Assembly: GCA_046350615.1 (NCBI GenBank)
Contig: JAXMAA010000001.1
Coordinates: 268,263 to 332,262 of the forward strand
Source of the DNA: Candidatus Saccharimonadales bacterium
Lineage (GTDB): Bacteria > Patescibacteriota > Saccharimonadia > Saccharimonadales > UBA7683
Direction of reading: 5' to 3'
DNA: 64,000 bases
Notes under the pieces: generated by a model
Database searches by the model: none
The model's input: only the letters and a program-made list of their open reading frames with translations
Told to the model about the DNA's origin: nothing
Position numbers and translations under genes: made by a program
Part shown: piece by piece, positions 1 to 64,000 of the stretch
How the letters are laid out: each line of letters starts with the position of its first letter
How positions within the stretch are numbered: position 1 is the first letter of the stretch

Positions 1-1290
1 TTCTTGTTCATATACGCCTATTCGGAGGTTCTTTTCATGTTCAATGGTACCCGAAAAAACAATTGATTGGGGCTTACTACCAGAGGTCGTACTGCGAACC
101 GCCTTCACTAGCGTTGTTTTACCGGCTCCGTTTCTTCCCTTCAACTCCACCCTGCCGTGCACCCGAAGATCAAATGAAACTGGCTGAAATAACGGGGCCT
201 CACTGTAGCCAAGTGCGAGGCTCTCCACCCCTAAGAGCACTCTATCGCTTTTATCACTCCCCGCTTTAGTGCGAACGCGAATATTGCGAGCTTTATGCTC
301 TTGGTAGCTTTCGCTCATCTTAGTACCAAGATCCGCCGCTGATTCTCGGTCAATCCAAACGGTCGGCTTCTCGGTTGCCTCGCTGAGCTGCGCAAGTTCC
401 TTAACGGCACGCTGTTCTTGGCCCTTAAAGCGTTTAATGGTATCAGGATCTCTCGCTTTCTCCTTGAGGCGGCGAAAGCGTACCACGTCAGCTTGCAGGT
501 TCGCAATTTTACGCTGAGCAACCTCGTACTCATTCACCTCGGAGCTAATATTCATCACATTGAGCTTTAAATATGCATCGTAATTTCCTTTAAAACTGTG
601 GGCCTTGCCATCGCGAATTTCAATAATCCGATCGACACTGCGAAGCACATCACGGTCGTGAGTAATAACAACCACCGCCTCTTGAGCAGCGTTTAACCAG
701 GCGACGAATGATGCTTTAGCGACAAAATCCATATGATTGGTTGGCTCGTCTATCAGGGCAATGTCGGCCCGCGAACGCTGGATCTTCACAAGTTCCACCA
801 GACGTTTTTGCCCGCCTGAAAGCTCGCCAATTTTTTTATGAATCACCTCGCTACTCATTTGGTAATCGCTCAGAATCTTCTCGACATCGTTTTCAACATC
901 GTAGTAGCCAAGATCACCGAAACGTTCTAGCGCATCGCTGTAAGTTTGCATTTTATGCGTGCTTTCACTCATATGTTCGGGATAGGTTTCAATGATGTGT
1001 TTCAGTTTTGTATACTCGGGCAAATCCGCCAAAATGTACTCTAAAACATGCGTCTCTTCAAAACCATGATGCTCTTGGCGGCTAAAAACGAGCGATGCGC
1101 CCTTTCGCAGAGCTACGGCCCCATCAAAATCGGTATCTAACCCTGTAATGAGGTTAAATAATGTTGATTTGCCGGTGCCGTTACGCCCAATCAAGCCGAT
1201 TTTTTCACCAGCTTGTATTTTTATCTCTAAATTTTTGTAGAGCTCTTTGGCACCGAAGCCTTTGGATGCCACTGTTATCTGTGCAATCAT
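1..1290 (-). CDS. ABC-F family ATPase (partial; the N-terminal ~430 aa are in the window and the gene runs off the left edge)
   Basis: Reverse-strand translation from ATG (rc of 1288-1290) gives MIAQITVASKGFGAKELYKNLEIKIQAGEKIGLIGRNGTGKSTL. It has Walker A, an LSGGQKRL signature, an ALIDEPTNHMD Walker B, a linker, then a second P-loop GRNGAGKTTL. This is the two-cassette ABC-F architecture. The ORF is absent from the ORF track only because it has no stop inside the window. Confidence 0.85.
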   Translation of the reverse strand, partial: MIAQITVASKGFGAKELYKNLEIKIQAGEKIGLIGRNGTGKSTLFNLITGLDTDFDGAVALRKGASLVFSRQEHHGFEETHVLEYILADLPEYTKLKHIIETYPEHMSESTHKMQTYSDALERFGDLGYYDVENDVEKILSDYQMSSEVIHKKIGELSGGQKRLVELVKIQRSRADIALIDEPTNHMDFVAKASFVAWLNAAQEAVVVITHDRDVLRSVDRIIEIRDGKAHSFKGNYDAYLKLNVMNISSEVNEYEVAQRKIANLQADVVRFRRLKEKARDPDTIKRFKGQEQRAVKELAQLSEATEKPTVWIDRESAADLGTKMSESYQEHKARNIRVRTKAGSDKSDRVLLGVESLALGYSEAPLFQPVSFDLRVHGRVELKGRNGAGKTTLVKAVRSTTSGSKPQSIVFSGTIEHEKNLRIGVYEQE

Positions 1291-1445
1291 ACAATCCTGT
1301 TCTTATGCACTCTGCCAAACCTTAGCAAAGATGCTATTTACATGCTCAGTGTAACAGATGTGATATACTAGTGTCACCAAGCTATATTTTGCGGTAGTGG
1401 CAAAATCTCTAGCATAACTCAAAATCTAAGTACCAGGAGGTGTGC

Positions 1446-1895
1446 ATGTACAAACGAAGGTTAACGGTTCGTGGCGTTATTATTGATGGCGAAAAAGTGT
1501 TCGCGCAGCAACTCAAAAAGACTGTGGCGAAAGGCGGTGATTGGTGGTGCACTCCTGGTGGAGGTGTTGATGACGGCGAAAGTCTGCACGATGCACTAAA
1601 CCGAGAAATGGTTGAGGAAACTGGGGTAAAACCAGTAATTGGCGAGCTTCTTTTTGTGCAGCAATATACTGACGGTGATAATTCGGAGCAGCTGGAGTTC
1701 TTCTTTCATATTACCAACACCAGTGATTACCACGCAGTTGATCTCAGCAAAACCACCCATGGAGAGATAGAAATCGCCAACTATGGATTTATCAATCCCA
1801 AAGAATTCAATTTACTTCCTGCCGAGCTGCAAGAGATCGATATTGCGAACCACATTAGCAATAATACACCAGTCATGTTCTTTACTCACCTCTGA
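1446..1895 (+). CDS. NUDIX hydrolase
   Basis: Nudix box GGGVDDGESLHDALNREMVEETGV (GX5EX7REUXEEXGU). AGGAGG sits at 1435-1440, 5 nt before ATG 1446. Confidence 0.8.
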   Translation: MYKRRLTVRGVIIDGEKVFAQQLKKTVAKGGDWWCTPGGGVDDGESLHDALNREMVEETGVKPVIGELLFVQQYTDGDNSEQLEFFFHITNTSDYHAVDLSKTTHGEIEIANYGFINPKEFNLLPAELQEIDIANHISNNTPVMFFTHL

Positions 1896-1902
1896 GAATT
1901 GT

Positions 1903-2127
1903 CTACTGATACGCTTGGGCATGCGTACCGACATCAAGGAATATAATCTGATTCTCGGTTTCCTCATAAACCACGCGGATATCCGAAGTTATCGAAAACG
2001 CAAGCTTGCCGGATAGATTACCGGTAAGCGCATGGTCATTGAGTGGGTAGCCCTTTGCATCCTGAAGAAACAGCCCATACCGTTGGTCGAAAGCGTAAGT
2101 TAACTCTCAAAACCTCCCGTTCGTCAT
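1903..2127 (-). pseudogene. RelE/YoeB-family toxin remnant
   Basis: Reverse frame reads MTNGRF*ELTYAFDQRYGLFLQDAKGYPLNDHALTGNLSGKLAFSITSDIRVVYEETENQIIFLDVGTHAQAYQ*. The C-terminal half matches the YoeB/Txe/RelE pattern (PLxxxLxGxxSxRI...RVVYxxxxxxIxxLxxGxHxxxY). There is an in-frame TGA at codon 7 (rc of 2107-2109). The ATG lies inside hairpin repeat copy 2123-2146. It is directly downstream of a DinJ-like antitoxin gene. Confidence 0.45.
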
Positions 2128-2185
2128 TCCCGCGAACGCAGGAATCCAGTTTAAATACTAGATCCCGGATCAAGTCCGGGATGAC
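2123..2185. repeat. Two tandem hairpin mini-repeats (intergenic copies of family 1)
   Basis: gtcattcccgcgaacgcaggaatc (2123-2146) and gatcccggatcaagtccgggatgac (2161-2185). The second has a perfect 8-bp stem, a TCAAG loop and a GGGATGAC right end. Confidence 0.7.
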
Positions 2186-2222
2186 ACAAGATGAGTTTTG
2201 AGAGTCAGGTACTTCCGACCTC

Positions 2223-2540
2223 TCACGAATAATCTGTTTTGTTATTGCTGCCCCGCAAGCCTTTCATAAACCCTTCAACCGTGTTAAACGGACCTTCTAT
2301 ATCAATGCCGTGCTCAACATCACGTGCAGCTTTTTGAAGCCGTGCCGCTGCTTCTGGTGTTGGCTGGCCCCAAACATCGTCAAAATCAATCTCACGACCA
2401 TCAGCCTTCGCCTTAGCCCACACGCGAATATACGCCTGAATAGAATCAAATCCTAAGTTCTTCACATACGCCTCAAACCGATCACGCACATCCGCCTCAA
2501 TCGGCACCTGAATCTTAACCATATTCGATGTTTTACTCAT
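2223..2540 (-). CDS. DinJ/RelB-family antitoxin (ribbon-helix-helix), paralog 1
   Basis: MSKTSNMVKIQVPIEADVRDRFEAYVKNLGFDSIQAYIRVWAKA follows the same pattern as the two other DinJ-like ORFs in this window (TLSIRTDEKTKAAIKAFADSLGLSVSALV and TLSIKTDPKVKAQAQKLAADLGLPLGSLI). Confidence 0.55.
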   Translation of the reverse strand: MSKTSNMVKIQVPIEADVRDRFEAYVKNLGFDSIQAYIRVWAKAKADGREIDFDDVWGQPTPEAAARLQKAARDVEHGIDIEGPFNTVEGFMKGLRGSNNKTDYS

Positions 2541-2685
2541 ACCAAAAGAGTATCAAAACAGTATAATTATGTCAATATAATGAATCCTAACACATCACAT
2601 TCGTTTCCGCGACACAGCACAGTACACAAGCATTACTATGATAATGATTCATCGACTTACCTCTTATGAAGCGTGGGTTCACGTT

Positions 2686-3498
2686 TCAATCATCTGCTAG
2701 AGGGTTGTCCTCAACTGTTTTCAAAGATGGTTTTCGGACAACACGATACCTCTCAATGCCTTCTCCGCCAAGGACTCCCCAATATAATCTTGAATTACCT
2801 CTAGCTGGGTTAATTAATCCACGTATTACAGGTGCAGTGTCTCCTGTGCTAGAAAGCCGCACGACTCTTTGCACTAAAAGGTTGAATGGACTAACACCGT
2901 ATGCATCTCGAAATTTTTCAATCTTTTCTCGACCGTCTGGAATCCCTTGTATATTGACTATCGAGAGTACCTTTGATTCGCGCTCACGATGCACATTCAA
3001 GCCCAATCGGGCAAGATACTGTCCATGATGATACAGCCTGGCCTGATACAAAGCTTCTGGACAGGGCGTTTCGAATTGCGGCCGATCATGTTGATGGGCA
3101 GCAATTCTGTCTGTAAGAACAAACTGTATATCTATGCCATCATCACACTTTTCGTCGCCGTACATTTCAACAAGATATTCCTGCGCATCTAAGTTGTCCA
3201 ACGCCCTATCAAGCTGCAAGCTGTTCTCAGGGTTAATAGTGGTTACGTGCCCACTACGGAAGCTTGTGTCAGCAGATAAGTACACAGCACCGAACGCATT
3301 CTCGAAGTTTATTGGGCGAAAACCAGTCCGCCTCTTGACTTCTTCATATCTCGCTAAAAATGGCCATCGTGGGTCATCATCTGTAGGCAAAAACCCATAC
3401 AAGCTAAAGGCTGTATCGAGAAGAACGGAAGGCTTCTGCATAAATGGCAGTTCACAGCCGTTTTTAGGTAACGGTAAGGTCCCCAGTACTCTAGACAT
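2686..3498 (-). CDS. Hypothetical protein (270 aa), directly upstream of and co-oriented with the antitoxin-like gene
   Basis: Long ORF with no recognisable motif. The ORF end at 2686 and the next start at 2540 leave a 145-nt AT-rich spacer. Confidence 0.5.
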   Translation of the reverse strand: MSRVLGTLPLPKNGCELPFMQKPSVLLDTAFSLYGFLPTDDDPRWPFLARYEEVKRRTGFRPINFENAFGAVYLSADTSFRSGHVTTINPENSLQLDRALDNLDAQEYLVEMYGDEKCDDGIDIQFVLTDRIAAHQHDRPQFETPCPEALYQARLYHHGQYLARLGLNVHRERESKVLSIVNIQGIPDGREKIEKFRDAYGVSPFNLLVQRVVRLSSTGDTAPVIRGLINPARGNSRLYWGVLGGEGIERYRVVRKPSLKTVEDNPLADD

Positions 3499-3525
3499 TA
3501 ATGCATTATAACATACTTTATGCAG

Positions 3526-4374
3526 TTATGTCAATATTTGGGCATCTTCAATCTGGTGATTGCCGATTCTGGTGCGGCGGAGTTCGGTGCAGTAGGCGCC
3601 GGTTTTGAGGGTTTTGCCGATATCTTCTACCAAGGAACGGATGTAGGTGCCGCTGCTGACGTCGCAGATGCATTTGAGGTAGGGGTATTCGTAGCTTACT
3701 AGTTGTAATCTGCTGATTGTCACCTTTCGGGATGGAATCTCGAAACTCTTGCCCTCTCGGGCCAGTTTATAGGCCCGTTTGCCGTTAATTTTGATCGCAG
3801 AATAGGCCGGTGGGGTTTGGGTAATCTCTCCCGTGAACTGACGAAGTGCTTGTTGCACTTCTTCGGGAGTTGGATTATTGATAAGTGATTTTTGAAGGGA
3901 AGATAACTCGCGTTGCTCAGGACTTTCTACTGGATTCCCGATCAGGTCGGGAATGACAGAGTCGTCAGATCCTCCGTTTTCCATATTCCATATTCCGTAT
4001 TCCAAAATCTCACCTTCCGGATCGCCCGTGCTACTCACCTCACCGAGCTTTGCGGTGAACTCGTAGGTTTTATCTAGTTTTAGGTATGATGAGGCGTCTT
4101 TGCAGGCATCGCCAACTAAGATAATAAGCAGTCCGGTAGCAAATGGGTCAAGCGTGCCGGCATGACCAACTTTAATTTTTTTGGGTTTTTGGGTGGAAGG
4201 TAACTCGCTTCGCTCAGGTTCATTAAACTGGATTCCCGTCTTCACGGGAATGACGGGTCTATTTGCTATTTGCTGGTATCTGTTATCTGTGTTCCGAAGC
4301 AAGCTTCGGATGCGGGCAACCACATCAAAACTCGTCCATCCGGCTGGTTTATCAATCAGTATTACATCTTTCAT
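3526..4374 (-). CDS. truB: tRNA pseudouridine(55) synthase TruB, carrying two in-frame hairpin-repeat insertions
   Basis: ILIDKPAGWTSFDVV and KVGHAGTLDPFATGLLIILVGDA are the TruB motifs. Extra segments ...RPVIPVKTGIQF... and ...DSVIPDLIGNPVES... are encoded by repeat copies at 4230-4254 and 3932-3957. Confidence 0.9.
   Translation of the reverse strand: MKDVILIDKPAGWTSFDVVARIRSLLRNTDNRYQQIANRPVIPVKTGIQFNEPERSELPSTQKPKKIKVGHAGTLDPFATGLLIILVGDACKDASSYLKLDKTYEFTAKLGEVSSTGDPEGEILEYGIWNMENGGSDDSVIPDLIGNPVESPEQRELSSLQKSLINNPTPEEVQQALRQFTGEITQTPPAYSAIKINGKRAYKLAREGKSFEIPSRKVTISRLQLVSYEYPYLKCICDVSSGTYIRSLVEDIGKTLKTGAYCTELRRTRIGNHQIEDAQILT
3932..3957. repeat. Hairpin mini-repeat, in frame within truB
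   Basis: ggattcccgatcaggtcgggaatgac: stem attcccga/tcgggaat, loop tcagg, then GAC. On the coding strand it is translated as VIPDLIGNP. Confidence 0.75.
4230..4254. repeat. Hairpin mini-repeat, in frame within truB
   Basis: ggattcccgtcttcacgggaatgac: stem attcccgt/acgggaat. It is preceded by the shared module cgcttcgctcagg and translated as VIPVKTGIQ. Confidence 0.75.
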
Positions 4375-4390
4375 TATCTGTTAGTATACT
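4362..4390 (+). promoter_or_regulatory. Sigma-70-type promoter for the PIG-L gene
   Basis: TTACAT (4362-4367), 17-nt spacer, TATACT (4385-4390), ATG at 4398. It lies inside the 5' end of the divergent truB coding sequence. Confidence 0.5.
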
Positions 4391-4397
4391 AAACATC

Positions 4398-5108
4398 ATG
4401 AAGAAGTTATTATTTGGTATTTTTGCCCACCCCGATGATGAAGCATTCGGGCCATCGGCCTCCTTATATCAAGCTGCTCAGAGCGGTACAGATGTACATC
4501 TTATTTTGTTAACAGATGGCGAAAACGGCAATAATCCCGATGAAGTGAGCGGCCTCGCTCAAGTGCGGCTCAAAGAGTGGGAACAAAGCGGTGCGCTTAT
4601 TGGCGTGAAGAGCCAACACGCTTTGCATTACCCTGACGGTGGTATCAATAACAATTTGTATTTAGAAATTGCAGAAAAAATCTTCGCGGTTATACGTAAA
4701 GTTTTGAAAACATACAGCAACGAGGTGTCGGTAGATTTCATGACCTACGAACAGGGTGGCATTACCGGACATCTTGACCATATTGCCGCCAGCTACATCA
4801 CAACTTTCGTTTACCTGAAACTACACGAGGAACAGAGCACGCACCACCATATTCAAACACTGAAATACTATTGCCTACCCCAGTGTCTTGCACCCGAAAC
4901 AAACACCAGCTGGCTCTACATGACATGCGGCAAGGCAGATGCACACTGCGATGAGATTTTTGATTACATCGAACTAAAAGAGATTAAGCTGAAAATCATG
5001 AAAGCTCATCGCTCGCAGCGTGATGATATGCAAGCCATAGTGCGCCAGCAGACAGCAACCAACAATCCATGTCGCTATAAAGATCACTTTTGTTATTTTA
5101 AATCTTAG
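4398..5108 (+). CDS. PIG-L/LmbE family N-acetylglucosaminyl deacetylase
   Basis: MKKLLFGIFAHPDDEAFGPSA contains the HPDDE zinc-binding motif of LmbE/PIG-L. The ORF-track start at 4263 runs through truB and is unlikely; ATG 4398 is preferred. Confidence 0.8.
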   Translation: MKKLLFGIFAHPDDEAFGPSASLYQAAQSGTDVHLILLTDGENGNNPDEVSGLAQVRLKEWEQSGALIGVKSQHALHYPDGGINNNLYLEIAEKIFAVIRKVLKTYSNEVSVDFMTYEQGGITGHLDHIAASYITTFVYLKLHEEQSTHHHIQTLKYYCLPQCLAPETNTSWLYMTCGKADAHCDEIFDYIELKEIKLKIMKAHRSQRDDMQAIVRQQTATNNPCRYKDHFCYFKS

Positions 5109-5197
5109 TTTGTAGTTGATGGTTTGTAGTTTGTGGTTGGCAGTTGGCAGCTCTTAGGTCGGCTGCGCGAGGATGAAAGCAAATGGGAAGTTTTTTC

Positions 5198-5257
5198 TAA
5201 GCTCTAAGTTCTAAGAACTAAGATCCATCTCTCTATTTGCTGCTATCTGTTATCTAC
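5198..5257. repeat. Family-2 dispersed intergenic repeat
   Basis: ctaagctctaagttctaagaactaagatccatctctctatttgctgctatctgttatctacc. The core ctatttgctgNtatctgttatct recurs at 4259-4290, 7750-7784, 33455-33482, 34271-34298 and, as a variant, 42985-43015. Confidence 0.6.
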
Positions 5258-7480
5258 CTAAACTGGTGGCAGCGGAGGCAACCCCGAACCATTCGGATTA
5301 TTGAGTGGTGATTGCCCTTGAAGCTCACGGTTACGATCTACTGCCTGCTCGTAATCAGCAACTTTCGCATCAATTTTTGCCTGGCGATCAACATCGGCCT
5401 GATTCTGCTGCGCAGCAAGATCATCGCCAGCTTGTGTCCACGTGTTTTGAGATTGTGGCATATTCTGCATAAACTCTGGGTTTGTTTGCGGCTGGAACCC
5501 GGTAGCAATATCCGTTATTGGCTGACTGCCCGGAAGGGGTGGCAGTGGCGGAAGACCTTGTTGATCTGCGCTAGCGCCGGGCAGTGGTGGCAATGGCGGC
5601 AACCCTGCCGTCTGATCTTGCGGTGGCAGCGGTGGCGTTATGGGTGGTGCAAACGAGGCTGCGGTGGCTGGCGCTGGACCAAGTGGCGGCGGGCTGAAAT
5701 CGCCCACTGGTGCCGGGGGTAGCATTGGTTCTGGCTGAGATGGTAAAGCTACGTCTGTAATGGTTGGTGCTGGAAAGGCTTCGGGAACAACCGGCTCAGG
5801 ACTCGGCGGTGTAATTGGTGCTACTACCGGAGGTGTTTCTGGGCTAGCCTCGAGAGGAGCCACCTCTGGAAGTGGCGTACTACCGATAGATTCAAGCCGT
5901 TTGTGAGGTGGATCAACAGCCGCATCTTCAACCGCCTTACGTGCCGCCTCAATCGTCTCTTCCGAACCAATGACACCATCATTAGTATGTTCAAGTGTTG
6001 GCGGGGTATTAGATTCAGATTCTAGAGCAGTCGTGCTTGAAGCCGCCTCATCACCTGCTTGTGTTGCATTCAGCGTTCCCCCAAATTGCGGTGGCGTCAG
6101 AGCGTCTCGCGCTGGAGGCGGCGTAATGCTTGGCAAACCATCAGGGGCGGCAGCTTCGGCTACAGGAGGTGCTACTGGCACTGGAATCTCCACGGGTGCC
6201 GGAGGATTTGCAGCTGCCGTATCTTTTACAGTTTCCTCACGCTTTGCTGTGGGTTTTTGAGGCTGGGTTGCTGGCGATTCGGAATTTTTCTGCTTATCGA
6301 GCGCTAGTTTTAAGCTTACATCTGTTTGAGCCGGCTTATTATCTTGGTCTTGCTGCTTAACCTTAGCTGGCTGTTGTTGGTCTTTTGAACTCTGATTTTG
6401 TTGCCCGCCATTATTACCCTGTGCGTTTTTACCAGGTTGGTTATTTTTGGCACCCTTTCTGCTATCCCGGCCATCTTTTTTCGAATCCTTTTGTTCGTTG
6501 TGTTCGAGTACCATCTCGCCACTGTCATCTTGCGGCTGGTCTTTTGGTTTATTCCGAATTGATTCGCTCAACACACCCTCTTGGCGAAGATTACTGGCTA
6601 TCAGCTGCTGATTTGCTCCAGCTGCCATCAACTGGGCTGCGAGCGTCATCACTTTTGGACTGGTTTTTTCGTTCGAGAATCGGCTAGTTTCGGCAACAAT
6701 ACCAGTTAAGAACGCTGTGGCCGATTGAGCATCGAGTAATTGCGCATCAAGTTGGTCTACTAAACTCAGTAGCATCTCGGCAACCGAGCTTGCCTCGCCA
6801 TCATTCCAGTTGATACTGCCAAGATTGCTCTTCTGAACCCCTGCATTGATAGAAACAACCGTTGCATCGTGCAAAATGCGACCATGCGCAGTAATTGCCC
6901 TATCGAGCTCATCCCGGTTGAGCGCGCCGAGCGCCAAGACAACATCAACATTAAAATCACCTTGGCTAAATTGGAGGTCCTTTTGGGTGATAACTGTCTT
7001 ATATGGGGTGATGAAGATTTTCACAACATCATCTTCCACCTTGTAGCGCAGCTTATCTGCTTTTTCTCTATCAAGCGCAATTATGAAATCACGCAGGCTA
7101 TCCACAGTATTCTCAAAGGTTTTTTCTGGATCCAGAAACTCCATTGCAGCTGGAATCTTGCCACTAAATACCGCCGTAGCGTGTTTGCCGATCTTTCCGA
7201 GTATGATAGTCAGCCCGAGTGCTGAAGCAAGCTCATCAACAGATGGGTTACCGCCCACCGTAACAAGCATGTTTTTTCCGTTATTAATTGCTGTGACTAT
7301 TTGTGAAACCAGACCTTCAACCGGTTCGGCCGATGCGGGTTGCGGCTGTTCCTCTGGTTGCGATTGCTGTGGCACCTCGGGTACTAGCGGCTCAGCCGGC
7401 AATGCCGGAAGATTTGGTAGTGGCGGTGCTTGCGGCTGCGTACTATCGGGAACTTGTGAAACAGGCGTTTGTGGATCCAT
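5258..7480 (-). CDS. Degenerate DHH-family (NrnA-like) domain protein with a long proline-rich C-terminal region
   Basis: N-terminal domain LVTVGGNPSVDELASALGLTIIL...VDVVLALGALNRDELD...DGEASSVAEMLLSLV...FLTGIVAETSRF is collinear with NrnA/DHH motifs (HxxPDGDAxGS, DxxN, DHH, DTSASSxSEM, GIxGDTGRF). The catalytic residues are replaced (NPSVDE, no DHH). The C-terminal ~400 aa are Pro/Gln/Ala-rich with LPPLPPLPG repeats. The preferred start is ATG 7480 (MDPQTPV); the upstream 27 codons are read-through of the intergenic region. Confidence 0.6.
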   Translation of the reverse strand: MDPQTPVSQVPDSTQPQAPPLPNLPALPAEPLVPEVPQQSQPEEQPQPASAEPVEGLVSQIVTAINNGKNMLVTVGGNPSVDELASALGLTIILGKIGKHATAVFSGKIPAAMEFLDPEKTFENTVDSLRDFIIALDREKADKLRYKVEDDVVKIFITPYKTVITQKDLQFSQGDFNVDVVLALGALNRDELDRAITAHGRILHDATVVSINAGVQKSNLGSINWNDGEASSVAEMLLSLVDQLDAQLLDAQSATAFLTGIVAETSRFSNEKTSPKVMTLAAQLMAAGANQQLIASNLRQEGVLSESIRNKPKDQPQDDSGEMVLEHNEQKDSKKDGRDSRKGAKNNQPGKNAQGNNGGQQNQSSKDQQQPAKVKQQDQDNKPAQTDVSLKLALDKQKNSESPATQPQKPTAKREETVKDTAAANPPAPVEIPVPVAPPVAEAAAPDGLPSITPPPARDALTPPQFGGTLNATQAGDEAASSTTALESESNTPPTLEHTNDGVIGSEETIEAARKAVEDAAVDPPHKRLESIGSTPLPEVAPLEASPETPPVVAPITPPSPEPVVPEAFPAPTITDVALPSQPEPMLPPAPVGDFSPPPLGPAPATAASFAPPITPPLPPQDQTAGLPPLPPLPGASADQQGLPPLPPLPGSQPITDIATGFQPQTNPEFMQNMPQSQNTWTQAGDDLAAQQNQADVDRQAKIDAKVADYEQAVDRNRELQGQSPLNNPNGSGLPPLPPV

Positions 7481-7579
7481 TTTCTTACCTATTTTTATTT
7501 TAGCTTTTATACATAAACAGTATCGGATTTTAACAGTGATGTCAAGAGAGAAATACTTCAATCACGAATTACCGACCTT

Positions 7580-7605
7580 GTCATCCTGAGCGAAGCCGAA
7601 GGATC
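7580..7605. repeat. Hairpin mini-repeat (AGGATGAC subtype, reverse orientation)
   Basis: gtcatcctgagcgaagccgaaggatc is near-identical to 63152-63177 and to the reverse complement of 42924-42949. Confidence 0.7.
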
Positions 7606-7787
7606 GAGCAATGAATAACGGTTTAGATCAGATCTTCCCTCCTTTGCTAAAACTCTGGTGAACAGGTCGATAGGCTCAAGATGGCATACTGCTGATGGCT
7701 TCATTCGTGGTTGGGGTAAAAACAGATAACAGAAAGCGCATGTGCCACCTCTATTTGCTACCATCTATTATCTCTTATCTGACTCAC

Positions 7788-7816
7788 TTTACAATCACCT
7801 CTGTTTACGGTATACT
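7788..7816 (+). promoter_or_regulatory. Sigma-70-type promoter of rpsT
   Basis: TTTACA (7788-7793), 17-nt spacer, TATACT (7811-7816). RBS AGGAGA at 7850-7855, ATG at 7867. Confidence 0.55.
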
Positions 7817-7866
7817 CTTCCCTTGACTATAAAGAAAAGTTAAATCCATTCAGGAGAATAATCTAG

Positions 7867-8268
7867 ATGCCAATTATCAAATCTGCAAAAAAGCGCATGA
7901 AGCAAACTGCTGTTCGACGTGCTCGCAATCAAACAACGAAACGAAGCCTACGAAGTGAAGTAAAAATACTCGCAGCAGCAATTGAGGCCAAGGATGGCAA
8001 AAAAGCCGCAGAAGCATTGAAGAAAGTTCAGAGCAATCTCGATAAAACAGTCAAGAAGAACATCTTAAAAAAGAACACCGCAGCCCGAAAGCTCGCCCGC
8101 CTTTCAGAACAAGTAAAAGCCCTCGGCGCCAAGCCAGCTACAACTACCAAAGCCAAAGCAGCCCCAAAAGCGACAAAACCAACAGAGAAGAAAGCCCCGG
8201 CAAAGAAACCCGCAGCCAAAAAACCAGCTGCTAGAGCTACGGTAAAAAAAGCTTCAACTAAAAAATAA
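7867..8268 (+). CDS. rpsT: 30S ribosomal protein S20 with a Lys/Ala-rich C-terminal extension
   Basis: MPIIKSAKKRMKQTAVRRARNQTTKRSLRSEVK is the S20 N-terminus (compare MANIKSAKKRAIQSEKAR...). The 133-aa length includes a KKPAAKKPAARATVKK histone-H1-like tail. Confidence 0.85.
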   Translation: MPIIKSAKKRMKQTAVRRARNQTTKRSLRSEVKILAAAIEAKDGKKAAEALKKVQSNLDKTVKKNILKKNTAARKLARLSEQVKALGAKPATTTKAKAAPKATKPTEKKAPAKKPAAKKPAARATVKKASTKK

Positions 8269-8283
8269 CCGAGCAAGTGATAT

Positions 8284-8322
8284 AGGACCCTCATTATGCT
8301 ATGCATGCGAGGGCCTTTTTTT
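8284..8322 (+). terminator. Rho-independent terminator after rpsT
   Basis: aggaccctc...gagggcct stem followed by a T7 run. Confidence 0.7.
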
Positions 8323-8388
8323 GATATACCAAAATTATCCAACTATTGCTTTGTTAACTTCTGTTGGTGGACACCCATAAACCTATGG

Positions 8389-8721
8389 CTAGTATGGGCC
8401 TTCTGTGAGATCAATAAGTGCGCCCTGTGCATCTAACTCATCAAAGAACGCCCGCTCCCATAGGTCTTGATTGCCCCAATTGCCATCTGATGCCTGGAAG
8501 TATCTTTCTCTATCATTTCTGGTCATTCCTGCAAGCGCTTCAAGCGCCACAATGTAGCTTTCAAACAGAACAGGCCTCCTTGTTTCATCTTTAAAAACAA
8601 CCCTCGTCTCCATTTGACCATACACCGGGTCGGTGCAACGTAATTTTGCTTCGGCCGCAACCGCTCGAGCCATATCACGTCCATCTTTTTCGTACAATCT
8701 CGCGCCTGTCTTCTCAATCAT
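8389..8721 (-). CDS. Hypothetical protein (110 aa)
   Basis: ORF only; no recognisable motif. Confidence 0.4.
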   Translation of the reverse strand: MIEKTGARLYEKDGRDMARAVAAEAKLRCTDPVYGQMETRVVFKDETRRPVLFESYIVALEALAGMTRNDRERYFQASDGNWGNQDLWERAFFDELDAQGALIDLTEGPY

Positions 8722-8832
8722 AAAACTCCTTCGTTTATATCACAGCTCCACTCTAGAGTTTCTAAGTAGTATTTGAAATATTGTCTATAGTTGTTTATAG
8801 ACAATATTAAATAATATGGGCATACTTATGAC

Positions 8833-9606
8833 ATGCAACCAGTTATCAAGTGGCTCCATGAGTACGGATTGAATCAAACTGAAGTAAAGGTTTACTTGTG
8901 TGTGCTGCAGAATCCGGCGGTTAAAGTTTCGGATATTCAGAGACTTACAGCTCTTGTCCGGACAACTCTCTACTACACCCTTGCCGAATTAAAGACAAGG
9001 GGTCTTATTTCAGAGAATTTACAGAATAACGTGAAGTCGTATCGAGCCGCCGACCCGGACGTTTTAAAGAATGATATAGAGGCACAGATTGCCACAAACA
9101 AGAAACAATTGAACGAACTTGAGAACCTCGAGACTATCTTCAACTCACTCGCTGAAAAAAAGGTGGCACCAGAATCATACGTAGCACGTTTTGAAGGTAT
9201 CGCCCCAATTAAGGGAGCGATTGAGCAGGCGTTTCGCTGTCATTCAAAACGATGGCATATCATTGCAGCTCGTAAAAATTTTCTCTACTTCATGAGCAAG
9301 CAGTACCAGCAATACTATCTGGCCGAAAGGAGACGGCGAGGCATCACTGCCAAAACACTTTGGGAGCCAACTGAAGATTTTAGAGAGCCCACGCTTGAAG
9401 ATGTGCTCTACAGAAATCAACGGAGATTACCTGAAAACTTTCGTGGTAGATTCAAATCACTTGTAATTATCTATGATGATACGACTCTTATTATTGATCC
9501 GTACGAGTACAAAACAGCACATGCAATCCACAATGCTACCACCGCCCGATTACTCAGTATGCTACACGAATCTATCTGGCACCATGCAGGAAAGAATCGA
9601 GCTTAG
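8833..9606 (+). CDS. TrmB-family HTH transcriptional regulator
   Basis: N-terminus KWLHEYGLNQTEVKVYLCVLQNPAVKVSDIQRLTALVRTTLYYTLAELKTRGLI matches the TrmB winged-helix pattern. Confidence 0.6.
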   Translation: MQPVIKWLHEYGLNQTEVKVYLCVLQNPAVKVSDIQRLTALVRTTLYYTLAELKTRGLISENLQNNVKSYRAADPDVLKNDIEAQIATNKKQLNELENLETIFNSLAEKKVAPESYVARFEGIAPIKGAIEQAFRCHSKRWHIIAARKNFLYFMSKQYQQYYLAERRRRGITAKTLWEPTEDFREPTLEDVLYRNQRRLPENFRGRFKSLVIIYDDTTLIIDPYEYKTAHAIHNATTARLLSMLHESIWHHAGKNRA

Positions 9607-9765
9607 AATCCGCTCCTACTATTCAATATCGCCGAAATTGCTCAATTTCGAGACAGAATTTGTTCAAGATGACAAGAAATAGCCGAAGCTACGTCGCGGA
9701 GACTGGAACGGATTTTGACCGGAATTCGGGTGATTTTTAGGCAGAATTGTGAGAGTAGGAGCGGG
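9607..9765. repeat. ~160-bp element bounded by 15-bp imperfect terminal inverted repeats (MITE-like)
   Basis: gaatccgctcctact (9607-9621) and agtaggagcgggttc (9754-9768, its reverse complement with one mismatch). Internal sub-palindromes are also present. It lies between convergent genes. Confidence 0.4.
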
Positions 9766-9768
9766 TTC

Positions 9769-10686
9769 TTAACCTAGTTTTACAACGGCTAGTTCCAAAA
9801 CACGCCACGGCTCAACTGATGATGACTTCAATTGTATGTCGGCGTTGGTAACAACATCAACTATGGCTCGAACACTTGTTGGACGTAAGTTTCTGGCAAG
9901 ATTGCGGGTTTTTTGGACCACGTAGGGGCTGAGTTTGGCCTCTTTCGCCACCTGACTATCACTCGCTGAACTTGCACTTGCTACCACTGCAAGAACATGA
10001 GTCTGCCAGATGAGCATGTTTACTAGCTGGAACGGGTCTTCGTGCGCTCGCTCCATGTCAGAAAGAAGCTGCAAGGCCTGTTGTTGGCGACCACTAAAGG
10101 CATATTCAAGCAATTGAAAAACGGCTTGTTGTGGTGTTTTTTCAACCAACAAGTCAACAGTTTCTTGTGTAATTTTTGGATCGTATGAGAGTAGCTTCTC
10201 TAACTCTTGCTTCAGACGAAGTTGATCAAGGCCGACTCGTTGCACAAAGTAGCTTGCTGCCGAAGTGGTAATCACTCCGCCGTTATCTTTCACAAAAGAT
10301 TCCGCCCACCGCTGCATCGTCATCTCGTCCGGCTCGGTGAACTCTTCCAGCACCGCTGACTTCTTAAGTGTTTTGTAAAACGACGTGCGTTTATCGAGCT
10401 GATTTTCAACCAAAATTACCTGCACCCCATCGGAGGATTTGGTGAGCATTAGAGAAAATTGTTCCGTCAGCTCCTTTTGCTGTGTGAGATTATTAATAAT
10501 TACCAGCCGATGTGTTGAAAAGAGCGTGGCACCTACGAGAAGCGAGGGCAGCTGATTTGGTTCAATGTGCTCGGCGGAAAAAGTCTCCACACCCTCTGGC
10601 CCATACTGAGCAACAAAGTCATCACGAATCTGCGCTAGCCGCTGCTGCAAAGTAAATCTATTTGCGCCAAATAATACGGTTATCAA
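9769..10686 (-). CDS. holA: DNA polymerase III delta subunit-like protein
   Basis: Size (~305 aa), an N-terminal RFC-box-like region and a C-terminal helical domain with the holA-like pattern. It overlaps the upstream gene by 4 nt, suggesting an operon. Confidence 0.6.
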   Translation of the reverse strand: MITVLFGANRFTLQQRLAQIRDDFVAQYGPEGVETFSAEHIEPNQLPSLLVGATLFSTHRLVIINNLTQQKELTEQFSLMLTKSSDGVQVILVENQLDKRTSFYKTLKKSAVLEEFTEPDEMTMQRWAESFVKDNGGVITTSAASYFVQRVGLDQLRLKQELEKLLSYDPKITQETVDLLVEKTPQQAVFQLLEYAFSGRQQQALQLLSDMERAHEDPFQLVNMLIWQTHVLAVVASASSASDSQVAKEAKLSPYVVQKTRNLARNLRPTSVRAIVDVVTNADIQLKSSSVEPWRVLELAVVKLG

Positions 10687-11522
10687 CGGAGTAGCCCCTT
10701 CTTGAGATCAACAACTACCATTGAGCCATCAGTGAAGAACGCATCGCCGCCGCCATTGCGATGTGAATATTTTGGGAAAAACCCTTCTATCTTCTGTACT
10801 TGCTTGGTTCGATGCACCCGCTTAATTGTTTGCACCACAAAATCACGTTCGGCGTCGACATCGCCATCAATGCTATGCGTAATTTGGAGTGTAAATCTTG
10901 AAAGTCCCACGGCATCATCGTAAGTTGCTGCTGCCACCCAGTCAACGTTGTGACCACCGGGCAGATAAATATCTTTCGGAATTCGCCAAAAACGCACATG
11001 ATGACGCTTTGCAGGGTTACCATCTACTTCTTTTTGAAACGCCAGATCTTGCTTTTTGCCAAATACGTACAGATCGCTCACTGGAGCGTTCTCGTAACTA
11101 CGCTTGAGTAGCGTTGCACGTATGGTAGTAAGCGCTGTTTTTATCGTTATTGGATCGGCCAGATCCCAACCTGCTTTACGCATGGTTTTGAGGAGTGTTT
11201 TTTCGGTACCCCGCAGTGCAAGGTTAACAGGATCCGCAAGCAAACCATCAGCTGTTCGCGCGCGCCCGATAAAGTAATCTGGCACATAAATACGACTTAA
11301 AAAACGATGGATACGTGGCAGCAAAATATATGAGGTAACCACCCAGAGCAACAATAAACTGATGAGCACATGCTTATCTGTACGAAGATTATTGATGGCA
11401 ATATAATAAGCCGCAACAACAAAAAGCAAACCACCGAGTAGAATGCCGACTCGTTTAAGCGGTACCACCAGCCGCCATGATTGTCGCATGTACCGCCCTA
11501 CATTCCTGATGAACTTCTGCAC
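10683..11522 (-). CDS. LssY C-terminal-domain-like membrane protein
   Basis: N-terminal transmembrane helices, then a conserved GxxxDPVNLAL..GWxxADPIT pattern typical of the LssY_C family. Confidence 0.45.
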   Translation of the reverse strand: MQKFIRNVGRYMRQSWRLVVPLKRVGILLGGLLFVVAAYYIAINNLRTDKHVLISLLLLWVVTSYILLPRIHRFLSRIYVPDYFIGRARTADGLLADPVNLALRGTEKTLLKTMRKAGWDLADPITIKTALTTIRATLLKRSYENAPVSDLYVFGKKQDLAFQKEVDGNPAKRHHVRFWRIPKDIYLPGGHNVDWVAAATYDDAVGLSRFTLQITHSIDGDVDAERDFVVQTIKRVHRTKQVQKIEGFFPKYSHRNGGGDAFFTDGSMVVVDLKKGLLR

Positions 11523-11554
11523 TTTTGCTCCTTGCTAGGAACTAGTATAGCGAC

Positions 11555-14233
11555 TTATCTGGTTTCAGAAAATGATACACGATTTTGAGAGAACGTAGCG
11601 ATAATCTTTTGGCCGTCTTTTACTTTGCCCTCGATAATTTCAAGTGCGAGCGGGTCTAACAGATCAGTTTGGATGAGACGCTTGAGTGGACGAGCGCCGT
11701 AATTTGGGTCGTAGCCAACTTCGGCCAGGTGTTTTTTGACGCTTTCATCAATGGTGAGCGTAATATTTTTACTCGTTTTGAGGTGTTTGATTACTCGCTC
11801 AAGCTGAACGCCTACAATGTTGTTCATTAATGCTTCACTGAGCCGCTCGAATACCACAATGTCATCAATACGATTAAGAAATTCTGGACGGAAGTGCGCG
11901 CGCAAACGATCGTTGAGGGCAATCTCAAGTGCTTCGTCAGTCAGCCCAATAGGGCTGTCATCCTCGGACTTGATCCGAGGATCCAGTTTATTTTGTATGC
12001 CCTTGGCATTCTTTGTTTGACTGGATTCCAAATCAAGTTTGGAATGACGGGAAGGAAAGTTGGTGTTCAAAATTAAATCGGAGCCAAGATTGCTGGTCAT
12101 GATAATCACCGTGTTGGTGAAGTTGACGGTTCTCCCTTGCCCATCAGTCAAACGCCCATCATCTAAAATCTGCAGTAGTGCATTAAAGACATCTGGATGT
12201 GCTTTTTCAACCTCATCAAACAACACTACAGCATATGGGCGGCGGCGCACAGCCTCGGTCAGCTGTCCGCCCTGCTCGTAACCAACGTAGCCCGGAGGCG
12301 AGCCAATCAGGCGAGCCACGGCGTGCTGCTCCATGTATTCGCTCATGTCAATGCGCACCATGGCATCTTCATCATCAAATAACTGTTCGGCTAGAGCTTT
12401 GGCAGTTTCGGTTTTACCCACACCGGTTGGACCCAAGAATAAGAACGAGCCGATTGGCCGACCCTCATCGGAAATACCGGCGCGTGAACGGCGAATGGCA
12501 TTGGCCACTGCGGTGATAGCCCGATCTTGCCCAATCACCCGCTTTTCCAACTCCTTTTCAAGATGCACCAGCTTCTCAGATTCGCTCTCTAATAAGCGCG
12601 AAACCGGAATGCCGGTCCAGCGTGCTACCACTCTAGCAATATCTTCGCTCGTCACCTCCTCTTTCAAAAGGCGCTTGTCGCCATCAAGCTTTGCAAGCTC
12701 ACTCTTAGCTTTGGCAATGGCTTTCTCGGCTTCCGGAATTTTGCCGTACTGTAATTCACCAGCTTTTGCGAGATCGTTCTCGCGCTGGGCAGCCTCAAGC
12801 TCCGATTTGTACTGATCGAGATTCTCACTAGCTTGGTTTAAATTATCAATCAGTTCTTTTTCACGCAGCCACTGCGTTTCCAGCCCGCTCGAAGATTCCT
12901 TTAAATCTGCGATCTGCTGCTCAAGCTCTTTTTTGCGCGCCTTAGCACTCTCGGACTTATCTTTTTTGAGCGTGGTAAGCTCAATCTCGAGCTGCATTTG
13001 CTTGCGTTTTGCTCTATCAAGCTCGGTTGGCATGCTTTCTATCTCAATTTTGAGTGCCGAGGTGGCTTCATCTATTAAATCCACCGCTTTGTCGGGCAAG
13101 AATCTATCAGCAATGTAGCGGTCACTCAGCCGCGCCGCCGCAATTAACGCATCGTCAGTAATCTTCACGCCGTGGTGAATTTCGTACTTTTCTTGCAAAC
13201 CCCTGAGAATGGCGATTGAATCTTCTACGCTCGGCTCATTCACATACACCGGCTGAAAACGCCGCTCTAAGGCTGCGTCTTTTTCAACGTACTGCCGGTA
13301 TTCATCGAGCGTTGTTGCTCCAATTAGGTGCATTTTGCCGCGCGCGAGTGAAGGCTTAATCATATTACCGGCGTCAACCGAACCCTCTGATTTTCCCGCG
13401 CCAACAATGGTGTGCAGCTCATCAACAAACAAAATAATTTCGCCATCAGATTTTTCTACCTCGTCAATCACCGCCTTAAAACGCTCTTCAAATTCGCCTC
13501 GATATTTTGCGCCAGCCAGAAGACTGCCGATACTCAGCTCAATCAGCTTCTTATTTTTTAGACTACTCGGCACGTCGCCATTCACAATGCGCTGCGCCAA
13601 ACCTTCAGCAATAGCTGTTTTACCCACGCCTGGCTCGCCAATCAGCACCGGATTATTTTTAGTACGGCGAGAAAGTACCTGCATCACGCGCCGAATTTCT
13701 TCATCACGGCCAATAACCGGATCTAACTTGCCACTCCGAGCCAGCTCGGTGAAATCCTGCCCATATTTTTCCAGCACATTTTGCTTATTTTCAGGAGATT
13801 GATCCATAACCTTCCGCCCTCCTCGCACACTTTCAATATTATTTTTAAGCTCATTGTAATCTACGTTAATCAACTTTTGTTCCGCCGCCGCCAAAAGCAC
13901 ATGCTCAGTACTCACGTGCGTGTCGCCGAGATTCTTCGCCTCTTTTTCGGCCCGCTCAATCAGCTTAATGAATTCTCTGTTTGGTCTGATATCAACACTC
14001 GAGACCTCCGCACTACTCTTAGCTACAGCATCGAGACCGTTATTCACAATCCGCACCACCTCATCGCGCACATTCGCCCGATCAATCAAAATCGTAAACG
14101 TCGTATCCGCTTGCTCAAGTAGTGCCTTTAGTAAGTGCCACTGAGAAAACTCCAGATTTTGATGCTCACGAGCCAACTCCACCGCTCGCTGCAGCGCCTC
14201 AATCATCTTATGAGTCAATGAATCCGTATTCAT
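11555..14233 (-). CDS. clpB: ATP-dependent chaperone ClpB, with two in-frame hairpin-repeat insertions near the C-terminus
   Basis: Two AAA+ modules ([10 protein letters not shown] and GPTGVGKTE), a coiled-coil middle domain and a Clp N-domain. The extra segment ...[42 protein letters not shown]... lies between MTSNLGS and [10 protein letters not shown]. Confidence 0.95.
11957..11983. repeat. Hairpin mini-repeat, in frame within clpB
   Basis: gtcatcctcggacttgatccgaggatc (reverse orientation): stem atcctcgga/tccgaggat, loop TCAAG. Translated as DPRIKSEDD. Confidence 0.75.
12023..12048. repeat. Hairpin mini-repeat, in frame within clpB
   Basis: ggattccaaatcaagtttggaatgac: stem attccaaa/tttggaat, loop TCAAG. 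Translated as HSKLDLESS. Confidence 0.75.
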
Positions 14234-14251
14234 AACCAGAATTATACAAAA

Positions 14252-14278
14252 TTGGCACTCTCAATACAAGAGTGCTAA
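14252..14278. promoter_or_regulatory. CIRCE-like HrcA operator upstream of clpB
   Basis: TTGGCACTC-N9-GAGTGCTAA versus the consensus TTAGCACTC-N9-GAGTGCTAA. It lies 19 nt upstream of the clpB start. Confidence 0.6.
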
Positions 14279-14283
14279 TTTAC

Positions 14284-14874
14284 TTAATCTGGCAGCCAGA
14301 GTTCTATATTGCCGCTACTGATGCCTGGTTTCGGAACAGCACCATATACCGTCAGCGCATCCTCAAACGTCACGGCAGCCACATCAGCGGCGTCCACCAT
14401 GAGCTGCTCGGCTCTCACAAGTTCCGGTAACCTGAACTTTTGCGCGAGTCCATGACGGCGAATGTATGATTCTAGATAACTAGAGCCTATCCCTATTGGT
14501 GTTTCCCAGAAATCATCCTTGCCAATAAACTGTTTTGCATCACGAAACCCGTCCTCACCTAAATGATGCTGGATAATATCTAAGCTTCCTTTGTTTGCTA
14601 TGCCATCGTGTGCCCAATCTAATGCTCGCACAGAGACCCAAAGCATCCGCATAGAACTTGCCACTTTCGCAGCAGCCTGTGCACGCTGAAGAACGGCATT
14701 CCCATCCTCAAAAGTACGCATACGTCGCCAGTAAGTAGCGGCTTGACCAGCAAACGATTCACTCCTACTGATCGGCAATATTCTAAGTTTGTCACTCTGG
14801 TGATCGCCAAACTTCGAAACTACATGCTGATATTCAGCATCCAGCCATTCGGTAACGATTTTCTGAGTGTTCAT
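14284..14874 (-). CDS. Hypothetical protein (196 aa)
   Basis: ORF only. Confidence 0.4.
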   Translation of the reverse strand: MNTQKIVTEWLDAEYQHVVSKFGDHQSDKLRILPISRSESFAGQAATYWRRMRTFEDGNAVLQRAQAAAKVASSMRMLWVSVRALDWAHDGIANKGSLDIIQHHLGEDGFRDAKQFIGKDDFWETPIGIGSSYLESYIRRHGLAQKFRLPELVRAEQLMVDAADVAAVTFEDALTVYGAVPKPGISSGNIELWLPD

Positions 14875-15007
14875 ACTTAATATTGTATCAGAAAATTTAT
14901 ATTTGTCAATGTGCTACATCCGAACATGCAAGTATCCGATCTGTTAGCGTACCACTCCGGGGTCGGACCTCGGAAAAGGTGAAATTATGGTATGATATTA
15001 ATTTGTA

Positions 15008-15036
15008 TTGCATTTGTGTTACTTTTGCTATACAAT
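15008..15036 (+). promoter_or_regulatory. Sigma-70-type promoter of the dinJ-yafQ module
   Basis: TTGCAT (15008-15013), 17-nt spacer, TACAAT (15031-15036). ATG at 15044, so the transcript is nearly leaderless. Confidence 0.5.
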
Positions 15037-15043
15037 GTTGCAC

Positions 15044-15349
15044 ATGAATACGACTACACTCAGTATTAGAACAGATGAGAAGACGAAGGCGGCTATTAAA
15101 GCATTCGCGGATTCGCTCGGTCTTTCAGTCAGCGCGCTTGTGACCACCACCATGCGTCAAACTATCAAAAACGGAAGTGTCACGCTCACGCCACTTGAAC
15201 CCACACCATATCTTGAGGAAATCATGCGGGAGGCTGAAGAAGATCTGAAGGCGGGCCGAGAAGTCACGACTATTCATAATGAAGAAGAACTAAATAGTCT
15301 TTTTGAGGATCTGGGGCATAATGATCTTAAAACTCAGCAAAAAATGTAA
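15044..15349 (+). CDS. DinJ/RelB-family antitoxin, paralog 2
   Basis: MNTTTLSIRTDEKTKAAIKAFADSLGLSVSALVTTTMRQTI is a DinJ-like ribbon-helix-helix fold. Confidence 0.7.
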   Translation: MNTTTLSIRTDEKTKAAIKAFADSLGLSVSALVTTTMRQTIKNGSVTLTPLEPTPYLEEIMREAEEDLKAGREVTTIHNEEELNSLFEDLGHNDLKTQQKM

Positions 15350-15581
15350 GAGACAAATTGAAAACTTACCTCTCGCACAATAAAAACGCCTCCACACGGT
15401 ATTTTTGCTCTTTATGCGCGAGCCACACCACAAATCACTTTATAACCACCCCCTAACAGGTAACTGGAAGGGCTACCGTTCTATCAGCTTTGGTGGCAAC
15501 TGGCGAGCACACTATAAGGTTATTGATGAAAACACCGCCTATTTTGTAACACTTGGCAGTCATAGCCAGCTATACAAGTAG
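15321..15581 (+). pseudogene. YafQ/RelE-family toxin gene interrupted by an in-frame TAA
   Basis: Single frame MILKLSKKCKRQIENLPLAQ*KRLHTVFLLFMREPHHKSLYNHPLTGNWKGYRSISFGGNWRAHYKVIDENTAYFVTLGSHSQLYK*. TAA at 15381-15383. The C-terminus matches the YafQ pattern HPLxGxWKGYRxxHxxxDxxLIYK...G.H..L. It overlaps the antitoxin 3' end by 29 nt, a typical arrangement. Confidence 0.6.
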
Positions 15582-15595
15582 CGACGCCGAACAGC

Positions 15596-16114
15596 TTACA
15601 CGTCATGTCTGTGTGCCAGTGCTTTGATATTATCGATATCCGGCTTCAAAACGTACACCGTATCTGTTGTTTCCCGCTTTTTTGTCGAGATGTATGTAAT
15701 ACGATGACGCGAAACATCTTCAAAGAATTCTCGTGGATAGTCGGTATTATCTATTGTTAAAATATGACAATCTGGCTGCGCGATTGCATAGGCGGCATTC
15801 ACTGTGTCGCATATACTAATACCGTTGACGCGCCCTTTGTGTTCTTTCGAATACAGATAGCGAATCTTTGCCGCGAAATCAAGGAGAACCTCAGATAGAA
15901 CAATGTACCTCGCATTATCTGATATGTACCGTTTGATTTTTAACCGATGTTCTTTGTCGGAACTACAGAGTAGCTCATACTGAGTCAAGCCCGTCACCAC
16001 GAATGTATACCTATCCTCAAACTGTGTAAATAGGTCTCTATAAACGTCAATCTGGCTATCTGTGAGTGCGTGCGATAAAATATTGGCATCGATAACCAAC
16101 AGCCCCTTCATCAT
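15596..16114 (-). CDS. PIN-domain protein (VapC-like)
   Basis: LLVIDANIL (Asp1) ... TQYE ... ICDTVNAAYA ... ILTIDNTDY, i.e. four conserved acidic positions of the PIN fold. A 34-codon Lys-rich ORF (16119-16223, minus strand) lies immediately upstream and is a weak antitoxin candidate. Confidence 0.6.
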   Translation of the reverse strand: MMKGLLVIDANILSHALTDSQIDVYRDLFTQFEDRYTFVVTGLTQYELLCSSDKEHRLKIKRYISDNARYIVLSEVLLDFAAKIRYLYSKEHKGRVNGISICDTVNAAYAIAQPDCHILTIDNTDYPREFFEDVSRHRITYISTKKRETTDTVYVLKPDIDNIKALAHRHDV

Positions 16115-16260
16115 AGCGTCCTTATTTTTTCTTTTTAAACTTCAATAATCCCTTTGATGGGCTTGGGTTGGCCAATTTTGGCTCTCTAACCGAACTCTTT
16201 GGTATTTTTGGTATCTTCATGCTCATAACATACCCCCTTTAAGATACTTTGATGATGTAT

Positions 16261-17142
16261 TTATTGTAGCACAGCAGGGGCGACCTGGCATTTTGGGCAA
16301 ATGTGGGTGCCGCGGCCAGCAACGCGGGTTTTTATGATGGTGGTGCCGCAGCGCTGGCATGGGGTGCCCTCTTTTCTGAAGACGCGGGCGAAGGAGATGT
16401 AACTGCCTTTTTTGCCCTCGGCATTGACGTAATTTTTATCGGTTGAGCCGCCTTTTTCTATCGAGAGCCCAAGAACTGCTCGCAGTTCGGTGTAGAGGTT
16501 GTTAATTTTAGATTTTGGGATGTCTATCACCTTGGTTTCGGGGTGAATCTTGGCCGCCCAAAGACTTTCATCGGCGTAGATGTTGCCTACCCCGGCAATC
16601 ACGGTTTGATCTAAAAGTACTGCTTTAATGCCCGAGTTTTTTCGCCGCAGCAACCTATCTTCAAAAATCGATAATCTAAAATCTGCCTCGAGCGGCTCTG
16701 GGCCCACCTTCTTCATAAAATCAATATTCGGTACTTCAATTGTTGGATATAATCTCACCCAACCAAACTTGCGCTGATCATTGAAAAATAATCTTGCACC
16801 GTTATCGAGGTCAAATATCACCCGGGTAGAGCGATCTGGTAGTTCACCAACCAGCGAATCGTTTGGGTGCCCTGCCCCAAATACAGCCTCTCCCCTATAG
16901 ACAATCTGGCCCGTCATTTTTAAGTGAATGACCAGCGTGTGCTCAGTGGAAAGATCGATTAATAGCAGCTTCGCGCGACGACGAATATCAATTACCGTTG
17001 CGCCAACAAGAAACTCATCTACATCGGCTCGGGCATTTGGAAAGCTTTTTTCGGTATCTGAAGAAACAGCAACGACCTTGTGGCCAATCAATAGCCTCTG
17101 TAAACCGCGTCGAACTGTTTCAACCTCAGGAAGTTCTGGCAT
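16261..17142 (-). CDS. mutM: Formamidopyrimidine-DNA glycosylase
   Basis: MPELPEVETVRRGL N-terminus, an H2TH region and a C-terminal zinc finger CQRCGTTIIKTRVAGRGTHICPKCQ. Confidence 0.95.
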   Translation of the reverse strand: MPELPEVETVRRGLQRLLIGHKVVAVSSDTEKSFPNARADVDEFLVGATVIDIRRRAKLLLIDLSTEHTLVIHLKMTGQIVYRGEAVFGAGHPNDSLVGELPDRSTRVIFDLDNGARLFFNDQRKFGWVRLYPTIEVPNIDFMKKVGPEPLEADFRLSIFEDRLLRRKNSGIKAVLLDQTVIAGVGNIYADESLWAAKIHPETKVIDIPKSKINNLYTELRAVLGLSIEKGGSTDKNYVNAEGKKGSYISFARVFRKEGTPCQRCGTTIIKTRVAGRGTHICPKCQVAPAVLQ

Positions 17143-17571
17143 GTAGCTTATTGTACACTAACGAGTACGAGGCATAAGATGCACTGGCACCGCACCTTCG
17201 CCTGCATCGATAGCCGCCGCAACAACCCAGTCGCCACCGAATCCATCTTTATGACGGGTGCGCATGAAACCTTCTTGTTGCTGTTGTTGCTCCTGCTGCT
17301 GATAGCCGCCACTGGGCACAACTTGCGCCCCTTCCTCGTCCAACCCCGTAGCGCCAGCTAGCGCTGCTGCGCCCTCACCAACAACAGTTATATCATTACC
17401 AGAAAACTCAATGTGTGCCATCTAGACCCTTTTTGTTTTAAAGTTGATATTCCTCACCTTCTAGTGAAAGGCTTATGCACTCGGAGTGCAACCGTTTGTT
17501 GTGAAAAAGAAACGCATTAATGAAATCTTCACTAATTCTCCATCTGTTAAATATGGTTGTGGTGATAAAAA

Positions 17572-18138
17572 TCACTCAACACCAAGTGCTACTAAATCGG
17601 TTTTTACCTGTTCAATATTTGTGTACGCAACAGCCTGCATACCCACGGCTTGAGCACCAACCACATTCACCTCCCGATCGTCAATAAATACGCAGGCCTC
17701 TGCCGGTAGCTCAAGCTCGGCAAGATGTTTAAGGTAGATTACCGCATCTGGCTTGATGACACCCACATGATACGAAAGCGTTACTGCATCAAACAGATCA
17801 ACGTACTCTTGAGGTAAAAAGTTATTGAGCTCACTACCAACATTTGAGATCATCCCCAATTTGTATCCTGCAGCCTTTAACTCCTGAGCGTAAGTAAATA
17901 GCGCTGTATTTGGGTGATGATTAGTTGTGATCATCTCATGGGCGACCCCCCTTGAAGCACCAGTCAGCTTGCAAACTGTGTCTAGAAAATCTTCGTAAGA
18001 AACCCGGCCCCGATCTGCTTGGTGATTAATGTAGCGCAGTTCTTCAGCGATATCATCAGTGCCGTATTGGCGACAAAAAGCCAACCAGCCATCTTCAGTA
18101 AAAACCCCAAAACAATCAAAAATTACCGCCTTAATCAT
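17572..18138 (-). CDS. HAD-superfamily hydrolase
   Basis: MIKAVIFDCFGV motif I (DxD-type), then downstream S/T and K...DD motifs. Confidence 0.75.
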   Translation of the reverse strand: MIKAVIFDCFGVFTEDGWLAFCRQYGTDDIAEELRYINHQADRGRVSYEDFLDTVCKLTGASRGVAHEMITTNHHPNTALFTYAQELKAAGYKLGMISNVGSELNNFLPQEYVDLFDAVTLSYHVGVIKPDAVIYLKHLAELELPAEACVFIDDREVNVVGAQAVGMQAVAYTNIEQVKTDLVALGVE

Positions 18139-18576
18139 CTAGGCTCCAGTGCTGCCAAACTTACCTTGACCCCGCATGGTTGCAGTATTAATCTCATGCG
18201 CTTCCTGCCACTCAATTTTTTCGTAGCGAGCAACAACAAGCTGTGCAATACGCATACCAGGTTCAATCACAAAGTCCGTATCACTCCAGTTTATCAATAT
18301 AACTGATATCTCTCCGCGGTAATCAGAATCGATGGTGCCAACGCCGTTTGCCAGTCCGATAGCGTGTTTGGCGGCCAAGCCGCTGCGTGCACGGACCTGA
18401 GCCTCGTAGCCATCTGGCAATTCAATCGCAACACCAGTGGGAATAATTGCTGTTTTGCTAGCCTGCAAGGTAACGGGGCCATCTAGGCAGGCGTGGAGAT
18501 CAACGGCGGCAGCTCCGTCGGTTTGATAAGCTGGTAATTGCGCATCATCACGAACTTTTTGTATCTTAACCTGCAT
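18139..18576 (-). CDS. dut: dUTP diphosphatase
   Basis: AAAVDLHA, PTGVAIELPDGYE, RSGLA.KH, GTIDSDYRGE and a C-terminal RGQGKFGSTG are the five dUTPase motifs. Confidence 0.95.
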   Translation of the reverse strand: MQVKIQKVRDDAQLPAYQTDGAAAVDLHACLDGPVTLQASKTAIIPTGVAIELPDGYEAQVRARSGLAAKHAIGLANGVGTIDSDYRGEISVILINWSDTDFVIEPGMRIAQLVVARYEKIEWQEAHEINTATMRGQGKFGSTGA

Positions 18577-18606
18577 AATGTTCTAGTTTATCATGAGAGG
18601 CATCGC

Positions 18607-19101
18607 TCACGCATAGATACCACTTAGCTCATTGCGAACACGCATCAATATAAGGCCAAGATGATTCTCGCCGTCAGTACTACCTATTGGGTCTACACCC
18701 CAGAACCGATCACCCCAATCATTACCTTCAACTAGCTCTTCGACACCGGTCTGAGCAAGTAATAATGCGATGTCGTGATTGGCTGCGAATTTCCGCTTCA
18801 CCGCCTCGTACATTAAATCAAGCTTTGCGTTTGGCCAGTCTGGGAGCTGCTCTTCACCGGAATCTACGAGCTTTCGTGCGAAACTTTTAACTGCCTTTCC
18901 ATTCGCATACCAAGAGGCATCGCTCGGCTCGGCACGAATCTCAGCGACTTCACGTTGGACATCAGGATCAACAAATCGGCCCGACATATACACATGCTCA
19001 GAAGTAGGAACTTGAATACCGCAAAGTGCCAAGATTGGTACCTTCAGTGGGTACATATTACTGAGGTAAAAATGCTCACCCCGAAAACGTTCGATTGTCA
19101 T
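18607..19101 (-). CDS. NADAR (YbiA-like) domain protein
   Basis: N-terminal FRGEHFYLSNMYP matches the DUF1768/NADAR signature (FxGxYxFLSNF). Confidence 0.65.
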   Translation of the reverse strand: MTIERFRGEHFYLSNMYPLKVPILALCGIQVPTSEHVYMSGRFVDPDVQREVAEIRAEPSDASWYANGKAVKSFARKLVDSGEEQLPDWPNAKLDLMYEAVKRKFAANHDIALLLAQTGVEELVEGNDWGDRFWGVDPIGSTDGENHLGLILMRVRNELSGIYA

Positions 19102-21899
19102 AAATCACCCCAAGTTTTGCCGGATTTTACATCTACTTTTAATTTTACAGGGAGTTTGGTGTAAATATTTTCCATGATTTCAATTAGAAGCTTCTCTACT
19201 TCTTCAGTTTGTGATTCTTTGCACTCAACAATGATTGAATCGTGAATCTGCAGCAACTGACGCGGAGCGTCATCCTCAGCTTGACTGGGGATCTCGTTAG
19301 TATTGGCACGAGATCCCCGATCAAGCCGGGAATGACGGCTACCCATACCCATCAGTTTTTTATCTACTTCGATCATTGCTAGCTTCATTAAGTCCGCCTC
19401 TGTACCCTGAATTGGCATGTTCATAGCTGCCCGTTCTGCACTTGAGCGAACAATAAAATTACTCGATGTAATATCTGGCATCGGTCGCCGCCTACCAAAT
19501 AACGTCTCGACATAGCCTTTACTCTTGGCTGTTTCAATCAATTCAGCCGTGTAGTCAAACAGGGGTTTTCGTAGTTCTTTGTACCGAGTGAGAAACTCTT
19601 TGGCTTCATTTAAATTCATGCCGGTAGCCACACTTAAGCCGTGAGTGCTCATACCGTATAAAATGCCGAAGTTAATTACCTTGGCGTGTCGGCGTTGATC
19701 TGGAGTGACCTCGTGCGGCTTGATACCGTATACCTGCGCAGCTGTGGCGGTGTGAATATCGGCATCTTGATTGAACAGCTCAATAAGTTCTGTATCACCA
19801 GCCATAGCCGCCGCAAGTCGCAGTTCAAATTGGCTGTAATCGGCACTAACCAGCACATTGCCCTCCCCAGCTCTGAAGGCCTTGCGAATTTTTTTACCGA
19901 TTTCAGTGCGCACCGGGATGTTTTGTAGGTTTGGCTCGGCAGATGAAAGCCGACCGGTTTGTGCAATAGTCAGACGAAAATCGGTATGCAAACGTGAATG
20001 TTGATCAATCAGCTTCGGCAAGGCATCAACATAGGTAGACTTCAGCTTGGTATATTCACGGTACTGTGTAATCAAATTAATGATGGGATGCGACCAACGC
20101 AGTTTATCAAGCTCATTGGCAGCCGTAGAATAGCCAGTCTTGCCCTTCTTCACGCCTTGAGTTGGTAGCTTCAGATCTTCAAACAATACTTTCGCAAGTT
20201 GCGAAGGCGAGCTGATGTTAAATTCTTGGTTAGCATGGCCATACACCTCTTGTTCAATGTCAGAGATGATACCCTCAAACTCTTCACTCATTTTGGCCAA
20301 GTATGGAGCATCGAGCTCAATGCCCGCCACCTCCATACGAGCCAAAACTGAAATAATTGGCCACTCAACTTCTTCAGCCAATTTAATCAGACCGGTCAGT
20401 TCGCTCATTTGTTCACCTTGTTGATGAGCGAGGTGCGAAATAACCGCACTCAACGTGGCAGCCTTGGCGATTAACTCCTGCGAATCGATATTATCAAGTT
20501 CGGTTTCCACCCCAAGATCTCGTGCCGCCATCTCAGTTAAACTAGTCTCTCGCTGCAAGCTGTTGATTAAAAAACCGCCAATGAGCGTATCGTGTGCAAT
20601 CTGCGGTAGCACGCTGTCATCCTGAACTTGTTTCAGGATCCGTTTTGAGTCGTTGGTAGATTCTGAAACAAGTTCAGGATGACGTGCCAAGAGCAGCATT
20701 TTGAACACGTGTTTAAGGTCGTGGCCGATAACACTTTTTGGCTTGAAGTGACTGAGAACAGCCGGTAAATCATTGCCGAGCTGCTCGGCATCAAGCACGA
20801 AAACCGCCTTCTCATGCGCCAGAATAAACAGTTGTGGCTGGCTGCCAAGTGCATCGCTTGAGCGACCATACAACACAACCTCTGCTTTACCGTTCAGAGC
20901 TGCTAACTTCTCGGCATCCGAGACTGACGTAATATGTTGCACACTGCCAAGCTTCAGATCAGAAAAACCGGCCGCCGCCTGCTCCTCCTCGCCATCATCA
21001 TGATTCTGCATATGTTCTGGCAAGTTACGCAGCAAGCTTCTAAATTCAAATTTTTTAAGAAGAGTCTTGAGCTTGGCAGTATCGAGATCGTTCACGTCCA
21101 TATCCGGGAGATCAAGCTCAACTGGTGCGTCATCATAGAGCTCGGCCACCTCTTTGCTCATATATGCCGAGGCACGGCCGGCTTCCAGTTTTTTTGCAAG
21201 CGTTGGTTTAATGTGCTCGAGATTTTCGTAAACATGGGCAAGCGTGCCGTATTCTCGTAAAAGTTCGGCGGCAGTCTTCTCGCCAACCCCTGGTACACCA
21301 GGAATATTATCAGAACTATCGCCTTTCAAGCTTTTTAAATCCAGAAATTGCTCTTTTTTAATACCGTACTTGTCCTCGAACGCTGCGATATCAAACCGCT
21401 CGATGTTACTAAAACCCTTCTTGAGAGCGTAAACTTGCGTGTGCTCGCCAACACTCTGCAGGGCATCAAGATCTGAGGTAATAAGCATTGTTTCAAGCCC
21501 GGCTTTATCAGCCTTTAGGGCAAGGGTGTGCATGATATCATCAGCCTCGTAATCGTCAAACTCATAGAGCGGCCAGCTGAAAGCATCAAGCAGCTCATAG
21601 AGCAACGGAATTTGTTTATAAAAATCCTCTGGTGCTGCCTTTCGCCCAGCTTTGTACTCTGGGTGTACCGCCAAACGTCGGCGAATATTCGTTTTTGGTT
21701 TGTCCCACGCCACACAGACGTAATCTGGCTTAAGCTTCTTCAGAAGCTCTAAACTCATAGCAGCAAAGCCATACACTCCACCCGTAGGTGTACCATCTGC
21801 CATGCTTAAATTACCCATGGCATAGTAGCCACGATAAAAAACCGACTTCCCATCAATAATCGCCAGCTTCTTACGTACTTCCGTCATCATCATTGCCAA
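19098..21899 (-). CDS. polA: DNA polymerase I, with an in-frame ~30-aa insertion made of two hairpin repeats before motif C
   Basis: 5'-3' exonuclease N-terminus, 3'-5' exonuclease-like domain, polymerase motifs A (DYSQFELR) and B (RRHAKVINFGILYG), and LLQIHDSIIVE (motif C). The segment MGMGSRHSRLDRGSRANTNEIPSQAEDDAPRQ is encoded by repeat copies 19269-19336. Confidence 0.95.
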   Translation of the reverse strand: MAMMMTEVRKKLAIIDGKSVFYRGYYAMGNLSMADGTPTGGVYGFAAMSLELLKKLKPDYVCVAWDKPKTNIRRRLAVHPEYKAGRKAAPEDFYKQIPLLYELLDAFSWPLYEFDDYEADDIMHTLALKADKAGLETMLITSDLDALQSVGEHTQVYALKKGFSNIERFDIAAFEDKYGIKKEQFLDLKSLKGDSSDNIPGVPGVGEKTAAELLREYGTLAHVYENLEHIKPTLAKKLEAGRASAYMSKEVAELYDDAPVELDLPDMDVNDLDTAKLKTLLKKFEFRSLLRNLPEHMQNHDDGEEEQAAAGFSDLKLGSVQHITSVSDAEKLAALNGKAEVVLYGRSSDALGSQPQLFILAHEKAVFVLDAEQLGNDLPAVLSHFKPKSVIGHDLKHVFKMLLLARHPELVSESTNDSKRILKQVQDDSVLPQIAHDTLIGGFLINSLQRETSLTEMAARDLGVETELDNIDSQELIAKAATLSAVISHLAHQQGEQMSELTGLIKLAEEVEWPIISVLARMEVAGIELDAPYLAKMSEEFEGIISDIEQEVYGHANQEFNISSPSQLAKVLFEDLKLPTQGVKKGKTGYSTAANELDKLRWSHPIINLITQYREYTKLKSTYVDALPKLIDQHSRLHTDFRLTIAQTGRLSSAEPNLQNIPVRTEIGKKIRKAFRAGEGNVLVSADYSQFELRLAAAMAGDTELIELFNQDADIHTATAAQVYGIKPHEVTPDQRRHAKVINFGILYGMSTHGLSVATGMNLNEAKEFLTRYKELRKPLFDYTAELIETAKSKGYVETLFGRRRPMPDITSSNFIVRSSAERAAMNMPIQGTEADLMKLAMIEVDKKLMGMGSRHSRLDRGSRANTNEIPSQAEDDAPRQLLQIHDSIIVECKESQTEEVEKLLIEIMENIYTKLPVKLKVDVKSGKTWGDL
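19269..19336. repeat. Two adjacent hairpin mini-repeats in frame within polA
   Basis: gtcatcctcagcttgactggggatc (19269-19293, reverse orientation, TCAAG loop on the other strand) and gagatccccgatcaagccgggaatgac (19310-19336), followed by the conserved GG. Confidence 0.7.
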
Positions 21900-21935
21900 T
21901 CTATGGATATACTACAACATCCACCACTGCCCTCA

Positions 21936-22760
21936 TTATAACTCATCGGCTTCAAGACCAAGCCGAATAGCTGCTGACCGCATCTTACTCAGGGCAGCAT
22001 CTCTATGCCTGCGTATCATTTCACCTGTCAACCCCTCTCTTTCACCTATAGCTCGAAGCGAAGACGGTGCTTCGCCATCTAGCCCAAAAGATGCCACAAC
22101 GATCCGTTCTTGGCGTGGGTCAAGGCCAGCTCTACTCAAGAGCGACCTGGCAACCTCAGTAATTTCAGCCTTTTCGTAGCCCCTGTTAGACTGCGGATCA
22201 GATACAGTATCTAGTAACGACGCATCACCATCACTAATGGGGGAATCGTACGATACAACGCCAAGCGCAGCTTGAACACTGCGGTTGCCCGTTTGGCGAA
22301 TTCTATGAACGGGTACACGGATAAGACTACCTTTTGTGTCAATTGCCCGTCCTACTGCCTGTCGGATCCAGAAGGTAGCATAGGTCGAAAACTTAAAGCC
22401 CCTGCGCCAATCAAACTTCTCCACAGCATGTTCAAGACCAATATTACCCTCTTGTATAAGGTCGATCATCTCGAGTGACCGTTGCTTAGGATATTTTTTT
22501 GCAACACTTACAACTAATCTTAAATTTGCATTGATGAAATGTTTGCGCGCGGCAATCCCCTCAAGAAACATCTGATCATAGGCTTCTCTGTCCTGAATGT
22601 CAAGATCGGGGTCCTGAAGTGTCCGCCACGCATCGCGACCTATTTCAATTTTTTTCGCGAGTATTACTTCCTCATCAGCCGTCAGCAACTCATACCTACC
22701 GATGTCATCAAGATAGGTTCTCAGAGGATCAACAAAATTGGTTTGGTTTTCATGACCCAT
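21936..22760 (-). CDS. Sigma-70 family RNA polymerase sigma factor (alternative, group 2/3-like)
   Basis: Region 2 ([15 protein letters not shown]), region 3, and region 4 with an HTH ([28 protein letters not shown]). The preferred start is ATG 22760 (MGHENQ). Confidence 0.8.
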
Positions 22761-22841
22761 GAAGTACCAGCATAGATGCAGATCAAGCAAGTTGCAACCA
22801 CAAGCGTGTACAGACCGGCATCATCTGTCATAATAAGAGCA

Positions 22842-25607
22842 ATGGATAAGCACAAGCCAAATGGTTCGGCATCTTCTGTCGCATACCAGCGTGAGACCGC
22901 TGAGGTGTTGAGCGATTTTAAAAGTGCGCAAGCTGGTCTTTCGGAAGCAGCGGCCGGAAAGCGCCTTAATCAATACGGCACCAATACATTAGAAGTTGGC
23001 AAATCAGACCCTGCGTGGCTGAAATATCTTCGGCAATATAAAGATCTTATGATTGGTCTGCTTGTGATAAGTGCGGCCTTATCATTCTATCTTGGAGATC
23101 GGCGAACGAGCTATGTGCTGTTGGCCATTGTGCTATTTAATACAACTCTTGGGTTTTTGCAGGAGTTCAAGGCCGAACGAATCATGCAAGCACTCGAAAA
23201 GTTGGTCAAGCCAGAGGCTCAGGTGTATCGAGATGGAAAATTAACGCAAGCAGAATCGGCGCAACTGGTGCCTGGTGATATCGTACATATCGCCGAAGGA
23301 GATTGGGTACCTGCAGATCTGCGCCTACTAGAAGAGCAAGAACTCAGCACCAACGATTTTGCACTCACTGGCGAAAGTAACCCCAGCCGCAAATTTACGC
23401 ACGCAATAAAAGGAACCGTGGAACTTTCAGAACGCCACAATCTGGTATTTATGGGAACGACCGTCGCCACTGGCGAGGCACACGGCATTGTAATTGCCAC
23501 CGGTATGCATACCGAGCTTGGGCGCATTGCAAATCTAAGTAGTAATACTCCCCGAGAGGTAAGTCCTCTCCAGAGAGAAATGAATAATATTGCCACACGT
23601 ATTACCATTGGAGTGGTAATACTTTGTGCAGCACTACTGCCCCTGATTTTGAAGAGTGGTAACCTTACCTTCAAAGATGCCTTCTTGTTTGCTATCGGCT
23701 TTGCTAGTTCACTCATACCCCAAGGACTACCGGCGGAAATCAACACGGCACTTGCCCAAGCCGCCAACAAGTTAGCCCATGCTAAAGCACTGGTGAAGAA
23801 ACTCTCTGCTGTTGAAACACTTGGTGCTACGCACATTATTTGCACCGATAAAACTGGTACGCTTACCAAAAATCAGATGACAGTTGAACGAGTTAGTATT
23901 GGCCATGAGATCTTTTTAGTAGAAGGCAGCGGCTATGAGGCACACGGCAGAATTACCGACCCAAATGGCAAGGCGCTCAGCAACGAACAACTGAACCAGT
24001 TCGCATATTTTTTTCAATGCGGCGCATATGCTAGCAACGCTCGAGTTCTGCCGCCAGATAGTGAACACGCCAGCTGGTATTGTTTGGGAGATCCAACAGA
24101 AGGCGCTTTGATAACGCTTGCTCGTAAATCCGGGCTTGACCTTGAGCAGCTTGAGGCAGAGAGTCCCGAGCTAAGAGAGTTTACCTTTGATTCCGTACGC
24201 AAGCGCATGAGTTCTATCCGTAACGTAGATGGCCAACTAACCGTACACGTTAAAGGCGCACCTGAGAGCGTGCTCAAACGTTGCACCCATATTTTTGAAA
24301 ATGGCAAAACACGCAAACTCACTACAAGCGACCGTGCCTGGTACCAAAAACAGCATGAACAGCTTGCTGGTAGCGCCATGCGAAATCTTGTATACGCCAG
24401 CAAAATACTCAAAGAGGCAGCAGACCCACGCACAATTACCATGGATGAGGCAGAATCCGAACTTACCTTGCTTGGTATGGTCAGTATTGTCGATCCGCTA
24501 CGCGAGGAGGTTCCAGATGCCATGCAGGCCGCACATCAGGCGCACATTCGAGTAAACGTTATTACTGGTGATTTTGCCCTCACAGCCGAAGCAATCGCTC
24601 GAAAAGCTGGGCTTGCTGGTAAAGATGAACATCTAGTGGTTATTCCTGGTAATGAGCTAAAGAATATGGCCGATGCCGAAATCTTCAAGCACGTCCGCGC
24701 TGGCGGTACCATTTTTAGCCGAGTCAGTCCTGAAGATAAAATGCGTATTGTAGAGATCGTCCGGCAGGCGCAAGAAATTATCGCAGTCACCGGTGATGGC
24801 ATTAACGATGCGCCTGCCCTAAAACGCGCCGACATTGGCGTAGCCATGGGAGTAACCGGCACTGATGTTGCGAAACAATCGGCAGAAATTGTGCTGCTCG
24901 ATGACAGTTTCCACACCCTAGTGCGAGCCGTACAGGCTGGGCGTACCATCTTTGCAAATATTAAGAAAGGCACACTCAGTTGCTTCACCAGCAACACTGC
25001 CGAACTCTTTACTAATCTTGCCAGCCTCGGTGCACTCAGTCTCTTTGGTATTCCCCTTGCCATTGGCGTGATGCAAATTTTAGCAATTGATTTAGTAGCC
25101 GAGCTCTTCCCTATTGCGGCGCTTGGCTGGGACCCCGCAGAAGGCGAACTAATGAGCGAGAAACCGCGAGATCCCAAGCAGCATATCTTAAATCGGCGTT
25201 CCATTGTTGATTTATTATGGTGCGGCTTGATTATCGGCAGCCTGGCCTTCACTAACTATCTTTTGTTCTTCCATCGTGCTGGCATGCAACCACGCAGCGC
25301 TGATACAAACAGCCTCCCATACCTGCAAGCTACCACCGTAACGTATCTCACTATTGTGTGTTGTCAGCTCATTAATATCATGCAACGTCGCTCGATCAAA
25401 GGTTTCTTCTCACGCTACCAGTTCACCAATTGGCACTTTTGGGCAGCCATTGCTCTGTCACTCAGCTGTGTAATGGCCATCATCTATTCGCCCATCAACC
25501 AATACTTCAAAACAGGCCCACTTGGTATAGTCGACTGGCTCTATGCACTTGGCGCTGCAGCCATATTTTTAGCAATCCGAGAAGTACAACGGCTCATTAA
25601 AAAATAG
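22842..25607 (+). CDS. P-type cation-transporting ATPase (P2-type, Ca2+/Mg2+-like)
   Basis: ICTDKTGTLT phosphorylation motif, VTGDGINDAPALKRADIGVAMG hinge, TGES and ten predicted transmembrane segments. The preferred start is ATG 22842 (MDKHKPNG...ETAEVL); the 22776 start would overlap the divergent sigma gene. Confidence 0.9.
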   Translation: MDKHKPNGSASSVAYQRETAEVLSDFKSAQAGLSEAAAGKRLNQYGTNTLEVGKSDPAWLKYLRQYKDLMIGLLVISAALSFYLGDRRTSYVLLAIVLFNTTLGFLQEFKAERIMQALEKLVKPEAQVYRDGKLTQAESAQLVPGDIVHIAEGDWVPADLRLLEEQELSTNDFALTGESNPSRKFTHAIKGTVELSERHNLVFMGTTVATGEAHGIVIATGMHTELGRIANLSSNTPREVSPLQREMNNIATRITIGVVILCAALLPLILKSGNLTFKDAFLFAIGFASSLIPQGLPAEINTALAQAANKLAHAKALVKKLSAVETLGATHIICTDKTGTLTKNQMTVERVSIGHEIFLVEGSGYEAHGRITDPNGKALSNEQLNQFAYFFQCGAYASNARVLPPDSEHASWYCLGDPTEGALITLARKSGLDLEQLEAESPELREFTFDSVRKRMSSIRNVDGQLTVHVKGAPESVLKRCTHIFENGKTRKLTTSDRAWYQKQHEQLAGSAMRNLVYASKILKEAADPRTITMDEAESELTLLGMVSIVDPLREEVPDAMQAAHQAHIRVNVITGDFALTAEAIARKAGLAGKDEHLVVIPGNELKNMADAEIFKHVRAGGTIFSRVSPEDKMRIVEIVRQAQEIIAVTGDGINDAPALKRADIGVAMGVTGTDVAKQSAEIVLLDDSFHTLVRAVQAGRTIFANIKKGTLSCFTSNTAELFTNLASLGALSLFGIPLAIGVMQILAIDLVAELFPIAALGWDPAEGELMSEKPRDPKQHILNRRSIVDLLWCGLIIGSLAFTNYLLFFHRAGMQPRSADTNSLPYLQATTVTYLTIVCCQLINIMQRRSIKGFFSRYQFTNWHFWAAIALSLSCVMAIIYSPINQYFKTGPLGIVDWLYALGAAAIFLAIREVQRLIKK

Positions 25608-25683
25608 CTGGTAGAGTAGAGATCTTAATTCTCGGATCTTAGTTTGAATAAGTAAGGAATTCGAAAGAAGGGCTGTTTTTGTT

Positions 25684-26253
25684 TTACAGACCAAGTGCAG
25701 CAACTGCTTCTTCCAGAAAACTTTCCATATCTTTATCATTATCAAGAACCAAATCGGTTCGAGCCTTGATACCAGCAATGCTAAATTCGCTATTCACTTT
25801 ACCATTTTCGGCTGCTTCGCGCTCTAAAAATTCTTCAAACGTGTTGAGCTTTTCGTTATCTCGTGCACGGCTAATACTTCGTTCGTACCGCAGACGTTCG
25901 GGAGCATCAGTGAATACAATTAGCCCCCCCGCATTCTGCACCACCTCTGCTTCTGCCCATGCGCGAAAACCGCTTACACAAATACCTCCTGGATATTTTT
26001 CCCTATACGAGGCGTACCGCTCAAGCGCAATCTCACTGAGCACTCCCGCTCCGCGCGCCTCCCGTAGTTCGTTCGCAGTTTTGTATAAGATCGGCCGTTC
26101 AATTGAACCGTATTTTTCCTGAGCAAACTCACGAACAATATCGCTCGTCGAGATATGTTTAATCTGATACTTTTCTTCTAAAAATCTCGCGAGACTGTCT
26201 TTGCCGCTCGCAAATGTTCCTGCCAAACCAATAATTTTAGGAGAGGTACTCAT
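25684..26253 (-). CDS. P-loop nucleotide/nucleoside kinase-like protein (CoaE/adenylate-kinase fold)
   Basis: Walker [15 protein letters not shown] lies close to the N-terminus. It is the last gene of the dnaG-rpoD cluster and overlaps the rpoD stop by 17 nt. Confidence 0.55.
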
Positions 26254-27373
26254 AGAGTTTCTTCGCATCTTTATGTTTACGTAGTTTAGCCAAAGCTTTG
26301 GCTTCAATCTGGCGAATACGTTCGCGGGTCACGGCAAACTCATGGCCAACTTCTTCAAGCGTGTGGTTTTTGCCATCTTCTAGCCCAAAACGCATTTTAA
26401 TAATCTTCAGTTCTCGTTCAGAGAGTGCTGATTGTAAAATGCCCTGTACCTGCTCTTTCAAAAGTTGCTCTGTAGCCGCCTCGTCGGGGCTTTTTGTATC
26501 CTCGTCTTCAATAAAATCACCCAGCACAGAATCTTCTTCATCATCACGGACAGCAGCATCAAGCGAATTGACATCTTGCTTAATCTTCATAACGTATTCA
26601 ACCTTTTCCGGTTCCATCTCGAGCTCTTTAGCCAACTCATCAATGGTTGGCTCGCGGTTCAGCTCTTGAGTCATGCGGCGCTGGGTACGGAGTAACTTAT
26701 TGATAGTTTCTACCATGTGCACAGGAATACGAATCACACGGGCTTGATCAGCAATAGCTCGTGTAATAGCCTGACGGATCCACCAGGTAGCGTAGGTAGA
26801 AAATTTAAAGCCTTTTGAAGGATCAAACTTTTCTACGGCACGCAGCAAGCCAGTGTTGCCCTCTTGAATAAGATCTAAGAAATCCAGGCCACGGCCAGAA
26901 TATCTCTTAGCAATCGAGACAACCAGACGCATATTTGCCTCGGCCATTTGATCTTTGGCTCGTTTATCGCCAGACACAACTTTATTTGCCAGTGCCAGCT
27001 CTTCTTCAGCTGTTAGTAGTGGGATCTTACCGATCTCACGCAGATACAAACGCACTGAATCATCAGAGATATCGTCGAGGTAGCTGGTATCCTGCTCGGC
27101 CAAAAGAGCCTCTTCGTCTTCTTCGGTTGTTGCCCAAATGTCATCATCACCAGGCTCATCTTTAGTTGTCACAGCCACCTTTTCGGCCGCAAGCTTGGTA
27201 TAAATTGCCTCTAAGCTATCGTAGAGACCCGATTCTTCCACCGCATCTAGCACATCTTGTTGCTCGAGCATGCCTTGATTTGTGCCTGCCTTTTTTGTCA
27301 GCTGCGCCACAAGTTCAGTCACTTTTGTATCATTATCAGCCTGTTGAGCTGCAGTCAGTTCTTTTTTTGCCAC
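26237..27373 (-). CDS. rpoD: Primary RNA polymerase sigma factor
   Basis: [16 protein letters not shown] (region 1.2), [54 protein letters not shown] (region 2), and regions 3-4 with [24 protein letters not shown]. Confidence 0.92.
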
Positions 27374-27375
27374 AA

Positions 27376-29118
27376 TTAATCCCCTTTTAATAGTTCTTGA
27401 TACTGCTTGAGGAGCTCACCTGCCAAAACGCTATCACCTTTATCTTCAGCATCACGAATGGCGGCCGTCAGCTCATTTTTATCTTTTTCTTTGCTGTGTT
27501 TGCTAATGCGCCGTGCCAGGGCCATTACTTCAGCCATTAAATCGGCTGGGGTCCAACTGGCATATTTTTCCTCGGCGGTTAATAGCAGTATTTTACCATA
27601 GTCCTCATCTGTTTTCAATATTGCGAGCTGCTCAGATGTTAAGCGTTCGTGTTCAGGAAGTTGTTGCAGCACTTGGTAAATCGCTTGACGCTGTTCGCCC
27701 ACTAGCGCTGAAACGGAAAATTGCCTTAAACTATCACGCACCTCCGGAAACTGTGCATTGAGCGCCAAAAAGTCATCTTGATACGAGGTTTGATCGGGTG
27801 CAACAAGCTGCGTATGTGTAGTTTTTTTTGCCCGTACCTTTGGTTGAGTCTGGCGCAGTTTCACCATCAAAGATTGCACCGACACATCAAGTTGCCGGGC
27901 AAGCCGTTTCAGGTGATGCTCCTGCTCAACCGGATCATGCAGACCGTGAATGACAGCCAAGGCCTTAGTTGAAAGATGGCGCTTACCTTCAGCAGTTGTT
28001 GCGTCATGGGCACTCTCGTAACGCTTGAGCGTCCAACTCACTGCATCGGTAGCAGCCTCAATACACTGCCGCCAAAGTGCTGAATCATGCTGAATAAGCT
28101 CATCTGGATCTTTCGCATCACCTGGCAACACCACTACCCGAAGATCAACGCCAACTTCTTGGGCAATACCAATTGCCCGTTCCGTCGCCTTCAAGCCCGC
28201 CGCATCACCATCAAATGCCAGCGTTATATTCATTGTTAAACGACTCAGACTCCTCAGATGATCAGTAGTCATAGCAGTACCCGCAGCCGCCACCACATTC
28301 TTTACACCCGCTTGATGAGAAGCAATCACATCAAGATTGCCCTCCACCAGAACCACTCTGTCTTCAGTACGAATAGCTGGTTTGGCATGATGCAAGCCAA
28401 ACACTTGCCGACCCTTATCGTAGATCGGCGTCTGCGGCGTATTCAAATATTTCGGCCCTGCTGCGGGTCCGTCCTCCAGCACTCTCGAGGTGAAGCCAAC
28501 AATGTTTCCTTGGCCGTCTGCAAGCGGGATCATAATTCTCCCCCGAAACATATCGCCGATCCCGCCACGTCGTCGTGTTGTTAAACCAGCTTTGAGCAGT
28601 TCAGCATCGCTAAAGCCCCTCTTTTTCAAAAACGCATACAGTGCCGTACCATCCTCAGGTGAATAACCCAGCTGCCAGGTGCGAATTGTTTCAACGGTAA
28701 AACCACGAGCGTTCTTTATGTAGTCTAACGCTTTGGGTGTACGCGAAAGGCAGAGATGATAAAACTGCGCTGCCGCGATGTGCGCCGCCAAAAGCCGCTT
28801 TTTGAGTGCCGCAAGCGAGCCATCGCCTTTTTTTTGGTATTGACTGAGGTCAACATTAGCCTTGCGCGCCAGAATCTCCAGCGATTCGCGAAATTCCACA
28901 CCCTCAACTTCCATAATAAAGCTGAACATATCGCCGCCCTTATTAGATGAAAAATCATGCCAAATCTGCTTTTCAGGGCTAACCATAAAGCTCGGTGTCT
29001 TCTCGCTACTAAAGGGCGAGAGCGCTTTAAAATTGCGCCCGGCACGCTTCAGCTCAAGGTAATCACTAATCACCTCCTCAATACTCAGCCGTTGCTTAAT
29101 CTCGTCTTTAGCGTCCAT
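27376..29118 (-). CDS. dnaG: DNA primase with a degenerate (cysteine-less) zinc-binding domain
   Basis: [33 protein letters not shown] aligns to E. coli [36 protein letters not shown] with all four zinc ligands replaced. The Toprim domain ([13 protein letters not shown] ... DGDAAG) is intact. It is immediately upstream of rpoD, the conserved dnaG-rpoD order. Confidence 0.9.
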
Positions 29119-29201
29119 AAGGTAGATTATAGATTATGGAACTCAGATTATAGAAATACCCCTCATCATTAACCGCCAAATAACGTATAATAAAGCGTAA
29201 T

Positions 29202-29783
29202 ATGAACCTGCCAAATATCTCAAAGCAATCACAACTTGGCACAAATGACTATTTGGTGCAAGCAGACCCAGCGGCCGAAAAGAAGAAGCTCTACCTTATT
29301 GTTGGTGGCGTCATAGCATTGCTCTTGATCTTAAGTTTCTTGATCTTTGGCAACAAACCAACACCCGGCCTCACTGAAATGCGCAGTGGTTTACAGGCAA
29401 CATCTGACGCACTCGGTATTGTTGATGAATATCAAGATAAACTCAGCTACGCACCTACTAAAAACGACATAGCCCTCACCAAAACTCTCCTACGCGGCAA
29501 CTTCCAGAATCTCAACGAAATCTACAATACATTTAAGCCCAAAAAACGGTTTACCGGCACACCCAAGCCAGACAAAAAGTCTGCCGAGAGCCTGGATGAG
29601 GCCGTTCGCAACAACACTATTGATAACAATATCGTTGAAGTTCTGAAGCCAAAAATTACAAAAGCTGAAAGCGAATTAAAAAAAGCCAAGCCAAACTTTA
29701 CCAAAAAAGAATCTTCAAACAAAATTCAGACCGCCATTGACGATCTGCAATCAATTCAAGAACTCCTCAACCGCGCCCGGTAA
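29202..29783 (+). CDS. Hypothetical single-pass membrane protein
   Basis: N-terminal transmembrane helix LYLIVGGVIALLLILSFLIFG. The rest is a hydrophilic Lys-rich region. Confidence 0.5.
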   Translation: MNLPNISKQSQLGTNDYLVQADPAAEKKKLYLIVGGVIALLLILSFLIFGNKPTPGLTEMRSGLQATSDALGIVDEYQDKLSYAPTKNDIALTKTLLRGNFQNLNEIYNTFKPKKRFTGTPKPDKKSAESLDEAVRNNTIDNNIVEVLKPKITKAESELKKAKPNFTKKESSNKIQTAIDDLQSIQELLNRAR

Positions 29784-29880
29784 ATAATCCTCATTTCTTA
29801 GATTTTAGCAAACCTCCCTTTCGCCTTCATCCTCGTGCATGCCACCAACGTAACGAACTACGAAAACTACCAACTATGAA

Positions 29881-30252
29881 CTATTCATTAGCCAAAAGTG
29901 CCTGCTCGTCTTTCGTTAAACCCTCAACCACTAAGTGGTACGAAAGATCAACAAGGCTCAGAAGATATTCTTGCTCCATCTCGCCACTGACAATAATTGT
30001 GTTCCAGAGTTTCTTATTCAGATGATATCCCGGCATCACCGTCGTATATTGCTCGCGCAGCTTCTCAGCCAAGACTGGATCACACTTTAAGCTAACCTGC
30101 ACAGGCTTCTTGCCTTCTTGAATTAAAGCAAACATCTTGGCCGTTTTTTTCGAGCCCACTTTATACACTACAACACCATCACCGAACGGATAATCAAGCC
30201 AACTCCCTGGCTTGCTCAAAATATATTCCTCTAGTTCCTTATGTGACAACAT
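29881..30252 (-). CDS. MmcQ/YjbR family DNA-binding protein
   Basis: LSKPGSWLDYPFGDGVVVYKVGSKKTAKMFALI matches the YjbR/MmcQ pattern. Confidence 0.65.
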   Translation of the reverse strand: MLSHKELEEYILSKPGSWLDYPFGDGVVVYKVGSKKTAKMFALIQEGKKPVQVSLKCDPVLAEKLREQYTTVMPGYHLNKKLWNTIIVSGEMEQEYLLSLVDLSYHLVVEGLTKDEQALLANE

Positions 30253-30889
30253 CGTTCATCTCCTTAACGATACCGATGACATCCGACAGCGTATCAATAA
30301 GATAATCAGCACCAGCCTCTTTCAACATTTCAGAGGTTCCGAACCCATGAGTGATGCCTATTGTAGCAAACAGCTTCGCCGATCGAGCAGCTTGTATATC
30401 AGCTGGTAAGTCGCCTACCATAATTGCCCGCCCTGCCGCCACACCTAACCGAGCTAGCGCCGTCAAAACTGGCTCAGGATGTGGCTTGTGGTGCCTAGTG
30501 TCATTGCCGCCAACAATGACAGAGAACTGATCGAGAATGCCCGCCTGCGCGAGAAGCTCCTCGCTCGATGTCGCAGTGGTGACAAGGCCAATCAAAAGGC
30601 CGCTTTTTACAAGCTCGTCGACCACCTTTCCGACCCCCTCATACAGATGCACGTCTTCTTTCAGTTCACTAAACTTTTGATAGAATTTTTCACTTAAATC
30701 ATCTCTCGAGATATGAGGCACAAATCTATCATGTACTGCATTAATATGATGAATGTGTGGGCGCAGATCATCTTGACTTACTTCAACACCATACGAATTA
30801 AGAGCGTGTACGTTAGCTGCCCATAGAGCATCTCGACTATCCCTTAAAACACCGTCGAAATCAAAAAAAACCGCCTCAATCTTAACCAT
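30239..30889 (-). CDS. HAD-superfamily phosphatase (phosphoglycolate-phosphatase-like)
   Basis: FFDFDGVL motif I, and later VGDLPADIQAARSA motif IV. Confidence 0.75.
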   Translation of the reverse strand: MVKIEAVFFDFDGVLRDSRDALWAANVHALNSYGVEVSQDDLRPHIHHINAVHDRFVPHISRDDLSEKFYQKFSELKEDVHLYEGVGKVVDELVKSGLLIGLVTTATSSEELLAQAGILDQFSVIVGGNDTRHHKPHPEPVLTALARLGVAAGRAIMVGDLPADIQAARSAKLFATIGITHGFGTSEMLKEAGADYLIDTLSDVIGIVKEMNDVVT

Positions 30890-31440
30890 TACTGTTTTAG
30901 CTTCTCTAAGTAAAATTGTAGCTCTACAATTGAGGCTTGAATGTCGTCAAAGGCGCGATGAATATCTTTCTTTGCATACTCACCTCTTCCTTGACCCTGC
31001 ATCAGCACTTTTAGGCTCGATACATCAAGCATCCGATAGTGAAGTTTCAGGTCCAATCCTGGCCACCACTTTTCAATAAACTTTTTATCGTTATGGATCG
31101 AGTTACCAGCCAAAACCGCTGGCTCGTTACCAAAATGTTCTTCCACAAAACGTATCAGATCTTGCTCAACCTGTTCAGCACTTGGCGCATTCGGTACATT
31201 TTTTAAGAAGTTATCACGATTTTCCGGATAATCCTTCCACCACACGTTTGCCTGCATACGCTCTGCAAGCACCTTCTTTGGCTGACCAACTAAAGATTCG
31301 TAGCTACCAAGTGTTTTAAAATCAAAATCAGTCACCTCCGCAGCTATTTCAATAATTACATCTTTTTGCGGATCCAGGCCTGTCATCTCTAGGTCTATCC
31401 AGAGAAGCTTGGTTGGTATAATCTTTTTCAAATTCGTCAT
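30889..31440 (-). CDS. orn: Oligoribonuclease (DEDDh 3'-5' exonuclease)
   Basis: LLWIDLEMTGLDPQKDVIIEIAAEVTD, AGNSIHNDKKFI and HYRMLDVSSLK are the Exo I/II/III motifs. Confidence 0.9.
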   Translation of the reverse strand: MTNLKKIIPTKLLWIDLEMTGLDPQKDVIIEIAAEVTDFDFKTLGSYESLVGQPKKVLAERMQANVWWKDYPENRDNFLKNVPNAPSAEQVEQDLIRFVEEHFGNEPAVLAGNSIHNDKKFIEKWWPGLDLKLHYRMLDVSSLKVLMQGQGRGEYAKKDIHRAFDDIQASIVELQFYLEKLKQ

Positions 31441-31496
31441 GCCTGTTTGTATATTCCTATGGTTACATTATAGCATATTTAAAACAAAAACTCAAC

Positions 31497-32750
31497 TTAC
31501 CGTTTGTCTTGTAGGAGCTCCTGAAGTGCCAGAATTGTGGCAGCATCTTTGAATGATATGTGCTCTTTTTTGGCAAGTTCTAACATACGCTGTGTAGCTG
31601 AACTCAAAATTTCATTCAATTTTGTATTCACCTTGCGCTCACTCCAAGCTTCGCCTGCCAAATTCTGAAGCCACTCTAAATAACTCACCACCACACCACC
31701 GGCATTAGAAACCACATCTGGTAAAATTTCTCTTCCTCTTTGCAAAAAATTCTCGTGAGCTGCATCTGTTACCGGTCCATTTGCGAGTTCTAAAATTATT
31801 TTGGCCTGCACTGTACTAACATTGTCTTCAACCACTACATCACCAAGCGCGGCGAGTACTAAAATATCAACCGGCAACGAGAGCACTGCATCTCGCTCTA
31901 AAAATTCAGTGTGCGTATTATCAAGATCCTCTATCAAGCCATGCTTGTGCCCGTTATATTCTTCTAGGCTTAAGCCATCGCGGTTGTGAGTAAAGTTTTT
32001 AATAACCAACGTTCGCTTTGAGTCCGAAACAGCCACTACACGTACGCCAAGCTTTTCTTCAGCCAGTTTTGCAAACCAAAAACCAACATTCCCAACTCCT
32101 TGCACGGCAACCGTAATTGTTTTTGGATCGACTTGTTTGCTCTTAAGATACTCTCTGAGCACAATCATACCTCCGCGACCCGTAGCTTGCTCTCGCCCCA
32201 AACTTCCGCCCTTACCAACAGTTTTTCCCGTAAATGCAGCTTTGCTCGTATCGCCAGTATGCTTTTCAAACTCATCAGCCATCCAATCTAAAACTTCAGA
32301 GGGAGTGCCCACATCTGGGCCAGGGACATCTTTATGTGGACCAATATGCGGCAGCAAATGCTGAGCGTATGCGCGTGACACTGCTTCAATATGAGCCTGG
32401 TCATGCTCGCGCGGATCAAACGCGACCCCACCCTTGCCACCACCCATCGGAATACCGGCCGCCGCCGTTTTCAAGCTCATTAAAAGCGCCAAGGCGCGCA
32501 CTTCCTCTTCATCCACCGCTCCGTGAAACCGAATACCACCCTTATATGGCCCGCGCTTACTACTGTGTTGCACACGGTACGCTCTATGTGTTTTACCATT
32601 CACAGAAAGCTCAAAACTATGCACCATCTCCGGAGTCAAGAGCTGTGCAGTTTGCGCCTCACTGAGCTTTAGTCGCTGCGCTGCCCGCTTTACCGTTGCC
32701 TCAGCCGACCTAAGCATACTTCCCATAGTTACTCCTTGTGTGTTAAACAA
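31497..32750 (-). CDS. Glu/Leu/Phe/Val-family (glutamate) dehydrogenase
   Basis: KGGIRFHGAVDEEEV...GIPMGGGKGGV and the Rossmann motif GVGNVGF. Confidence 0.9.
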   Translation of the reverse strand: MFNTQGVTMGSMLRSAEATVKRAAQRLKLSEAQTAQLLTPEMVHSFELSVNGKTHRAYRVQHSSKRGPYKGGIRFHGAVDEEEVRALALLMSLKTAAAGIPMGGGKGGVAFDPREHDQAHIEAVSRAYAQHLLPHIGPHKDVPGPDVGTPSEVLDWMADEFEKHTGDTSKAAFTGKTVGKGGSLGREQATGRGGMIVLREYLKSKQVDPKTITVAVQGVGNVGFWFAKLAEEKLGVRVVAVSDSKRTLVIKNFTHNRDGLSLEEYNGHKHGLIEDLDNTHTEFLERDAVLSLPVDILVLAALGDVVVEDNVSTVQAKIILELANGPVTDAAHENFLQRGREILPDVVSNAGGVVVSYLEWLQNLAGEAWSERKVNTKLNEILSSATQRMLELAKKEHISFKDAATILALQELLQDKR

Positions 32751-33184
32751 ACCGAGTTAATACAATAATGTTTACCAGTTGGCGTCATAGGATCATCAAA
32801 CAAATGCCCGAGGTGCGAGCCACAGTTTGCGCAGACCACCTCAGTTCGTACCATCCCATTTGAGGCATCTGGCCTCAGCTCAACCGCACCATCCTCGGCC
32901 GCAGCCTCAAAACTCGGCCAACCCACCAATCCAGGCATTTCAGAAAGATGCTGCTGCTTAGCACGAAACAGATGCGCCCCGCAGGCTGCGCAGTAATATT
33001 CTCCCGATTCCCGCGGTTGCACAAACTCGCCAGAAAATGGCATCTCCGTCCCCTTTTTACGCAAAACCCTATACTGCTCCTCCGTCAACTGATCTCGCCA
33101 TTCATTATCGGTTTTCTTAATCATCACGACCCCATCGCCAACGAGCTGGCTCGCCTTTTTTATAACAGAGGGAGACCAACGCAA
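32729..33184 (-). CDS. msrB: Peptide-methionine (R)-S-oxide reductase
   Basis: Two CxxC zinc motifs (CAACGAHLF and CANCGSHLGHLFDD) and the RxEVxC catalytic region. Confidence 0.9.
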   Translation of the reverse strand: MRWSPSVIKKASQLVGDGVVMIKKTDNEWRDQLTEEQYRVLRKKGTEMPFSGEFVQPRESGEYYCAACGAHLFRAKQQHLSEMPGLVGWPSFEAAAEDGAVELRPDASNGMVRTEVVCANCGSHLGHLFDDPMTPTGKHYCINSVCLTHKE

Positions 33185-33383
33185 TTAACCATGTACACGA
33201 AGTCCCGAACAGTAAAAGTCCCTGATAGTTACTCCTCTCTACAAACCGAGCCGCAAGAGCTGTATGTCCAATAAATCCAGCGAGGCAAATCGCATATGCA
33301 AGCCAACCTTGCCACGTCAGCGGGTAGCTCCAACCATATCCATACCGTTTTGCCTTAAACCAATACTGCACCTTCTTCGTCAT
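33117..33383 (-). CDS. Small membrane protein (about 89 aa from MTKK)
   Basis: Two hydrophobic helices. The upstream part of the listed ORF overlaps the family-2 repeat, so the shorter start is preferred. Confidence 0.35.
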   Translation of the reverse strand: MTKKVQYWFKAKRYGYGWSYPLTWQGWLAYAICLAGFIGHTALAARFVERSNYQGLLLFGTSCTWLIALVSLCYKKGEPARWRWGRDD

Positions 33384-33404
33384 ATTTCCAGTATACGCCC
33401 TTAC

Positions 33405-33482
33405 GCAAAAACTGGCGCCCAAACGCCAGTCTTCAACTCTAAGCTCTACGAACTGCAATCTATTTGCTGCGATCTGTTGTCC
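33405..33482. repeat. ~80-bp composite repeat (terminator hairpin plus family-2 motif), left copy flanking the relBE cassette
   Basis: gcaaaaactggcgcccaaacgccagtcttcaactctaagctctacgaactgcaatctatttgctgcgatctgttgtcc is about 85% identical to 34213-34298. Its reverse complement gives a ctggcg/cgccag hairpin plus TTTTGC, a minus-strand terminator. Confidence 0.65.
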
Positions 33483-33543
33483 GCCCCTTTAAGGGCCTGT
33501 GCTATCTTTATCAGACATCAGGCAGGGTCAAGCCGTCACAACC

Positions 33544-33756
33544 TCATCCATACAGCTGGCCATGAGTGCCCAAAAACGCAAAAATAACAATCCGGCCATC
33601 CTCCTTTTCGTAATAAAGCGCCCTAATATCCCCGGTTATATTGATGCTGCGGTACCCGCGGTATTTACCGGTTAATGCATGATCGCGAAGTTGCTTCTGA
33701 CGTTTATCAGCACAGAAAGCAAGAATTCTTTCTTTAGCTTTTATCTGTACTTTCAC
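33544..33756 (-). CDS. RelE/ParE-family toxin (intact)
   Basis: LTGKYRGYRSINITGDIRALYYEKEDGRIVIFAFLGTHGQLY is a classic RelE/ParE C-terminal pattern. GTG start. Confidence 0.8.
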   Translation of the reverse strand: MKVQIKAKERILAFCADKRQKQLRDHALTGKYRGYRSINITGDIRALYYEKEDGRIVIFAFLGTHGQLYG

Positions 33757-33837
33757 CGACTGCTTTTTGAGCTGATTAGTGAATTACTTTGAGTATTCAA
33801 CCGTAAAACTTTGCCCCTTCATACCAAACTACCCCTC

Positions 33838-34140
33838 TTATCTACTGTCCTCAATCGATGCATCAATCTCTCTCATAAATGTTTCGTGGTCAACCGTCTC
33901 CAGTGTTCCATTCAGCCGCTCCCGCTCAAACTCGCCAATAATCTTCTCCATCTGCGGCGTCATCTCCTCGGCCGGGAAGTGCTCTACACGGGCGCTAAAA
34001 GTAACACTTTGCGTTCGAACCGCCTCTTTAATAAGGCCATTGATTAAAGACCCCAGAGGCAGACCAAGATCAGCCGCTAACTTCTGCGCCTGTGCTTTTA
34101 CCTTGGGATCAGTTTTAATTGAAAGTGTAGCCGTTTTCAT
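33838..34140 (-). CDS. DinJ/RelB-family antitoxin, paralog 3
   Basis: MKTATLSIKTDPKVKAQAQKLAADLGLPLGSLINGLIKEAV. It is upstream of the RelE-like toxin in the same orientation. Confidence 0.75.
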   Translation of the reverse strand: MKTATLSIKTDPKVKAQAQKLAADLGLPLGSLINGLIKEAVRTQSVTFSARVEHFPAEEMTPQMEKIIGEFERERLNGTLETVDHETFMREIDASIEDSR

Positions 34141-34212
34141 ACCTAAAGTATAGCAAAAGTATACATAAATACAATACTTCTACGAACTTTTTGTAAAAGA
34201 ACCAACCCTAAA

Positions 34213-34298
34213 GCAAAACTGGCGCCAAAGCGCCAGCTTCTCACCCTAAGCTCTCAGAACTAAGATCTGCAATCTATTTGCTGTTATCTGTTAACTAG
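34213..34298. repeat. ~85-bp composite repeat, right copy flanking the relBE cassette; it also acts as the mscL terminator
   Basis: gcaaaactggcgccaaagcgccagcttctcaccctaagctctcagaactaagatctgcaatctatttgctgttatctgttaactag. On the minus strand the ctggcgctttggcgccag hairpin is followed by TTTTGC. Confidence 0.65.
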
Positions 34299-34621
34299 CT
34301 CTTCTTGTCTATTCGATCAAGCTTCGCCAGATGCACAATCTGGTAAATTACAAAAGCCGTGGCCAAAAGTGTAATCACTGCACCTAAAATAGCGCCCCAA
34401 CCAATAGTTAAAACTCTATCATCGCCGATTTTTACTACTGTCCAACTATACTTACTCAAATCCGTGCCGCCCAAAATGAAGCCAACAATTGGGTTAATAA
34501 AGTTCTCCACCAAAGATTTCACCGCTTCACCAGCAGCAGAACCAATCGCCAAACCAACAGCCAGCCCAACTACACCCTGTTCACGAACATAATCCAAAAA
34601 CCCCTTAGCATGTTTTTTCAT
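34295..34621 (-). CDS. mscL: Large-conductance mechanosensitive channel
   Basis: GFLDYVREQGVVGLAVGLAIGSAAGEAVKSLVENFINPIVGFILGG is collinear with E. coli MscL ([40 protein letters not shown]). Confidence 0.9.
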   Translation of the reverse strand: MKKHAKGFLDYVREQGVVGLAVGLAIGSAAGEAVKSLVENFINPIVGFILGGTDLSKYSWTVVKIGDDRVLTIGWGAILGAVITLLATAFVIYQIVHLAKLDRIDKKS

Positions 34622-34732
34622 ACAACCTCCCTAAGTTACGATACTGTTAGATCAAATTATACACTAATAATACAGTAAATGGGTCAATGAATAGAATGTT
34701 ATTGATTTAAAATCTATTTTATACTAGAATAT

Positions 34733-35389
34733 ATGCTTATGGCACAATTAGAATTAGATATTGTCACCCATGCCCAAGGATACGGAGATCGAGAAAAAAC
34801 TCGGTTAGTTGCTGAGGCCGCAAGATTAACACACCACGCAATCACTGTTGTCGCCCCCCACGTATGCGTAGCTCAAAGATCATTTGATCATAACGAGCAG
34901 AGGAATCTTGTTACCGCCCGGTATGATACGCCCGGCAGGTCTCAAACCGACATCCTGGACTATCTGGTAGCGCAAAATATACAGCGTAACAGGTTTCGCG
35001 TAGACCCATCGTTAAAGGTGATCTCTTTCATACCCGGACCAACACGACTTAAAGAAACCGATAGAGATGGTGGCGAGATTAAATATCCATATGGCTTCAG
35101 TCTCGAAGAATACAGTGAGGGCGCGGTAGCTGTTGATAAAATACTCGACCTTGTCCCTCAAAGAAGAGCCCGTGCGGCAGCTGCAATACTTGCCTATACA
35201 GCAGTCCACGAGGTTGGCCACCTGCTAGGCTTGGTGCGACCACCCAGAGGTGATAGAAAGAAACATTGCAGGAAACTCTGCGTAATGAAAAGTACTCCTA
35301 CCCCTGAAGATACCGGAAGGGCTGTTGGGGAAATGGGCGGTAGAATTCTATTTTGCGCAGATTGTCGCCTAGACCTCAGAAAAGCTTAA
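34733..35389 (+). CDS. Archaemetzincin-like zinc metallopeptidase (M54 family)
   Basis: HEVGHLLGL...HCRKLCVM...FCADC fits the archaemetzincin signature HExxHxxGx3CxxxxCxMx17CxxC (catalytic zinc plus a structural Cys4 zinc). Confidence 0.75.
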   Translation: MLMAQLELDIVTHAQGYGDREKTRLVAEAARLTHHAITVVAPHVCVAQRSFDHNEQRNLVTARYDTPGRSQTDILDYLVAQNIQRNRFRVDPSLKVISFIPGPTRLKETDRDGGEIKYPYGFSLEEYSEGAVAVDKILDLVPQRRARAAAAILAYTAVHEVGHLLGLVRPPRGDRKKHCRKLCVMKSTPTPEDTGRAVGEMGGRILFCADCRLDLRKA

Positions 35390-35476
35390 TCTAAAAGATA
35401 GTAGCGCTTCGTGGTTACGATACTACTATCTTTTTACGAGAAGACTTCTGCCGTAGCACGATCTTCAAAACTACGT

Positions 35477-35761
35477 TTAGCTGGTTACTTGCTGCGTCTT
35501 TTCTTCAAGGTAATCACTCAGGGCAGCAGCATAGAGCTTGTCAACATCCGCAAACTCCTCTTTTAGCCACTGCCACACCGCATCACTACCCTCTTTAGTC
35601 TTCACTTCCAAGGCTGTACGTTGATCATCGCTCATCAGGTCGTCTAACAACCCCATGACACGAAGCTCAACAACATGGTTTACGGTTCTTAAGGTTTCGT
35701 CTTGGATCTCTTTCGGTAGATTACCAATTCCGAGCTTTTCTATTATCTGTTGATCATTCAT
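35477..35761 (-). CDS. Hypothetical protein (94 aa, acidic)
   Basis: ORF only. Confidence 0.4.
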   Translation of the reverse strand: MNDQQIIEKLGIGNLPKEIQDETLRTVNHVVELRVMGLLDDLMSDDQRTALEVKTKEGSDAVWQWLKEEFADVDKLYAAALSDYLEEKTQQVTS

Positions 35762-35831
35762 ATTCTTATTCCTTATTCAATTATTTGTTTTATTTCTACT
35801 CTAAACGTATTGTATCATTAATTATTTCTGA

Positions 35832-37679
35832 CTACATACCGCTTAATAAGTACTTGAGAACTTCCTGGGCTTCAGGTGTCCACTCAGCAGATCCAGGCGC
35901 ACTAATTCCGTAGTCACCGGCAGTTCGCGCATAGCTACCCATTGGGCGGATAATATTATCGGGACCAAGCTGCGTCTCAAGTGTTTTGTAAAGATCGTGA
36001 GCATGCTGACCGCTAATTGAGTGTCCGTTAGCCTCAAAGAACTGTCGGAGCTCTCGCTCGTAGCCACTTCCTGGCTCTACCTCAAACTGTAAACCTTTTG
36101 GTGCCTCTGGGGTTGGTGGCTTTGGTGCCTCTGGGGTTGGTTGTTTCGGAGGTGTAGGCTCTTTAGGGACATCTTTAGGAGTGTCTGGGGCAGGGTCTTT
36201 ACGCAAAGCCTCTTTCAGCTTGAATGCGCCCTTCCCGGCCATAGCACCAAGTGCTGTTGCGGTACGCACACGCTTACGGTTACGCATCATCTCTTTATCG
36301 GTACTAGCCTCGGTTGCGCTAGTTATATCCTCAACCGAGCCCTTACCATCAATTGCATGCGCCGCTTGAATGTCTGCTGCTTTTACAGCACGGTCTTCGA
36401 GTGACTGCTCTGCTGCCACAGTTAAGCCATTTGCCTTGTTGACACCGTTGGCACGACGAGCTGTTACGTGCTTAGCCATCCCGAACCCTGCGGCACCACC
36501 AGTAACGTAAGCTGCTGTTGCGCCAGCGAAGATGCCTCCGGTTAAGCCTGTTACGGCACCAGCTGCTAATACTACACCAGCTTTTTTAAGTTTGCCCTTA
36601 AAGCCTTGTTGGCTAACCCACCAGTTTACAAACTTATTGGTTGATTTACCCTGCGCCTGACGCTGGTGAAGGATTTCATCCTCCAGCTTGCCATCTTGAG
36701 CAATATTACCAATCAGACTCAGCTGGCGCACAACGTCCTCTTCCCAGCCAACACGCTGCAGTTCAGCCGCTGTTGCTTCAGAAAGGGCTGTATACGCCTC
36801 CTCGTACTCTTGTTTGGCTTGTTCGGTTTCAGCATTAAAAGCACGTGTTGAACTCAACTTGTTGGCAAGACCTTGCACTGGCTTGCTAGCCTTAACAGTG
36901 TTCCACTTCTCTACTATCTTGGTAACGCCGGGAATCTTAGCAAGAATACCACCAACTTGGGTATCTGGGCGGAAGAACCGGCCGAGGTATGATTTACGGC
37001 TTTTGGCAGTCATCTCGGCATAACGGCTACGAGCAACGTCAAGGCGCTCAATCATTGCTGGATCTACTTCGGGCAGCTGCACCAACTCACCCGGCTTTTC
37101 TACCGGTACAAGTGCTCCAGGCTTTGGAGCAAGTTCAATCTCGCTACCGGGTTCTACTGGTCCATCGTACTCTGGGTGCCAATCTGAGGGACGATCTTCG
37201 TCGTTTTCCTCTACATGAACAATGCTGGTGCTACCTTCATTCTCGCGCTGATCGTCACCACTGGTAGAAGTGGTTGCTGCTTCGGTATCGAAAGTCCAGG
37301 GCTCGTGGGCCATAGCTCCAATAGGTAGATAGTCTGGGTCCTCCGGATCTGCGTTCTCAGAACGGGTTAAGTAATCATCACCATATTCACCATCGCGTAC
37401 CGGACGAATGTTTAAGTCATCACGTCCGCCATTAAAGAGGTTAGCACCCTCAATACTATATGTAGCACTCGAGTCTTCCTGTTGTTCACTTTGGTCTGAA
37501 ATGCCAGCCGATTTATATTCGGCAAGACTATCCCGAATTTTATCCTGATGTGCGGCTATGACATCCATGTTCTGTTGAGACAGAAATTTGCCATCTGGTC
37601 GGTGACCTTTCCCGCTTTTGTCAACAGTTACAATGTCTGCTATTTCCTGATTACTTGATTGTGGTGCTTTTTCACTCAT
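35832..37679 (-). CDS. Large acidic hypothetical protein (615 aa) with a Pro/Thr/Lys-rich (PTPPKQPTPEAPKPPTPEAPK) C-proximal segment
   Basis: Long ORF with coding-like composition. It has a central hydrophobic/Gly-rich segment (VVLAAGAVTGLTGGIFAGATAAYVTGGAAGFGMA). Its promoter is found on the minus strand at 37725-37753. Confidence 0.6.
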   Translation of the reverse strand: MSEKAPQSSNQEIADIVTVDKSGKGHRPDGKFLSQQNMDVIAAHQDKIRDSLAEYKSAGISDQSEQQEDSSATYSIEGANLFNGGRDDLNIRPVRDGEYGDDYLTRSENADPEDPDYLPIGAMAHEPWTFDTEAATTSTSGDDQRENEGSTSIVHVEENDEDRPSDWHPEYDGPVEPGSEIELAPKPGALVPVEKPGELVQLPEVDPAMIERLDVARSRYAEMTAKSRKSYLGRFFRPDTQVGGILAKIPGVTKIVEKWNTVKASKPVQGLANKLSSTRAFNAETEQAKQEYEEAYTALSEATAAELQRVGWEEDVVRQLSLIGNIAQDGKLEDEILHQRQAQGKSTNKFVNWWVSQQGFKGKLKKAGVVLAAGAVTGLTGGIFAGATAAYVTGGAAGFGMAKHVTARRANGVNKANGLTVAAEQSLEDRAVKAADIQAAHAIDGKGSVEDITSATEASTDKEMMRNRKRVRTATALGAMAGKGAFKLKEALRKDPAPDTPKDVPKEPTPPKQPTPEAPKPPTPEAPKGLQFEVEPGSGYERELRQFFEANGHSISGQHAHDLYKTLETQLGPDNIIRPMGSYARTAGDYGISAPGSAEWTPEAQEVLKYLLSGM

Positions 37680-37724
37680 TATTTTGTTTCCTTTTTGTTT
37701 GATTTAATGTTGTGATGATACTAT

Positions 37725-37753
37725 ATTAGCAAATCATAAGCTTTTTGTCAAGT
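37725..37753 (-). promoter_or_regulatory. Near-consensus sigma-70 promoter for the 615-aa gene
   Basis: Minus strand: TTGACA, 17 nt, TAATAT (rc of 37748-37753 and 37725-37730), then AAAAGGAAAC RBS and ATG. Confidence 0.55.
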
Positions 37754-37885
37754 ACTATGACATCATTTTGTGTGTTATGTTATTTTCCGTTATAAAGTGT
37801 TCTGCTGAATTCTATCTGTTATTGCTTATGATTTTTAATATAAATTGCTTATTCTTGACAAAATTGTGGTATAAAGTATTGACAT

Positions 37886-38440
37886 AAATAATATTTTGTG
37901 ATAAACTGTATTCATCATCGTTTTGCGGCAACTGTGAGGTGGAGAACTCTCAGCTAACCAGCAAAGGATAGCGATGAGTACTTATAACAAGAGACGTACA
38001 GGCTATCAGAGTAATCTGATGGTTTTTGGCGCCTTAAAGTAACTCATAGGTAAAACGAGATCGCCTATAAAGTGGTCATGTGAGGTACATTAACAAGCTA
38101 CGGTACATAACTTTTGTTATGTATTAGTCAAATCATTACAGTGTATAAACCTGTTGCAACAAAGGCTTCGGGGCAGAGTTGTGTTTAGCTGAATTAACTT
38201 TTGATCCGCCGCAAACGAACCAAAGGCTAATTCGCCGCTAAGCACTACTCTGCTCCTGAGGCAGTTCGGCCTTACAGCTTGAACACTTTAGTTGCAGCAG
38301 ACCGTTTACTTTGTGCGCTTATAGTTACTATAAGATGCACTCGAACACACTAACGCAACAAGCGCATTGATAGCCTTCCAGTTGGGCAGGAGGTATGCCG
38401 CCAAGTACATAATTATGAAAAAATTGTGTGCTGCGCGGCA
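37886..38440 (+). ncRNA. ORF-free ~0.55-kb region with its own promoter-like element; candidate structured ncRNA, not classified
   Basis: TTGACA(taaataatattttgtga)TAAACT at 37886-37914 is followed by ~500 nt that lack ORFs of 60 aa or more on either strand and contain many local stem-loops (e.g. ggcttcggggc; gcgccttaaag...). No motif of tmRNA, RNase P, SRP or 6S RNA could be confirmed by eye. Confidence 0.25.
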
Positions 38441-38468
38441 TATCCCCAACCCGACCCAGGAGGTCATT

Positions 38469-39332
38469 ATGCCACGTCCCACCACGCACGATGACCTCGT
38501 GCGCAAGAGCCGAGGGATCACCTCGGCCCACAAGGGCTTGGCCGGTCACACGGCCGAGCTCACCGAGCTCAAGACCCGGCTGCGGCAGGCGCAGGACCGC
38601 ATCGCCCAGATGCAGCCCACCGTCAGCCACGTGCCGGGTCACCAGCGCGGGCTGATCCGCCTCAGCGGGCGGATCAAGGCCCTCGACGCCCAGCTCAACG
38701 AGCTGCTGCACCGCGAGGCCACCGGCACCACCGGTGGCAAGGAGCCCAGCCCCACGCTGACGGCTGCCTGGCAGAAGGAGTTCGACCGCCTCCAGCAGGA
38801 GGTGCGCGGCTACTTCACGGACCTCGACAGCCAGATGGCTGCGATCCGCGATCGGCTCGACGAGCACGACCTCAAGTTCGCCAACCACGGCGAGCGGATC
38901 GAGGCCGTGGAGGTGCAGAGCAACGCGAACGCCACGGCGATCGCCAGCCTGCGCAGCCGCGTCGACGAGCGGGTCCACCCCGCGCTCTGGATCGCCTCCT
39001 TCGTGGGGGCCATCTTGGGCGGCCTGTTCATGGCCGTCTACGACTGGAGCAGGGTCATCAAGGTCAGCGAGACCACGACGACGGTCGGTAACCCGGCCCT
39101 CGACTCGTGGTTCGGCATCACGCTGGGCGCCCTCGTGGGGTTCTTCGTGGTGTTGGCGATCGGCATGCTCTTCAGCGCCCTCGCGGGCAACGATGAGCAG
39201 GAGGTGACCACCGCTTCGGCGGCGTCCGCCTCGAGCCGCATCGCGATGCGTGATGTGGCAGCTCCGCCGACGGCGGTGCAGCCGGTGATCCCGCAGCCAG
39301 CTTCGGTCGACCGGCCTCAGCCGGTCGCCTAG
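38469..39332 (+). CDS. Hypothetical coiled-coil membrane protein (island gene 1)
   Basis: ATG 38469 lies 5 nt after AGGAGG. The N-terminal ~170 aa are Gln/Leu/Arg-rich coiled-coil-like. There are two transmembrane helices (ALWIASFVGAILGGLFMAVYDW and WFGITLGALVGFFVVLAIGMLF) and an Ala/Pro-rich tail. Confidence 0.7.
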   Translation: MPRPTTHDDLVRKSRGITSAHKGLAGHTAELTELKTRLRQAQDRIAQMQPTVSHVPGHQRGLIRLSGRIKALDAQLNELLHREATGTTGGKEPSPTLTAAWQKEFDRLQQEVRGYFTDLDSQMAAIRDRLDEHDLKFANHGERIEAVEVQSNANATAIASLRSRVDERVHPALWIASFVGAILGGLFMAVYDWSRVIKVSETTTTVGNPALDSWFGITLGALVGFFVVLAIGMLFSALAGNDEQEVTTASAASASSRIAMRDVAAPPTAVQPVIPQPASVDRPQPVA

Positions 39333-39470
39333 CTGGCGCTGCCGAGCTCCCCATGAGGAGAAGGTTATGTGCACCTGGGTACTCGGGATACTAAATCCTG
39401 CCCAAAGCGCCGGGGGCAACAGCTACCCACAGTCCAACACGCTTCAACCACAATAGGAGGTAGCTCTCAA

Positions 39471-40529
39471 ATGAGCAGGCGTACCGCAAGTGCAGCGGGG
39501 GCGGTGGTGGCTTTGGCCCTACTGCTCCTGGCTGGGCTCATCATCACGGTGAGTTCCAGCAATGCCAAGGGCGACGGGGGTCCCCCCATCGACCCGAAGG
39601 CGAAGTGCGGAACCAAGACCGGTTTCCTGGCGGACTACGCCACTGGAAACCGGTTCGGTCCCGCGGTGACCGAGACCAACGTCGACAAGGTCAAGGAGCA
39701 GCTCCACACGGAGCGGTGTCTTGACCCGATGAAGGTCGTAGCTCACCTCGAGTACCAGGCCCGTGCCTACTCCTCTCCGGAGGAGCGGGCCGAGCACACG
39801 CGTCGGCTGCGGGACACCCCCAACGCCCGCGTGAGCGCGATCGCCAAGCTCGAGGCTCGGGAGCGTTCGGCCGTCAAGGTCGAGATCACCGAGATGAGCA
39901 ACGAGTACCAGACCATGTACGCGGTCAGCAAGGGGCACGACGTTCCGTACGTCTACGCCACCACCGCCGACCGTCCGCGGTTCAAGGTGCTCAAGTTCAG
40001 CTACTCGGACGGGTCGTGGGACGCGTACAAGCTGGATTGCGATTTCCAGCCCGTCGCGACCCGGTTCCCCGGGCTGCCGCAGTCGCCACCGCCTCCGGGC
40101 ACGACGACCACGGTTCCCGGGACCACCCCAGGCACCACTCCCGGAACGACCCCGGGCACTACGCCCGGTACGGTTCCTCCAGGCACGGTGCCGCCGGGGG
40201 TCACCACGACCACCAGGCCGGGGGTCACCACGACCACCAGGCCGGGTAGTACCACGACCACGACGGTCCCCCGGTGCACCCACAAGTGCTCCGAGGACAG
40301 CCCTGTGAGTTCGAACCCGAACGATCCCAACGAGAACGTTCGTCCGAACGGCACGGAGCCGCAGCGGCCGCCGACGACGGCTCCGGCTCCGCCGACGACC
40401 GTGGCCCCGCCGACGACGGTTGCGCCTCCCGCGCCCCCGCCGCCGACGACGGCTCCGGCTCCGCCGCCTGACGACAGCTGTGTCGACCCTCATGAGGTCG
40501 GCCTCTGCGAAAGGGCAAGGGCAGCCTAG
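39471..40529 (+). CDS. Hypothetical secreted/anchored protein with Thr/Pro-rich linkers (island gene 2)
   Basis: ATG 39471 lies 10 nt after AGGAGG. It has an N-terminal signal/anchor (AAGAVVALALLLLAGLIITVSS), a ~200-aa Cys-containing domain, (TTPG)n and PPTTVAPP repeats and a Cys-containing C-terminus. Confidence 0.7.
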   Translation: MSRRTASAAGAVVALALLLLAGLIITVSSSNAKGDGGPPIDPKAKCGTKTGFLADYATGNRFGPAVTETNVDKVKEQLHTERCLDPMKVVAHLEYQARAYSSPEERAEHTRRLRDTPNARVSAIAKLEARERSAVKVEITEMSNEYQTMYAVSKGHDVPYVYATTADRPRFKVLKFSYSDGSWDAYKLDCDFQPVATRFPGLPQSPPPPGTTTTVPGTTPGTTPGTTPGTTPGTVPPGTVPPGVTTTTRPGVTTTTRPGSTTTTTVPRCTHKCSEDSPVSSNPNDPNENVRPNGTEPQRPPTTAPAPPTTVAPPTTVAPPAPPPPTTAPAPPPDDSCVDPHEVGLCERARAA

Positions 40530-40673
40530 ACCGCGTGGCGGTCATCGGTACTTCACGGTACCGGCTGCGTGTAACACATAAGTTACTCGTAAGTTAACAA
40601 GGCCGTGAACAGGGTATGGGGAACCCGTGATGTCAGATCACAAAACCTTCGCGTTAGTTCGAATAGTAGACGG

Positions 40674-40720
40674 GAACGGATATACTCAAACCTTGCTTGC
40701 AAGCAAGAGTATATCCGTTC
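40674..40720. repeat. Long perfect palindrome at the right edge of the high-GC island
   Basis: gaacggatatactc-aaaccttgcttgcaagcaa-gagtatatccgttc: a 14-bp stem whose loop is itself palindromic (cttgcttgcaagcaag). No T-run follows. Confidence 0.6.
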
Positions 40721-40882
40721 ACAACACCTTATAACCTGTAATGATTTGACTATCTTCCGTGGCTTTTTGTACTTCATCCCTTTTAGGTATGATGAACTTT
40801 AAAAATTTGGTACCGAAGTGTGTTTATTTTTTAAAGTTCATCAATTTATTTAATTTCGAGTAATCGAAGGAAAGGAAGGCTT

Positions 40883-42841
40883 ATGAAGAAATTTATAAAC
40901 TTTCTGAAACGCCACGGCAAGAAGATTGCAGCAATTGTTGCAACCGCTTCTGCGGTAGGTCTCGCCGGAGCCGCAATTGCTGGCTTTGGGCCAGATCGCC
41001 CAACCAAAGCCTATTACAATAACGTACCCGGCTTTGACTATGTTACTTTTAACTCATTCACCGGTGTTCCTAACATCGGTGATGAAAGAAACTTCTTGAC
41101 TGGTAAAATTGCCGGTGCAGATGGTGGTTTTTACGACCCAATGACGAAACTCCGAGCAAACGACGAGGTTCTGATGCGGGTTTACGTTCACAACAACGCC
41201 GACCCAAGCTTAAATGCAAGTGGTCAAGGTGTTGCTAAAAACACGAAAGTTCGCGTTGAATTACCAAATGCTGAAACAATTGCCCAAAACCAGAGCGCTA
41301 AAGCGTTTATTTCGGCCGACAATGCTCAGCCACAAGAAATTTACGACACGCTCGATATGAAAGCTGAAGATAGCAGTGCATTTGCAATTCAGTATGTGCC
41401 CGGTTCAGCAACAGTTACCAGCAACGAAGGTACACAACCAGTAAGCGATGCTATTGTAGCTGGTGGTGTAAATTTTGGTGACGAAAAGGGTTGTTTCGAG
41501 TATGTAAAACTTGTTACCTTTAAGGTAAAAGTAACTGCTCCAAACTATACGCTTGAAAAAACTGTTCGTCCTGATGGTTCAACTTCAGTCAACGACTGGA
41601 AAGAAACCATGCAAGTACAGCCAGGTGCAACGGTTGAGTGGCGCCTGAACTTCAAGAACACCGGTTCTATGCAGCTCAAAGATACCAAACTGGTAGATAA
41701 CGTTCCTGCAAAAACTACTGTTGTTCCTGGAAGCGTAAAACTGTACGACACCAACTTCCCTACTGGATACCAGTATCCTGATACTGCAATTCAGGCGAAT
41801 GGCAAGCAAATTAATCTTAGTGTTGGCAATACCAACCCAGGTGTACGAGCAATCGTTACCTTTAAGACTAAAGTTGCTGCTGCAAAGGACCTTGAATGTG
41901 GTCTTAATACGCTCAAGAACGTTGCTTACGCAACTCCAACCAATGGATTTGGTACCATCACTGATGATGCTACCGTAACCGTTAACGGAAAAGAGTGTGA
42001 GCCTGAGAAGCCTAATTTTGAGATCGTGAAAGATGTTCGAAAGAAGGGCGATACTACGTGGCAGCAAGATGTGACGGTTGAGTATGGCAATACAGTTGAA
42101 TACCGTGTTGTCGTAAAAAACACTGGCACAACCGACCTTAAGAACGTAGTTGTAAAAGACAAGCGACCAACTGGCGTAGACTATGTTGCTGGCAGCCTGA
42201 AGGTAAATGGTCAAACAAACAGCGGTGATCTCTTTGGTGCAGGCGTTACTATCGCCGAAATCAAGAAGGGTGCACAAGCTGAAATTACCTTTGACGCAAA
42301 GGTAACAAAAGGCCAGACTGACAAATGTGAAGTGAAGAAATTCCGTAACATTGCCAGTGCAAAGCCTGAAGGTCTCACCGAAAAAGAAGATGATGCTAAC
42401 GTCACTACCAAATGTGATGTTCCTGCTAAATACGAATGTAAGGCAGTAAACATTGTAGCCCTTGGTAACAACAACTACCGCATTAGCGTAGCTGTTAATA
42501 CTGAAGGTGGTGTAACTGTTAATAAGTACATCTACAATTACGGCGACGGCTCTGCTGAATTCAACACTGATAAAAACACTGTTGATCATCAGTACAGCAA
42601 ACCTGGCGAATACAACATCGCTGTTCGTGTCATCTTCAACGTTGGCAACGAACAAAAAGATGCTCGTTGTACTGCCAAGGTAGTTGTTCCGGCAACTCCT
42701 GAGAAACCAACAACTCCAGTAACCAACATCCCGAAGACTGGTGCTGGTAATGTTGTTGCAGGACTCTTCGGTACCAGCGCAACGGCATATGTAGCATATG
42801 CCTGGGTCGTAAGCCGACGTAACCTAAAGAGCAATCTTTAG
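40883..42841 (+). CDS. Sortase-anchored surface protein with DUF11-like repeat domains and a PKD domain
   Basis: It has a signal peptide, repeated ~100-aa beta-rich modules (pattern VxYxxxVxNxGxxxxxNVxVxD), a PKD-like segment (YNYGDGS...HQYSKPGEYNIAVRV) and a C-terminal IPKTG motif followed by a hydrophobic stretch and an SRRNLK positive tail (LPXTG-type sorting signal). RBS GGAAAGGAAGG. Confidence 0.8.
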   Translation: MKKFINFLKRHGKKIAAIVATASAVGLAGAAIAGFGPDRPTKAYYNNVPGFDYVTFNSFTGVPNIGDERNFLTGKIAGADGGFYDPMTKLRANDEVLMRVYVHNNADPSLNASGQGVAKNTKVRVELPNAETIAQNQSAKAFISADNAQPQEIYDTLDMKAEDSSAFAIQYVPGSATVTSNEGTQPVSDAIVAGGVNFGDEKGCFEYVKLVTFKVKVTAPNYTLEKTVRPDGSTSVNDWKETMQVQPGATVEWRLNFKNTGSMQLKDTKLVDNVPAKTTVVPGSVKLYDTNFPTGYQYPDTAIQANGKQINLSVGNTNPGVRAIVTFKTKVAAAKDLECGLNTLKNVAYATPTNGFGTITDDATVTVNGKECEPEKPNFEIVKDVRKKGDTTWQQDVTVEYGNTVEYRVVVKNTGTTDLKNVVVKDKRPTGVDYVAGSLKVNGQTNSGDLFGAGVTIAEIKKGAQAEITFDAKVTKGQTDKCEVKKFRNIASAKPEGLTEKEDDANVTTKCDVPAKYECKAVNIVALGNNNYRISVAVNTEGGVTVNKYIYNYGDGSAEFNTDKNTVDHQYSKPGEYNIAVRVIFNVGNEQKDARCTAKVVVPATPEKPTTPVTNIPKTGAGNVVAGLFGTSATAYVAYAWVVSRRNLKSNL

Positions 42842-42868
42842 ACATACTGACCGCTCTCGGCCAAGCAC

Positions 42869-42904
42869 AAAACTCCCGCTTATTTTAGGCGGGAGTTTTT
42901 GTTT
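42869..42904 (+). terminator. Rho-independent terminator after the surface-protein gene
   Basis: aaactcccgc-ttatttta-ggcgggagttt followed by a T-run. Confidence 0.75.
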
Positions 42905-42923
42905 GTGTAAAAAACTTAAGCTA

Positions 42924-43015
42924 GATCCTTCGACTGCGCTCAGGATGACACCTGCATCACCGGCCCTTTCTAAGAACTAAACTCTGAGATCTACTTGCTA
43001 TCTGCTCAGGGCTTC
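42924..43015. repeat. Composite repeat: hairpin mini-repeat (AGGATGAC subtype) plus family-2-like motif
   Basis: gatccttcgactgcgctcaggatgac is the reverse complement of the 7580/63152 copies. It is followed by ctaagaactaaactctgagatctacttgctatctgctcagg (compare 5211-5250). Confidence 0.6.
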
Positions 43016-43633
43016 CCCTACTTTAAGGTAGGTAAATTTCGCATTCATCTCCTCAAGCGCCAGTTTGATGTAGTGGTAATTTACCTGCTCGCCAAATTCA
43101 CTGAGGGTACCGTTATGTGCTGGGAATGCCTGTTTTGGCTTTACGGCTTTTAAAAATTCAATTACTTCGCTCACTTTAAGCCACGGTGCGGCTGCGGGAA
43201 AGGCCACAATTTCTACCGGTTTGTTTGGTAGGGCATAGGAATCTCCTGGATAGTAAAGCGTGTTATTCACTAGCACACCAACGTTTTTACAGGGCACCTG
43301 CTGGTAAATTATTTCGTGCTCGCCGCCAAAGAATTCGAGCGTCAATAAACTGTTGGTAACAGTTTCGCCTGGTTGAATGGTAACTTTCGTAACCTCAAGT
43401 TCGTCTAGCTCTGCCAATACCTCATCGGTTGCATACAGTGTGAGACCAGGATTGCTGGCCGCTAGTTTTTGCAGATTTGGTACATGCAAGTGGTCTGCAT
43501 GAATATGCGTAATCAACACCGCCGAAACCGCACTCAGCTCCGGCAATTCGGCCAGTACTCCCGGATCAATCACCAGCTGCTCGCCAGCCTCCTCAACAAC
43601 CAAACACGCGTGTTGATATTTTGTAATCTGCAT
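42998..43633 (-). CDS. MBL-fold metallo-hydrolase
   Basis: LITHIHADHLH (HxHxDH motif). The preferred start is MQITKYQ at 43633. Confidence 0.75.
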   Translation of the reverse strand: MQITKYQHACLVVEEAGEQLVIDPGVLAELPELSAVSAVLITHIHADHLHVPNLQKLAASNPGLTLYATDEVLAELDELEVTKVTIQPGETVTNSLLTLEFFGGEHEIIYQQVPCKNVGVLVNNTLYYPGDSYALPNKPVEIVAFPAAAPWLKVSEVIEFLKAVKPKQAFPAHNGTLSEFGEQVNYHYIKLALEEMNAKFTYLKVGEALSR

Positions 43634-43655
43634 CTTCCCTCCTTTATAAAGCTGC

Positions 43656-45383
43656 CTACATTTTTTCAGGTGTACCAATGCCAAGCAACTTCAGGCCTTC
43701 TTCAAGCGTCTTTGCATAATAAGCCACGAGCCTTAGACGAATAGGCTCTCGGTCATCACCTATCACTTTACTGCCCTCGTAAAAACGGTTGAACTCCTGA
43801 GCCAGCTCGTATAAATAGGTACAGATATGATGGGACATGAGCTCGTTTGTAGCTCGTTCAATAACCTCTTCGTATTCTCCCAACTTTCTAACCAAGGTAC
43901 GCTCGGCTGGCTCGAGGCTTCCCGTCGCGCCATCTTGAGCGTATTGAGATATCTTGCCAGATCCTTCAACTTCACTGGCGTTTCGTTCAGGATGACCCGC
44001 TACGCTGGCTTTGTTAAGAATTGAGCCTGCTCTTGCAAGCGCATATTGAAGATATGGTCCGCTGTTACCCTGCAGACTTACTGACTCTTTTGGATCGTAT
44101 ATGATGTCGCCGCCCATACGCTGCCTCAGAAAGGCATACTTTACGGCCCCAAGACTTACATCTTCCCTACCTTCTCCTGCGTTTGCCTCGGCATTAGCTC
44201 GATTAGCAACATCAAGCACATCTACTGCGCGAAGAAAGTTTCCTTTACGGCTACTCATTTTAACACCGCCGGCCAACTTTACTTGCCCATGTGTCAGATG
44301 CGTGGTTCGAGAGGTGGCTTCTGGCAAGAAAGCTTCAAGGCTTTTCATGACAACTTTCATGTATTCAATAATGTCGTTGCCAGTAATGATGACGCTCTTA
44401 TCAAACTGGTAATCTTGCCATTTTTTCAGCGCTAAGCCGACATCTTTAGCCTCATATGTTGGAAGCCCATTGGCATTAATAAACACACGTGTATGTAGCC
44501 CATATGGCTCACCTTTAAAAACAACTGCACCGTTAGACTCTTCGTATACATTCCCTGTGTGTTCTTTTACTGTTTGCAAACCAATTGGTGCTGTTTGGCT
44601 TTCTGGATAGTACTTTTCAAAGGTAGTGCCTATTCGTGCGTAAAATGCATCGAAGTACGCATAGCTCCATTCACGGCACATCCAGTAAATTTGTGCGAGA
44701 GGTGTAGTTTTATCTTGCTGCGTATGAAAATTGTAGATTTGCTTGTTGATAGCAGTGATGGCATCTTTAGCCGACCCACCATCTTCATAGGCCGTATTTC
44801 CTGCCTGATAACACTGTGCCATCCAGTCAGCTCGCTCGGTCTGGGCAATCTCGGCAAGCTGCTCGGGCTTCTCTCCGCCTAACGCTTGCTTTATCCCCCA
44901 AAGCGCTTTGGCAACATGCAGTCCAACGTCGCCACCAAAGTTAACCCGGTGTACCGTAGCGCCCGCATTTTCAAGAAGGTTCGCAATGGCATCTCCCATG
45001 ACAGATGTATATAAGTGACCTGCGTGAAGTACCTTAAACGGATTCGGATCTGAATACTCCGCCACGATTATCTGGCCAGCAAGTGGCTTTGCGGCAGTTT
45101 TGTCGAGCATTGCCAACAAAGTGTTATCGGTAAGTGTAATATTAATAAAACCAGGGCCAGCCACCTCTACCTTCTCTACCAGTTCGCTTTTGATATTTTC
45201 AGCAATCTGCTTCGCGATCTCGCGTGGATTTTGGCCAAGTTTTTTACCAAGACGTAAGGCTATGTTAGTTGCAAAATCACCAAATTGCTCATCAGTACGA
45301 GTAAGCTCAACTGTCTCCTCAACACCAAACAAATCAGTAACTACCTTTTCTACTAACTCAGAAATCTCATACATTAAACTCAT
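43656..45383 (-). CDS. argS: Arginine--tRNA ligase
   Basis: N-terminal Arg-tRNA-synthetase add-on domain, HAGHLYTSVMGD (HIGH-like), the catalytic core, KMSSRKGN (KMSK) and a DALR anticodon-binding region. Confidence 0.95.
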   Translation of the reverse strand: MSLMYEISELVEKVVTDLFGVEETVELTRTDEQFGDFATNIALRLGKKLGQNPREIAKQIAENIKSELVEKVEVAGPGFINITLTDNTLLAMLDKTAAKPLAGQIIVAEYSDPNPFKVLHAGHLYTSVMGDAIANLLENAGATVHRVNFGGDVGLHVAKALWGIKQALGGEKPEQLAEIAQTERADWMAQCYQAGNTAYEDGGSAKDAITAINKQIYNFHTQQDKTTPLAQIYWMCREWSYAYFDAFYARIGTTFEKYYPESQTAPIGLQTVKEHTGNVYEESNGAVVFKGEPYGLHTRVFINANGLPTYEAKDVGLALKKWQDYQFDKSVIITGNDIIEYMKVVMKSLEAFLPEATSRTTHLTHGQVKLAGGVKMSSRKGNFLRAVDVLDVANRANAEANAGEGREDVSLGAVKYAFLRQRMGGDIIYDPKESVSLQGNSGPYLQYALARAGSILNKASVAGHPERNASEVEGSGKISQYAQDGATGSLEPAERTLVRKLGEYEEVIERATNELMSHHICTYLYELAQEFNRFYEGSKVIGDDREPIRLRLVAYYAKTLEEGLKLLGIGTPEKM

Positions 45384-45435
45384 TATACCACTTTCACATC
45401 TGTAAAATTAAAAAGAACCCTTTAACAGGCTCTTT

Positions 45436-45530
45436 TGGCGGAGGAGGGGAGATTCGAACTCCCGCGCCGGATTTCTCCAACCTAACGATTTAGCAAACCG
45501 TCCCCTTCAGCCACTTGGGTACTCCTCCGC
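45436..45530 (-). tRNA. tRNA-Ser (anticodon GCU) with long variable arm; CCA encoded
   Basis: rc: GCGGAGGAGTACCCAAGTGGCTGAAGGGGACGGTTTGCTAAATCGTTAGGTTGGAGAAATCCGGCGCGGGAGTTCGAATCTCCCCTCCTCCGCCA. Anticodon stem ACGGT/ATCGT, loop TTGCTAA, T-arm GGGAGTTCGAATCTCCC. Confidence 0.9.
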
Positions 45531-45617
45531 GTCTTGCGCGGTCACAATCGATGCGACTTGTCGATTATAGCGCATATCCCCTCTGTTGTCAGCAAAACAT
45601 GGTATGCTTTTAATTAA

Positions 45618-46232
45618 ATGGCTGGTCATACAACTCTCCTAAATATCTGCATGATTCCATCTAGTGCTGTTGCGGTACAATGCGTTTCACTCAGCCAGAG
45701 TTTTGATGATGCGATAGTTCGCTTTAGGCTTGGTGATGGGCTCTTCCCGCACGCAACGATCTACATGGCACGTTTTGAATACAGTTCTTTGCCGGCAGTT
45801 AGAAACACTTTGCAAGAAACTATATCTAAGCTTCAACCCATAAAGCTTATTCATAGCGGATATTATCAAACACCTGGTCAGTATATTGAGGTTTCGTACC
45901 AAAGAACCGAGGAGCTCCTTATGCTGCACCATCAAGTAGTACAGGCCGTTAAACGGTACCGCTACAAGCCCAAAGCGCCTGAGTACGAGAGCTTCTGGGG
46001 TGCATATGAGGATCAGCAACAAAAATACGCCAAGCAAACGGGCTACGACCTTGCATACGACCTGTATCGACCGCACATTACACTCACCCGCTATAAGGAG
46101 GGTAGAACTCCGGCTGAATTTCCAGCATTTCCTCAAGCAGATCTTTCTTTCATGTTACCAAAGATTGCGTTGTATAAAGCTGATGCAAATGGCGCGATTT
46201 ATGAGGAAGTCGCCACTTTTGAAATTACTTAG
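45618..46232 (+). CDS. 2H phosphoesterase superfamily protein (LigT/2'-5' RNA ligase-like)
   Basis: Two H-x-T/S-x motifs: PHATIYMARF and PHITLTRY. Confidence 0.65.
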   Translation: MAGHTTLLNICMIPSSAVAVQCVSLSQSFDDAIVRFRLGDGLFPHATIYMARFEYSSLPAVRNTLQETISKLQPIKLIHSGYYQTPGQYIEVSYQRTEELLMLHHQVVQAVKRYRYKPKAPEYESFWGAYEDQQQKYAKQTGYDLAYDLYRPHITLTRYKEGRTPAEFPAFPQADLSFMLPKIALYKADANGAIYEEVATFEIT

Positions 46233-46933
46233 ATCTCGAGATATTTTCTGCGCGTTTGCTGGTCAAAATGTTCGATAGCATAGCGTAGTGTTGTGCGAGG
46301 CATTTCGTGAGCATGTTGATTAAGAAAATCTATCAGTAGCTGCCTATCGCACCGCTTGCCCATCTCACGCAACATCCAGCCGACAGCTTTGTGCATTAAG
46401 TCTTGGTCATCATGCAGTAAGGTTTTGGCGAGTTTTATGGTGACATCTGGCTCGCCTTTCATTAAAAAATAGTATGTGGCGATAATAGCGATACGCCTCT
46501 CCCACAGTATTTTTGAACCCGCAAGTTGGTCGAGCACCGGAAGCGATTCTTGGTGATGGTACACATAGCCTCCCACGATATCACGGGCCGACGTATCTAC
46601 CAGATCCCAGTTGTTGACATGTTTTGTGTGCGATAAATAAAACTGATACAGCTCGCGCTGAGCATCTGGCCAGGCTTTTTTGAACTGATTAACCATAATT
46701 ATGAGGGCAAGAAACCGCTCTTCATGCCACTCACTTCTTAAGAGCTGTTCAATATCTGCAAGCGGCAACGCGGCAAACTTTTTAGCAACAATCCGTGTAT
46801 TCGGAACAGTAATTCCCATGAACTCATCACCCTCACCATACTCCCCTACCCCCGTTTTAAAAAACCTCGGGAAGAAGGCTGCTTTTTCAGGATCAACATA
46901 CTTTTTCAGCTCAACACGCAGTTCTTCTACCAT
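46229..46933 (-). CDS. DNA alkylation repair protein (AlkC/AlkD HEAT-like repeat family)
   Basis: FFKTGVGEYGEGDEFMGITVPNTR..., ...WDLVDTSA... and ...KAVGWMLRE... are collinear with AlkD-family proteins. Confidence 0.75.
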   Translation of the reverse strand: MVEELRVELKKYVDPEKAAFFPRFFKTGVGEYGEGDEFMGITVPNTRIVAKKFAALPLADIEQLLRSEWHEERFLALIIMVNQFKKAWPDAQRELYQFYLSHTKHVNNWDLVDTSARDIVGGYVYHHQESLPVLDQLAGSKILWERRIAIIATYYFLMKGEPDVTIKLAKTLLHDDQDLMHKAVGWMLREMGKRCDRQLLIDFLNQHAHEMPRTTLRYAIEHFDQQTRRKYLEI

Positions 46934-46957
46934 TACTGGTAGTGTACACTAACAGAT

Positions 46958-47425
46958 ATGAGAATTACCATTTTGGCCATAGGCAAGAAGCATGAGCCAA
47001 AGCTTGAGGCGGCTATCTTAGATTACACGAAGCGGCTCGGCCACTACACGCAAGCTACATGGAAGTTGGTTGAGATGAAGCTCGGCAACTCGTCCGCCGA
47101 AGAAATCAAAAGAGCTGAAACAAAGCTACTGATAGCCCAGATCAAACCAGAAGATAAAGTAATATTGCTCGATGAAACTGGCGTACAGCTCAGTTCACCA
47201 GAAAACGCCGAAAAGCTCCAAAAGCACCTCAACAAAGGTACGAAACACTTAGTTTTTATTATTGGCGGAGCTTATGGAGTAACTGACGAGCTCAAAACAC
47301 GAGCTGATTTCATCTGGTCGCTCTCCCCGCTTGTCTTCCCTCACCAATTAGTTCGTTTAATCTTAGTCGAGCAACTCTACCGCGCCCACACCATCTTAGC
47401 CAGCGAAAAGTACCACCACGCCTAG
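46958..47425 (+). CDS. rlmH: 23S rRNA (pseudouridine1915-N3)-methyltransferase
   Basis: MRITILAIGKKHEPKLEAAILDYTKRL (SPOUT RlmH N-terminus) and LDETGVQLSS...FIIGGAYGV. Confidence 0.9.
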   Translation: MRITILAIGKKHEPKLEAAILDYTKRLGHYTQATWKLVEMKLGNSSAEEIKRAETKLLIAQIKPEDKVILLDETGVQLSSPENAEKLQKHLNKGTKHLVFIIGGAYGVTDELKTRADFIWSLSPLVFPHQLVRLILVEQLYRAHTILASEKYHHA

Positions 47426-47464
47426 AAGAATACCTCGGACATAGTATTTCCTGGCTTAGTTTAG

Positions 47465-47863
47465 TTACCAATTTTTAACAAGAATCGATATCTGCAAAAG
47501 AGTGGCAAAGCTGACCCATAGTAGATATGGAATCTGAGCAAAGCTGACCCATCGGGCTTTGCGCCACATCAAACAGATGATCCATATGATTGTCGTAAGT
47601 ACTACTAAAATATCGAACGTTGCTAGCAGTGGTCGCTGCCAATTGAAAAATAGCGAGGAGTAGAGCGCGTTAGAAATAAGGTTGATTACAAACGGTATTA
47701 GCAGTTGCTTGCCCCATCGTTTTTTGATCAACGTTTGGTAAATTACCCAGCCAAAGCTAATTGTAATAATGATATATAAAAACGGCCAGACAATGCCAAA
47801 AATATTACTCGGCAGTGCAAAGAATGGTTTCGCGAGAGAATTGTAATATTGTTGATAGTTCAT
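47465..47863 (-). CDS. TspO/MBR family tryptophan-rich sensory protein
   Basis: Five transmembrane helices. PSNIFGIVWPFLY and a Trp-rich C-terminal part are typical of TspO. Confidence 0.75.
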   Translation of the reverse strand: MNYQQYYNSLAKPFFALPSNIFGIVWPFLYIIITISFGWVIYQTLIKKRWGKQLLIPFVINLISNALYSSLFFNWQRPLLATFDILVVLTTIIWIICLMWRKARWVSFAQIPYLLWVSFATLLQISILVKNW

Positions 47864-47907
47864 AGCCTTAAGTGTAGCAGTTTCGTGCGCATGCTACACT
47901 TAAGGCT

Positions 47908-48687
47908 ATGCAGAAATTTACGTTAATTACTGGTGCTACCAGTGGTATTGGACTGGAACTTGCTAAGATTGCGGCTCGTGAAAAACGCAATCTTGTATTG
48001 ATAGCAAGGAGTAAGTCTAAACTTGAAGAGCTGCGGGATCAGATTCTTCGACAGGCCCAGAACGACACACAGCGGGTAGAGATCATGGCACTTGATCTCT
48101 CCAAATCTACCAGCGTCCAGAAGCTGTTTGCATTTTGTGAAAAGAGTAAGATTTTCATAGATGAACTTATTAACAATGCTGGTTTCGGCGATTACGGAAC
48201 GTTTGCTCAGAGCGATGTAAAACGCCAGCTTACTATGATTGATCTCAACATCCGCAGCCTTACCGAGCTCACCCATCTGCTGCTCCCTGCCATGATGGAG
48301 CAAAAAACGGGCAGGATCATGAACCTTGGCTCCGTTGCCAGCTTCCTGCCTGGACCGCTCATGAGCGTTTACTTTGCCAGCAAGAACTACGTGCTCAGTT
48401 TTTCAAGAGCCCTTCACGAAGAGCTGCGTGGCTGCGGCGTAAGTGTTACCTGCCTGTGCCCCGGCGCCACTCAAACCAATTTTGGCAAAAACGCCCAGGT
48501 AAGCGAAACTCATTCCACTGCCAACCCGAAAGTAACCGCACGCGAAGTTGCCGAGTTCGGTTGGTATCACATGCAAGCCGGCGACCCAATTGCAATCTAT
48601 GGCCGCGGCAACCGCACACTTCTACAAATAGTTAAATTCATCCCGAGAAACCTCCTCACAAGGCTGATAAAGCATATTCAAAAGTAA
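47908..48687 (+). CDS. SDR-family short-chain dehydrogenase/reductase
   Basis: TGATSGIGLELAK cofactor motif, NNAG, and a catalytic S...YxxxK (SVASFLPGPLMSVYFASK). Confidence 0.9.
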   Translation: MQKFTLITGATSGIGLELAKIAAREKRNLVLIARSKSKLEELRDQILRQAQNDTQRVEIMALDLSKSTSVQKLFAFCEKSKIFIDELINNAGFGDYGTFAQSDVKRQLTMIDLNIRSLTELTHLLLPAMMEQKTGRIMNLGSVASFLPGPLMSVYFASKNYVLSFSRALHEELRGCGVSVTCLCPGATQTNFGKNAQVSETHSTANPKVTAREVAEFGWYHMQAGDPIAIYGRGNRTLLQIVKFIPRNLLTRLIKHIQK

Positions 48688-48701
48688 GCCTTAGCGGCCA
48701 C

Positions 48702-49445
48702 TCACTTATTGATCTTGTCGTCCAGGTGCCGAATAGCATCCTTGAACTTTTCATTTACATCTTGGGCAAAAGGGTTTTCATGCATAATAGACATAAATAA
48801 ATCCCAACTGTCTTGCCCTTGAATATTTTTCATATCAAGGAGATCGTCATAGGCTAGCGTACTGAGCTCGCTATTTGGTATCTCCATAACATCCATTAAG
48901 CGCCCGACGTAATGGCTCAGCCCTTGTACGTAGGCCATCTCCTTATCATGCTGTTCTGGGGTTCGGCGTAAAACTTGAAGCTTCAGCTTAGATTGTAAGA
49001 ACTGTTCAAGTTCGGCAATCACCGCATCAGAAGCACGTACAGAGCTAACGACACAACGCAAGCCCTTGATGCCTCCGTTCTTGGCAATACTGGCAGGGCC
49101 AAACATCGGATGCGTACCAATAATCTGACAGGTATTCGGGAGGTGGTGCTCGAGAGCCTTTAGCGGCAACACTTTGACAGATGATACATCTATCACAGTT
49201 GCCTCAGGGTTTACAAGTTTGCGGTGCTGAGAAAAGAACAAATCAAAGAACTGAGCGGGGATAGAGGGAACGATTATCGGGCACGACAGAACATCCTCCA
49301 CGGGTGCGAAAGAAGCGCCGAAACCAGCCGCACCCGTTTGAGATGAACGAGAGCTCACGAGAATATCTGCGAAAGGAGCAAGGTACTCCAGCATCACTTT
49401 TGTGAAATCACCGTAACCAACAATACCTATTTGAAACTTACTCAT
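48702..49445 (-). CDS. Prephenate/arogenate dehydrogenase-like protein
   Basis: IGIVGYGDFTKVM (Rossmann) and the THPMFGP motif conserved in TyrA. Confidence 0.7.
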   Translation of the reverse strand: MSKFQIGIVGYGDFTKVMLEYLAPFADILVSSRSSQTGAAGFGASFAPVEDVLSCPIIVPSIPAQFFDLFFSQHRKLVNPEATVIDVSSVKVLPLKALEHHLPNTCQIIGTHPMFGPASIAKNGGIKGLRCVVSSVRASDAVIAELEQFLQSKLKLQVLRRTPEQHDKEMAYVQGLSHYVGRLMDVMEIPNSELSTLAYDDLLDMKNIQGQDSWDLFMSIMHENPFAQDVNEKFKDAIRHLDDKINK

Positions 49446-49699
49446 ACGAAACCTTTTGGTATATCGTTATCTTTCTGGCGGAACACACGGGTCTGGAACT
49501 TGTCCGCTGTCTCATATTCTAGCAGTTTTAAGATGAAAGTGAGACAAATGAGACACAGGACACCACATACAACAGTGTCTCATTTTTGATAAACTAACAG
49601 GGTGATAATATTGCTCATGAAAATTGCTAGAATCTATAGTATATGCTGTTGATACTCAAATATTCGAACTTGCCTTATATTAAGTGGCTGTGAGAAGTA

Positions 49700-50149
49700 T
49701 TATTCGGAAAGTGTTGCATGCTTGTTCCTGTGAAGCTGAGCAAGCATCAACCCTGTTATCACCATAAACGATACGAATGACATAAACGGGATTGTAATGA
49801 AGCCAAACCAGTTGATCTGTGGTACAGCACAAGAGCTATCTATGGAACATGTCGTGATTACTTCCTTGATAATACCCCACTGTAACAATGAGTGATAGAA
49901 AGCAATCAGAGATCCGATGATACTCATAGGCAGTACGTAATAAGCGGTATTGCTATCTTTTCGATATACCCCAACACCTAGAACAAAAGCTAGCGGGAAC
50001 ATGAAGATTCTTTGATACCAACACAGTGCGCACGGAGTCAAATGCATGGCTTCACTTAGTATCATACTACCGAATGTTGCTCCCAGAGCTACTAACCAAG
50101 TGAGTAGCGTTATGTCACTAAAAATCCACTTGGTAATTTTGCGTATCAT
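49700..50149 (-). CDS. Disulfide bond formation protein B (DsbB/BdbC family)
   Basis: Four transmembrane segments with a CALCWYQR first Cys pair and a second periplasmic Cys pair (CSIDSSC). Confidence 0.8.
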   Translation of the reverse strand: MIRKITKWIFSDITLLTWLVALGATFGSMILSEAMHLTPCALCWYQRIFMFPLAFVLGVGVYRKDSNTAYYVLPMSIIGSLIAFYHSLLQWGIIKEVITTCSIDSSCAVPQINWFGFITIPFMSFVSFMVITGLMLAQLHRNKHATLSE

Positions 50150-50167
50150 GTTAACCCCATTCTACTA

Positions 50168-51340
50168 TTATTTACAGATTGAACAAACTTCTTCATCAAC
50201 AAACCCATATCGCCACACCGTTACGGCTTTTAAAAAAGGTAGAAAAGTTAGATACAGCTTTAGGTCGGCTAGTCGGCGTAAAAGCCAGCCTAGCCGTCCA
50301 TAAATACGTACTCTACCCCAAAGCACGGCTGCCCAACGTGCTCCCACCGGAATGGCGTATATAGGTTGCCTAGGCTTATAGGCATGCAGAGACTTCCCTT
50401 TTTCTTGTCGTATCAAGTTTCTAACCACAAATCTGGCATCATAAAGAGCGGTTTGAGCCATGCCACTATATTCGGTTACAGCGCTGTCACCAATTACGTA
50501 AATATCAGGGTCTGATTGAAGGTATTCATCTACTACCACACGGTTGGCTTTGCCTAGTTTAAATATTGCAGGAAATTGACTGAAGAACGAATTATTGGCA
50601 ACCCCAGCCGTCCATATAACAGTGTGGGAAAGAATCGGACCTTTAGGTAGTTGAATGCTATCGAGAGTCTCAGATTTTACTGGTGTGTTAAATAAAGTCT
50701 TCACACCAAGTTTATTAAGACGTTTTGTAACAATTTTTGAAAAATCTTTGGGCATTGCCACTAATGCTCGCGGACTAGCTTCTACCAGGTCTACCGTAAA
50801 CGAGGTTGTAATGTTATGTTTGCGGCGAATAGTCTGTAAATATGCTGTTAGCTCGGCACTGAGCTCCACGCCAGTTGCTCCTGCACCAATGACCACATAA
50901 TTGCGTTCAGACTCAGCTGAAAGGAGCTGTTCGTGTAGGTGACGCTTTAGCTTTAAGGCTTCGTGGATAGTTTTAACACCGTAGGCAAAATCTTTTAGCC
51001 CACCAATTGCGTAATACTCTGTTACGTTACCGAGTGCAAAAATCAGAAAATCATATTCGTATTTTGAGCCAGATTCACCAATTAACCTTCGTTCGTTTTT
51101 GATTATACCACTGATAGTGTCTTCAATTACTTCAATGTTACGTGCGTATCTAAAAAAGTCGTGCAATGGAATAGCAACTTCAAGTGGTGAGCGTCCTGTT
51201 GCCGAACGATATAAGGCGGCGTGGTACTCAAAATAACTTTGCTTGGAAATGAGTTTAACCTCAAAACCCTTCTTATTAGCAAGTAATAATGCAGCACGAA
51301 CTCCCCCGAACCCACCACCAACTACAACCACTCTCGTCAT
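50168..51340 (-). CDS. NAD(P)/FAD-dependent oxidoreductase (type II NADH dehydrogenase-like)
   Basis: VVVVGGGFGGV (FAD-binding GxGxxG) and a second dinucleotide motif VVIGAGATGVE. Confidence 0.8.
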   Translation of the reverse strand: MTRVVVVGGGFGGVRAALLLANKKGFEVKLISKQSYFEYHAALYRSATGRSPLEVAIPLHDFFRYARNIEVIEDTISGIIKNERRLIGESGSKYEYDFLIFALGNVTEYYAIGGLKDFAYGVKTIHEALKLKRHLHEQLLSAESERNYVVIGAGATGVELSAELTAYLQTIRRKHNITTSFTVDLVEASPRALVAMPKDFSKIVTKRLNKLGVKTLFNTPVKSETLDSIQLPKGPILSHTVIWTAGVANNSFFSQFPAIFKLGKANRVVVDEYLQSDPDIYVIGDSAVTEYSGMAQTALYDARFVVRNLIRQEKGKSLHAYKPRQPIYAIPVGARWAAVLWGRVRIYGRLGWLLRRLADLKLYLTFLPFLKAVTVWRYGFVDEEVCSICK

Positions 51341-52999
51341 CTAGAATTTCTTTCTCATATGTTTTTTCGAAAACTCAAAATCCGCATCGGTTTTTTTATG
51401 CGGGTTAAATATGTTATCTGGATCAAATAGGCTTTTTAGTTGTTTAAAAATATCTATCATGGCAGAGCTATACATACGTTCAAGCATTGGACCGCGAATT
51501 AAGCCATCATTATGTTCTCCGGATAATGAGCCGTTATGCTCTAGTACCAAATCAGTCACTTCTTCCAAAACAGGGTATATTTTTTTCCGCTCTGATAAAT
51601 CTTGTAAATTCATCAACGGAATAATATGAAAATTGCCATCACCCATATGCCCTGCAACGGTATAGGTCAATTTATTGCGTTCTAAAATTTCGGTTAACTT
51701 TGGCAAAAACTCTGGTAATGTTTCTGGCGGCACAATCAAATCATCAATAAATGGTGCCGTATGCTTACGATTAACGTTTTTTCTTAGTAAATTAAAGCTC
51801 TCTCGGCGCATGACCCAAAACTTTTCTTCTTGGTGTTTGTTTTCAGCCAGTTGAGTCTCAATATTTCTGCCCTGCATCGTTTCTTGCAAATGGTGAATTT
51901 TGATATCGATATCAGATTGTTTTTCATCCTCAAATTCGCAGAGCATAATGATCTTAGGGAAGTTCGGTAAAAAGCGAAGTAAGTGTTTTAAAACCGGGAT
52001 AAAGCTTAGCCCGAGCAATATGAATCGCTTCCAGCCCAGTGTTTGACGAAAACTAAAGAAGAATCTAAATGCAAATTTTAAGGTGTGATCATCGAACGAC
52101 TCCAGGCTAGTTGGTTTAAGGGGCAAGATATCATTAATGATCTCCCCGAGGTTGTCTAGACTCTTCAGAAAAACAACAACCATGCCAGATAATGGCAGAG
52201 CTGGTACAAGTTTAAAAGTAACTTCAGTTACAAGACCTAACGTACCTTGAGACCCAACTATAACTTTGGTTATATCAAATACTTGCCCATCCCAAACGTC
52301 CCACAGGTTATAAGCGGTTGAGTTTTTACTAACCTTTGGTTTTGAATCCTTAAGAATCACTCCATTTTCTGTCACTAACTTATACACTCCTCGATATAGA
52401 TCACCCTCAAAGCCTTGTTGTTTCAATTTTATCTTTAGAGCCTCTTTGCTGATCGGATTAAATGTGTGTTCTTTGCCGTCGCTAAGTACGACTTTAAGCT
52501 GTTCTATGTACCTGTCGGTCTTTCCGTAGACCAGTGATTTTTCACCTCCAGCATTGTTGGCCACCATGCCCCCAACCATACAGAGTTCTCTTGAGGCTGG
52601 GTATGACGGCATCAGTAATCCTTCGCTGAGAGTTTTTGGTTCAAGATCACGATAATACACACCTGGCTGAGACTTTATTTGATTCTTTTCAACTTGTCCT
52701 ACGTCTGTAAAGTAGCGCTCAAAAGCAACAATAATAGAGTCGTTGATAGCCCCTCCGGACATATCCGTGCCACCGCTACGACCAGTTAAGGATAGACCCG
52801 CTGAAGTCTTTTTATGTCTAACCACATACTCAACCAGCTTACAGACATCGGTAGCATCTTTAGGGAAGACAACTAGCTCTGGTTTTATTTCAAACAAACT
52901 GGCGTCATGACTGTAAAAAGCACGGGTCTCAGTACCAGTTACGACATCCCCATCAATGAGCTCTTTTAAGTCGTGGGCGGTATCGGTTGCGGCATTCAT
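51341..52999 (-). CDS. FAD-linked oxidase (GlcD/D-lactate-dehydrogenase-like)
   Basis: N-terminal FAD-binding PCMH-type domain (TGRSGGTDMSGGA) and a C-terminal FAD-oxidase domain ending HGDGNFH...GSLSGEHNDG. Confidence 0.8.
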   Translation of the reverse strand: MNAATDTAHDLKELIDGDVVTGTETRAFYSHDASLFEIKPELVVFPKDATDVCKLVEYVVRHKKTSAGLSLTGRSGGTDMSGGAINDSIIVAFERYFTDVGQVEKNQIKSQPGVYYRDLEPKTLSEGLLMPSYPASRELCMVGGMVANNAGGEKSLVYGKTDRYIEQLKVVLSDGKEHTFNPISKEALKIKLKQQGFEGDLYRGVYKLVTENGVILKDSKPKVSKNSTAYNLWDVWDGQVFDITKVIVGSQGTLGLVTEVTFKLVPALPLSGMVVVFLKSLDNLGEIINDILPLKPTSLESFDDHTLKFAFRFFFSFRQTLGWKRFILLGLSFIPVLKHLLRFLPNFPKIIMLCEFEDEKQSDIDIKIHHLQETMQGRNIETQLAENKHQEEKFWVMRRESFNLLRKNVNRKHTAPFIDDLIVPPETLPEFLPKLTEILERNKLTYTVAGHMGDGNFHIIPLMNLQDLSERKKIYPVLEEVTDLVLEHNGSLSGEHNDGLIRGPMLERMYSSAMIDIFKQLKSLFDPDNIFNPHKKTDADFEFSKKHMRKKF

Positions 53000-53009
53000 A
53001 AAGTTAAGC

Positions 53010-53549
53010 TTATTCTAGTATAGGTAGCCGTTTAACGAGAGGCTGTTTGATCCACCAGTTACGCAAGCCCCAAACCTGATCTTTGTTTGAAGCCAATAAT
53101 CCAAGCAAAATAATCGAGTAGATTATATGCTCGTCAATAATAGGGTTATTTTCTGGCAACAACATTGAGGACCACATCATGATCATTAACAGTACACCAG
53201 AAATTATCGCCAAACGCATACCAATTCCTGCCACTAAAGCAACGCCAATAAGAAGTAGTCCGGCCATAAAAAGCACGTCTACAAATGAATTGCCGGCCAA
53301 ACCCTGATAAAAATCTGCCAGAGGTCCTTTAGTTGCGAATTTTAAAAACCCGGCCGTAGGTGACCCGCCCTGGTACCAGGATTGTTCGCACATCACAGTG
53401 ACTACATTTGTTGAAGCATCTCTACAGGTAGAAAATCCAAGACCAAATAATTTATCAAAAAAAGCCCACAAAAAAGTAAGACCCAAGGCAATCCGCACAC
53501 CTGCCCAAGCATATATTGATTTGTCACTTTTTGATTTTAATATTGTCAT
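53010..53549 (-). CDS. DoxX-family membrane protein
   Basis: Four hydrophobic helices. The N-terminal AWAGVRIALGLTFLWAFFDKLFG pattern is typical of DoxX. Confidence 0.65.
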   Translation of the reverse strand: MTILKSKSDKSIYAWAGVRIALGLTFLWAFFDKLFGLGFSTCRDASTNVVTVMCEQSWYQGGSPTAGFLKFATKGPLADFYQGLAGNSFVDVLFMAGLLLIGVALVAGIGMRLAIISGVLLMIMMWSSMLLPENNPIIDEHIIYSIILLGLLASNKDQVWGLRNWWIKQPLVKRLPILE

Positions 53550-53766
53550 CGTTGAAGCCCTCCTTTTATTCCTTATACTTATAAATATACTCTCTTGGGC
53601 GCAATAACGACAGTAAGGAGGTGCAACATGAACAGCCTCGGGTTGCAGTTTTTATACCTTCATCTTCACTTTGAGCTCTCTAGCAATAGACGAGTCATAT
53701 AATGTAATCAAAATCAACCTGTTGTAATGTACATTAGTTTCAGCGACCCACGATTAATGAGATGAT

Positions 53767-54075
53767 GTGTATATGCCAACACCCAAAGTCCAGCGAATGC
53801 TAAAGCGGCTCTTGCTTGATCCTGAGTTTCAAAAACTATGTGCCAAAACACAGGCGGATCAGAAGCTCTTCAACGCAGCTGGTCAGGAATACTCAGCTGA
53901 TGATACGGCAACAATGTATAACTCTACCGACACAGCAAGCACCTGGTACAACGATATCAATCCAGGCAACAGCGTGAGCGGTGTGATCGTCTTCGACCTA
54001 CCAAAAGATCAAACACCAGTGAGTGCGGAACTACATGATAGCGCCTTCTCAAACGGCGTAAAAGTAAACCTGTAA
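53767..54075 (+). CDS. Hypothetical protein; the C-terminal part resembles a truncated DUF4352-type secreted domain
   Basis: The C-terminal GNSVSGVIVFDLPKDQTPVSAELHDS pattern suggests a possible fragment of a larger gene next to the recombinase. Confidence 0.35.
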   Translation: MYMPTPKVQRMLKRLLLDPEFQKLCAKTQADQKLFNAAGQEYSADDTATMYNSTDTASTWYNDINPGNSVSGVIVFDLPKDQTPVSAELHDSAFSNGVKVNL

Positions 54076-54118
54076 TAGGGCTAGACTTACAGGTCACTTG
54101 GCGGTACCTTGTTGATGC

Positions 54119-55453
54119 ATGGAGCAAACCCTCTCTCAACAGGTATCGCAAACACCAAAAACAGCGACTATTCGGTGGTGCCTGTATGCACGTAAATCTT
54201 CCGAGCAAGACGAGCGCCAAGCGCTATCTATCGAACAACAGCTCAAAGAGATGCAACTGCTTGCAGACCACTGGGGCATTGAAATTAGTGAGATACGCCA
54301 AGAAAGCCATTCATCTAAAGTTGCTGGGGCACGACCAATTTTCAACCGGCTTATTAAAGATATTCAACTAGGCTACTTTAATGGAATAATTTCGTGGGCA
54401 CCGGATCGCCTTAGCAGATCAGCGGGTGATCTGGGGGTCTTAGTTGATTTAATGGATCAAGGCAAGCTGGTGGAAATCAGAACCCACAGCCAGACGTTCA
54501 CGAATAATCCGAACGAAAAATTCCTCCTTATGATCCTTGGTTCTCAGGCCAAACTAGAGAACGATAACAGAGGCCTAAACGTAATACGAGGTCTCCACAA
54601 CAAGGCCGCCAATGGCTGGAGGCCAGGACAAGCACCAATTGGCTATCTTAATAATGGGCATGGTGAGGAGAAAATCATTGTAGACGAAGAACGGTCGACA
54701 GTTATTGCAGAAATGTTCGAGCGGGTTGGCAAGCAAGCTCACACAGGGAGAGACATCAAACGTTGGCTAAATGATATAAACTTCCGTAGTCGACAGGGTA
54801 AGCGACTGGCACTAAGCCACATTTACCGAACGTTGCAAAACCCTTTTTACTACGGTAGATTCCAATACCCGAAAACAAATCCTGAGCTATATAACGGCAA
54901 GCATATGCCAATTATTAGCAAAGCTCTGTGGGATGAAGTGCAGATTCAGCTAACGGTAGCACCAAAAGCACCGGCAGGCACCAAAGAATTCAGTTTTACC
55001 AAAATCCTAAAGTGCGGTGTATGCAGAACTGGCATTACCGCTGAAGAAAAACTCAAACGTATTAAGTCAACTGGTGAGATTAGACGCTATGTCTACTACC
55101 ATTGTGGGCGTGCCAATGACCTGGACTGTATTCAGCCCTACATTCGAGAGGGTGAACTGATGAGTGAGCTTCTAAAGCTCGTAGATAGACTCAATTTGGA
55201 TGAAATTGGGGCTCAAGAGCAATTTAAAGATGAACTAGAGCGCTACCAACGGTTTAATGGAGTCCTCGGTTATACAGGCGATGAGTTGATCCAAAAACCA
55301 GCCATAGACCTGAAGGCTTATGCAAAATACGTACTTGAAAACGGAACCAGAGAAGAAAAACGGGAAATCTTAAAGTATGTTGATGGCGAATTACTTCTCA
55401 AAGATCGACAGGTTTATGTCGAGCGAAAACCAAGGCCTAAAATGTTTGACTAA
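54119..55453 (+). CDS. Large serine recombinase (serine integrase/resolvase family)
   Basis: N-terminal catalytic domain (YARKSSEQDERQALSIEQQ...SWAPDRLSRS), a recombinase domain and a zinc-ribbon CGVCRTG...YYHCGR. Confidence 0.85.
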   Translation: MEQTLSQQVSQTPKTATIRWCLYARKSSEQDERQALSIEQQLKEMQLLADHWGIEISEIRQESHSSKVAGARPIFNRLIKDIQLGYFNGIISWAPDRLSRSAGDLGVLVDLMDQGKLVEIRTHSQTFTNNPNEKFLLMILGSQAKLENDNRGLNVIRGLHNKAANGWRPGQAPIGYLNNGHGEEKIIVDEERSTVIAEMFERVGKQAHTGRDIKRWLNDINFRSRQGKRLALSHIYRTLQNPFYYGRFQYPKTNPELYNGKHMPIISKALWDEVQIQLTVAPKAPAGTKEFSFTKILKCGVCRTGITAEEKLKRIKSTGEIRRYVYYHCGRANDLDCIQPYIREGELMSELLKLVDRLNLDEIGAQEQFKDELERYQRFNGVLGYTGDELIQKPAIDLKAYAKYVLENGTREEKREILKYVDGELLLKDRQVYVERKPRPKMFD

Positions 55454-55589
55454 AGAAGTTCGAATTCTACTCCCCTAAAGAGCGGGAATGGTAATATCCT
55501 GGCCTTTTCATCGTATTTTGGCATAAATTAAAACAACGCCCTCCTATAGTATGCATTTAGGGGAACAGGTCGTTTTAGAACTTTATTCT

Positions 55590-55681
55590 TGGCGGAGAGA
55601 GCGGGATTCGAACCCGCGATTGCGTTGCCACAATACACGCTTTCCAAGCGTGCTCCTTCAACCACTCGGACACCTCTCCGC
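55590..55681 (-). tRNA. tRNA-Ser (anticodon GGA) with long variable arm; CCA encoded
   Basis: rc: GCGGAGAGGTGTCCGAGTGGTTGAAGGAGCACGCTTGGAAAGCGTGTATTGTGGCAACGCAATCGCGGGTTCGAATCCCGCTCTCTCCGCCA. Anticodon loop TTGGAAA, T-arm CGGGTTCGAATCCCG. Confidence 0.9.
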
Positions 55682-55899
55682 GTCAGCGTTCACTTCAAGT
55701 TTCAGTTTCAGACTAAAGCCTAGAAGCCTTCGCATTCCGTTACGCCTCCTTTCAAATTGAAAAAGTCGCCCTTGGCTTTGTTTTTCAATTTGGTGGTTTT
55801 ACTATACACGATTCACCACTCACGAACAACGAAACTAACAGATGAAAACCGGTACGCTTATGGTTGGTTTATGCTTTTTACTGCGCTACAATAAAGGCA

Positions 55900-56754
55900 A
55901 TGAATGTTATTGAACTCACCGAAATCAGCCGCGTTTTTGGACTGGGGAATGGCGCCACTCGAGCGCTCAAAGGGGTGAATTTGAGCGTGCCAAAGGGTGA
56001 GTTTTTGGTAATCATGGGGCCAAGCGGATCTGGTAAAAGCACGCTGCTCAATATTATTGGCCTGCTTGATCAGCCGGATGACGGCGAATACAAGCTCGAC
56101 GGCCGCGATGTAGCCTTTTTAAGCCAACGCCGCCGCGCCAAAATTCGCCGCAATCATATTGGCTTTATTTTTCAGAACTTCAACCTGATCGGCCGGATGA
56201 ATATTTTAGAGAACGTCAGCCTGCCGCTCCTCTACAAAGGCATCGCTACCATCAAACGATATGAACGCGCCAGTGAAATTTTGAGATATCTTGGCATTCA
56301 AGAAAAAGAGTATTACCTGCCAAACCAGCTTTCTGGCGGCCAGCTGCAACGCGCAGCCATCGCCCGTGCCATGGTTAATCGCCCAAGTATTGTGCTAGCT
56401 GATGAGCCAACTGGCAATCTCGACACCAAGGCTACGAAAATTATCATGGCAGCCCTAAGAGAGATTCACGAAGCCGGCAACACTATCGTCATGGTCACGC
56501 ATAATCCAGATCTTGCCGCGTATGGTGATCGTGTTATAAAAATGCTCGATGGCCGCATTACCGAAGAGCTAACGGGTAGCTCAATCACTAAGGACTTACA
56601 GGAGCAGAAGAAAGAGGCGGAAGAGATTGTGAAAGCCGCAACTAGCCTGGCAGTCAGAAAGCCAAGAAGGAAGAAGGCTGCACACAGTAAGCAGATAAGG
56701 GATAAGAAGAAAGCCAAGAAGACAGGTTCGCGCAGAAAAGGGGCCAAGAAATGA
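55900..56754 (+). CDS. ABC transporter ATP-binding protein (MacB/LolD-like) with a Lys-rich C-terminal tail
   Basis: [12 protein letters not shown] Walker [15 protein letters not shown] signature, ADEPTGNLD Walker B and H-loop TIVMVTHN. Confidence 0.9.
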
Positions 56755-57965
56755 TCAAACAACACGCTCGAATGGCCGTTAATTCTCTTCGCAGTAATAA
56801 AGTTCGCACCTTTTTGACTTTACTCGGTATTATCATTGGTGTCACCTCAGTTACCACCGTAATTGGGCTTGGCGAGGGTGTCAAACGGCAAGTGAACCAA
56901 CAGATTAATGATCTTGGAAGCGACTTGATTACTATTGTACCTGGCCGAAATGCAACCATTAGTGGCTTTGATTCGCTCAGCGGCATACTCGGAAGTAATA
57001 CTTCGAGCGCGCGTCTCAGTGAAGCCGACCTTACTAGCGTCTCAAAACTACAGAACATTGATGCCGCCGGTGGTGTTATGCAGCTTGATAGCTCAATCGC
57101 CAGGGGTGAGAAGAAGCGTAACATTAAAGTCCTGGCTGTTGGTGAGGACTACCTTGAACTTACCCGCCAGAAGCTCACTAGCGGCCAATTTTTTGGGGGT
57201 AATTTAGAAAACAATAACACTGTTATTCTTGCCAGTAATGTGGCTCAAGAACTTTTTGGCAGCGACGACCCTATCGGCAGCAGCGTGACCATCCGCGGTA
57301 CTAACTTTGTCATCATTGGCGTGCTTGATGCCTCCAAGGGCTTCAATCTTGGCAGACCAATCAACGACCTAGTCTTGATCCCCCTCCCTACTGGCAAAAT
57401 GCTCAATCAAGATACCGCTCAGCTGCAACAGATCACCGTTAAAGTAAAAGATATCAATCAAAGCAAAGCCACTGCAGAAGCAATTAACGATGCTCTTCTG
57501 AAAAATCACAGCGGCGAAGAGGATTTCACCGTTACCACCCAAGATCAGTTGGTTAATACCACCGATTACGTGTTTCGGGTTCTCACCGGCTTTACTGCCG
57601 CCGTGGCCTCTATTTCACTGCTCGTGGGCGGGATTGGCGTCATGAACATTATGCTGGTAACTGTTACAGAGCGAACCCGTGAGATCGGCGTTCGGAAAGC
57701 TGTTGGCGCAACCAAGCTTCAGATTATGATGCAATTCCTGGTTGAAGCGCTCGCTATCACGCTTGCAGGCGGCCTAATTGGTATTTTAACGAGCTTGCTT
57801 GCTGGTTACATCATTCGCACCCAAACCGCCGTCAAACCCGCCATGGATCTCTGGATCATCCTTCTCGCCACCGGCGTATCTTTAATGGTCGGTATCATCT
57901 TCGGCACCTGGCCCGCCATTCGTGCCGCCCGCAAAGACCCCATCGAAGCCCTCCGCCACGATTAA
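56751..57965 (+). CDS. ABC transporter permease (FtsX/MacB-type)
   Basis: N-terminal transmembrane helix, a large extracytoplasmic MacB-like domain and a C-terminal FtsX four-helix bundle. It overlaps the ATPase stop by 4 nt, suggesting an operon. Confidence 0.9.
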   Translation: MIKQHARMAVNSLRSNKVRTFLTLLGIIIGVTSVTTVIGLGEGVKRQVNQQINDLGSDLITIVPGRNATISGFDSLSGILGSNTSSARLSEADLTSVSKLQNIDAAGGVMQLDSSIARGEKKRNIKVLAVGEDYLELTRQKLTSGQFFGGNLENNNTVILASNVAQELFGSDDPIGSSVTIRGTNFVIIGVLDASKGFNLGRPINDLVLIPLPTGKMLNQDTAQLQQITVKVKDINQSKATAEAINDALLKNHSGEEDFTVTTQDQLVNTTDYVFRVLTGFTAAVASISLLVGGIGVMNIMLVTVTERTREIGVRKAVGATKLQIMMQFLVEALAITLAGGLIGILTSLLAGYIIRTQTAVKPAMDLWIILLATGVSLMVGIIFGTWPAIRAARKDPIEALRHD

Positions 57966-58034
57966 CCTTCCGTCACTCCTGCGCAGGTGGGAATGCAGGG
58001 GGAGGATATTCAGGAACAGGCCCAGAATGACGGC

Positions 58035-58466
58035 TTAGGTTCGTTCTTTTACTCGTTGCTCCGGGGTTTCGTTTGGACGCGAGTAATCATCTTCAAGGCG
58101 CCAGGTAGTACCCTTTTCTGGGGTAGATACTTCAATAATATCGCAATTCGTTATGCCAACTAGTCGGTGTTTTTGGCCAAGCTTGGTACTGTAACCAACC
58201 TGTTTTTCAAGCTTGGTCTCTACCATCTGCCCTAATTCGTTCTCCCAAATAACCGATGCCTCACCTGAGGCAAGGAACCAGCTCTCCACTTTTTCGTCAT
58301 GCACCTGCAGTGAGAGCCGTGCACCTGCATTGATATGGATCAACTTGCCCATATATGGTGCGTCTTCTGGAACCCAATGTAACTCATAGCCCCACGGCTT
58401 TTCAATGCGTCGAATATACGAGCTTGTGGTGAAATCTTTAGGATCAAAAGTCGGCATTGTTTGCAT
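58035..58466 (-). CDS. Cupin-domain protein (type II mannose-6-phosphate-isomerase-like)
   Basis: KPWGYELHW...LHINAGARLSLQVHDEKVESWFLASGEA is the cupin motif pair G(X)5HXH...G(X)5PXG(X)2H. Confidence 0.75.
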   Translation of the reverse strand: MQTMPTFDPKDFTTSSYIRRIEKPWGYELHWVPEDAPYMGKLIHINAGARLSLQVHDEKVESWFLASGEASVIWENELGQMVETKLEKQVGYSTKLGQKHRLVGITNCDIIEVSTPEKGTTWRLEDDYSRPNETPEQRVKERT

Positions 58467-58468
58467 GG

Positions 58469-59530
58469 TTATTGCAGCTCCTTCTTAAATTTTTCGACCA
58501 GTTCCACTGGGCTTGGATCGACATTGTTGAGAATGCCAAGGTAAGCGGTGGCAAAATCACCCAGCAACACCAGATACAGTAGCTGCTCCACCACAGATTC
58601 ACCGACAGCCTCGACCCTGTGTGCCTTGGGACGCTTGCCGGAAAGCAGTCGATCGCTTACCTCAAAACGCTTCAAAACTCTTGGATGTTCGAACGAAGAG
58701 ATCAGATCAATAACCGCAAAGGGTTTTTCGATTGGATGCGAACTCCAGCCAATAAATTCATTGTGATTAAACTCCGGCAACTGATTACACCACGCCGTGT
58801 TCTTAGCGTTCTCGTTAACATTAATCTTCCACTTGTACGCCGCCGGGTACGTTAGTGCGCCGCCGTAGATAATCGGCGTTTTGCCTTCCATCTCGAGCGC
58901 CAGTTGTTTCGCAAGATTATCTTTAATCGACACATCAGCAGCCCAGCTCTTAGCGGCGGCTTCGAGCGGTGCTACAGCGGCTTCGAGCTCGGCAAGCACG
59001 GTATCAGGTGCAAGCCCGGCAGCGATAAACAGCTCCACAAGCGCACGATACATGTATAAAATACCCGTCCGCGGCTGCGTACACTCAGGGATCTCGGCAT
59101 ACGGCAACTGCTGACTGGCGGCATATTCAAGCAGCTTCCCGCCATGTGCAAAAATTACCACTAACGCATCTTTCTCCTGCGCTTGCTCAAATGTTGCCAA
59201 AGTTTCCTCGGTATTGCCCGAATAACTGGCGCAGATCACCAAAGTTTGCTCATCAACCCATGCCGGCAGTTCATACCCTTTTACTACAACAAATGGAACC
59301 GATAGTGCCGGCCAGGTATGTGCCAGCTCTGCCACCAGGCTACTGCCTCCCATGCCGCTAAAAACTACCTTGGTAACTTTTCGGTCCAGTTTGATATCCC
59401 CCAAACCAAATGCGTGTAGCAGCTGTCGAGGCTGCTTTTCAATAAAGCCAAGCGCATCGCTTTTGTCCACCTTTGCTACTAATTTGAGATCGTCCAGCAT
59501 ACTGTAAAAATACTCCCTCTTGCAAAACAC
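58469..59530 (-). CDS. Bifunctional phosphoglucose/phosphomannose isomerase (SIS domain)
   Basis: VVFSGMGGSSLVAELA and ICASYSGNTEET SIS motifs; archaeal-type PGI/PMI architecture. Confidence 0.75.
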   Translation of the reverse strand: MFCKREYFYSMLDDLKLVAKVDKSDALGFIEKQPRQLLHAFGLGDIKLDRKVTKVVFSGMGGSSLVAELAHTWPALSVPFVVVKGYELPAWVDEQTLVICASYSGNTEETLATFEQAQEKDALVVIFAHGGKLLEYAASQQLPYAEIPECTQPRTGILYMYRALVELFIAAGLAPDTVLAELEAAVAPLEAAAKSWAADVSIKDNLAKQLALEMEGKTPIIYGGALTYPAAYKWKINVNENAKNTAWCNQLPEFNHNEFIGWSSHPIEKPFAVIDLISSFEHPRVLKRFEVSDRLLSGKRPKAHRVEAVGESVVEQLLYLVLLGDFATAYLGILNNVDPSPVELVEKFKKELQ

Positions 59531-59591
59531 TTATGGTATCAGGTACTATTATACTTGAACAACTAGAAATATTAAGATCACGGGTGGGAAC

Positions 59592-60203
59592 ATGAACTTA
59601 AATCCGCTAAAAAAAGATGATAATACTGATGCATTAGTGCAGGCGCTAGAAGATGCCAACAACGTTGGTGCCATGCAGCCAGGCATCACACCAAGTGCCG
59701 CACCAGATGACGCCGCTATTGCCGCCGATCCTCAAGTGGTATCTGCCGGTGTAAGTGATGGTGCAGACACCAGCGATGCTCCAGCTGAGCCGCCAGTCCA
59801 AGAAGCTGTGGATACAGCTAATTCACCACTGCCTGCTGAGCCAGCCGACCCTGTTGCGGGTATTAATTTTGATGGCAACGACATTCCTGTTGGCCTCAGC
59901 TCAGATGCCGACGCGCACCTCAGCCCAGAGGATACGCCAACTGAAGGAACGGGCGACAACGGAGAGCTTGATGACGTTAAGAAATCTGCACTTGAACAGC
60001 TCCGCCCACTTATTGAAAAATTAGATCTCGAACCAGCAGATAAGTTTGATAAGTATCTCATGATGCTCCGCGCATCAGATGACCCAGCCCTAATCAAGCC
60101 AGCATTTGACGCTGCTCAAGGCATCCCTGGCGAAAAAGAGAAAGCCCAGGCACTCCTGGACATCATCAACGAGATCAACTACATCACCGCTAATCAACAG
60201 TAA
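59592..60203 (+). CDS. Acidic Pro/Ala/Asp-rich hypothetical protein
   Basis: ORF with a low-complexity acidic N-terminal half and a helical C-terminal ~70 aa. Confidence 0.45.
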   Translation: MNLNPLKKDDNTDALVQALEDANNVGAMQPGITPSAAPDDAAIAADPQVVSAGVSDGADTSDAPAEPPVQEAVDTANSPLPAEPADPVAGINFDGNDIPVGLSSDADAHLSPEDTPTEGTGDNGELDDVKKSALEQLRPLIEKLDLEPADKFDKYLMMLRASDDPALIKPAFDAAQGIPGEKEKAQALLDIINEINYITANQQ

Positions 60204-60218
60204 AGTTAATAAAATTTT

Positions 60219-60812
60219 CTAGACATTCTTGATGTCACCGCCAGGCCCGTCAGCCCTAGGATCATGCTCCGGCGGAAAGTCGATGTGAGCAAGATATATA
60301 TCCCTCAACGCCTCTATAAGGGTCTCGTAATAGTCATCACCGGTACCTTCAGGTAGCATCTGACGGAGTACATTAAGGTGATGATCAAACTCGCCCAATC
60401 GCTGCACGAGCTGCTCAATCGTATCCTCGGGATTCGTCACCTCATCGGTTAAATCTAAATGCCCAACAGCTTCCCCCAGGAAGTGCTTGAGCCAATCTTG
60501 ACCGTCTAGGAGTTTGTGAAACTCAATCGCGTCGTTATGCGTAATTGGCGCAGCAGCGTTCTCACCTTGCCACCTCTCTCTTATCTCATCCATCTCGGCT
60601 GCTCTATCATCCCATCGTTTATGTAGAACACCTGAGGCGATCAATAACTGGACGATCCGTGGCTCCGCATCTCTGAGTACGATCGTGTTGCACTTTGTGC
60701 AGGTAAAACGATAGAAGCTTTTATCATCCGATTCTTTAGTAATAACCTTCATATCGTTATCGGTGACTTCTATATCACCGCAATCCGGGCAACTACAAAG
60801 TATTGTAGACAT
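60219..60812 (-). CDS. Hypothetical protein with an N-terminal zinc-ribbon (CxxC...CxxC)
   Basis: CSCPDCGDIEV...CTKCNTIV. Confidence 0.5.
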   Translation of the reverse strand: MSTILCSCPDCGDIEVTDNDMKVITKESDDKSFYRFTCTKCNTIVLRDAEPRIVQLLIASGVLHKRWDDRAAEMDEIRERWQGENAAAPITHNDAIEFHKLLDGQDWLKHFLGEAVGHLDLTDEVTNPEDTIEQLVQRLGEFDHHLNVLRQMLPEGTGDDYYETLIEALRDIYLAHIDFPPEHDPRADGPGGDIKNV

Positions 60813-61122
60813 AAGACTTGACCTTTGAAGTACTGATCATAACACTGATTATACTTTATATTGGTTACTATGTAAATCATATGATATTCTATAATTTATA
60901 CACCTGTCGTCTGTTTTGCCCATGGGCCGCCAAAGCCAGTACTAAAAATTCGACTGCGATGAAGGTTTAAGATCCTATATTTCACGTGCTTGACCACTTA
61001 CCGTTGCCAATGTAAAACGGCAAGAAGCTCCGGTTTCCCAGAGCTTCTTAAGATGTGTACTGAATCCCAGCCGGAGTTTATGCTCAACTTGATTGAGTAC
61101 GGGAATGACGGATAGGAGTACC

Positions 61123-62769
61123 CTACATCCCCATCATTGATGGGTCCATGCCGCCGCCAGATGGAGCTGCGGGAGCTTTTTCTGGGATATCTACCACTAG
61201 TGCACCCATAGTCATAGCCGTGCCAGCAATTGACGCGGCGTTTAAAATCGCCTCTTTGGTTACACGGGCAGGATCCACCACGCCCGCCTTCTTCATATCT
61301 TGTAAGCCCGCATCTGGGTCGTTCACATTAATACCTTGACCAGCTTTACCAGCCTGCACCTGTGCAAGGAGCGCCTGAGCATTCAGACCAGCGTTCGTCA
61401 TGAGTTGTACAAACGGCTGCACCAAAGCATTCTTTAGGAGTACCGCTCCTGCTGAAGTTGAATCAGTGGCATCGTCAGTAATTGTCCCTGCAAGATTGAC
61501 CAGTGTTACACCACCGCCAGATACCACACCTTCGTCTAGGGCTGCTTTAACGGCTGCTACGGCATCGTCTACACGGAACTTCTTCTCTTCAATTTCAGTT
61601 TCAGTCGCACCACCAACCTTAATCACTGCAACTTTACCCTCTAAGGCTGCTCTGCGCTTCTCGAGGTTCTCTTTTTCGTACTCACTTGAGGCATTGCCAG
61701 CCTGAGCACTAATTTGCTCTACACGAGCTGCTACGGCCTTTGCAGAGCCTGCTCCTTCAATAATGGTGGAGTTATCTTTATCAACAATAATACGGCGAGC
61801 AGTACCAAGCATACTGATATCGGCATTCTCAAAGGTGTGGCCTTGATCTTCAGTAATCACCTGCCCACCTGTCAAAATTGCGATGTCTTCTAAAATCTCT
61901 TTACGCCGATCACCAAAAGCCGGAGCCTTAATGGCCAAGGTGTTAAACACTCCCTTCAATCTATTGAGAATCAAGGTGCCGAGTGCTTCGCCCTCGACAT
62001 CTTCGGCGATAATTACCAGATCTTTTTTACCTGTTTGCGCAACTTTTTCTAAAATTGGCAGAAATTCTTGAACTGAACTAATTTTTTTGTCGGTAATCAG
62101 TACCAACGGCTTATCGTACACCGCCTCCATACGAGCGGTATCAGTTACCATGTAGGGGCTCACAAAGCCACGGTCAAACGTAAAGCCCTCTACTACCTCT
62201 GATTCCATTACCAGGCCCTGGCCCTCTTCAACGGTAACAACACCGTCTTTGCCAACTTTTTCAATCACATCAGCGATTAGTGCGCCAATTGCCGCATCAC
62301 CAGCTGAAATGGTTGCTACTTCAGCTACTCGCTTTTTATCACCAGCGATATCTTCGCGCATGGTTCTCAGCTTCGCAATCACTCCTTCAGCAGCTTTTTC
62401 CAGACCTTTACGCAGCTGCATCGGGTTGTGGCCGGCAGCAATCAGCTTGTTTGCCTCATTCAAGATGTGGTATGTCAATACTGTAACAGTGGTAGTACCA
62501 TCACCCGCTACATCGTTCATCTTGCTGGCCGCTTGCTTAATCAGTTCAGCTCCAACTTTGTAGCCCAAAGTCTCGTCGTCTTCTGGCAACTCAATACCCT
62601 TGGCAACCGTTACGCCGTCGTGAGTAACAGTTGGGCTGCCGAAACTCTTAGAAATCACCACATTTCGGCCTTTTGGCCCCATAGTAGTTTTCACGGCGTT
62701 AAATAAAATCTCTGCCCCAGCCAGTAGGCGGCGGCGCGCGTCTTCATCGTAAAATACTTTTTTTGCCAT
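61123..62769 (-). CDS. groL: Chaperonin GroEL
   Basis: MAKKVFYDEDARRRLLAGAEILFNAVKTTMGPKGRNVV...GDGTTTVTVL...AVKAALDEGVVSGGGV and a C-terminal GGM repeat. Confidence 0.98.
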   Translation of the reverse strand: MAKKVFYDEDARRRLLAGAEILFNAVKTTMGPKGRNVVISKSFGSPTVTHDGVTVAKGIELPEDDETLGYKVGAELIKQAASKMNDVAGDGTTTVTVLTYHILNEANKLIAAGHNPMQLRKGLEKAAEGVIAKLRTMREDIAGDKKRVAEVATISAGDAAIGALIADVIEKVGKDGVVTVEEGQGLVMESEVVEGFTFDRGFVSPYMVTDTARMEAVYDKPLVLITDKKISSVQEFLPILEKVAQTGKKDLVIIAEDVEGEALGTLILNRLKGVFNTLAIKAPAFGDRRKEILEDIAILTGGQVITEDQGHTFENADISMLGTARRIIVDKDNSTIIEGAGSAKAVAARVEQISAQAGNASSEYEKENLEKRRAALEGKVAVIKVGGATETEIEEKKFRVDDAVAAVKAALDEGVVSGGGVTLVNLAGTITDDATDSTSAGAVLLKNALVQPFVQLMTNAGLNAQALLAQVQAGKAGQGINVNDPDAGLQDMKKAGVVDPARVTKEAILNAASIAGTAMTMGALVVDIPEKAPAAPSGGGMDPSMMGM

Positions 62770-62825
62770 ATACTTACTCCTTTTCTTGATATCATTTCTG
62801 CAAAAGCAGAAATCATTATGTAACT

Positions 62826-62851
62826 GGATCCCGTATCAGGTACGGGATGAC
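62826..62851. repeat. Hairpin mini-repeat in the groES-groEL spacer
   Basis: ggatcccgtatcaggtacgggatgac: stem atcccgta/tacgggat, loop TCAGG, then GAC. Confidence 0.7.
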
Positions 62852-62859
62852 GAGTCCCG

Positions 62860-63126
62860 CTACGCGAGCGTTGCCAAAATGTCTTCTTCTTTAATGATTA
62901 GATATTCGACACCATCAACCTTGACTTCAGTAGTTGAATACTCCTTGTAGACAATTCGGTCGTTAGTCTTCACAGTTTTCACATCGCTACCGGTTGCTAC
63001 AACTTTGGCAACTTTAGATTTTTCTTTGGCGCTATCTGGCAGATATAAGCCCGATGCAGTTTGGCTCTTTGCCTCTTCAACTTGGGCAACAACTCGGTCA
63101 GCCAGTGGTTTTAGCGGTACACTCAT
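62860..63126 (-). CDS. groS: Co-chaperonin GroES
   Basis: MSVPLKPLADRVVAQVEEAKSQTASGLYLPDSAKEKSKVAKVVATG, including the GroES mobile-loop region. Confidence 0.95.
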   Translation of the reverse strand: MSVPLKPLADRVVAQVEEAKSQTASGLYLPDSAKEKSKVAKVVATGSDVKTVKTNDRIVYKEYSTTEVKVDGVEYLIIKEEDILATLA

Positions 63127-63151
63127 GCACTTCCTCCTCTTTTACGTTGAT

Positions 63152-63177
63152 GTCATCCTGGGCGAAGTCGAAGGATC
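63152..63177. repeat. Hairpin mini-repeat (AGGATGAC subtype) in the groES leader
   Basis: gtcatcctgggcgaagtcgaaggatc matches the 7580-7605 copy at 24 of 26 positions. Confidence 0.7.
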
Positions 63178-63245
63178 TAATCAGATTTTCAACAAGCTCA
63201 AAACAACGAATTACAAAAATGGTACCTCTATGGTACCGCATAAAA

Positions 63246-63272
63246 TTAGCACTCGCAACCCCCAAGTGCTAA
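63246..63272. promoter_or_regulatory. CIRCE (HrcA operator) upstream of groES-groEL
   Basis: TTAGCACTC-gcaaccccc-AAGTGCTAA: 17 of 18 matches to the CIRCE consensus with a 9-nt spacer. Confidence 0.85.
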
Positions 63273-63980
63273 TTAAGCTACTGCTGTTAGATCCGTCACC
63301 TCGCCTGTTCTATTATTAAAGAGCCGCTGCGGAACAAGTGCCATATTTGCCATCTCTTCTCTCAGTAATGCTATAGCTCCAAGACGAGCCTCTACTCGAG
63401 CCGCAAATGCTCTCATTATCAATTTTTCTGCGAGTACACTTCTGGCGATATGCTCCTCAAGTGCCTCATCCCCAATCTCTACGTCCGGAAAATGCGGAGC
63501 AATGCCCTCCGCTGCAACTTGGTACCACGCTACTTCACCATCTTCATTAGTATGTTCCACAATTACATACTCTGGTTGAGCAGCTTCGTCGAGAGAAGGC
63601 CGACCAGCCTCCCTGTCGGCTGGATTACTCGGCACGAATATACGCATTGACTGCCCGACGTGGGCAGCTTCTTGCACACCTCTGCCACTTAAATAAATGC
63701 CGAGTGAATGTTGCGCTTCGTCTCCTATGAATGGTAAGTGGGTGGTATCATCGATAACATATATGCATGTCTCTGTAGGCGGCGCTTCTTGTTCGGCATA
63801 GGTAGCCTGGGCGGCATCTTGATGCTGAAATGCTACTAGAACCGCTTGGTAGGCATCGCGAATAAACTTGGCGCGCATATCGCGAGCTGTTTCTTCAAGC
63901 TCAAGTCTAATAGTTTCGTTTAATTCGGCTGCTTCCATAGCATGTAATTTATAACATTTTAAGATGCCTATTGTCAACAA
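63273..63980 (-). CDS. Hypothetical acidic protein (235 aa)
   Basis: ORF only. Its stop codon abuts the CIRCE element. Confidence 0.4.
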   Translation of the reverse strand: MLTIGILKCYKLHAMEAAELNETIRLELEETARDMRAKFIRDAYQAVLVAFQHQDAAQATYAEQEAPPTETCIYVIDDTTHLPFIGDEAQHSLGIYLSGRGVQEAAHVGQSMRIFVPSNPADREAGRPSLDEAAQPEYVIVEHTNEDGEVAWYQVAAEGIAPHFPDVEIGDEALEEHIARSVLAEKLIMRAFAARVEARLGAIALLREEMANMALVPQRLFNNRTGEVTDLTAVA

Positions 63981-64000
63981 TTTAAAATGATGGTAAGGTA

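Follow-up and report, generated by a model that had tools for sequence, protein, structure and literature searches.

CGTC-tagged REP-type hairpin repeats in a Saccharibacteria genome, including in-frame copies in polA and clpB

A stretch of 64 kb from a Saccharibacteria (TM7) genome (hereafter the window) carries short hairpin repeats both between and within genes, which raises the question of what these elements are and how they came to lie there. A preliminary description had listed at least 13 copies, and a sequence of the form it gave was present at every listed position. Its strict motif was matched three times in the window against 0 expected, and a pattern of the ends only (GTCATYCYN{8,16}RGRATYY), which leaves the inner stem free to mispair, 13 times against 0.08 expected, so that an excess over chance was confirmed. 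The number 13 held for the end-only matches; clean units of the main type (type 1) were 11, the copies at 61050–61110 and 57971–58032 being decayed. These 11 scored 36–45 bits with a covariance model derived from the repeat units, which scored weakly on a second subtype and on the decayed dimer at 57971–58032. Subtype 2, described at 7580 (+), 63152 (+) and, inverted, 42924 (−), was recovered by its own pattern at these three positions (0 expected in the window). Eight of the 11 type-1 units were paired into four head-to-head dimers of 65–94 nt, and 6 of 13 repeat loci were in-frame inserts in genes: truB (two), clpB, polA (two) and, probably, argS. The unit coordinates showed nothing suggestive of a 27-nt periodicity, and a search of the window against Rfam returned two tRNAs only, with no match to the repeats.

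The type-1 unit consists of an unpaired (C/T)GTC tag, a stem of 8–9 bp that starts with A-T and then T-A, a loop of 4–5 nt and a tail that begins with C (CCAG, CTAG or CTCG). In the commonest arrangement two units stand head to head with their tags outward, generating palindromic cassettes of 65–94 nt. Among 12 of 12 units no variation was seen in GTC, in the two positions that open and the two that close the stem, or in the C directly after it; the inner stem varied. Of the stem cells, 97.8% were paired; five of eight pairs were changed on both sides, and none of 500 shuffles reached the observed covariation values. Sliding the 3' partner of the stem by one to three columns reduced pairing to 9–57%. 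The compensatory variation noted in the preliminary description is therefore genuine. It shows that a single-strand hairpin is under selection, its stem changing in compensation while the tag and the post-stem C stay invariant. The dimers of clpB and polA gave strong single-stranded DNA folds (z −6.2 to −9.6).

The preliminary description knew of no described element with these ends, but such ends are on record, in CGTC-tagged REPs (PMC3733652) and in NTS/SRM, the motif targeted by Ssn nucleases (PMC11893778). The former are a super-family, divided into families CGTC-1 to CGTC-4, that includes Neisseria dRS3 and Rickettsia RPE-4/6 (Di Nocera, De Gregorio, Rocco 2013, PMC3733652); the latter is cut by the GIY-YIG single-stranded DNA nuclease Ssn (Chenal et al. 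2025, PMC11893778). Like the units analyzed here, CGTC REPs have an unpaired CGTC or TGTC tag, a stem of 8–9 bp beginning with A-T and T-A, a 4–5 nt loop and a CCA-type tail, occur mainly as dimers joined head to head, many of them heterodimers, whose spacers reach up to 100 bp, lie near the stop codons of convergent genes and include intragenic copies coding for 20–30 amino acids (PMC3733652). Family membership follows from this anatomy, and the repeats are very probably CGTC-tagged REPs, also called dRS3/NTS-type 'Ssn-related motifs', which are short non-coding DNA elements. The kind of element is known and the host is new: the hosts reported are Proteobacteria, Chlorobi, Bacteroidetes, Spirochaetes and Thermotogae, with no Patescibacteria/CPR (PMC3733652). 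Two units fit the 28-nt Neisseria NTS consensus with one and two mismatches, one of them being an exact dRS3, and the published SRM expression matched five units against 0.19 expected. The bases critical for binding and cutting by SsnA (PMC11893778) are invariant in the window units. By contrast to Neisseria dRS3/NTS, stems here are far more varied, and copies lie within genes and form no large intergenic mosaic clusters. Compared with the CGTC REPs of PMC3733652, the intragenic share (6 of 13 loci) is very high and there is an extra unit type, subtype 2 (GTCATCCTGAGCGAAGYCGAAGGATC), which retains the tag and outer stem and is conserved in sequence, yet has no fold alone (z about 0) and does not fit the SRM expression.

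GTAG-type REPs or BIMEs, mobilised by RAYT, an IS200/IS605-like tyrosine transposase, have the same general architecture, in which tagged hairpins form head-to-head dimers and copies occasionally lie within genes; a single-strand DNA substrate is presumed and domestication scenarios exist for them as well. However, the tag was (C/T)GTC in 12 of 12 units and GTAG in none, and the window showed no RAYT association and no ORF of RAYT or IS200-like type, making this origin extremely unlikely.

Copies outside intact genes were found where the preliminary description had placed them, in the groES leader, the groES-groEL spacer and a toxin remnant, and in further spacers. At the missing 5' half of a YafQ-family toxin gene, whose remnant covers only positions 43–85 of 88 in the YafQ_toxin profile, a heterodimer (2122–2186) sits downstream of antitoxin-like orf105 (2223–2540, −). 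Its left unit CGTCATTCCCGCGAACGCAGGAATCCAG (2122–2149, +; 4-nt loop; 36.0 bits) and right unit (2158–2186, −; 5-nt loop; 45.3 bits) are separated by the spacer CCAGTTTAAATACTAGATCC, which recurs in a dimer of the relative L002 at 14341–14462; one unit here fits the NTS consensus with one mismatch, and the dimer folds as DNA at −11.2 kcal/mol (z −2.7). The subtype-2 singleton TGTCATCCTGAGCGAAGCCGAAGGATC (7579–7605, +; a weak 14.9 bits), without a fold alone, occupies the divergent spacer between a Pro-rich ORF (5258–7561, −) and rpsT (7867–8268, +); the spacer upstream of rpsT in L021/L002 contains a large-loop head-to-head dimer. Another subtype-2 singleton (42923–42950, −; 19.1 bits) lies between the convergent genes 40883–42841 (+) and 42998–43684 (−), and a tentative, decayed head-to-head dimer (57971–58032; 20.4 bits, E 0.006) takes up the 69 nt that separate the stop codons of the convergent genes 56751–57965 (+) and 58035–58466 (−). 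Three elements accompany groESL, where copies are common to the 96%-identical strain L001. A subtype-2 dimer with a decayed right arm (63151–63207, +; 17.5 bits), its fold lost, begins in the leader 25 nt upstream of the groES ATG (63126) and aligns over its full length with a subtype-2 dimer in polA of L002. A type-1 singleton (62824–62852, −; 43.9 bits; −7.3 kcal/mol, z −3.4), kept in L001, lies in sense orientation in the 90-nt groES-groEL spacer, 8 nt past the groES stop. A tentative decayed or rearranged unit, CGTCATTCCCGTA...GGGATTCAG (61050–61110, −), begins about 12 nt 3' of the groEL stop codon and includes an internal CTCAA-TCAAG-TTGAG hairpin, with no significant fold; L001 has a weak match at the equivalent place.

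Such positions are what would be expected if the repeats were selected at the RNA level, as stabilisers, attenuators, processing sites or terminators, and had spread only incidentally: six of seven singletons are sense-oriented, in or beside transcripts, copies follow directly on stop codons (those of groES, of groEL and of the convergent genes at 57971–58032) or lie in the groES leader, and a similar distribution has been noted for REPs in the literature. Against this, 6 of 13 loci are in coding sequence and a dimer has its units in opposite orientations; a terminator scan of one region, groESL (60800–63400), classed none of its three elements as a terminator, and Rfam holds no match; the invariant unpaired tag and 3' C, moreover, matter to a DNA-binding nuclease, not to hairpin stability. 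A dedicated RNA motif or terminator, an option left by the preliminary description, is thus unlikely as the primary explanation.

Within genes, the repeats were found as in-frame inserts. The preliminary description had them inside three essential genes; units do lie inside truB, clpB and polA, but truB and clpB are housekeeping rather than strictly essential genes. In truB, insert A (3885–3958, −), encoding ..SVIPDLIGNPVESPEQRELSSLQK.., contains a type-1 unit (3930–3958, −; 44.3 bits) and, after it in coding-strand order, the decayed module GTCCTGAGCAACGCGAGTTATCTTCC, which resembles subtype 2; the region of the insert, TruB residues 126–167, has no counterpart in the solved TruB 1sgv. Insert B (4182–4255, −), encoding ..PVIPVKTGIQFNEPERSELPSTQK.., is made of the type-1 unit CGTCATTCCCGTGAAGACGGGAATCCAG (4228–4255, −; 36.9 bits) and then the module CCTGAGCGAAGCGAGTTACCTTCC; the unit fits the NTS consensus with two mismatches and is the exact dRS3 (ATTCCC-N8-GGGAAT), and the insert falls in residues 27–67, extra relative to 1sgv. 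The heterodimer in clpB (11956–12049; gene 11555–14233, −) belongs to an in-frame insert of 37 aa that follows the TSNLGS motif in the second AAA domain; unit one (11956–11986, +; 9-bp stem; 38.2 bits) and unit two (12021–12049, −; 8-bp stem; 45.1 bits) flank a 34-nt spacer, and the DNA fold reaches −20.4 kcal/mol (z −6.2). Two dimers are in frame in polA (19098–21899, −): a near-homodimer at site 1 (20615–20685; arms of about 25 bp; 39.3 and 36.0 bits; −24.5 kcal/mol, z −9.6), encoding RHPELVSESTNDSKRILKQVQDD, and a heterodimer at site 2 (19268–19337; 39.6 and 38.3 bits; −21.8 kcal/mol, z −6.2), directly before the QIHDS motif and encoding RHSRLDRGSRANTNEIPSQAEDD. A further insert is probably present in argS (43656–45383, −), where a diverged unit similar to subtype 2, expanded internally by 11 nt (43950–43997, −), encodes GHPERNASEVEGSGK in frame and coincides with an insertion of about 19 aa relative to the solved ArgRS 6ao8; this assignment is tentative because the covariance model does not detect the unit. 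Intragenic CGTC or GTAG REPs are on record in polA, a tRNA synthetase and truB of other species (PMC3733652). Rickettsia RPEs, compared here by description only, are likewise palindromes in frame in housekeeping genes of a host-dependent bacterium with a reduced genome, and truB of R. conorii is also RPE-interrupted; the host phylum differs, and RPE-1 is a different family with longer elements (100–150 bp).

The age of the insertions was assessed by comparison with relatives. The closest one, L010, has PolA and ClpB 92% identical to those of the window and is syntenic over 27 kb (window 7158–34639), where none of the seven window units is present; the 7579–7605 region gave no alignment with it. 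Its ClpB lacks the insert. The site 1 dimer of polA is missing from L010 and the other relatives, and that of site 2 from L010, L003, L004, L008, L009 and L011, L002 having a different, subtype-2 dimer there. Since L010 has neither the inserts in polA and clpB nor any repeat in the 27-kb synteny, the comparison indicates that cassettes spread recently in this lineage, including in frame into polA and clpB. Together with the co-varying stems, this upholds the view of a mobile, REP/MITE-like hairpin conserved in structure and not in sequence.

Presence or absence between close relatives, inverted ends with short spacers and, in one cassette, a near-perfect palindrome would also suit classical MITEs, i.e. 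65–94 nt deletion derivatives of an IS, moved in trans by a DDE transposase through terminal inverted repeats. Yet no target-site duplication was seen at the three sites with an empty allele available, and no transposase among some 45 window ORFs scanned against Pfam. Each cassette end is its own hairpin, and because partner stems differ the ends are heterodimers, not true inverted repeats; singletons are common, and the unit is that of the established CGTC REP, an element not known to have a transposase of its own. Classical MITEs are accordingly very unlikely.

For CGTC REPs spread with an Ssn-type nuclease, the following scheme can be proposed. Units would act as single-stranded DNA hairpins recognised by a small GIY-YIG nuclease of Ssn type encoded elsewhere in the genome, which, as in Neisseria and Wolbachia Ssn, would bind the stem together with the 3' C and make its cut on the 5' side of the tag, a few nucleotides away; the nuclease, or recombination that it provokes, may spread the cassettes. 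Because about 90% of the window is coding, many insertions would hit genes, and those surviving would be only the ones in frame and in tolerant loops, retained as 'decorations' of 22–37 aa in the manner of Rickettsia RPEs. Any influence on mRNA, such as that of the copies in the groES leader and spacer, would be a secondary effect.

Searches by regular expressions, by tblastn (its query sharing 60% identity with the gonococcal GIY-YIG gene, presumed SsnA) and with an HMM made from six plasmid-record GIY-YIG proteins revealed no Ssn/GIY-YIG gene in the 64 kb and, among the Saccharibacteria loci searched, only that of L008. This small conserved gene (97 aa), upstream of dnaG-rpoD, encodes a protein 21–32% identical to the six plasmid-record proteins, presumed to be of the Ssn family, and without their common C-terminal motif KKW.R.WK..LIE; no repeats flank it, and its locus has no repeat matches. 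In Neisseria, altering the stem sequence abolishes SsnA activity even with pairing retained; as window stems differ widely, a single enzyme would need looser specificity. A link to Ssn emerged from a covariance model (R1) built from Saccharibacterial units only, 11 from the window and one from the relative L011. Run on Saccharibacteria loci free of the repeats, about 200 kb in all, R1 gave no match. Its matches were weaker in Planktothrix, whereas units at 27–37 bits directly flank GIY-YIG genes (presumed ssn) in N. gonorrhoeae, Rhizobium sp. CIAT894 and Azospirillum lipoferum, where R1-matched dimers stand on both sides of the gene.

The repeats were confirmed by pattern and model searches of the window at the positions given in the preliminary description, whose strict motif had 3 matches versus 0 expected. 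A pattern specifying only the ends, GTCATYCY...RGRATYY, gave 13 matches in 64 kb where 0.08 were expected, denoting a multi-copy element far above chance. A covariance model (R1) built from an alignment of 12 Saccharibacterial units, 11 of them from the window and one from a relative's locus (L011), retrieved 11 strong units in the window, scoring 36–45 bits, and matched weakly a decayed dimer at 57971-58032 and the copies of subtype 2, a second unit type likewise proposed at the outset, which had three matches in the window. The proposed compensatory variation of the stems was borne out in the aligned units, where 97.8% of the stem cells were paired and 5 of 8 pairs had changed on both sides. 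Covariation as high as this was reached in none of 500 shuffles, and pairing fell to 9–57% when the 3' partner was shifted by one to three columns. Since the end-only pattern demanded no pairing of the inner stem, the covariation is not an artefact of selecting the units.

The anatomy of the units was established from the same alignment. GTC was invariant in all 12 units, as part of a CGTC tag in seven and of a TGTC tag in five. The stem was modelled with 8 pairs, the first being A-T and the second T-A in 12 of 12 units, and was 9 bp long in one of them. The loop had 5 nt in nine units (CTTGA, CCTGA or CTTGT) and 4 nt in three (GAAC, GAAG or CAGG). The tail was CCA(G) in six units and CTA, CTC or CCG in the rest, its first C being invariant. 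Reading of the flanks showed most units to be paired in the arrangement GTCATCC-hairpin-GGATCCAG, a short spacer, and CTGGATYCC-hairpin-GGRATGAC. Four such head-to-head dimers, with tags pointing outward, hold 8 of the 11 strong units; three are heterodimers, and one further dimer is decayed. Single units, and above all dimers, folded far better than shuffles as single-stranded DNA, with z values of -6.2 to -9.6 for three dimers. Subtype 2 did not fold as a hairpin on its own, and did so only as an intact dimer, found in a relative's locus (L002).

The sequence GTCATTCCCGCG was traced by text search to Chenal et al. 2025 (PMC11893778), and the units were compared with two published descriptions. 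CGTC REPs, the subject of Di Nocera et al. 2013, are defined by a CGTC or TGTC tag, a stem of 8–9 bp starting with A-T and T-A, a loop of 4–5 nt, a CCA tail and occurrence mostly as head-to-head dimers (PMC3733652). All the features of this super-family, namely tag, stem, loop, tail, dimers and copy number, are found in the window units. CGTC-1 corresponds to the Neisseria repeat dRS3, which is included in the Neisseria motif NTS, CGTCATTCCCGCGMAVGCGGGAATCYRG (PMC3733652, PMC11893778). Unit 2122-2149 differs from the NTS consensus by 1 mismatch and unit 4228-4255 by 2, and one of these two NTS-like units is an exact dRS3. SsnA, a 94-aa GIY-YIG nuclease, binds and cuts the NTS as well as the degenerate Ssn-related motif (SRM), exclusively as single-stranded DNA; the published SRM expression is HGTCWYN(0-2)YYVSBRHN(0-5)WNVSBRGN(0-2)RNCYNB (PMC11893778). 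This expression matched 5 units in the window versus 0.19 expected; the remaining six strong units fell outside its strict form, yet scored 36–45 bits with the model. The initial reading of a mobile, REP-like hairpin was therefore right, whereas the claim that no described element has these ends fails: the window elements are members of the CGTC-tagged REP/NTS-SRM family and not a new kind. The class of REPs carrying a GTAG tag and associated with RAYT-type enzymes is excluded because of the tag, which is (C/T)GTC in all units; in addition, the scanned ORFs of the window included no IS200-like one. The host phylum is absent from the lists in both publications (PMC3733652, PMC11893778), and no relevant report of REPs in Saccharibacteria was found in the searchable literature. 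A repeat family of Proteobacteria and a few other phyla thus now extends to an ultra-small, host-dependent bacterium of the Candidate Phyla Radiation (CPR), an occurrence that fits the enrichment of such motifs in symbionts published earlier.

The window is about 90% coding, with genes mostly on the minus strand, and 6 of its 13 repeat loci lie in genes whose reading frame is kept. In truB there are two in-frame inserts, residues 27-67 and 126-167, without counterpart in solved TruB; clpB holds one dimer within a 37-aa insert following TSNLGS in the second AAA domain; polA holds two dimers in frame (site 1, 20615-20685; site 2, 19268-19337); and argS holds one probable diverged unit, in an insertion of about 19 aa relative to solved ArgRS. 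Rickettsia palindromic elements (RPEs) of the RPE-4/RPE-6 type are palindromes placed in frame in otherwise intact protein genes and absent from orthologues; this situation was found at both polA sites and in clpB by comparison with the closest relative (L010), and at both truB sites and in argS by comparison with solved structures. In other species, intragenic CGTC or GTAG REPs are on record for truB and for genes encoding DNA polymerase I and tRNA synthetase, and CGTC-1 and CGTC-4 of R. conorii are RPE-6 and RPE-4, respectively (PMC3733652). The window inserts are alike to these Rickettsia elements in gene context, the equivalence of RPE-4 and RPE-6 with CGTC-4 and CGTC-1 being taken from that publication. 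The repeats explain odd insertions of 20–40 aa in Saccharibacteria housekeeping proteins (with peptides such as RHPELV..., VIP...GIQ and ...QDD), and likewise spurious small ORFs, which is of use for annotation.

Of the other seven loci, two lie between convergent genes, one lies upstream of rpsT, three are at groESL (in the groES leader, in the groES-groEL spacer and directly after the groEL stop codon) and one takes the place of the 5' half of a YafQ toxin gene. The last belongs to a degraded toxin-antitoxin pair (1896-2540, minus strand), in which the antitoxin-like orf105 (2223-2540) has no Pfam match and the adjacent YafQ-family toxin retains only its C-terminal half (profile positions 43-85 of 88), a REP dimer filling the place of the missing 5' half. 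The strand carrying GTCAT is the minus strand in most single units, namely those at 3930-3958, 4228-4255, 42923-42950, 43950-43997, 61050-61110 and 62824-62852; this is the coding strand of their genes, in a number of units too small for a conclusion and with strand confounded with gene orientation. Judged from a steadily negative GC skew, the minus strand is probably the leading-strand sequence, that is, the lagging-strand template.

A primary role at the RNA level, in which the hairpins would act as transcript structures, is unlikely, given that coding sequence holds half of the loci and that the bases which do not vary are unpaired. An Rfam scan of the window returned two tRNAs only. A role as terminators was rejected for the groESL region, where none of the three elements had the features of a terminator, and a secondary effect of the units on the groESL transcript is possible.

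The history of the elements was examined by comparison with relatives. PolA relatives in the genome collection were all MAGs of Candidatus Saccharibacteria or Saccharimonadales, the best being L010, with a PolA 92% identical. Synteny with L010 extends over window 7158-34639, at 75–93% nucleotide identity; the alignment is interrupted exactly at the cassettes, and the PolA and ClpB of L010 are devoid of all three window inserts. With the covariance model, L010 and ten further Saccharibacteria loci gave no units, and units were present in L002 and L011, loci of two other relatives. The groESL copies are common to the window and a 96%-identical strain, known from a 3-kb contig found by an exact groEL protein match. 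This distribution indicates that the family occurs patchily in close relatives and that its gain in the window lineage is recent. Relatives that share 92% protein identity, one side rich in repeats and the other free of them, provide clean 'filled' and 'empty' sites in polA and clpB, useful for studying how the elements insert. Synteny with L010 is also interrupted over 3.8 kb at 21877-25700, where the window has genes for a sigma-70-like protein (21936-22790) and for a P-type cation ATPase (22776-25607) and L010 has only about 65 nt.

Different cassettes occupy the same PolA loops in different lineages. At site 2, where the window has a heterodimer of type-1 units, the kind that scored strongly with the model, L002 has a subtype-2 dimer (6635-6696); near site 1, L011 has at about 11180-11290 an insert of 20 aa that contains a hairpin and ends in GGGGTGAC, so that this site possibly differs as well. 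Such lineage-dependent occupancy suggests that tolerant sites receive insertions repeatedly or have their cassettes replaced. Movement as classical MITEs, mobilized in trans by a transposase, is unlikely: neither target-site duplications nor a common target motif were seen at the three empty sites, no transposase was found among the window ORFs scanned, and the cassette ends are heterodimers. L002 also carries an intergenic dimer with a spacer identical to that of the window dimer 2122-2186. A search of metagenome contigs for the conserved spacer of the dimers retrieved one contig, of the L002 lineage, on which no nuclease was found. Outside Saccharibacteria, a subtype-2-like head-to-head dimer is present in an intergenic region of a Hymenobacter volaticus plasmid (Bacteroidota; NZ_CP095062.1; L022, 3000-3099), indicating that the GTCATCCTGAGCGAAGCCGAAGG unit type is not confined to this group. 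When subtype 2 was sought next to plasmid GIY-YIG genes, no nuclease was found beside this dimer. Matches to subtype 2 in Lactobacillus lay within the relB gene and were discarded as due to chance.

For SsnA, binding relies most on the C that directly follows the palindrome, and cleavage on the three nucleotides that precede the palindrome (PMC11893778). In the aligned units these very positions, three nucleotides on the 5' side and the C on the 3' side, are invariant (12 of 12), and the inner stem varies. As an independent test, the 1.5-kb flanks of six GIY-YIG genes annotated in plasmid and chromosome records were searched with model R1, which contains Saccharibacterial units alone. Units scoring 27–37 bits were found directly beside the GIY-YIG gene in N. 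gonorrhoeae, Rhizobium sp. CIAT894 and Azospirillum lipoferum, the last with dimers on either side; Planktothrix flanks gave weaker matches, and those of Novosphingobium and Spirosoma none. These results indicate that the window repeat is of the same family as repeats flanking presumed ssn genes elsewhere. By family membership, we infer that an Ssn-type nuclease may recognize the units in the window organism.

No ssn gene (cd10448 type) or other GIY-YIG gene was detected in the 64-kb window by a motif regular expression, by tblastn with three queries, among them a generic one sharing 60% identity with the GIY-YIG gene of the gonococcus (presumed SsnA), or by an HMM, built from six presumed Ssn-family proteins of plasmid records, run on six-frame ORFs. 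The Saccharibacteria loci searched gave a single GIY-YIG match, a partial gene in L008, another relative's locus. Contigs of Saccharibacteria/Patescibacteria (L030-L036; for example L030, 3001-3294) share a conserved GIY-YIG gene of 97 aa and a single domain, which directly precedes dnaG-rpoD and overlaps it. Its product is 21–32% identical to the six presumed Ssn-family proteins and is devoid of their common C-terminal motif. No repeats flank this gene, and L008, which carries it, is free of repeat matches; for these two reasons the gene was discounted as evidence of an Ssn.

A bolder reading, that the repeats stem from a recent, lineage-specific CGTC/NTS burst in a Saccharibacterium that is still active and targeted, draws on the different cassettes in the same PolA loops but is considered improbable. 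In such a burst, insertion or cassette replacement would be steered by a local feature or would come about by recombination during natural transformation. The nuclease involved would differ from a canonical Ssn, and could be the conserved 97-aa dnaG-adjacent GIY-YIG protein or an enzyme from outside the genome. If true, it would offer a first handle on the movement of CGTC REPs, and NTS/Ssn-like control of DNA uptake would extend to the Candidate Phyla Radiation.

Two further features of the window were recorded. The minus-strand ORF at 5258-7561, of 767 aa, matches no Pfam family and has long low-complexity stretches rich in Pro, Gln and Ala. Region 38300-40550 is a GC-rich island (62% GC versus 46% in the rest of the window) with two plus-strand ORFs without Pfam family: 38367-39332, with coiled-coil and membrane-like segments, and 39369-40529, which is Pro/Thr-rich and contains 24-nt tandem repeats at 40115-40261. 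The long antisense ORFs in this region are due to GC bias, and the island looks horizontally acquired.

Follow-up and report, generated by a model that had tools for sequence, protein, structure and literature searches.

Type II toxin-antitoxin operons resembling the locus analysed here are represented by DinJ-YafQ of E. coli and the ribosome-dependent mRNA interferases of the RelE superfamily. Decay of the toxin with retention of the antitoxin is routine and well known, and orphan antitoxins and toxin pseudogenes occur in reduced genomes. Among mobile repeats, the Correia elements of Neisseria are bacterial MITEs, i.e., small, non-coding elements with terminal inverted repeats and a target-site duplication (TA). 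They are present in several copies in a genome, fold strongly on themselves, and are able to disrupt genes. Rickettsia palindromic elements are short palindromic repeats situated within coding genes, the frame of which they leave unbroken. A further group, the dRS3/NTS and SRM (Ssn-related motif) hairpins of Neisseria, is treated in PMC11893778, where the NTS consensus and the SRM pattern are defined and where the GIY-YIG nuclease SsnA is described to cut single-stranded DNA adjacent to hairpins of this kind. To date, interest in them has centred mostly on their role as substrates of the single-strand nuclease Ssn, both in Neisseria and in other members of the Pseudomonadati. Their spread is left open in PMC11893778, with the speculation that NTS-ssnA-NTS behaves as a mobile element, and Patescibacteria are not mentioned there.

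The locus described here is located in a 64-kb stretch of DNA (termed the window in the following) from a Candidatus Saccharimonadales genome and is very probably what is left of a type II toxin-antitoxin operon of the dinJ-yafQ kind. Its antitoxin gene is preserved, whereas its toxin gene has become a pseudogene through three or more lesions, including the insertion of a MITE that carries hairpins. As in DinJ-YafQ and other members of the RelE superfamily, the antitoxin gene is situated upstream, in the orthologs the two genes overlap, and the YafQ_toxin model is matched by the remnant as well as by the intact toxins of the orthologs. Unlike in DinJ-YafQ, the toxin of the window is a pseudogene and its antitoxin stays under every RelB/DinJ HMM threshold. 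With regard to the orphan antitoxins and toxin pseudogenes of reduced genomes, the combination of an intact antitoxin gene and a disabled toxin gene is shared, and a second module of the window follows the same pattern; apart from the MITE as one of its lesions, the present locus shows nothing unusual in this respect. The locus adds a further case of toxin decay with a retained antitoxin in a reduced episymbiont genome, and another such case is found in the same window.

Organization of the Locus and Its Orthologs

An earlier note on this DNA had described a decayed toxin-antitoxin module, and this description is borne out by the present analysis, in which an intact antitoxin gene was found together with a dead toxin gene of the RelE superfamily (Table 1). 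The window has a G+C content of 46.9%, and its long ORFs are tightly packed.

Table 1. Features of the toxin-antitoxin locus and syntenic genes in the window (positions in nt of the window; strand given where assigned).
Feature	Position	Strand	Remarks
NUDIX gene	1440..1895		synteny gene
Toxin 3' remnant	1903..2102	-	ancestral codons ~25-90 and TAG stop at 1905-1903; open frame without start codon
MITE insertion, 108 nt	2103..2210		left repeat complete, right repeat partial; site empty in orthologs
Hairpin B, CGTCATTCCCGCGAACGCAGGAATCCAG	2122..2149	+	NTS type; holds spurious ATG (2127-2125, -)
Hairpin A, TGTCATCCCGGACTTGATCCGGGATCTAG	2158..2186	-	Ssn-related-motif type; perfect 8-bp stem 2162-2169/2175-2182; matches published SRM pattern
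Toxin fragment, codons ~23-25, TCGGAAGT	2211..2218	-	left flank of insertion; expected target site of 6 bp, GGAAGT, at 2216-2211
Deletion scar	2219..2224	-	~38 nt (toxin codons ~8-22) gone compared to orthologs; frame shifted
Antitoxin gene	2223..2540	-	intact ORF, 105 aa; stop TGA at 2225-2223
Toxin 5' remnant, codons 1-7	2225..2245	-	overlaps antitoxin 3' end; start ATG changed to ATA at 2245-2243
TruB gene	3526..4374		synteny gene
S20 gene	7867..8268		synteny gene

In five related loci (L001, L002, L005, L006, and L007), three of which are syntenic, the antitoxin gene is located directly upstream of an intact YafQ/RelE toxin gene (89-91 aa) that overlaps the antitoxin 3' end. The overlap amounts to 17-26 nt in the orthologs (20-26 nt in L005, L006, and L007), and in the window it is still visible with the 5' remnant. 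The closest toxin homolog, P0010, is an intact ortholog of 90 aa with 85% identity to the 3' remnant. It adjoins the antitoxin homolog P0005 in L002 (GCA_964643895.1) and in L001 (an SRA assembly), and the same intact protein is encoded in L003 and L004. The gene order S20, large protein, PIG-L, TruB, unknown, antitoxin, toxin, and NUDIX observed in L001 and L002 is found in the window as well. In case of L005, the upstream order from the large protein to the toxin is common to the window, an additional PIN gene is present, and the downstream NUDIX gene is absent. L008 is a contig of 551 nt covering the first ~45 toxin codons.

Identity of the Toxin Remnant

The peptide encoded by the 3' remnant (ELTYAFDQRY...GTHAQAYQ) reaches 34 bits with Pfam model YafQ_toxin PF15738 (cutoff 30), although only at profile positions 43-85 of 88. 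With 26.9 bits, the score for NCBIfam model TIGR02385 RelE_StbE is just below the cutoff of 27.9, and the ParE score is far under threshold. A database search for toxin homologs yielded 34 proteins, mostly of 85-93 aa, all of which (34/34) contain PF15738. The earlier note had assigned the remnant to a YoeB/RelE-like toxin. Similarity to the RelE superfamily is indeed present via PF15738, which places the remnant in YafQ/RelE, but a YoeB identity was rejected since the corresponding models remain below cutoff (PF06769, E 0.039, 14.4 bits versus 27; TIGR02116, 13.5 versus 51.8).

With no complete ORF of about 85-95 aa, the toxin gene represents a YafQ/RelE pseudogene rather than a working member of that family. 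Compared to L002, the remnant shows a dN/dS of 0.18 at a dS of 0.44 and no internal stop over 65 codons. Due to this low dN/dS and the open frame, most of the divergence arose before the toxin lost its function, and the decay is comparatively young with respect to the separation from L002. In the GKR motif, which is nearly invariant, the remnant has L instead of R, and in QVY it has A instead of V.

The 75-codon frame of the earlier note, with a TGA at codon 7 and an ATG inside a hairpin, was recovered at its coordinates on the minus strand (2127-1903, the count including the TAG stop; TGA at 2109-2107). This frame is chimeric. The MITE contributes codons 1-8 together with the first base of codon 9, codon 9 (tta) bridges the junction, and the remainder is the authentic 3' part of the toxin gene. 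The ATG in hairpin B was never the toxin start. As a caution for annotation, both the ATG and the TGA of this apparent frame belong to the element and not to the gene. If the frame were nevertheless a live gene, expressed via readthrough or recoding of the TGA or as a shortened toxin from an internal start, the low dN/dS and the 65 open codons of the 3' remnant would be in agreement with it. However, apart from the MITE-derived ATG, no ATG, GTG, or TTG start in this frame gives an ORF of at least 25 aa; past the TGA, the frame offers a single start, a GTG with a product of 23 aa, and the N-terminal ~24 of 90 residues would be missing from the product. Recoding of TGA (code 4 or 25) was rejected, because 8 of the 45 ORFs of at least 200 aa end in TGA and because the antitoxin gene stops with TGA at the homologous position, where its homologs have TAA. 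A live gene is therefore scarcely conceivable. For the pseudogene, the lack of a usable start together with the loss of these ~24 residues would rule out production of a functional toxin. The missing part presumably includes the first strand and the first helix of the RelE/YafQ fold.

Lesions in the Toxin Gene

Comparison of the junctions with the intact orthologs at base level revealed at least three lesions in the toxin gene of the window, namely a start change, a deletion, and an insertion. The 5' junction reads GCAGCAATAACAAAACAGATTATTCGT in the window, GCAGCAATGACGAAACCGATAGTCCGT in L008 (encoding MTKPIVR), and GCAGCAATGACGAAGATTGTTCGT in L005. In L008 and L005, the ATG start is located within GCAGCAATGACGAA, the window counterpart of which is GCAGCAATAACAAA, hence ATA. 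The six codons past this ATA (TKQIIR) still match MTKPIVR. The deletion begins after toxin codon 7, right at the antitoxin stop, and is reflected by the offset of the CGGAAGT motif from the start position, which is 29 nt in the window versus nt 67 in L002 and L008.

The insertion point is situated between toxin codons 24 and 25, where L002 has the unbroken sequence TCGGAAGTTAACTCACGC and the window reads TCGGAAGT, 108 nt, and TAACTTACGC. A search for intact toxin orthologs without the repeat was successful: the gene is intact in the five related loci named above, and in L001 and L002 the exact insertion point is empty, with TCGGAAGTTAAC read without interruption. This provides a base-precise comparison of filled and empty site for a MITE in Saccharibacteria. 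The earlier note had presumed that the repeat landed in or next to the toxin start. A real insertion that is absent from the orthologs is confirmed, but its site is codon 24/25 and the start lies upstream of it. Simple excision of 2103-2205, i.e., of the region bounded by 11-nt repeats, would give an in-frame fusion; this variant was rejected, since the orthologs and the other copies show that the element extends from 2103 to 2210 and that the 38-nt deletion is separate.

It is tempting to regard the insertion of the hairpin-bearing repeat as the primary kill of the toxin gene and the start change and the 38-nt deletion as later decay. The insertion by itself would shift the frame and brings a TGA, and the MITE has already decayed by 11 nt and so is not a very recent arrival. 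On the other hand, each of the three lesions is sufficient alone, and no relative with only some of them was found, the antitoxin of the window being the single member of its cluster. In addition, another toxin gene of the window was lost through nothing more than a nonsense codon. This second module, at about 15.0-15.6 kb, comprises a RelB-family antitoxin gene (15008-15349) and a toxin gene lost via a plain TAA with no repeat nearby, and thus toxin loss in this genome does not require the repeats. Insertion as the first event is accordingly possible but rather unlikely. As three or more lesions arose independently of each other, the data do not single out the insertion as the cause of inactivation. 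The connection of repeat mobility with gene inactivation made in the earlier note is thus partly supported, in that the insertion splits the gene.

The sequence originates from a metagenome-assembled genome (MAG), which counts against our explanation, and short repeats are classic assembly breakpoints; a repeat might thus have been mis-joined into the toxin gene during assembly or binning. Such an artefact is most improbable, as the two sides of the insertion correspond to adjoining halves of a single ortholog sequence, two more lesions of independent origin are located outside the repeat, and the contig has a length of 351,512 nt.

Anatomy and Distribution of the Insertion

Judged by its anatomy at the sequence level, the 108-nt insert in the toxin pseudogene is a MITE. 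Its left end ACCTGACTCTCAAAAC is complete (16 nt, 2210-2195, minus strand), and of its right end 11 of 16 nt are left (GTTTTGAGAGT, 2113-2103), so that perfect inverted repeats of 11 nt are found at 2103-2113 and 2195-2205. On the right side, the final 5 nt (CAGGT) and the second target copy GGAAGT are gone, corresponding to an 11-nt loss with AGT microhomology at its borders. Due to this loss the element is probably immobile now. The insert folds more stably than shuffled sequences (z of -5.4 as DNA and -7.4 as RNA). Both the absence of the second target copy and the restriction to one MITE copy within the 64-kb window count against our explanation.

A scan of 185,579 species-representative genomes with the pattern ACTCTCAAAAC-N66-96-GTTTTGAGAGT resulted in four loci, of which three belong to a MAG with the label Candidatus Limnocylindria and the fourth to a MAG of Candidatus Saccharibacteria. 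A metagenome scan with extended ends yielded five loci, three of which are the insertions of the Limnocylindria MAG. Altogether, identical 16-nt ends (ACCTGACTCTCAAAAC ... GTTTTGAGAGTCAGGT) were observed for six other insertions (L009, L010, L011, L012, L015, and L017) in four other genomes or metagenomes, and both ends are complete in all of them. Perfect 6-bp target duplications flank four of the six (TCTGAT, TTTAGT, CTATCC, and GATTAA); of the remaining two, one shows a single mismatch (ATAGTA/ATAGAA), and that of L015 is imperfect. Three full copies as well as shorter variants occur in one MAG. The left boundary defined by the orthologs (GGAAGT|ACCTG) coincides exactly with the terminus set by the six other insertions, which provides independent support for a MITE.

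No transposase with matching ends was found, which likewise counts against our explanation; in case of L012, end-like sequences 3.2 kb apart enclose only housekeeping genes (Obg and exonuclease I). A BLAST search of the element against plasmids and phages returned nothing relevant, and Rfam gave a sub-threshold chance match only.

Similar to the Correia elements, the element is small (about 113 nt) and non-coding, has terminal inverted repeats, is flanked in other genomes by target-site duplications, occurs in several copies in one MAG, folds strongly on itself, and is able to disrupt genes. It differs from them in its ends ACCTGACTCTCAAAAC, in the target duplication of 6 bp rather than TA, in an interior composed of two convergent Ssn-related hairpins, and in its hosts, which are Saccharibacteria and the MAG labelled Limnocylindria.

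Hairpins inside and outside the Element

The hairpins of the insertion had been considered as tandem repeats. This does not hold, since they are located on opposite strands, i.e., convergent, and represent different variants. Read from one side to the other, the element is composed of an end, GTCAT-stem-loop-stem-ATCCAGT, a spacer, the reverse complement of the same unit, and the other end. Two convergent hairpins are also present in four of the six other insertions (the three Limnocylindria copies and L017), with which the window copy agrees. L011 and L015 have the same ends and other interiors without SRM hairpins. Since the ends are kept in the absence of the hairpins, the ends and not the hairpins define the mobile unit. 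The mobility that the earlier note had attributed to the hairpins themselves is thus to be assigned to the 108-nt MITE in which they reside, an element bounded by terminal inverted repeats of 16 nt.

Hairpin B deviates from the 28-nt Neisseria NTS consensus CGTCATTCCCGCGMAVGCGGGAATCYRG by one mismatch. In the window, this consensus has two matches (2122-2149 with one mismatch and 4228-4255 with two mismatches) versus none in shuffled sequences, and the published SRM pattern has five matches versus 0.17 in simulated sequences, i.e., an approximately 30-fold excess. In total, about eleven hairpins of the NTS/SRM type occur in the window. As in Neisseria, they are oriented by GTCAT...ATCCAG flanks and recurrent in the genome (PMC11893778). 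In contrast to the Neisseria repeats described there, the hairpins at the toxin locus are carried by an element that has inverted repeats and target duplications, hairpins at other places in the window are located in frame within essential genes, and an ssn gene was not observed within the 64 kb.

Alternatively, the hairpins could be autonomous mobile units of the NTS/SRM kind, mobilized by a GIY-YIG nuclease of the Ssn type or by an enzyme of the REP type, and the inverted repeat of 11-16 nt would then be incidental. Hairpins and convergent pairs without the MITE inverted repeats are indeed found elsewhere in the window (3930, 4228, 11957/12021, 19269/19309, 20616, and 62824), and the mobile-element behaviour speculated for NTS-ssnA-NTS in PMC11893778 points in the same direction. 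We nevertheless consider autonomous hairpins improbable: in other genomes, identical 16-nt ends are found again together with 6-bp duplications and a common internal layout, although the genomic contexts are unrelated, L011 and L015 have the ends without SRM hairpins, and a crude motif regex gave no candidate for an ssn gene (GIY-YIG, cd10448), which is typically flanked by the motif, in the 64-kb window or in the fetched loci.

The occurrence of short palindromic repeats in TruB and ClpB with an unbroken frame is reminiscent of the Rickettsia palindromic elements. In contrast, the insertion in the toxin locus is out of frame and the gene is dead, and, to the extent tested, the sequences show no relationship. 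The hairpin region in the 5' part of TruB was rejected as a clean insertion, as it is a replaced variable loop.

With regard to the MITE reading, it is an evenly balanced question whether the insert of 108 nt stands for a MITE family not described before, with the ends ACCTGACTCTCAAAAC, a 6-bp target duplication, and a convergent pair of NTS-like hairpins as usual cargo, which would be common, with identical ends, to Saccharibacteria and the Limnocylindria-labelled MAG (Chloroflexota). A full-text literature search for the end sequence revealed no relevant paper, and among the best-ranked literature matches no report of a MITE in Patescibacteria or Saccharibacteria was found; neither the family nor the hairpins as its cargo seem to have been described so far. 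The hairpin cargo of the MITE is the one point of moderate interest at this locus. NTS/SRM-type hairpins that travel as MITE cargo suggest a testable route for their multiplication. If the family exists as outlined, transposition by cut-and-paste or copy-and-paste would be one vehicle that spreads hairpins within genomes and between distant phyla, and the question left open by PMC11893778 would thereby be addressed.

The Antitoxin Gene and Its Relatives

The antitoxin protein is identical (100%) to U0520_01455 (NCBI), a hypothetical protein of a Candidatus Saccharimonadales MAG, and the window protein itself has no match among the Pfam, NCBIfam, and PADLOC models. Nine close relatives are present, and an exhaustive profile search revealed 106 representative clusters at E <= 0.001. 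The antitoxin family is small and lacks a Pfam model. PF04221 RelB was matched by 2 of 76 antitoxin relatives scanned (best E 1.7e-4) and RHH_1 by 1 of 76.

The earlier note had proposed a ribbon-helix-helix antitoxin of the DinJ type. A resemblance at profile level speaks for this proposal; a Pfam or NCBIfam match is missing. A search of the PDB with the profile of 76 antitoxin sequences gave DinJ (E 0.13, 0.73, and 1.1), CopG (0.34), and NikR, all below significance, and the profile of nine sequences gave no useful match. Alignment of the 76-sequence profile to E. coli DinJ by hhalign resulted in a probability of 75% and an E of 2.5e-5 over 75 columns, the family profile aligning end to end with DinJ. 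The AlphaFold model based on the 76-sequence alignment (pLDDT 83.6) contains helices at 16-28, 34-46, 62-76, and 88-100, whereas the model from nine sequences is poor (pLDDT 50). A Foldseek search of the former against the PDB found no match. As in DinJ, a strand and two helices are predicted in the N-terminal part and helices in the C-terminal part, and this modelled layout is consistent with a ribbon-helix-helix N-terminal domain and a tail that wraps around the toxin. With respect to the way of working of the antitoxin, the term "DinJ-like" is reasonable, at a support that stays at sub-threshold profile level.

The antitoxin gene is kept intact under purifying selection, with a dN/dS of 0.04-0.10 for the first 62 codons from MVKIQ. 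It would persist as an orphan, probably encoding a self-repressing DNA-binding protein, and may still be protective against related incoming toxins. All five lineage-specific changes of the window antitoxin are located in the C-terminal half, which is compatible with a relaxed constraint on toxin binding, in numbers too small for proof. In the promoter and terminator scan, hairpin A and the T-rich stretch that follows it appear terminator-like. Due to their position directly past the antitoxin stop, it is tempting to speculate that stable hairpins such as this one may now end or stabilise the antitoxin transcript.

Repeat Hairpins Within Coding Regions and an Intergenic Gap

Apart from a gap between two ORFs, the hairpins recorded elsewhere in the window are located inside ORFs, i.e., those of TruB, ClpB, and a 933-aa protein (table below). 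Both TruB hairpins are translated (VIPDLIGNP and VIPVKTGIQ). The position of the first is common to two orthologs, situated at 4219-4246 of L002 and at 3082-3108 of L005, two related loci with intact toxin genes, and in case of L005 the hairpin represents a different stem/loop variant (VIPAEAGIQ). The second is located in a segment approximately 25 aa longer than the ortholog loop whose place it takes.

The hairpin pair of ClpB, which is of the Ssn-related motif (SRM) type, lies in frame within the second AAA domain. It would encode about 30-35 extra residues, since the match to AAA_2 (Pfam) spans 201 residues compared to the 166 positions of the profile. Beyond its SRM hairpin, the inter-ORF gap contains another hairpin at about 62790, which is AT-rich (ATTTCTGCTTTTGCAGAAAT).

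Features of the window outside the main locus
Feature	Position	Strand	Context
270-aa protein gene	2686-3498	-	between TruB and antitoxin gene
Two hairpins	3930-3957 and 4228-4255		inside TruB 3526-4374 (-)
Convergent SRM-type hairpin pair	11957-12048		inside ClpB 11555-14233 (-)
Second decayed toxin-antitoxin module	15008-15581	+	antitoxin gene intact, toxin frame broken
Convergent hairpin pair	19269-19336		inside 933-aa ORF 19098-21899 (-)
Single hairpin	20616-20643		inside 933-aa ORF 19098-21899 (-)
SRM hairpin	62824-62851	-	gap between ORFs 61123-62769 and 63005-63319

MITE Copies in the MAG Labelled Limnocylindria

In the loci fetched from the MAG labelled Candidatus Limnocylindria, SRM hairpins occur, with one exception, within MITEs. 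A 67-nt mini-version of the MITE with near-identical ends (L012, 6864-6930; L016, 7818-7884) as well as further solitary MITE ends (L016, 12397-12412) are present in this MAG, which suggests that the family is active or was recently active there.

Neighbouring Gene and Second Toxin-Antitoxin Module

No Pfam domain was found in the 270-aa protein; the position of its gene is conserved in the related loci L001, L002, and L005, with counterparts of 303-386 aa. In the second module, a RelE/YafQ-like toxin frame (…NHPLTGNWKGYRSISF…GSHSQLYK) comes after the intact antitoxin gene, which belongs to the RelB family (PF04221, 28.3 bits). No hairpin repeat is involved in the decay of this toxin frame, which is interrupted approximately 20 codons in by an in-frame TAA.

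Follow-up and report, generated by a model that had tools for sequence, protein, structure and literature searches.

In an uncultured Saccharimonadales bacterium, the truB gene for tRNA pseudouridine-55 synthase carries two inserts, each of which is very probably derived from a short mosaic repeat, non-autonomous and with an NTS/SRM-type hairpin core, that is translated within a tolerant loop of the protein. The finding gives the truB hairpin repeat a molecular identity, as a target of the Ssn single-strand nucleases whose family was described in 2025, and extends the NTS/SRM family to the Saccharimonadales (CPR/Patescibacteria). Our results support viewing truB as a Rickettsia-style case of 'selfish DNA in a gene' that occurs in a new lineage but is no new kind of system. 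Throughout, 'the window' denotes the whole 64-kb stretch of DNA that was analysed.

The host gene is sound. Its product scores 199 bits against the NCBIfam model TIGR00431 (cut-off 151), its structural model resembles the 1K8W fold (Foldseek, E = 7e-20), and the GHAGTLD motif is invariant in the alignment of TruB orthologs. We therefore assign it to TruB on family score, catalytic Asp motif and fold together; an NCBI MAG protein, MFO0971000.1, is 100% identical to it. Alignment to solved TruBs yields three blocks (residues 4-26, 68-125 and 168-280) and leaves ~38 and ~36 surplus residues, at the two places where the earlier note had reported extra blocks, the first of them of ~40 aa. Relative to a set of 117 Saccharimonadales orthologs, the net surplus comes to 25 aa for site 1 (49 versus 24) and to 37 aa for site 2 (64 versus 27). 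AlphaFold pLDDT drops below 50 only within the inserts, at residues 39-57 (insert 1) and 131-164 (insert 2), and the core is modelled with confidence, a pattern consistent with both inserts forming disordered loops.

At the DNA level, the 64 kb contain exactly two instances of the string ATTCCC-N6-12-GGGAAT, one at 3934-3954 and one at 4232-4251, and none of 100 shuffles contained any. With the reading frame intact across both, the earlier claim of two in-frame, hairpin-bearing insertions holds. The two sites share a repeat unit of ~70 nt (3889-3957 versus 4186-4254, 77% identity), both copies of which open with the hairpin GTC-ATTCCCGN-loop-NCGGGAAT-CCAG. Each insert runs from a tandem array of heptamers through the hairpin to a conserved tail. 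The length of 27 nt first given for the insertions fits only the hairpin cores (27 nt in copy A, 28 nt in copy B); the inserted units are mosaics of 75-111 nt. The gene and its parts are as follows.

3526-4374, minus strand: truB coding sequence from the list of open reading frames, an intact frame of 282 aa that includes the catalytic GTLD motif.
4186-4289, minus strand: insert 1 (site 1), heptamer array, NTS/SRM hairpin and tail; translation ...DNRYQQIANRPVIPVKTGIQFNEPERSELPSTQKP.
4258-4289, minus strand: insert 1 heptamer array, CAGATAA CAGATAC CAGCAAA TAGCAAA TAGA; TRF finds a 7-nt period at 4259-4274.
4228-4255, minus strand: NTS/SRM hairpin copy A, CGTC-ATTCCCGT-GAAG-ACGGGAAT-CCAG, which matches the published SRM pattern.
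4186-4227, minus strand: insert 1 tail, TTTAATGAAC CTGAGCGAAGCGAGTTA CCTTCCACCCAAAAACC, 82% identical to the copy B tail.
3889-4004, minus strand: insert 2 (site 2), heptamer array, spacer, NTS-like hairpin and tail; translation EYGIWNMENGGSDDSVIPDLIGNPVESPEQRELSSLQKS.
3979-4004, minus strand: insert 2 heptamer array, three GAATAYG units and one GAAAACG; TRF period 7, 3.7 copies.
3930-3958, minus strand: NTS-like hairpin copy B, TGTC-ATTCCCGA-CCTGA-TCGGGAAT-CCAG, with a perfect 8-bp stem.
3889-3929, minus strand: insert 2 tail, TAGAAAGT CCTGAGCAACGCGAGTTA TCTTCCCTTCAAAAATC.

Both copies form 8-bp stems as single-stranded DNA, with folding energies of -7.6 kcal/mol for copy A (z = -3.6) and -9.0 kcal/mol for copy B (z = -5.2); they differ in loop (4 versus 5 nt) and spacer (9 versus 8 nt). 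The modules of insert 1 also occur elsewhere. Its heptamer array is 97% identical over 32 nt to intergenic DNA of the related locus L087 (7492-7523) and 96% identical over 23 nt to window positions 5233-5255. Its tail motif lies 3' of the hairpin in the site-2 inserts of orthologs as well as in intergenic L087, where all three modules recur together at 7492-7640. Within the 64 kb, the tail is confined to truB, and the two truB copies are each other's best match (77% over 70 nt).

The hairpin could be placed by comparison with a recently characterised family. Ssn proteins are small GIY-YIG nucleases that bind and cut NTS only as ssDNA and in one orientation (Chenal et al., Nat Commun 2025, PMC11893778). 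[quoted passage not shown] Across an alignment of 21 hairpins (A5), the invariant positions are exactly GTC before the palindrome and C after it, and copies A and B both carry this oriented motif (GTC...AAT-C). That alignment replaced one of 26 sequences (A4), in which 9-bp stems shift the register, and its 100% pairing arises because the hairpins were chosen for having a stem. The published SRM pattern, HGTCWYN(0-2)YYVSBRHN(0-5)WNVSBRGN(0-2)RNCYNB, is missed by copy B at a single position, where it has A and the pattern asks for B, with GTC and the trailing C kept. Judged by their sequence, the truB hairpins are members of the NTS/SRM family, copy B as a near-match only.

These hairpins are not peculiar to truB. 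Strict copies number 9 in the 64-kb window versus 0.26 expected, and matches to the SRM pattern, copy A included, number 5 versus 0.35, a multi-copy enrichment over the shuffled expectation; a further 20 copies were found in the close relatives L081-L090. The remaining members located in the window are listed here.

11957-12048, minus strand: in-frame doublet of two inverted hairpins in clpB, common to the L088 clpB and absent from the L081 and L090 clpB.
19269-19336, minus strand: hairpin doublet, in frame, within the palm region of polA, SRHSRLDRGSRANTNEIPSQAEDD, absent from the L094 polA ortholog.
20616-20683, minus strand: a further hairpin doublet of polA, also in frame, ARHPELVSESTNDSKRILKQVQDDS, absent from the L094 polA.
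2123-2186, no strand assigned: two inverted hairpins that form a doublet in the intergenic DNA separating convergent ORFs.
62824-62852, minus strand: intergenic single hairpin, CGTC-ATCCCGTA-CCTGA-TACGGGAT-CCAG.
5095-5270, minus strand: intergenic mosaic ~1 kb from truB, with heptamer arrays related to insert 1 and a decayed hairpin.

All host genes, truB with two insertions, clpB with one and polA with two, are intact ORFs whose products score as members of their families. Copies run either with or against their host genes, and the family has a second subtype with a CTTGA loop. A profile search of genome contigs with the TruB alignment returned, among the matches listed, eight distant Saccharibacteria loci (L001-L008), none with the hairpin family, together with Bacteroidota; a search of metagenome contigs with the TruB protein gave one relevant locus, at 60% identity.

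NTS/SRM membership goes with a small single-domain GIY-YIG Ssn (cd10448) encoded in the genome, typically with the motif on either side. Relatives of the window genome also link the repeat to a putative nuclease gene. L088 carries a 95-aa GIY-YIG gene (PF01541; 14064-14351) within a hairpin-flanked segment, 14018-14381, and a similar hairpin-flanked 95-aa PF01541 gene lies at 2107-2500 of L084. The inverted hairpins flanking the L088 gene, CGTCATTCCCGCG(C/A)AGGCGGGAATCCAG, equal the Neisseria NTS consensus and are 97-100% identical to records from Neisseria, Coxiella, Azospirillum and Legionella. The 95-aa protein drew only weak UPF0213 matches in a PDB sequence search and no specific NCBIfam model. 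A tblastn search of the 64-kb window found no ssn homolog; the window genome itself may encode an Ssn.

The two inserts have different histories. Insert 1 is known from a single MAG assembly, and the DNA of the two closest orthologs (P0002 and P0003; loci L081 and L082) lacks it. It is not a clean insertion, in that the ancestral linker (TEYAARGQKPTKKQL) has been replaced in the window truB. Comparison with empty-site orthologs revealed no target-site duplication at the site-1 junctions of truB or at those of clpB, and the elements thus lack the combination of terminal inverted repeats and target-site duplication that marks a MITE. Insert 2 is orthologous in L081, L082, L085-L090 and L094 and absent from ~70 shorter orthologs, a patchy distribution that is read from a neighbour-joining tree of a short protein. 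Insert 2 is old and widely shared, and only insert 1 is lineage-specific. The earlier note had asked whether orthologs lack the inserts, and for both sites some do. It had also reasoned that close relatives with the same extra residues and no hairpin signature would indicate a lineage-specific loop; insert 1 is missing altogether from the closest two, and insert 2 is shared together with its hairpin nucleotides. Its likening of the inserts to in-frame Rickettsia palindromic elements (RPEs) in a tolerant loop is borne out by the dispersed repeat, the empty ortholog sites and the low pLDDT of the inserts.

Comparison of the shared insert 2 revealed an orthologous hairpin whose stem is kept by compensatory changes and which is read in different frames. 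Orthologous site-2 stems differ only by fully compensatory pairs (1-5 pair changes), with conditional probabilities per comparison of 0.022 for one pair, through 0.0017, to 3e-5, and the insert around the stem diverges to 68-86% identity. L094 reads the hairpin and tail in a different frame. Because the stem changes are compensatory only and one ortholog uses another frame, conservation lies in the DNA and not in the peptide. Between the window and L082, changes in the 3' arm are replacements (G->R, N->D) and those in the 5' arm are synonymous. Some hairpins have decayed: L090 keeps 6/8 pairs, L088 and L089 keep 7/8, and the arms of L086 are unequal. Of the 6 reading frames of the hairpin, 4-5 are open, and it is these that genes use, so in-frame persistence comes easily.

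This pattern could be taken to mean that the hairpins inside truB, clpB and polA are selected, DNA-level Ssn tags that govern the transforming or replicating ssDNA of core genes in a naturally competent episymbiont, placed within genes because intergenic space is scarce, with the peptide a by-product. Stems that stay perfect while the surrounding insert drifts, 3'-arm changes that replace amino acids and a peptide frame that is not conserved all speak for it, as does the clustering of Neisseria NTS copies around key genes, where they modulate transformation (PMC11893778). If it were true, coding sequence would carry a second, structural code for ssDNA processing, and the in-frame palindromes of Rickettsia could be explained likewise, linking RPE-type selfish DNA to GIY-YIG Ssn. 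We nevertheless consider it unlikely: the hairpin has decayed in some orthologs, many have no insert, gene conversion or re-insertion at a hot spot would produce an equal compensatory pattern without selection, and an Ssn in the window genome is only inferred. An origin of insert 1 by duplication or gene conversion from insert 2, leaving a single insertion from outside, seems to us comparably improbable. The truB copies are indeed mutual best matches with a tail unique to them in 64 kb, and ortholog P0033 likewise has one identical repeat, different from that of the window, at both sites. However, the insert 1 heptamers (CAGATAA.../AGCAAAT) are unlike the GAATATG of insert 2 and are 97% identical to the L087 intergenic copy that bears hairpin and tail, the loops and spacers differ in length, and 77% identity is low for a recent copy when insert 1 is missing from orthologs whose proteins are 83% identical.

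The remaining readings fare worse. Action as RNA, whether as a terminator or attenuator, an RNase site or a known structured RNA in the truB mRNA, is very unlikely. The stems would form in RNA too and both truB copies are sense-oriented, but family copies take both orientations relative to their host genes and the characterised partner protein, SsnA, does not bind RNA (PMC11893778). We found no terminator-like site in 3400-4600 and no Rfam match in 3000-5500 at E<=1. REP/REPIN elements that owe their movement to a RAYT (Y1 tyrosine transposase) would account for the REPIN-like inverted doublets in clpB, polA and intergenic DNA, and L081 does contain a Y1_Tnp ORF. That ORF, the sole Y1_Tnp found, is an 84-aa fragment with no family hairpin adjoining and no homolog in the window or other loci, whereas the family hairpins are found on either side of GIY-YIG genes and agree exactly with the NTS consensus; GTAG, which we take to be the canonical REP head, is missing from the truB-family hairpins. 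We rejected this assignment as extremely unlikely. Lastly, the extra residues might be ordinary lineage-specific loop or low-complexity growth, with the hairpin a coincidence of codon choice. Sites 1 and 2 do vary in length in many orthologs, and some expansions (P0007, P0014, P0033, P0053) are free of hairpins. Yet one structured motif of 24-28 nt, with conserved GTC...C flanks, is met again in intergenic DNA and, in different frames and on either strand, within further genes. In relatives it lies on both sides of a GIY-YIG gene, and it is identical to a repeat known from other phyla. Shuffle counts, window enrichment, SRM matches and cross-phylum identity all contradict coincidence, and its probability is close to negligible.

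If the inserts are translated copies of a mosaic repeat, as we favour, the hairpins would be dispersed through the Saccharimonadales genome as singlets, as inverted doublets and in combination with heptamer arrays and the tail, many of them inside genes because the genome is gene-dense. Intragenic copies that persist would be those that are in frame, free of stops and in tolerant loops. In truB, the ribosome would read through both inserts, adding ~25-37 residues at each and keeping the catalytic core of TruB, and the inserts would probably be neutral for the enzyme. Copies may spread by Ssn-dependent nicking with copying or repair, by recombination between copies or by gene conversion. Published work on SRM elements goes no further on their mobility than an IS-like or domestication hypothesis (PMC11893778).

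Together, these loci provide natural material for two questions, the role of Ssn and SRMs outside Neisseria and the way in which palindromes come to lie in frame in genes of reduced genomes; the observation that bears on both is the site-2 hairpin with its compensated stem and differing frames. They also carry a warning for annotation: CPR loops reading VIPxxxGIQ, RHSxLDxxS or LDPxxKxxDD are translated repeats, not functional motifs.

The truB family shares with REP, BIME, REPIN and NIME elements its singlets and inverted doublets, its mosaics and a single small, repeat-flanked nuclease-type gene. In contrast to REP/REPIN, that gene encodes a GIY-YIG protein and not a Y1 transposase, and whereas REP, BIME and NIME are extragenic or intergenic by definition, the truB-family elements lie inside genes. 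The likeness to NTS/SRM is closer. It comprises GTC before an AT-rich-ended palindrome, an 8-bp stem, a 4-5-nt loop and C(C/T)AG, with invariant positions that are those required experimentally for binding and cleavage (PMC11893778), and a putative NTS-ssn-NTS architecture (PF01541) in related Saccharimonadales contigs. The differences lie in the host, a Patescibacteria/CPR lineage that PMC11893778 does not mention; in far more variable stems, the CTTGA-loop subtype, the heptamer arrays and the tail; and in the 64-kb window, which holds no ssn of the kind found in NTS/SRM genomes. Many copies here are also in frame and translated. The main text of PMC11893778 contains neither the word 'intragenic' nor a statement on copies within genes, and relative to that text the in-frame motifs in housekeeping genes are new. 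RPEs, elements of ~100-150 bp defined in Rickettsia (Ogata et al. 2000; reviewed in PMC10969869), offer the nearest parallel for this feature. Compared by their features, both are in-frame palindromic repeats in unrelated housekeeping genes of a reduced genome whose host folds tolerate them, and in-frame palindromes that leave the gene undisrupted are present twice in truB, once in clpB and twice in polA. A literature search returned nothing relevant linking RPEs with GIY-YIG proteins, or Saccharibacteria with palindromic in-frame repeats. Rickettsia is among the genomes with >300 SRMs (PMC11893778), a count that suggests that RPEs may contain SRM hairpins.

The truB gene carries two in-frame inserts, each built around a hairpin:
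3526-4374, minus strand: truB ORF, encoding a 282-aa TruB
4186-4289: insert 1 (site 1), with hairpin copy A
3889-4004: insert 2 (site 2), with hairpin copy B
The product scores 199 bits against TIGR00431 (NCBIfam; cut-off 151) and has 100% identity to MFO0971000.1, which is encoded on a 351-kb contig of a Candidatus Saccharimonadales MAG. The product's AlphaFold model matches E. coli TruB (1K8W). The core is modelled confidently; the only residues with pLDDT below 50 are 39-57 and 131-164, inside the two inserts. The extra residues that an earlier note had claimed at two places in TruB are borne out by alignment to solved TruBs, which gives three blocks and surpluses of ~38 and ~36 residues, and by spacer lengths of 49 versus 24 aa (site 1) and 64 versus 27 aa (site 2) against a baseline of 117 orthologs. 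Upstream, truB and PIG-L are divergent, with 24 nt between the start of truB (4374, minus) and the probable start codon of PIG-L (ATG 4399, plus); the sole site resembling a PIG-L promoter, 4361-4390, overlaps the first truB codons.

Searching the 64 kb for ATTCCC-N6-12-GGGAAT returned exactly two occurrences, both within truB, and none in each of 100 shuffles, confirming that the hairpin repeats are real. The proposed length of 27 nt does not stand: 3889-3957 and 4186-4254 share 77% identity over 70 nt. Both copies have the coding-strand sequence GTC-ATTCCCGN-loop-NCGGGAAT-CCAG, then ...C(C/T)TGAGC.A.GCGAGTTA...CAAAAA. Ahead of each stands a tandem array of 7-nt units: (GAATAYG)n at 3979-4004, and CAGATAA/CAGCAAA/TAGCAAA at 4258-4289. 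Folded as single-stranded DNA, each core forms an 8-bp stem, at -7.6 kcal/mol (z -3.6) in copy A and -9.0 kcal/mol (z -5.2) in copy B. A perfect palindrome, CCGAAGC-AA-GCTTCGG (4294-4309, translated RSLLR), adjoins the 5' side of insert 1; this segment is changed in all orthologs with site-1 expansions, reading R[SN]xLR instead of RGKIR.

The truB hairpin is a member of a dispersed repeat family. Under strict criteria, requiring both GTCAT and a stem of 7 bp or more, there were nine copies in the window versus 0.26 expected, 20 more in ten close-relative loci and none in eight distant Saccharibacteria loci. A paper located by full-text search for the hairpin sequence, Chenal et al. 2025 (PMC11893778), describes the Neisseria Transformation Sequence (NTS), CGTCATTCCCGCGMAVGCGGGAATCYRG, encompassing dRS3 (ATTCCC-N8-GGGAAT), and defines a degenerate Ssn-related motif (SRM). 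SsnA-type small GIY-YIG proteins (cd10448) bind and cut these hairpins as single-stranded DNA only and in one orientation only; the three upstream nucleotides are critical for cleavage and the cytosine after the palindrome for binding, and ssn genes typically have the motif on their flanks (PMC11893778). The published SRM pattern matches five window sites versus 0.35 expected, truB copy A among them, and copy B is one base off. Invariant across 21 aligned copies are the GTC that precedes the palindrome, the A/T ends of the palindrome and the C that follows. Inner stem positions covary, with double changes at five of eight pairs (score 0.54 versus 0.19 shuffled), while the 100% pairing in this set is by construction because copies were chosen for having stems. 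By these sequence features, the truB hairpin belongs to the NTS/SRM family. No ssn gene occurs in the 64-kb window; two contigs of related Saccharimonadales carry a putative partner gene between hairpins:
L088:14018-14381: NTS-ssn-NTS unit, with inverted hairpins that equal the Neisseria consensus on either side of a 95-aa GIY-YIG gene
L084:2107-2500: a like NTS-ssn-NTS unit
Homologs of the 95-aa protein number in the thousands and span several phyla, Deltaproteobacteria, KSB1 and Doudnabacteria among others, at 62-85% identity, which suggests horizontal spread of its gene. Records of Neisseria gonorrhoeae, Coxiella, Azospirillum, Legionella and sphingomonads contain sequences with 97-100% identity to the L088 hairpin.

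The two inserts differ in history. Insert 1 is lineage-specific, since the DNA of the two closest orthologs, P0002 (L081) and P0003 (L082), encodes the canonical linker at site 1 in the same synteny. Rather than inserting cleanly, it replaced the ancestral linker, and comparison with orthologs revealed no target-site duplication at site 1. Insert 2 has orthologous copies in many relatives and is absent from ~70 shorter orthologs, so orthologs lacking the inserts, a check proposed in the earlier note, exist for both sites. Its presence takes 21 parsimony steps versus 35 for random labels on a neighbour-joining tree (222 core columns) built from this short protein, suggesting a patchy distribution.

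Insert 1 could have arisen by intragenic duplication of insert 2 into site 1. This is possible but less likely: the heptamers of the two inserts differ, so that insert 1 is probably not a simple duplicate, and its heptamer module matches intergenic L087:7492-7523 with 97% identity over 32 nt, where an NTS hairpin and the same tail (TGAGCGTAAGCGAGTCA) follow. What was copied at insert 1 is therefore a composite element rather than a bare hairpin. In decayed form, the composite also occurs ~1 kb from truB, in the corresponding intergenic region of the window, and in the orthologous region of L081. This region, between PIG-L and a Pro-rich 767-aa ORF (5095-5270; L087:7470-7660; L081:9095-9280), is a mosaic of several different heptanucleotide arrays beside an NTS hairpin (intact in L087, decayed in the window). 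The ORF itself (5258-7561, minus) has long Pro/Gln-rich low-complexity stretches and conserved synteny next to truB; its orthologs in L081-L094 span 684-730 aa and have no Pfam hit. Ssn cuts 5' of the hairpin, and the heptamer arrays are invariably on that side. Site-2 module combinations also vary among other orthologs, with a nested insert (L085), a doublet (L095) and hairpin-free modules. In the L085 ortholog (P0030, L085:4657-5508), 63 nt are nested in the hairpin loop, VIPA[ACPPKPFSIAKATAGRWRRG]KAGIQ, with the outer stem intact. Both sites of P0033 (L084:10001-10882) hold a different repeat, TTAGCAA-type heptamers plus GGCAAATCGCCAATTGC with no NTS hairpin, mirroring the two-site pattern of the window with another element; P0038 has that element at site 1 only.

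Conservation at site 2 resides in DNA, not peptide. Among ten orthologous loci, stems retain 8/8 Watson-Crick pairs in five (window, L082, L085, L087, L094), 7/8 in L081, L088 and L089, and 6/8 in L090; L086 has decayed to unequal arms. In seven pairwise comparisons among the fully paired stems, every difference is a fully compensatory pair, with conditional probabilities from 0.022 (one pair changed) via 1.7e-3 down to 3e-5. In the comparison of the window with L082, the 5' arm shows synonymous changes and the 3' arm amino-acid replacements. L094 reads hairpin and tail in another frame (RHPELVSGS...NLSNANQ versus VIPDLIGNP...PEQREL) despite keeping that of the heptamer module. The compensatory pattern fits either selection on DNA structure or homogenization from other copies or re-insertion. 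A role at the RNA level is unlikely, since the truB hairpin region has no Rfam family or terminator-like site and Ssn does not bind RNA (PMC11893778). Nor is an origin from RAYT/REP elements supported: the sole Y1_Tnp is an 84-aa fragment on L081 without adjacent hairpins. Ordinary loop growth is ruled out by a motif that is dispersed, oriented and cross-phylum.

In-frame hairpins are general in this genome, with seven of 11 copies intragenic. Further copies in the window are:
11957-12048, minus strand: in-frame doublet of inverted SRM-type hairpins in the clpB ORF (11555-14233), adding ~37 aa to ClpB
19269-19336 and 20616-20683, minus strand: two in-frame hairpin doublets in the polA ORF (19098-21899; DNA polymerase I)
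2123-2186, 57972-57994 and 62824-62852: intergenic copies
The clpB doublet is shared with L088 and absent from L081 and L090; its absence from L081, whose TruB is closest to the window's, implies gain/loss or recombination. Both polA doublets are missing from the L094 ortholog, and one sits between the conserved motifs ...MNMPIQGTEADLMK... and ...QIHDS.... Five of six reading frames are open in the 4-nt-loop hairpin and usually four of six in the CTTGA-loop type; the frames in use in genes are open ones (VIP..GIQ, (R)HS..ES, ..DD).

Both the hairpin family and this type of behaviour are already known. Our literature search found no description of in-frame NTS/SRM-type repeats in Saccharibacteria, and the main text of PMC11893778 mentions neither 'intragenic' nor CPR/Patescibacteria. 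The earlier reading of the inserts as Rickettsia-palindromic-element-like holds with corrections, the hairpin's molecular identity being NTS/SRM. The truB inserts behave as Rickettsia palindromic elements do, which are palindromic repeats sitting in-frame within housekeeping genes of a reduced genome (PMC10969869). Rickettsia is itself listed among SRM-rich genomes (PMC11893778), a hint that Rickettsia palindromic elements may contain SRMs.

Follow-up and report, generated by a model that had tools for sequence, protein, structure and literature searches.

An in-frame insert in clpB of a Saccharimonadales bacterium is probably a tags-outside dimer of CGTC-tagged (REP/NTS/SRM) hairpin repeats

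Host gene and location of the insert

The clpB gene lies at 11555–14233 (minus strand) of the window, i.e. the 64-kb stretch of Candidatus Saccharimonadales DNA analysed here, and its 892-aa ORF hosts a hairpin-bearing insert. The encoded protein is identical to an NCBI entry annotated as 'MAG: Candidatus Saccharimonadales bacterium' (P0001), in which the Pfam domains Clp_N / AAA / AAA_2 / ClpB_D2-small are recognised. Comparison with orthologues by protein alignment and at the codon level places the whole insert at 11939–12061 (minus strand; 123 nt, 41 codons, residues 725–765). It stands in place of 12 ancestral nucleotides (AAA CCA GAA GAC, encoding KPED), as judged from the codon comparison with two related contigs (L001, in which the site is filled, and L004, in which it is empty), and is composed of two repeat units separated by a 32-nt spacer, with additional flanks of 11 and 17 nt.

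The second nucleotide-binding domain (NBD2) of this ClpB aligns with the Thermus thermophilus ClpB structures 4LJ4/1QVR (E = 1e-114); the alignment is interrupted exactly at the insert, the site of which corresponds to an 18-residue linker of the T. thermophilus protein. In the AlphaFold model, pLDDT falls below 50 only at residues 726–764, which are devoid of secondary structure, while the flanking helices are confidently predicted. The insert follows helix 718–724 (itself just behind the TSN strand, 709–714) and precedes helix 766–780, after which come FRPEF and strand 791–794; the small C-terminal domain begins near residue 800. The site is thus inside the alpha/beta core of NBD2 and not, as an earlier note on this DNA had placed it, at the junction of the second AAA+ core with the C-terminal helical domain. 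On the strength of these predictions, the segment is a disordered and probably tolerant loop within the second ATPase module.

Anatomy of the two units

The two in-frame hairpin-repeat copies that the earlier note had recognised in clpB are indeed present as perfect inverted repeats. The left unit (12020–12049 from tag to tail, minus strand) reads CGTC-ATTCCAAA-CTTGA-TTTGGAAT-CCAGT, its arms (12025–12032/12038–12045) forming 8 bp around a 5-nt loop. The right unit (11956–11987, plus strand, hence read antisense in clpB) is TGTC-ATCCTCGGA-CTTGA-TCCGAGGAT-CCAGT, with 9-bp arms (11960–11968/11974–11982) and, again, a loop of 5 nt. Loop CTTGA and tail CCAGT are common to both units, as is AT at the start of the stem (ATTCCAAA/TTTGGAAT, 8 bp; ATCCTCGGA/TCCGAGGAT, 9 bp), and the tags are CGTC and TGTC, respectively. 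The 32-nt spacer (11988–12019, minus strand) contains a small 5-bp hairpin of the TGCCA/AGG/GGCAT type. When folded as single-stranded DNA, the region 11950–12056 has a predicted energy of -20.6 kcal/mol vs -8.4 +/- 2.3 for shuffled sequences (z = -5.3).

Both units are in frame on the coding (minus) strand and can be written as a single consensus, ACTGGATyC-stem-TCAAG-stem-GrATGACr, of which the two copies are reverse complements; therefore, they lie in opposite orientation. This had been taken to indicate that the element tolerates both orientations. However, together they make up a single symmetric dimer with the tags outside (HH) and are not two independent insertions. Since HH is the standard arrangement of the family, and recurs in the two polA inserts as well as between genes, opposed copies within clpB are no proof of tolerance to orientation.

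Other units in the window

A first fixed pattern (GGAT-N7-TCAAG-N7-ATC) retrieved one copy only, and it was the loop-anchored and then the tag-anchored scans that revealed the family. The pattern YGTCATYC-N12-15-GRATCYNG has 10 matches in the window vs 0.01 per shuffle and the looser GTCATYC-N12-15-GRAT has 15 vs 0.34 expected, giving a census of about 15 units in 64 kb vs 0.3 expected by chance. At stem positions left free by the pattern, Watson-Crick pairing was seen in 50/59 cases in the window and 30/30 in L001. All listed units are of the CGTC type with a C/TGTC tag, most of them end in the CCAGT tail, and the loops found elsewhere are TCAAG, TCAGG, ACAAG or 4 nt long. Units measure 29–32 nt and occur singly or as dimers of 69–94 nt, with spacers of ~6 to 32 nt; tags-outside dimers are located at 2122–2186, 11956–12049, 19268–19337 and 20615–20684.

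More than half of the window units lie within genes. The polA gene (19098–21899, minus) harbours two HH dimers, at 19268–19337 (read as RHSRLDRGSRANTNEIPSQAEDDA) and 20615–20684 (read as RHPELVSESTNDSKRILKQVQDDS), both missing from the L004 orthologue. In truB (3526–4374, minus), a unit at 3927–3958 (minus) is read as SVIPDLIGNPVE and has an orthologous unit in L001 which differs in stem and loop, while a second one with a 4-nt loop (4224–4255, minus; read as PVIPVKTGIQFN) is absent from the L001 orthologue. The intergenic copies include the HH dimer at 2122–2186, the left unit of which is CGTCATTCCCGCGAACGCAGGAATCCAG, and a unit at 62824–62852 (minus) just upstream of the gene 61123–62769(-), accompanied by a degenerate partner (62794–62813). 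Further intergenic copies are a variant subfamily with a GCGAAGC-type interior and shared tag and stem ends (7580–7604 on the plus strand, as well as 42925–42949(-) and 63152–63176(+)) and a divergent unit at 58008–58031 (minus). Relative to the adjoining genes, units have either orientation, and some are located upstream of genes or between convergent genes.

In most units, two of the three frames per orientation are free of stops. The three intragenic dimers (clpB and polA twice) all begin with CGT CAT (RH) and end with GAT GAC (DD). A whole repeat with the frame kept is contained in a conserved gene five times (once in clpB and twice each in polA and truB), and orthologues without it were seen. 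The proposal that clpB, polA and truB show one and the same phenomenon is borne out, as in-frame units of one dispersed family are present in all three genes. When the units were aligned together with 60 nt on either side, conservation did not extend past the ~29-nt unit, and the units are therefore not parts of a longer shared element. An Rfam scan reported only two tRNAs and no family matching the hairpins.

Affiliation of the repeat

By its sequence features, the clpB repeat belongs to a family that has already been described under several names, namely the CGTC-tagged REP, the Neisseria NTS/dRS3 and the SRM, a membership that the earlier note had missed. The CGTC-tagged REPs, divided into CGTC-1 to CGTC-4, were defined by a CGTC tag (variants TGTC and CCTC), an 8–9 bp stem starting with AT, a loop of 4–5 nt drawn from a few recurrent types and a CCA tail, and their dimers are predominantly of the HH (tags-outside) form (Di Nocera, De Gregorio & Rocco, 2013; BMC Genomics 14:522; PMC3733652). 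The clpB units share the tag, the AT-start stem of 8–9 bp, the loop of 4–5 nt, the CCA tail and the heterogeneity of the stems, and the window units likewise form homo- and heterodimers, mostly HH. In-frame intragenic copies encoding 20–30 aa, notably in polA and truB, are also recorded there, as in the window (Di Nocera et al., 2013). That paper lists five phyla, mostly Alphaproteobacteria, whereas the present copies are from Saccharibacteria (Patescibacteria/CPR), and clpB is not among the host genes that its consulted parts name. Unlike the described CGTC-REPs, the clpB insert is accompanied by extra flank and a 12-nt deletion.

The NTS/dRS3, the SRM and the SsnA nucleases were brought together by Chenal et al. 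(2025; Nat Commun 16:2388; PMC11893778), the main text of which treats neither intragenic copies nor Patescibacteria. The Neisseria NTS consensus (CGTCATTCCCGCGMAVGCGGGAATCYRG) is matched with one mismatch at 2122–2150 of the window and exactly at 22555–22583 of L001, and the truB unit at 4224–4255 has the exact dRS3 form ATTCCC-N8-GGGAAT. The published SRM pattern (HGTCWYN(0-2)YYVSBRHN(0-5)WNVSBRGN(0-2)RNCYNB) is matched by five window units vs 0.22 expected, including the right clpB unit (11956–11986). The left clpB unit (CCAAA) and about 10 others fall outside this strict pattern because their stems are A/T-rich or otherwise different.

Beyond the window, a 21-base motif was recovered from at least 120 genome stretches of many phyla, with 112/135 of the free-position stems perfectly paired and C/T at the tag start in 128/135 units; the loops were TCAAG in 114 and TCAGG in 21, the search pattern having fixed TCARG. 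The 26-mer of the left clpB unit (CGTCATTCCAAACTTGATTTGGAATC) was likewise encountered in metagenome contigs at 120 or more unrelated loci, none of which lies in clpB.

Distribution and history of the insert

Among the best 120 ClpB matches, two (P0001 and P0002) contain 10 or more extra internal residues, and the remaining 118 read ...DLILNA-KPED-DEALE... at the site. The segment is hence missing from nearly all of these orthologues, in agreement with the earlier note. An identical insert in distant orthologues, which the earlier note had named as the mark of an ancestral loop, was not found; its carriers are confined to a shallow clade, of which two lineages have it. Three independent assemblies (L001 and L002, both JGI, and L003, Logan) carry an orthologous insert at the identical codon position.

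The window and its carrier relative differ by 25% at the nucleotide level. Despite this divergence, the 26-mer CGTCATTCCAAACTTGATTTGGAATC of the left unit is identical in L001–L003, while the spacer is poorly conserved between the window and L001. The right unit of L001 has another stem and loop, still paired (ATCCCCGA-TCAGG-TCGGGGAT), and is translated in a different frame, so that the right hairpin differs between the P0001 and P0002 lineages by pair-preserving changes and a frame shift. At the protein level, the insert is ~50% identical between P0001 and P0002 vs 87.6% for the rest of the protein. Pairing with changed stems and loops is seen also at the orthologous truB site and upstream of a 767-aa gene. 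As far as these alignments indicate, hairpin pairing has been kept between the two carrier lineages, but the peptide, and even its frame, has not.

In the ClpB tree, the insert-free protein P0007 falls within the clade of both carriers and the history therefore requires either a loss or a second gain. No raised window–L001 identity was observed around the insert, i.e. no recombination tract that would have carried it between the lineages. Between the filled sites (window, L001) and the empty one (L004), 12 nt were lost without target duplication. An insert longer than the dimer, together with the 12-nt loss and the missing duplication, is at odds with any simple cut-and-paste model. Derivation of the right unit from the ancestral KPEDD codons was considered and not adopted, since the L001 unit reads QVGDD at that place. 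CRISPR repeat, intein, intron and translational bypass were also set aside, since the frame is continuous and neither an array nor any signal for splicing or bypass is present.

Association with Ssn nucleases

Small GIY-YIG nucleases (Ssn, ~94 aa) bind these hairpins as single-stranded DNA in one orientation and cleave a few nucleotides upstream of the tag, and copies of the motif typically flank the ssn gene, much like the ends of an insertion sequence (Chenal et al., 2025). In Neisseria, the Ssn/NTS pair restricts the recombination of incoming transforming DNA; furthermore, the SsnA of N. meningitidis does not bind the RNA version of the hairpin and loses its activity when the sequence of the palindrome is altered with the structure kept (Chenal et al., 2025). 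Some stem variants may therefore not be substrates.

No ssn-like gene of the cd10448-type, single-domain GIY-YIG class was detected by HMM in the 64-kb window. Related loci do contain one: the L001 unit at 22555–22583 precedes by 12 nt a GIY-YIG ORF whose product begins with MNKQGYVYILASNQNGTLYIGVT, and a Saccharibacteria contig (L051) has the arrangement unit-ssn-unit. The ORF of the latter encodes a 94-aa single-domain GIY-YIG protein (PF01541, E = 7e-17), and its Y6, Y17 and E64 are the positions mutated in N. meningitidis SsnA. The motif-ssn-motif arrangement and the 94-aa nuclease with Y6/Y17/E64, characteristic of the Ssn/SRM system, are thus found in a Saccharibacteria contig as well. 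Searching by an HMM of these proteins yielded ssn-like ORFs in 10 loci, 9 of them among the 240 that had been fetched by the hairpin pattern alone.

Comparison with other palindromic repeats

The Rickettsia palindromic elements (RPEs) reportedly go back to Ogata et al. 2000, and RPE-1 is said to be about 100–150 bp long, usually with one conserved frame and a recognisable peptide family. The present units differ from RPE-1 in being 29–32 nt long (69–94 nt as dimers) and in a frame that varies between orthologues. According to Di Nocera et al. (2013), RPE-4 and RPE-6 are CGTC REPs, and in R. conorii RPE-1 interrupts truB and REPs are present in polymerase genes, dnaE among them. The clpB case resembles the RPEs in that in-frame palindromes occupy essential genes of a reduced-genome, host-dependent bacterium; RPEs are tolerated as extra surface segments and the clpB insert lies in a predicted loop. 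REPINs are comparable to the clpB dimer as inverted hairpin doublets that end in a conserved unpaired motif, are dispersed within the genome and are recognised as single-stranded DNA, but differ from it in their GTAG tag, their Y1 HUH transposase and their normally extragenic location.

Proposed origin and alternative explanations

The explanation which best accounts for these observations, and which we regard as very probable, is that the clpB insert is one HH dimer of the CGTC-REP/NTS/SRM family, which would have arrived by selfish spread and would encode a passenger peptide. The dimer would have been dispersed as selfish DNA through a copying step. To our knowledge, neither transposition nor copying of this family has been given a mechanism, and a GIY-YIG nuclease by itself cannot rejoin DNA; nor was a dedicated transposase for CGTC-REPs found by Di Nocera et al. 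(2013). By analogy with the system of Chenal et al. (2025), the hairpins may form in single-stranded DNA and be bound and cleaved by Ssn, and the dimer would offer one cleavable orientation per strand. Survival of the dimer in clpB is probably explained by the two of three frames per unit that are free of stops, a tag-to-tag distance which is a multiple of three and a tolerant loop.

The kept pairing and the fixed 26-mer could reflect more than passive persistence. They might result from active unit replacement or hairpin correction tied to Ssn, or from selection for Ssn cut sites in core genes on both strands, policing the recombination of incoming DNA at essential loci; we consider this a rather unlikely addition. 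Saccharibacteria are naturally DNA-scavenging, reduced-genome epibionts.

Kept pairing could also be accounted for by a role as RNA, with the hairpins acting mainly in the clpB, polA and truB messages as a ribosome pause, an RNase target or a stabiliser. Orthologous units keep their pairing while the peptide changes, a dimer puts both orientations into the mRNA, and transcription of many REPs, with a role as RNA elements, has been argued for (Di Nocera et al., 2013). However, the units face either way with respect to neighbouring genes, some being located upstream of a gene or between convergent genes, no Rfam family matches, and a tag and tail that are conserved and asymmetric are in keeping with the orientation-specific recognition of single-stranded DNA by SsnA, which leaves the RNA version unbound (Chenal et al., 2025). 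A main function as RNA is accordingly improbable.

The segment could instead be a lineage-specific functional loop of ClpB with incidental hairpin DNA, as the frame is open in two lineages with 25% nucleotide difference and the flanking residues N-F/I-P and GLT are common to both carriers. Nevertheless, the same DNA units recur ~15 times in the window, intergenic sites included, the peptide is far less conserved (~50%) than the rest of the protein, with one half in another frame in the relative, the segment is predicted to be disordered and 118 of the nearest 120 ClpB proteins do without it, which renders such a function very improbable. A REPIN moved by a tyrosine transposase of the RAYT type, or some other element derived from IS200/IS605, would likewise present an inverted pair of short hairpins, a conserved unpaired outer tetranucleotide and dependence on single-stranded hairpins; but the tag is C/TGTC and not GTAG in all units, the gene adjoining units in related loci is a GIY-YIG nuclease and not a Y1 transposase, and no RAYT flanked by CGTC units was found by Di Nocera et al. 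(2013), so this origin has a very slight chance of being correct.

A DDE-type MITE of ~94 nt with terminal inverted repeats of 29–30 nt, patchy among close relatives, is superficially similar, yet extremely unlikely, given that there is no target-site duplication and 12 nt of the target are gone, that single units coexist with dimers whose spacers range from ~6 to 32 nt, that the stems vary with compensation, unlike transposase-binding inverted repeats, and that the unit is conserved over many phyla. An assembly or binning artefact of the metagenome-assembled genome has next to no probability: the exact window ClpB is recorded from one assembly only, but the orthologous insert is found at the same codon in three independent assemblies (L001, L002 and L003), with reading frame and flanking sequence intact.

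Significance

In-frame insertion of REPs is already known (for example, the Rickettsia RPEs), and it is the host phylum and the gene clpB that are new. The finding extends the Ssn/SRM pair and the CGTC-REP catalogue to Saccharibacteria (Patescibacteria). Saccharibacteria have genomes of ~1 Mb that leave little room between genes, which pushes the repeats into essential genes (clpB, polA and truB). For annotation, this implies that unexplained extra segments of 20–40 aa in such proteins can be repeat-encoded rather than functional domains. Furthermore, the orthologous pairs provide a clean natural case of a coding region that has conserved the pairing of a DNA hairpin but not the protein sequence, and the filled and empty alleles are raw material for working out how these repeats multiply.

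The clpB insert

The clpB gene (11555-14233, minus strand, 892 aa) encodes a protein identical to the ClpB deposited at NCBI as "MAG: Candidatus Saccharimonadales bacterium". Among its best 120 homologues, an internal insert (at least 10 aa) is confined to the window protein and to P0002, the 889-aa ClpB of a relative, which bears out the claim of the earlier note that the segment is extra to canonical ClpB; the remaining homologues, including sequences 88-91% identical, read DLILNA-KPED-DEALE. At the DNA level, 12 nt (AAA CCA GAA GAC) are replaced by 123 nt (11939-12061), with no target duplication visible in the comparison with orthologues. The occurrence of P0002 in three independent assemblies (L001-L003) argues against an artefact.

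The insert carries two perfect hairpins with 5-nt loops, a left one of 8 bp (arms 12025-12032/12038-12045) and a right one of 9 bp (arms 11960-11968/11974-11982). On the coding strand, the left unit reads CGTC-ATTCCAAA-CTTGA-TTTGGAAT-CCAGT, followed by a 32-nt spacer, 3' of which the right unit reads ACTGG-ATCCTCGGA-TCAAG-TCCGAGGAT-GACA; the two are thus reverse complements with one consensus. Each copy is predicted to yield a 10-residue peptide in frame, and the region as single-stranded DNA has a predicted fold of -20.6 kcal/mol versus -8.4 +/- 2.3 in shuffles. The flank AGCCCTATTGGGCT (11941-11957), which immediately follows the dimer and is specific to the window, has the sequence of a small hairpin (CAGCCC-AATA-GGGCTG, plus strand) that is absent from L001. 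In the window, an LssY_C gene (10683-11522) adjoins clpB; in L001, a 352-aa Fic-domain gene (12740-13798; weak Pfam match) lies between the two.

The alignment of NBD2 to Thermus thermophilus ClpB (4LJ4/1QVR) is interrupted exactly at the insert, residues 180-232 of the fragment query lying opposite an 18-residue linker. In the AlphaFold model of ClpB (mean pLDDT 79.6), the pLDDT of residues 726-764 is below 50 throughout and the stretch lacks secondary structure; upstream lies helix 718-724, after the TSN strand (709-714), and downstream helix 766-780, leading to FRPEF and strand 791-794. With these elements around it, the insert is, as modelled, a loop inside the NBD2 core, and not a segment between the second AAA+ core and the C-terminal domain, where it had been placed before.

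Identity and distribution of the repeat

The clpB insert is a dimer of an already described repeat family (CGTC REP, probably also NTS/SRM). In their published description (PMC3733652), CGTC-tagged REPs are defined by a C/TGTC tag, an 8-9 bp stem starting with AT and a CCA tail, with a 4-5 nt loop, and occur mostly as dimers with tags outside; the window units share the tag, stem, loop, tail and dimer layout. The same paper equates them with Neisseria dRS3 and Rickettsia conorii RPE-4 and RPE-6, describes copies within genes that are in frame and encode 20-30 aa, particularly in the genes for DNA polymerase I and tRNA pseudouridine synthase B, and reports no transposase found for them (PMC3733652). 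NTS is dRS3 extended to 28 nt, CGTCATTCCCGCGMAVGCGGGAATCYRG, and has been generalised as the "Ssn-related motif" (SRM; PMC11893778). One base separates unit 2122-2150 from the NTS consensus, which L001 22555-22583 matches exactly, a GIY-YIG ORF beginning 12 nt beyond the latter. The published SRM pattern is matched by five window units (0.22 expected), including the right clpB unit; the left one falls outside the strict pattern. The proposal of an in-frame mobile hairpin repeat in clpB stands in substance; its two copies form one dimer.

A tag-anchored scan located about 15 units in the window: tags-outside dimers at 2122-2186 (intergenic), 11956-12049 (clpB), 19268-19337 and 20615-20684 (both polA); units at 3927-3958 and 4224-4255 (both truB) and 62824-62852; variant-subfamily units at 7580-7604(+), 42925-42949(-) and 63152-63176(+); and, at 58008, a divergent member. 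YGTCATYC-N12-15-GRATCYNG is found 10 times in the window versus 0.01 per dinucleotide shuffle, and 50 of the 59 positions that the search pattern leaves free in window units show Watson-Crick pairing. The polA and truB inserts are absent from L004 or L001 orthologues, except one truB unit common to L001; with family units in all three genes, the view that clpB displays the same phenomenon as polA and truB is upheld. L001 harbours at least 7 units in 22.7 kb, and a pattern scan of 15 kb of L004 (ClpB 91% identical) gave none.

The variant subfamily has the same GTCATCC...GGAT ends and the interior GAGCGAAGC/GAGCGCAGT, which is similar to d(GCGAAGC), a DNA mini-hairpin of high stability. A related motif, CCTGAGCGAAGCGAGTTA, lies about 25 nt from both truB units (near 3890-3915 and 4195-4218), so these are possibly hybrid dimers and not lone units. 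Unrelated to the family is a perfect 13-bp inverted repeat, AATATTGTCTATA-GTTGTT-TATAGACAATATT (8777-8808), directly upstream of ORF 8833-9606(+), which could be an operator or terminator. Elsewhere, a block at 38000-40500 has a GC content of 0.62 (about 0.46 in the rest of the window) and long ORFs on both strands (38328-39419(-), 38367-39332(+), 39369-40529(+), 39519-40493(-)) with no Pfam family above cut-off; the block is possibly of foreign origin, or else an unusual gene of low complexity.

At least 120 genome stretches match a 21-base form of the motif; hosts among the matches listed include Saccharibacteria, other Patescibacteria, Proteobacteria (with Rickettsia and Wolbachia), Nitrospirota, Desulfobacterota, Armatimonadota and Chloroflexota, and free positions are perfectly paired in 112 of the 135 units there. 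One contig binned as archaeal (Methanosarcinales MAG, JAIWAR010000015.1, 367-395) also matches, which may be a true occurrence or reflect an error in binning. At least 120 metagenome stretches (GC 27% to 64%) contain the left clpB unit's exact 26-mer, none of those listed being in clpB.

Association with the Ssn nuclease

SsnA, a 94-aa single-domain GIY-YIG nuclease, binds the hairpin only as single-stranded DNA in one orientation, cleaves upstream of the motif at a distance of a few nucleotides and, in Neisseria meningitidis, is sensitive to stem sequence; the motif typically lies on both sides of ssn genes, and in N. meningitidis the pair reduces recombination of incoming motif-bearing DNA (PMC11893778). 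A corresponding module is present in a Candidatus Saccharibacteria MAG (CAYIJI010000030.1, 4355-4763): a unit, 3 nt, the ATG of a 94-aa GIY-YIG ORF (PF01541, E = 7e-17), its stop, 10 nt, a unit and then an inverted unit. This ORF has Y6, Y17 and E64, at the sites where N. meningitidis SsnA was mutated. An HMM of Ssn-like proteins detected ORFs of this kind in 10 loci, of which nine belong to the 240 retrieved solely through the hairpin pattern (by rough estimate, fewer than one expected by chance), and no ssn gene in the 64-kb window. In the Wolbachia endosymbiont of Ctenocephalides orientis (CP116769.1, 65-507), an ssn-like ORF in two fragments (at 169 and at 316) is flanked by two units and is apparently a decayed ssn gene.

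Reading frame and evolution

Most units have two of three frames stop-free per orientation. All three intragenic dimers start with CGT CAT (Arg-His) and end with GAT GAC (Asp-Asp), and their tag-to-tag lengths (93, 69 and 69 nt) are multiples of three; we infer survivorship of those insertions that left the gene intact.

Between the window and L001, clpB is about 75% identical in nucleotides. The 26 nt of the left unit are identical; the right unit differs by one paired substitution and one paired 1-bp indel, so that the L001 version still folds, and it is read there in another frame (NWIPDQVGDD). Likewise, the common truB unit differs in stem and loop with pairing kept. The insert peptide is about 50% identical, against 87.6% for the remaining ClpB. 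Judged from these sequences, constraint appears to act on the nucleic-acid hairpin and not on the peptide. Possible routes to preserved pairing are selection, quasi-palindrome correction or replacement by another unit. In bootstrapped neighbour-joining of ClpB, the insert-free P0007 groups with both carriers (87%) and pairs with P0002 (89%); no recombination tract was found around the insert in the comparison of the window with L001.

A syntenic intergenic spot upstream of a large 708/767-aa gene carries a repeat in both genomes (L001 16209-16272; window 7580-7604). The unit types differ, L001 having a dimer and the window a unit of the GCGAAGC type, which suggests hot spots or unit turnover. 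In-frame REP insertion is a phenomenon already known; within the literature searched, what is new is the phylum and the gene that host the repeat, together with the ortholog pairs in which pairing is kept and the peptide is not conserved.
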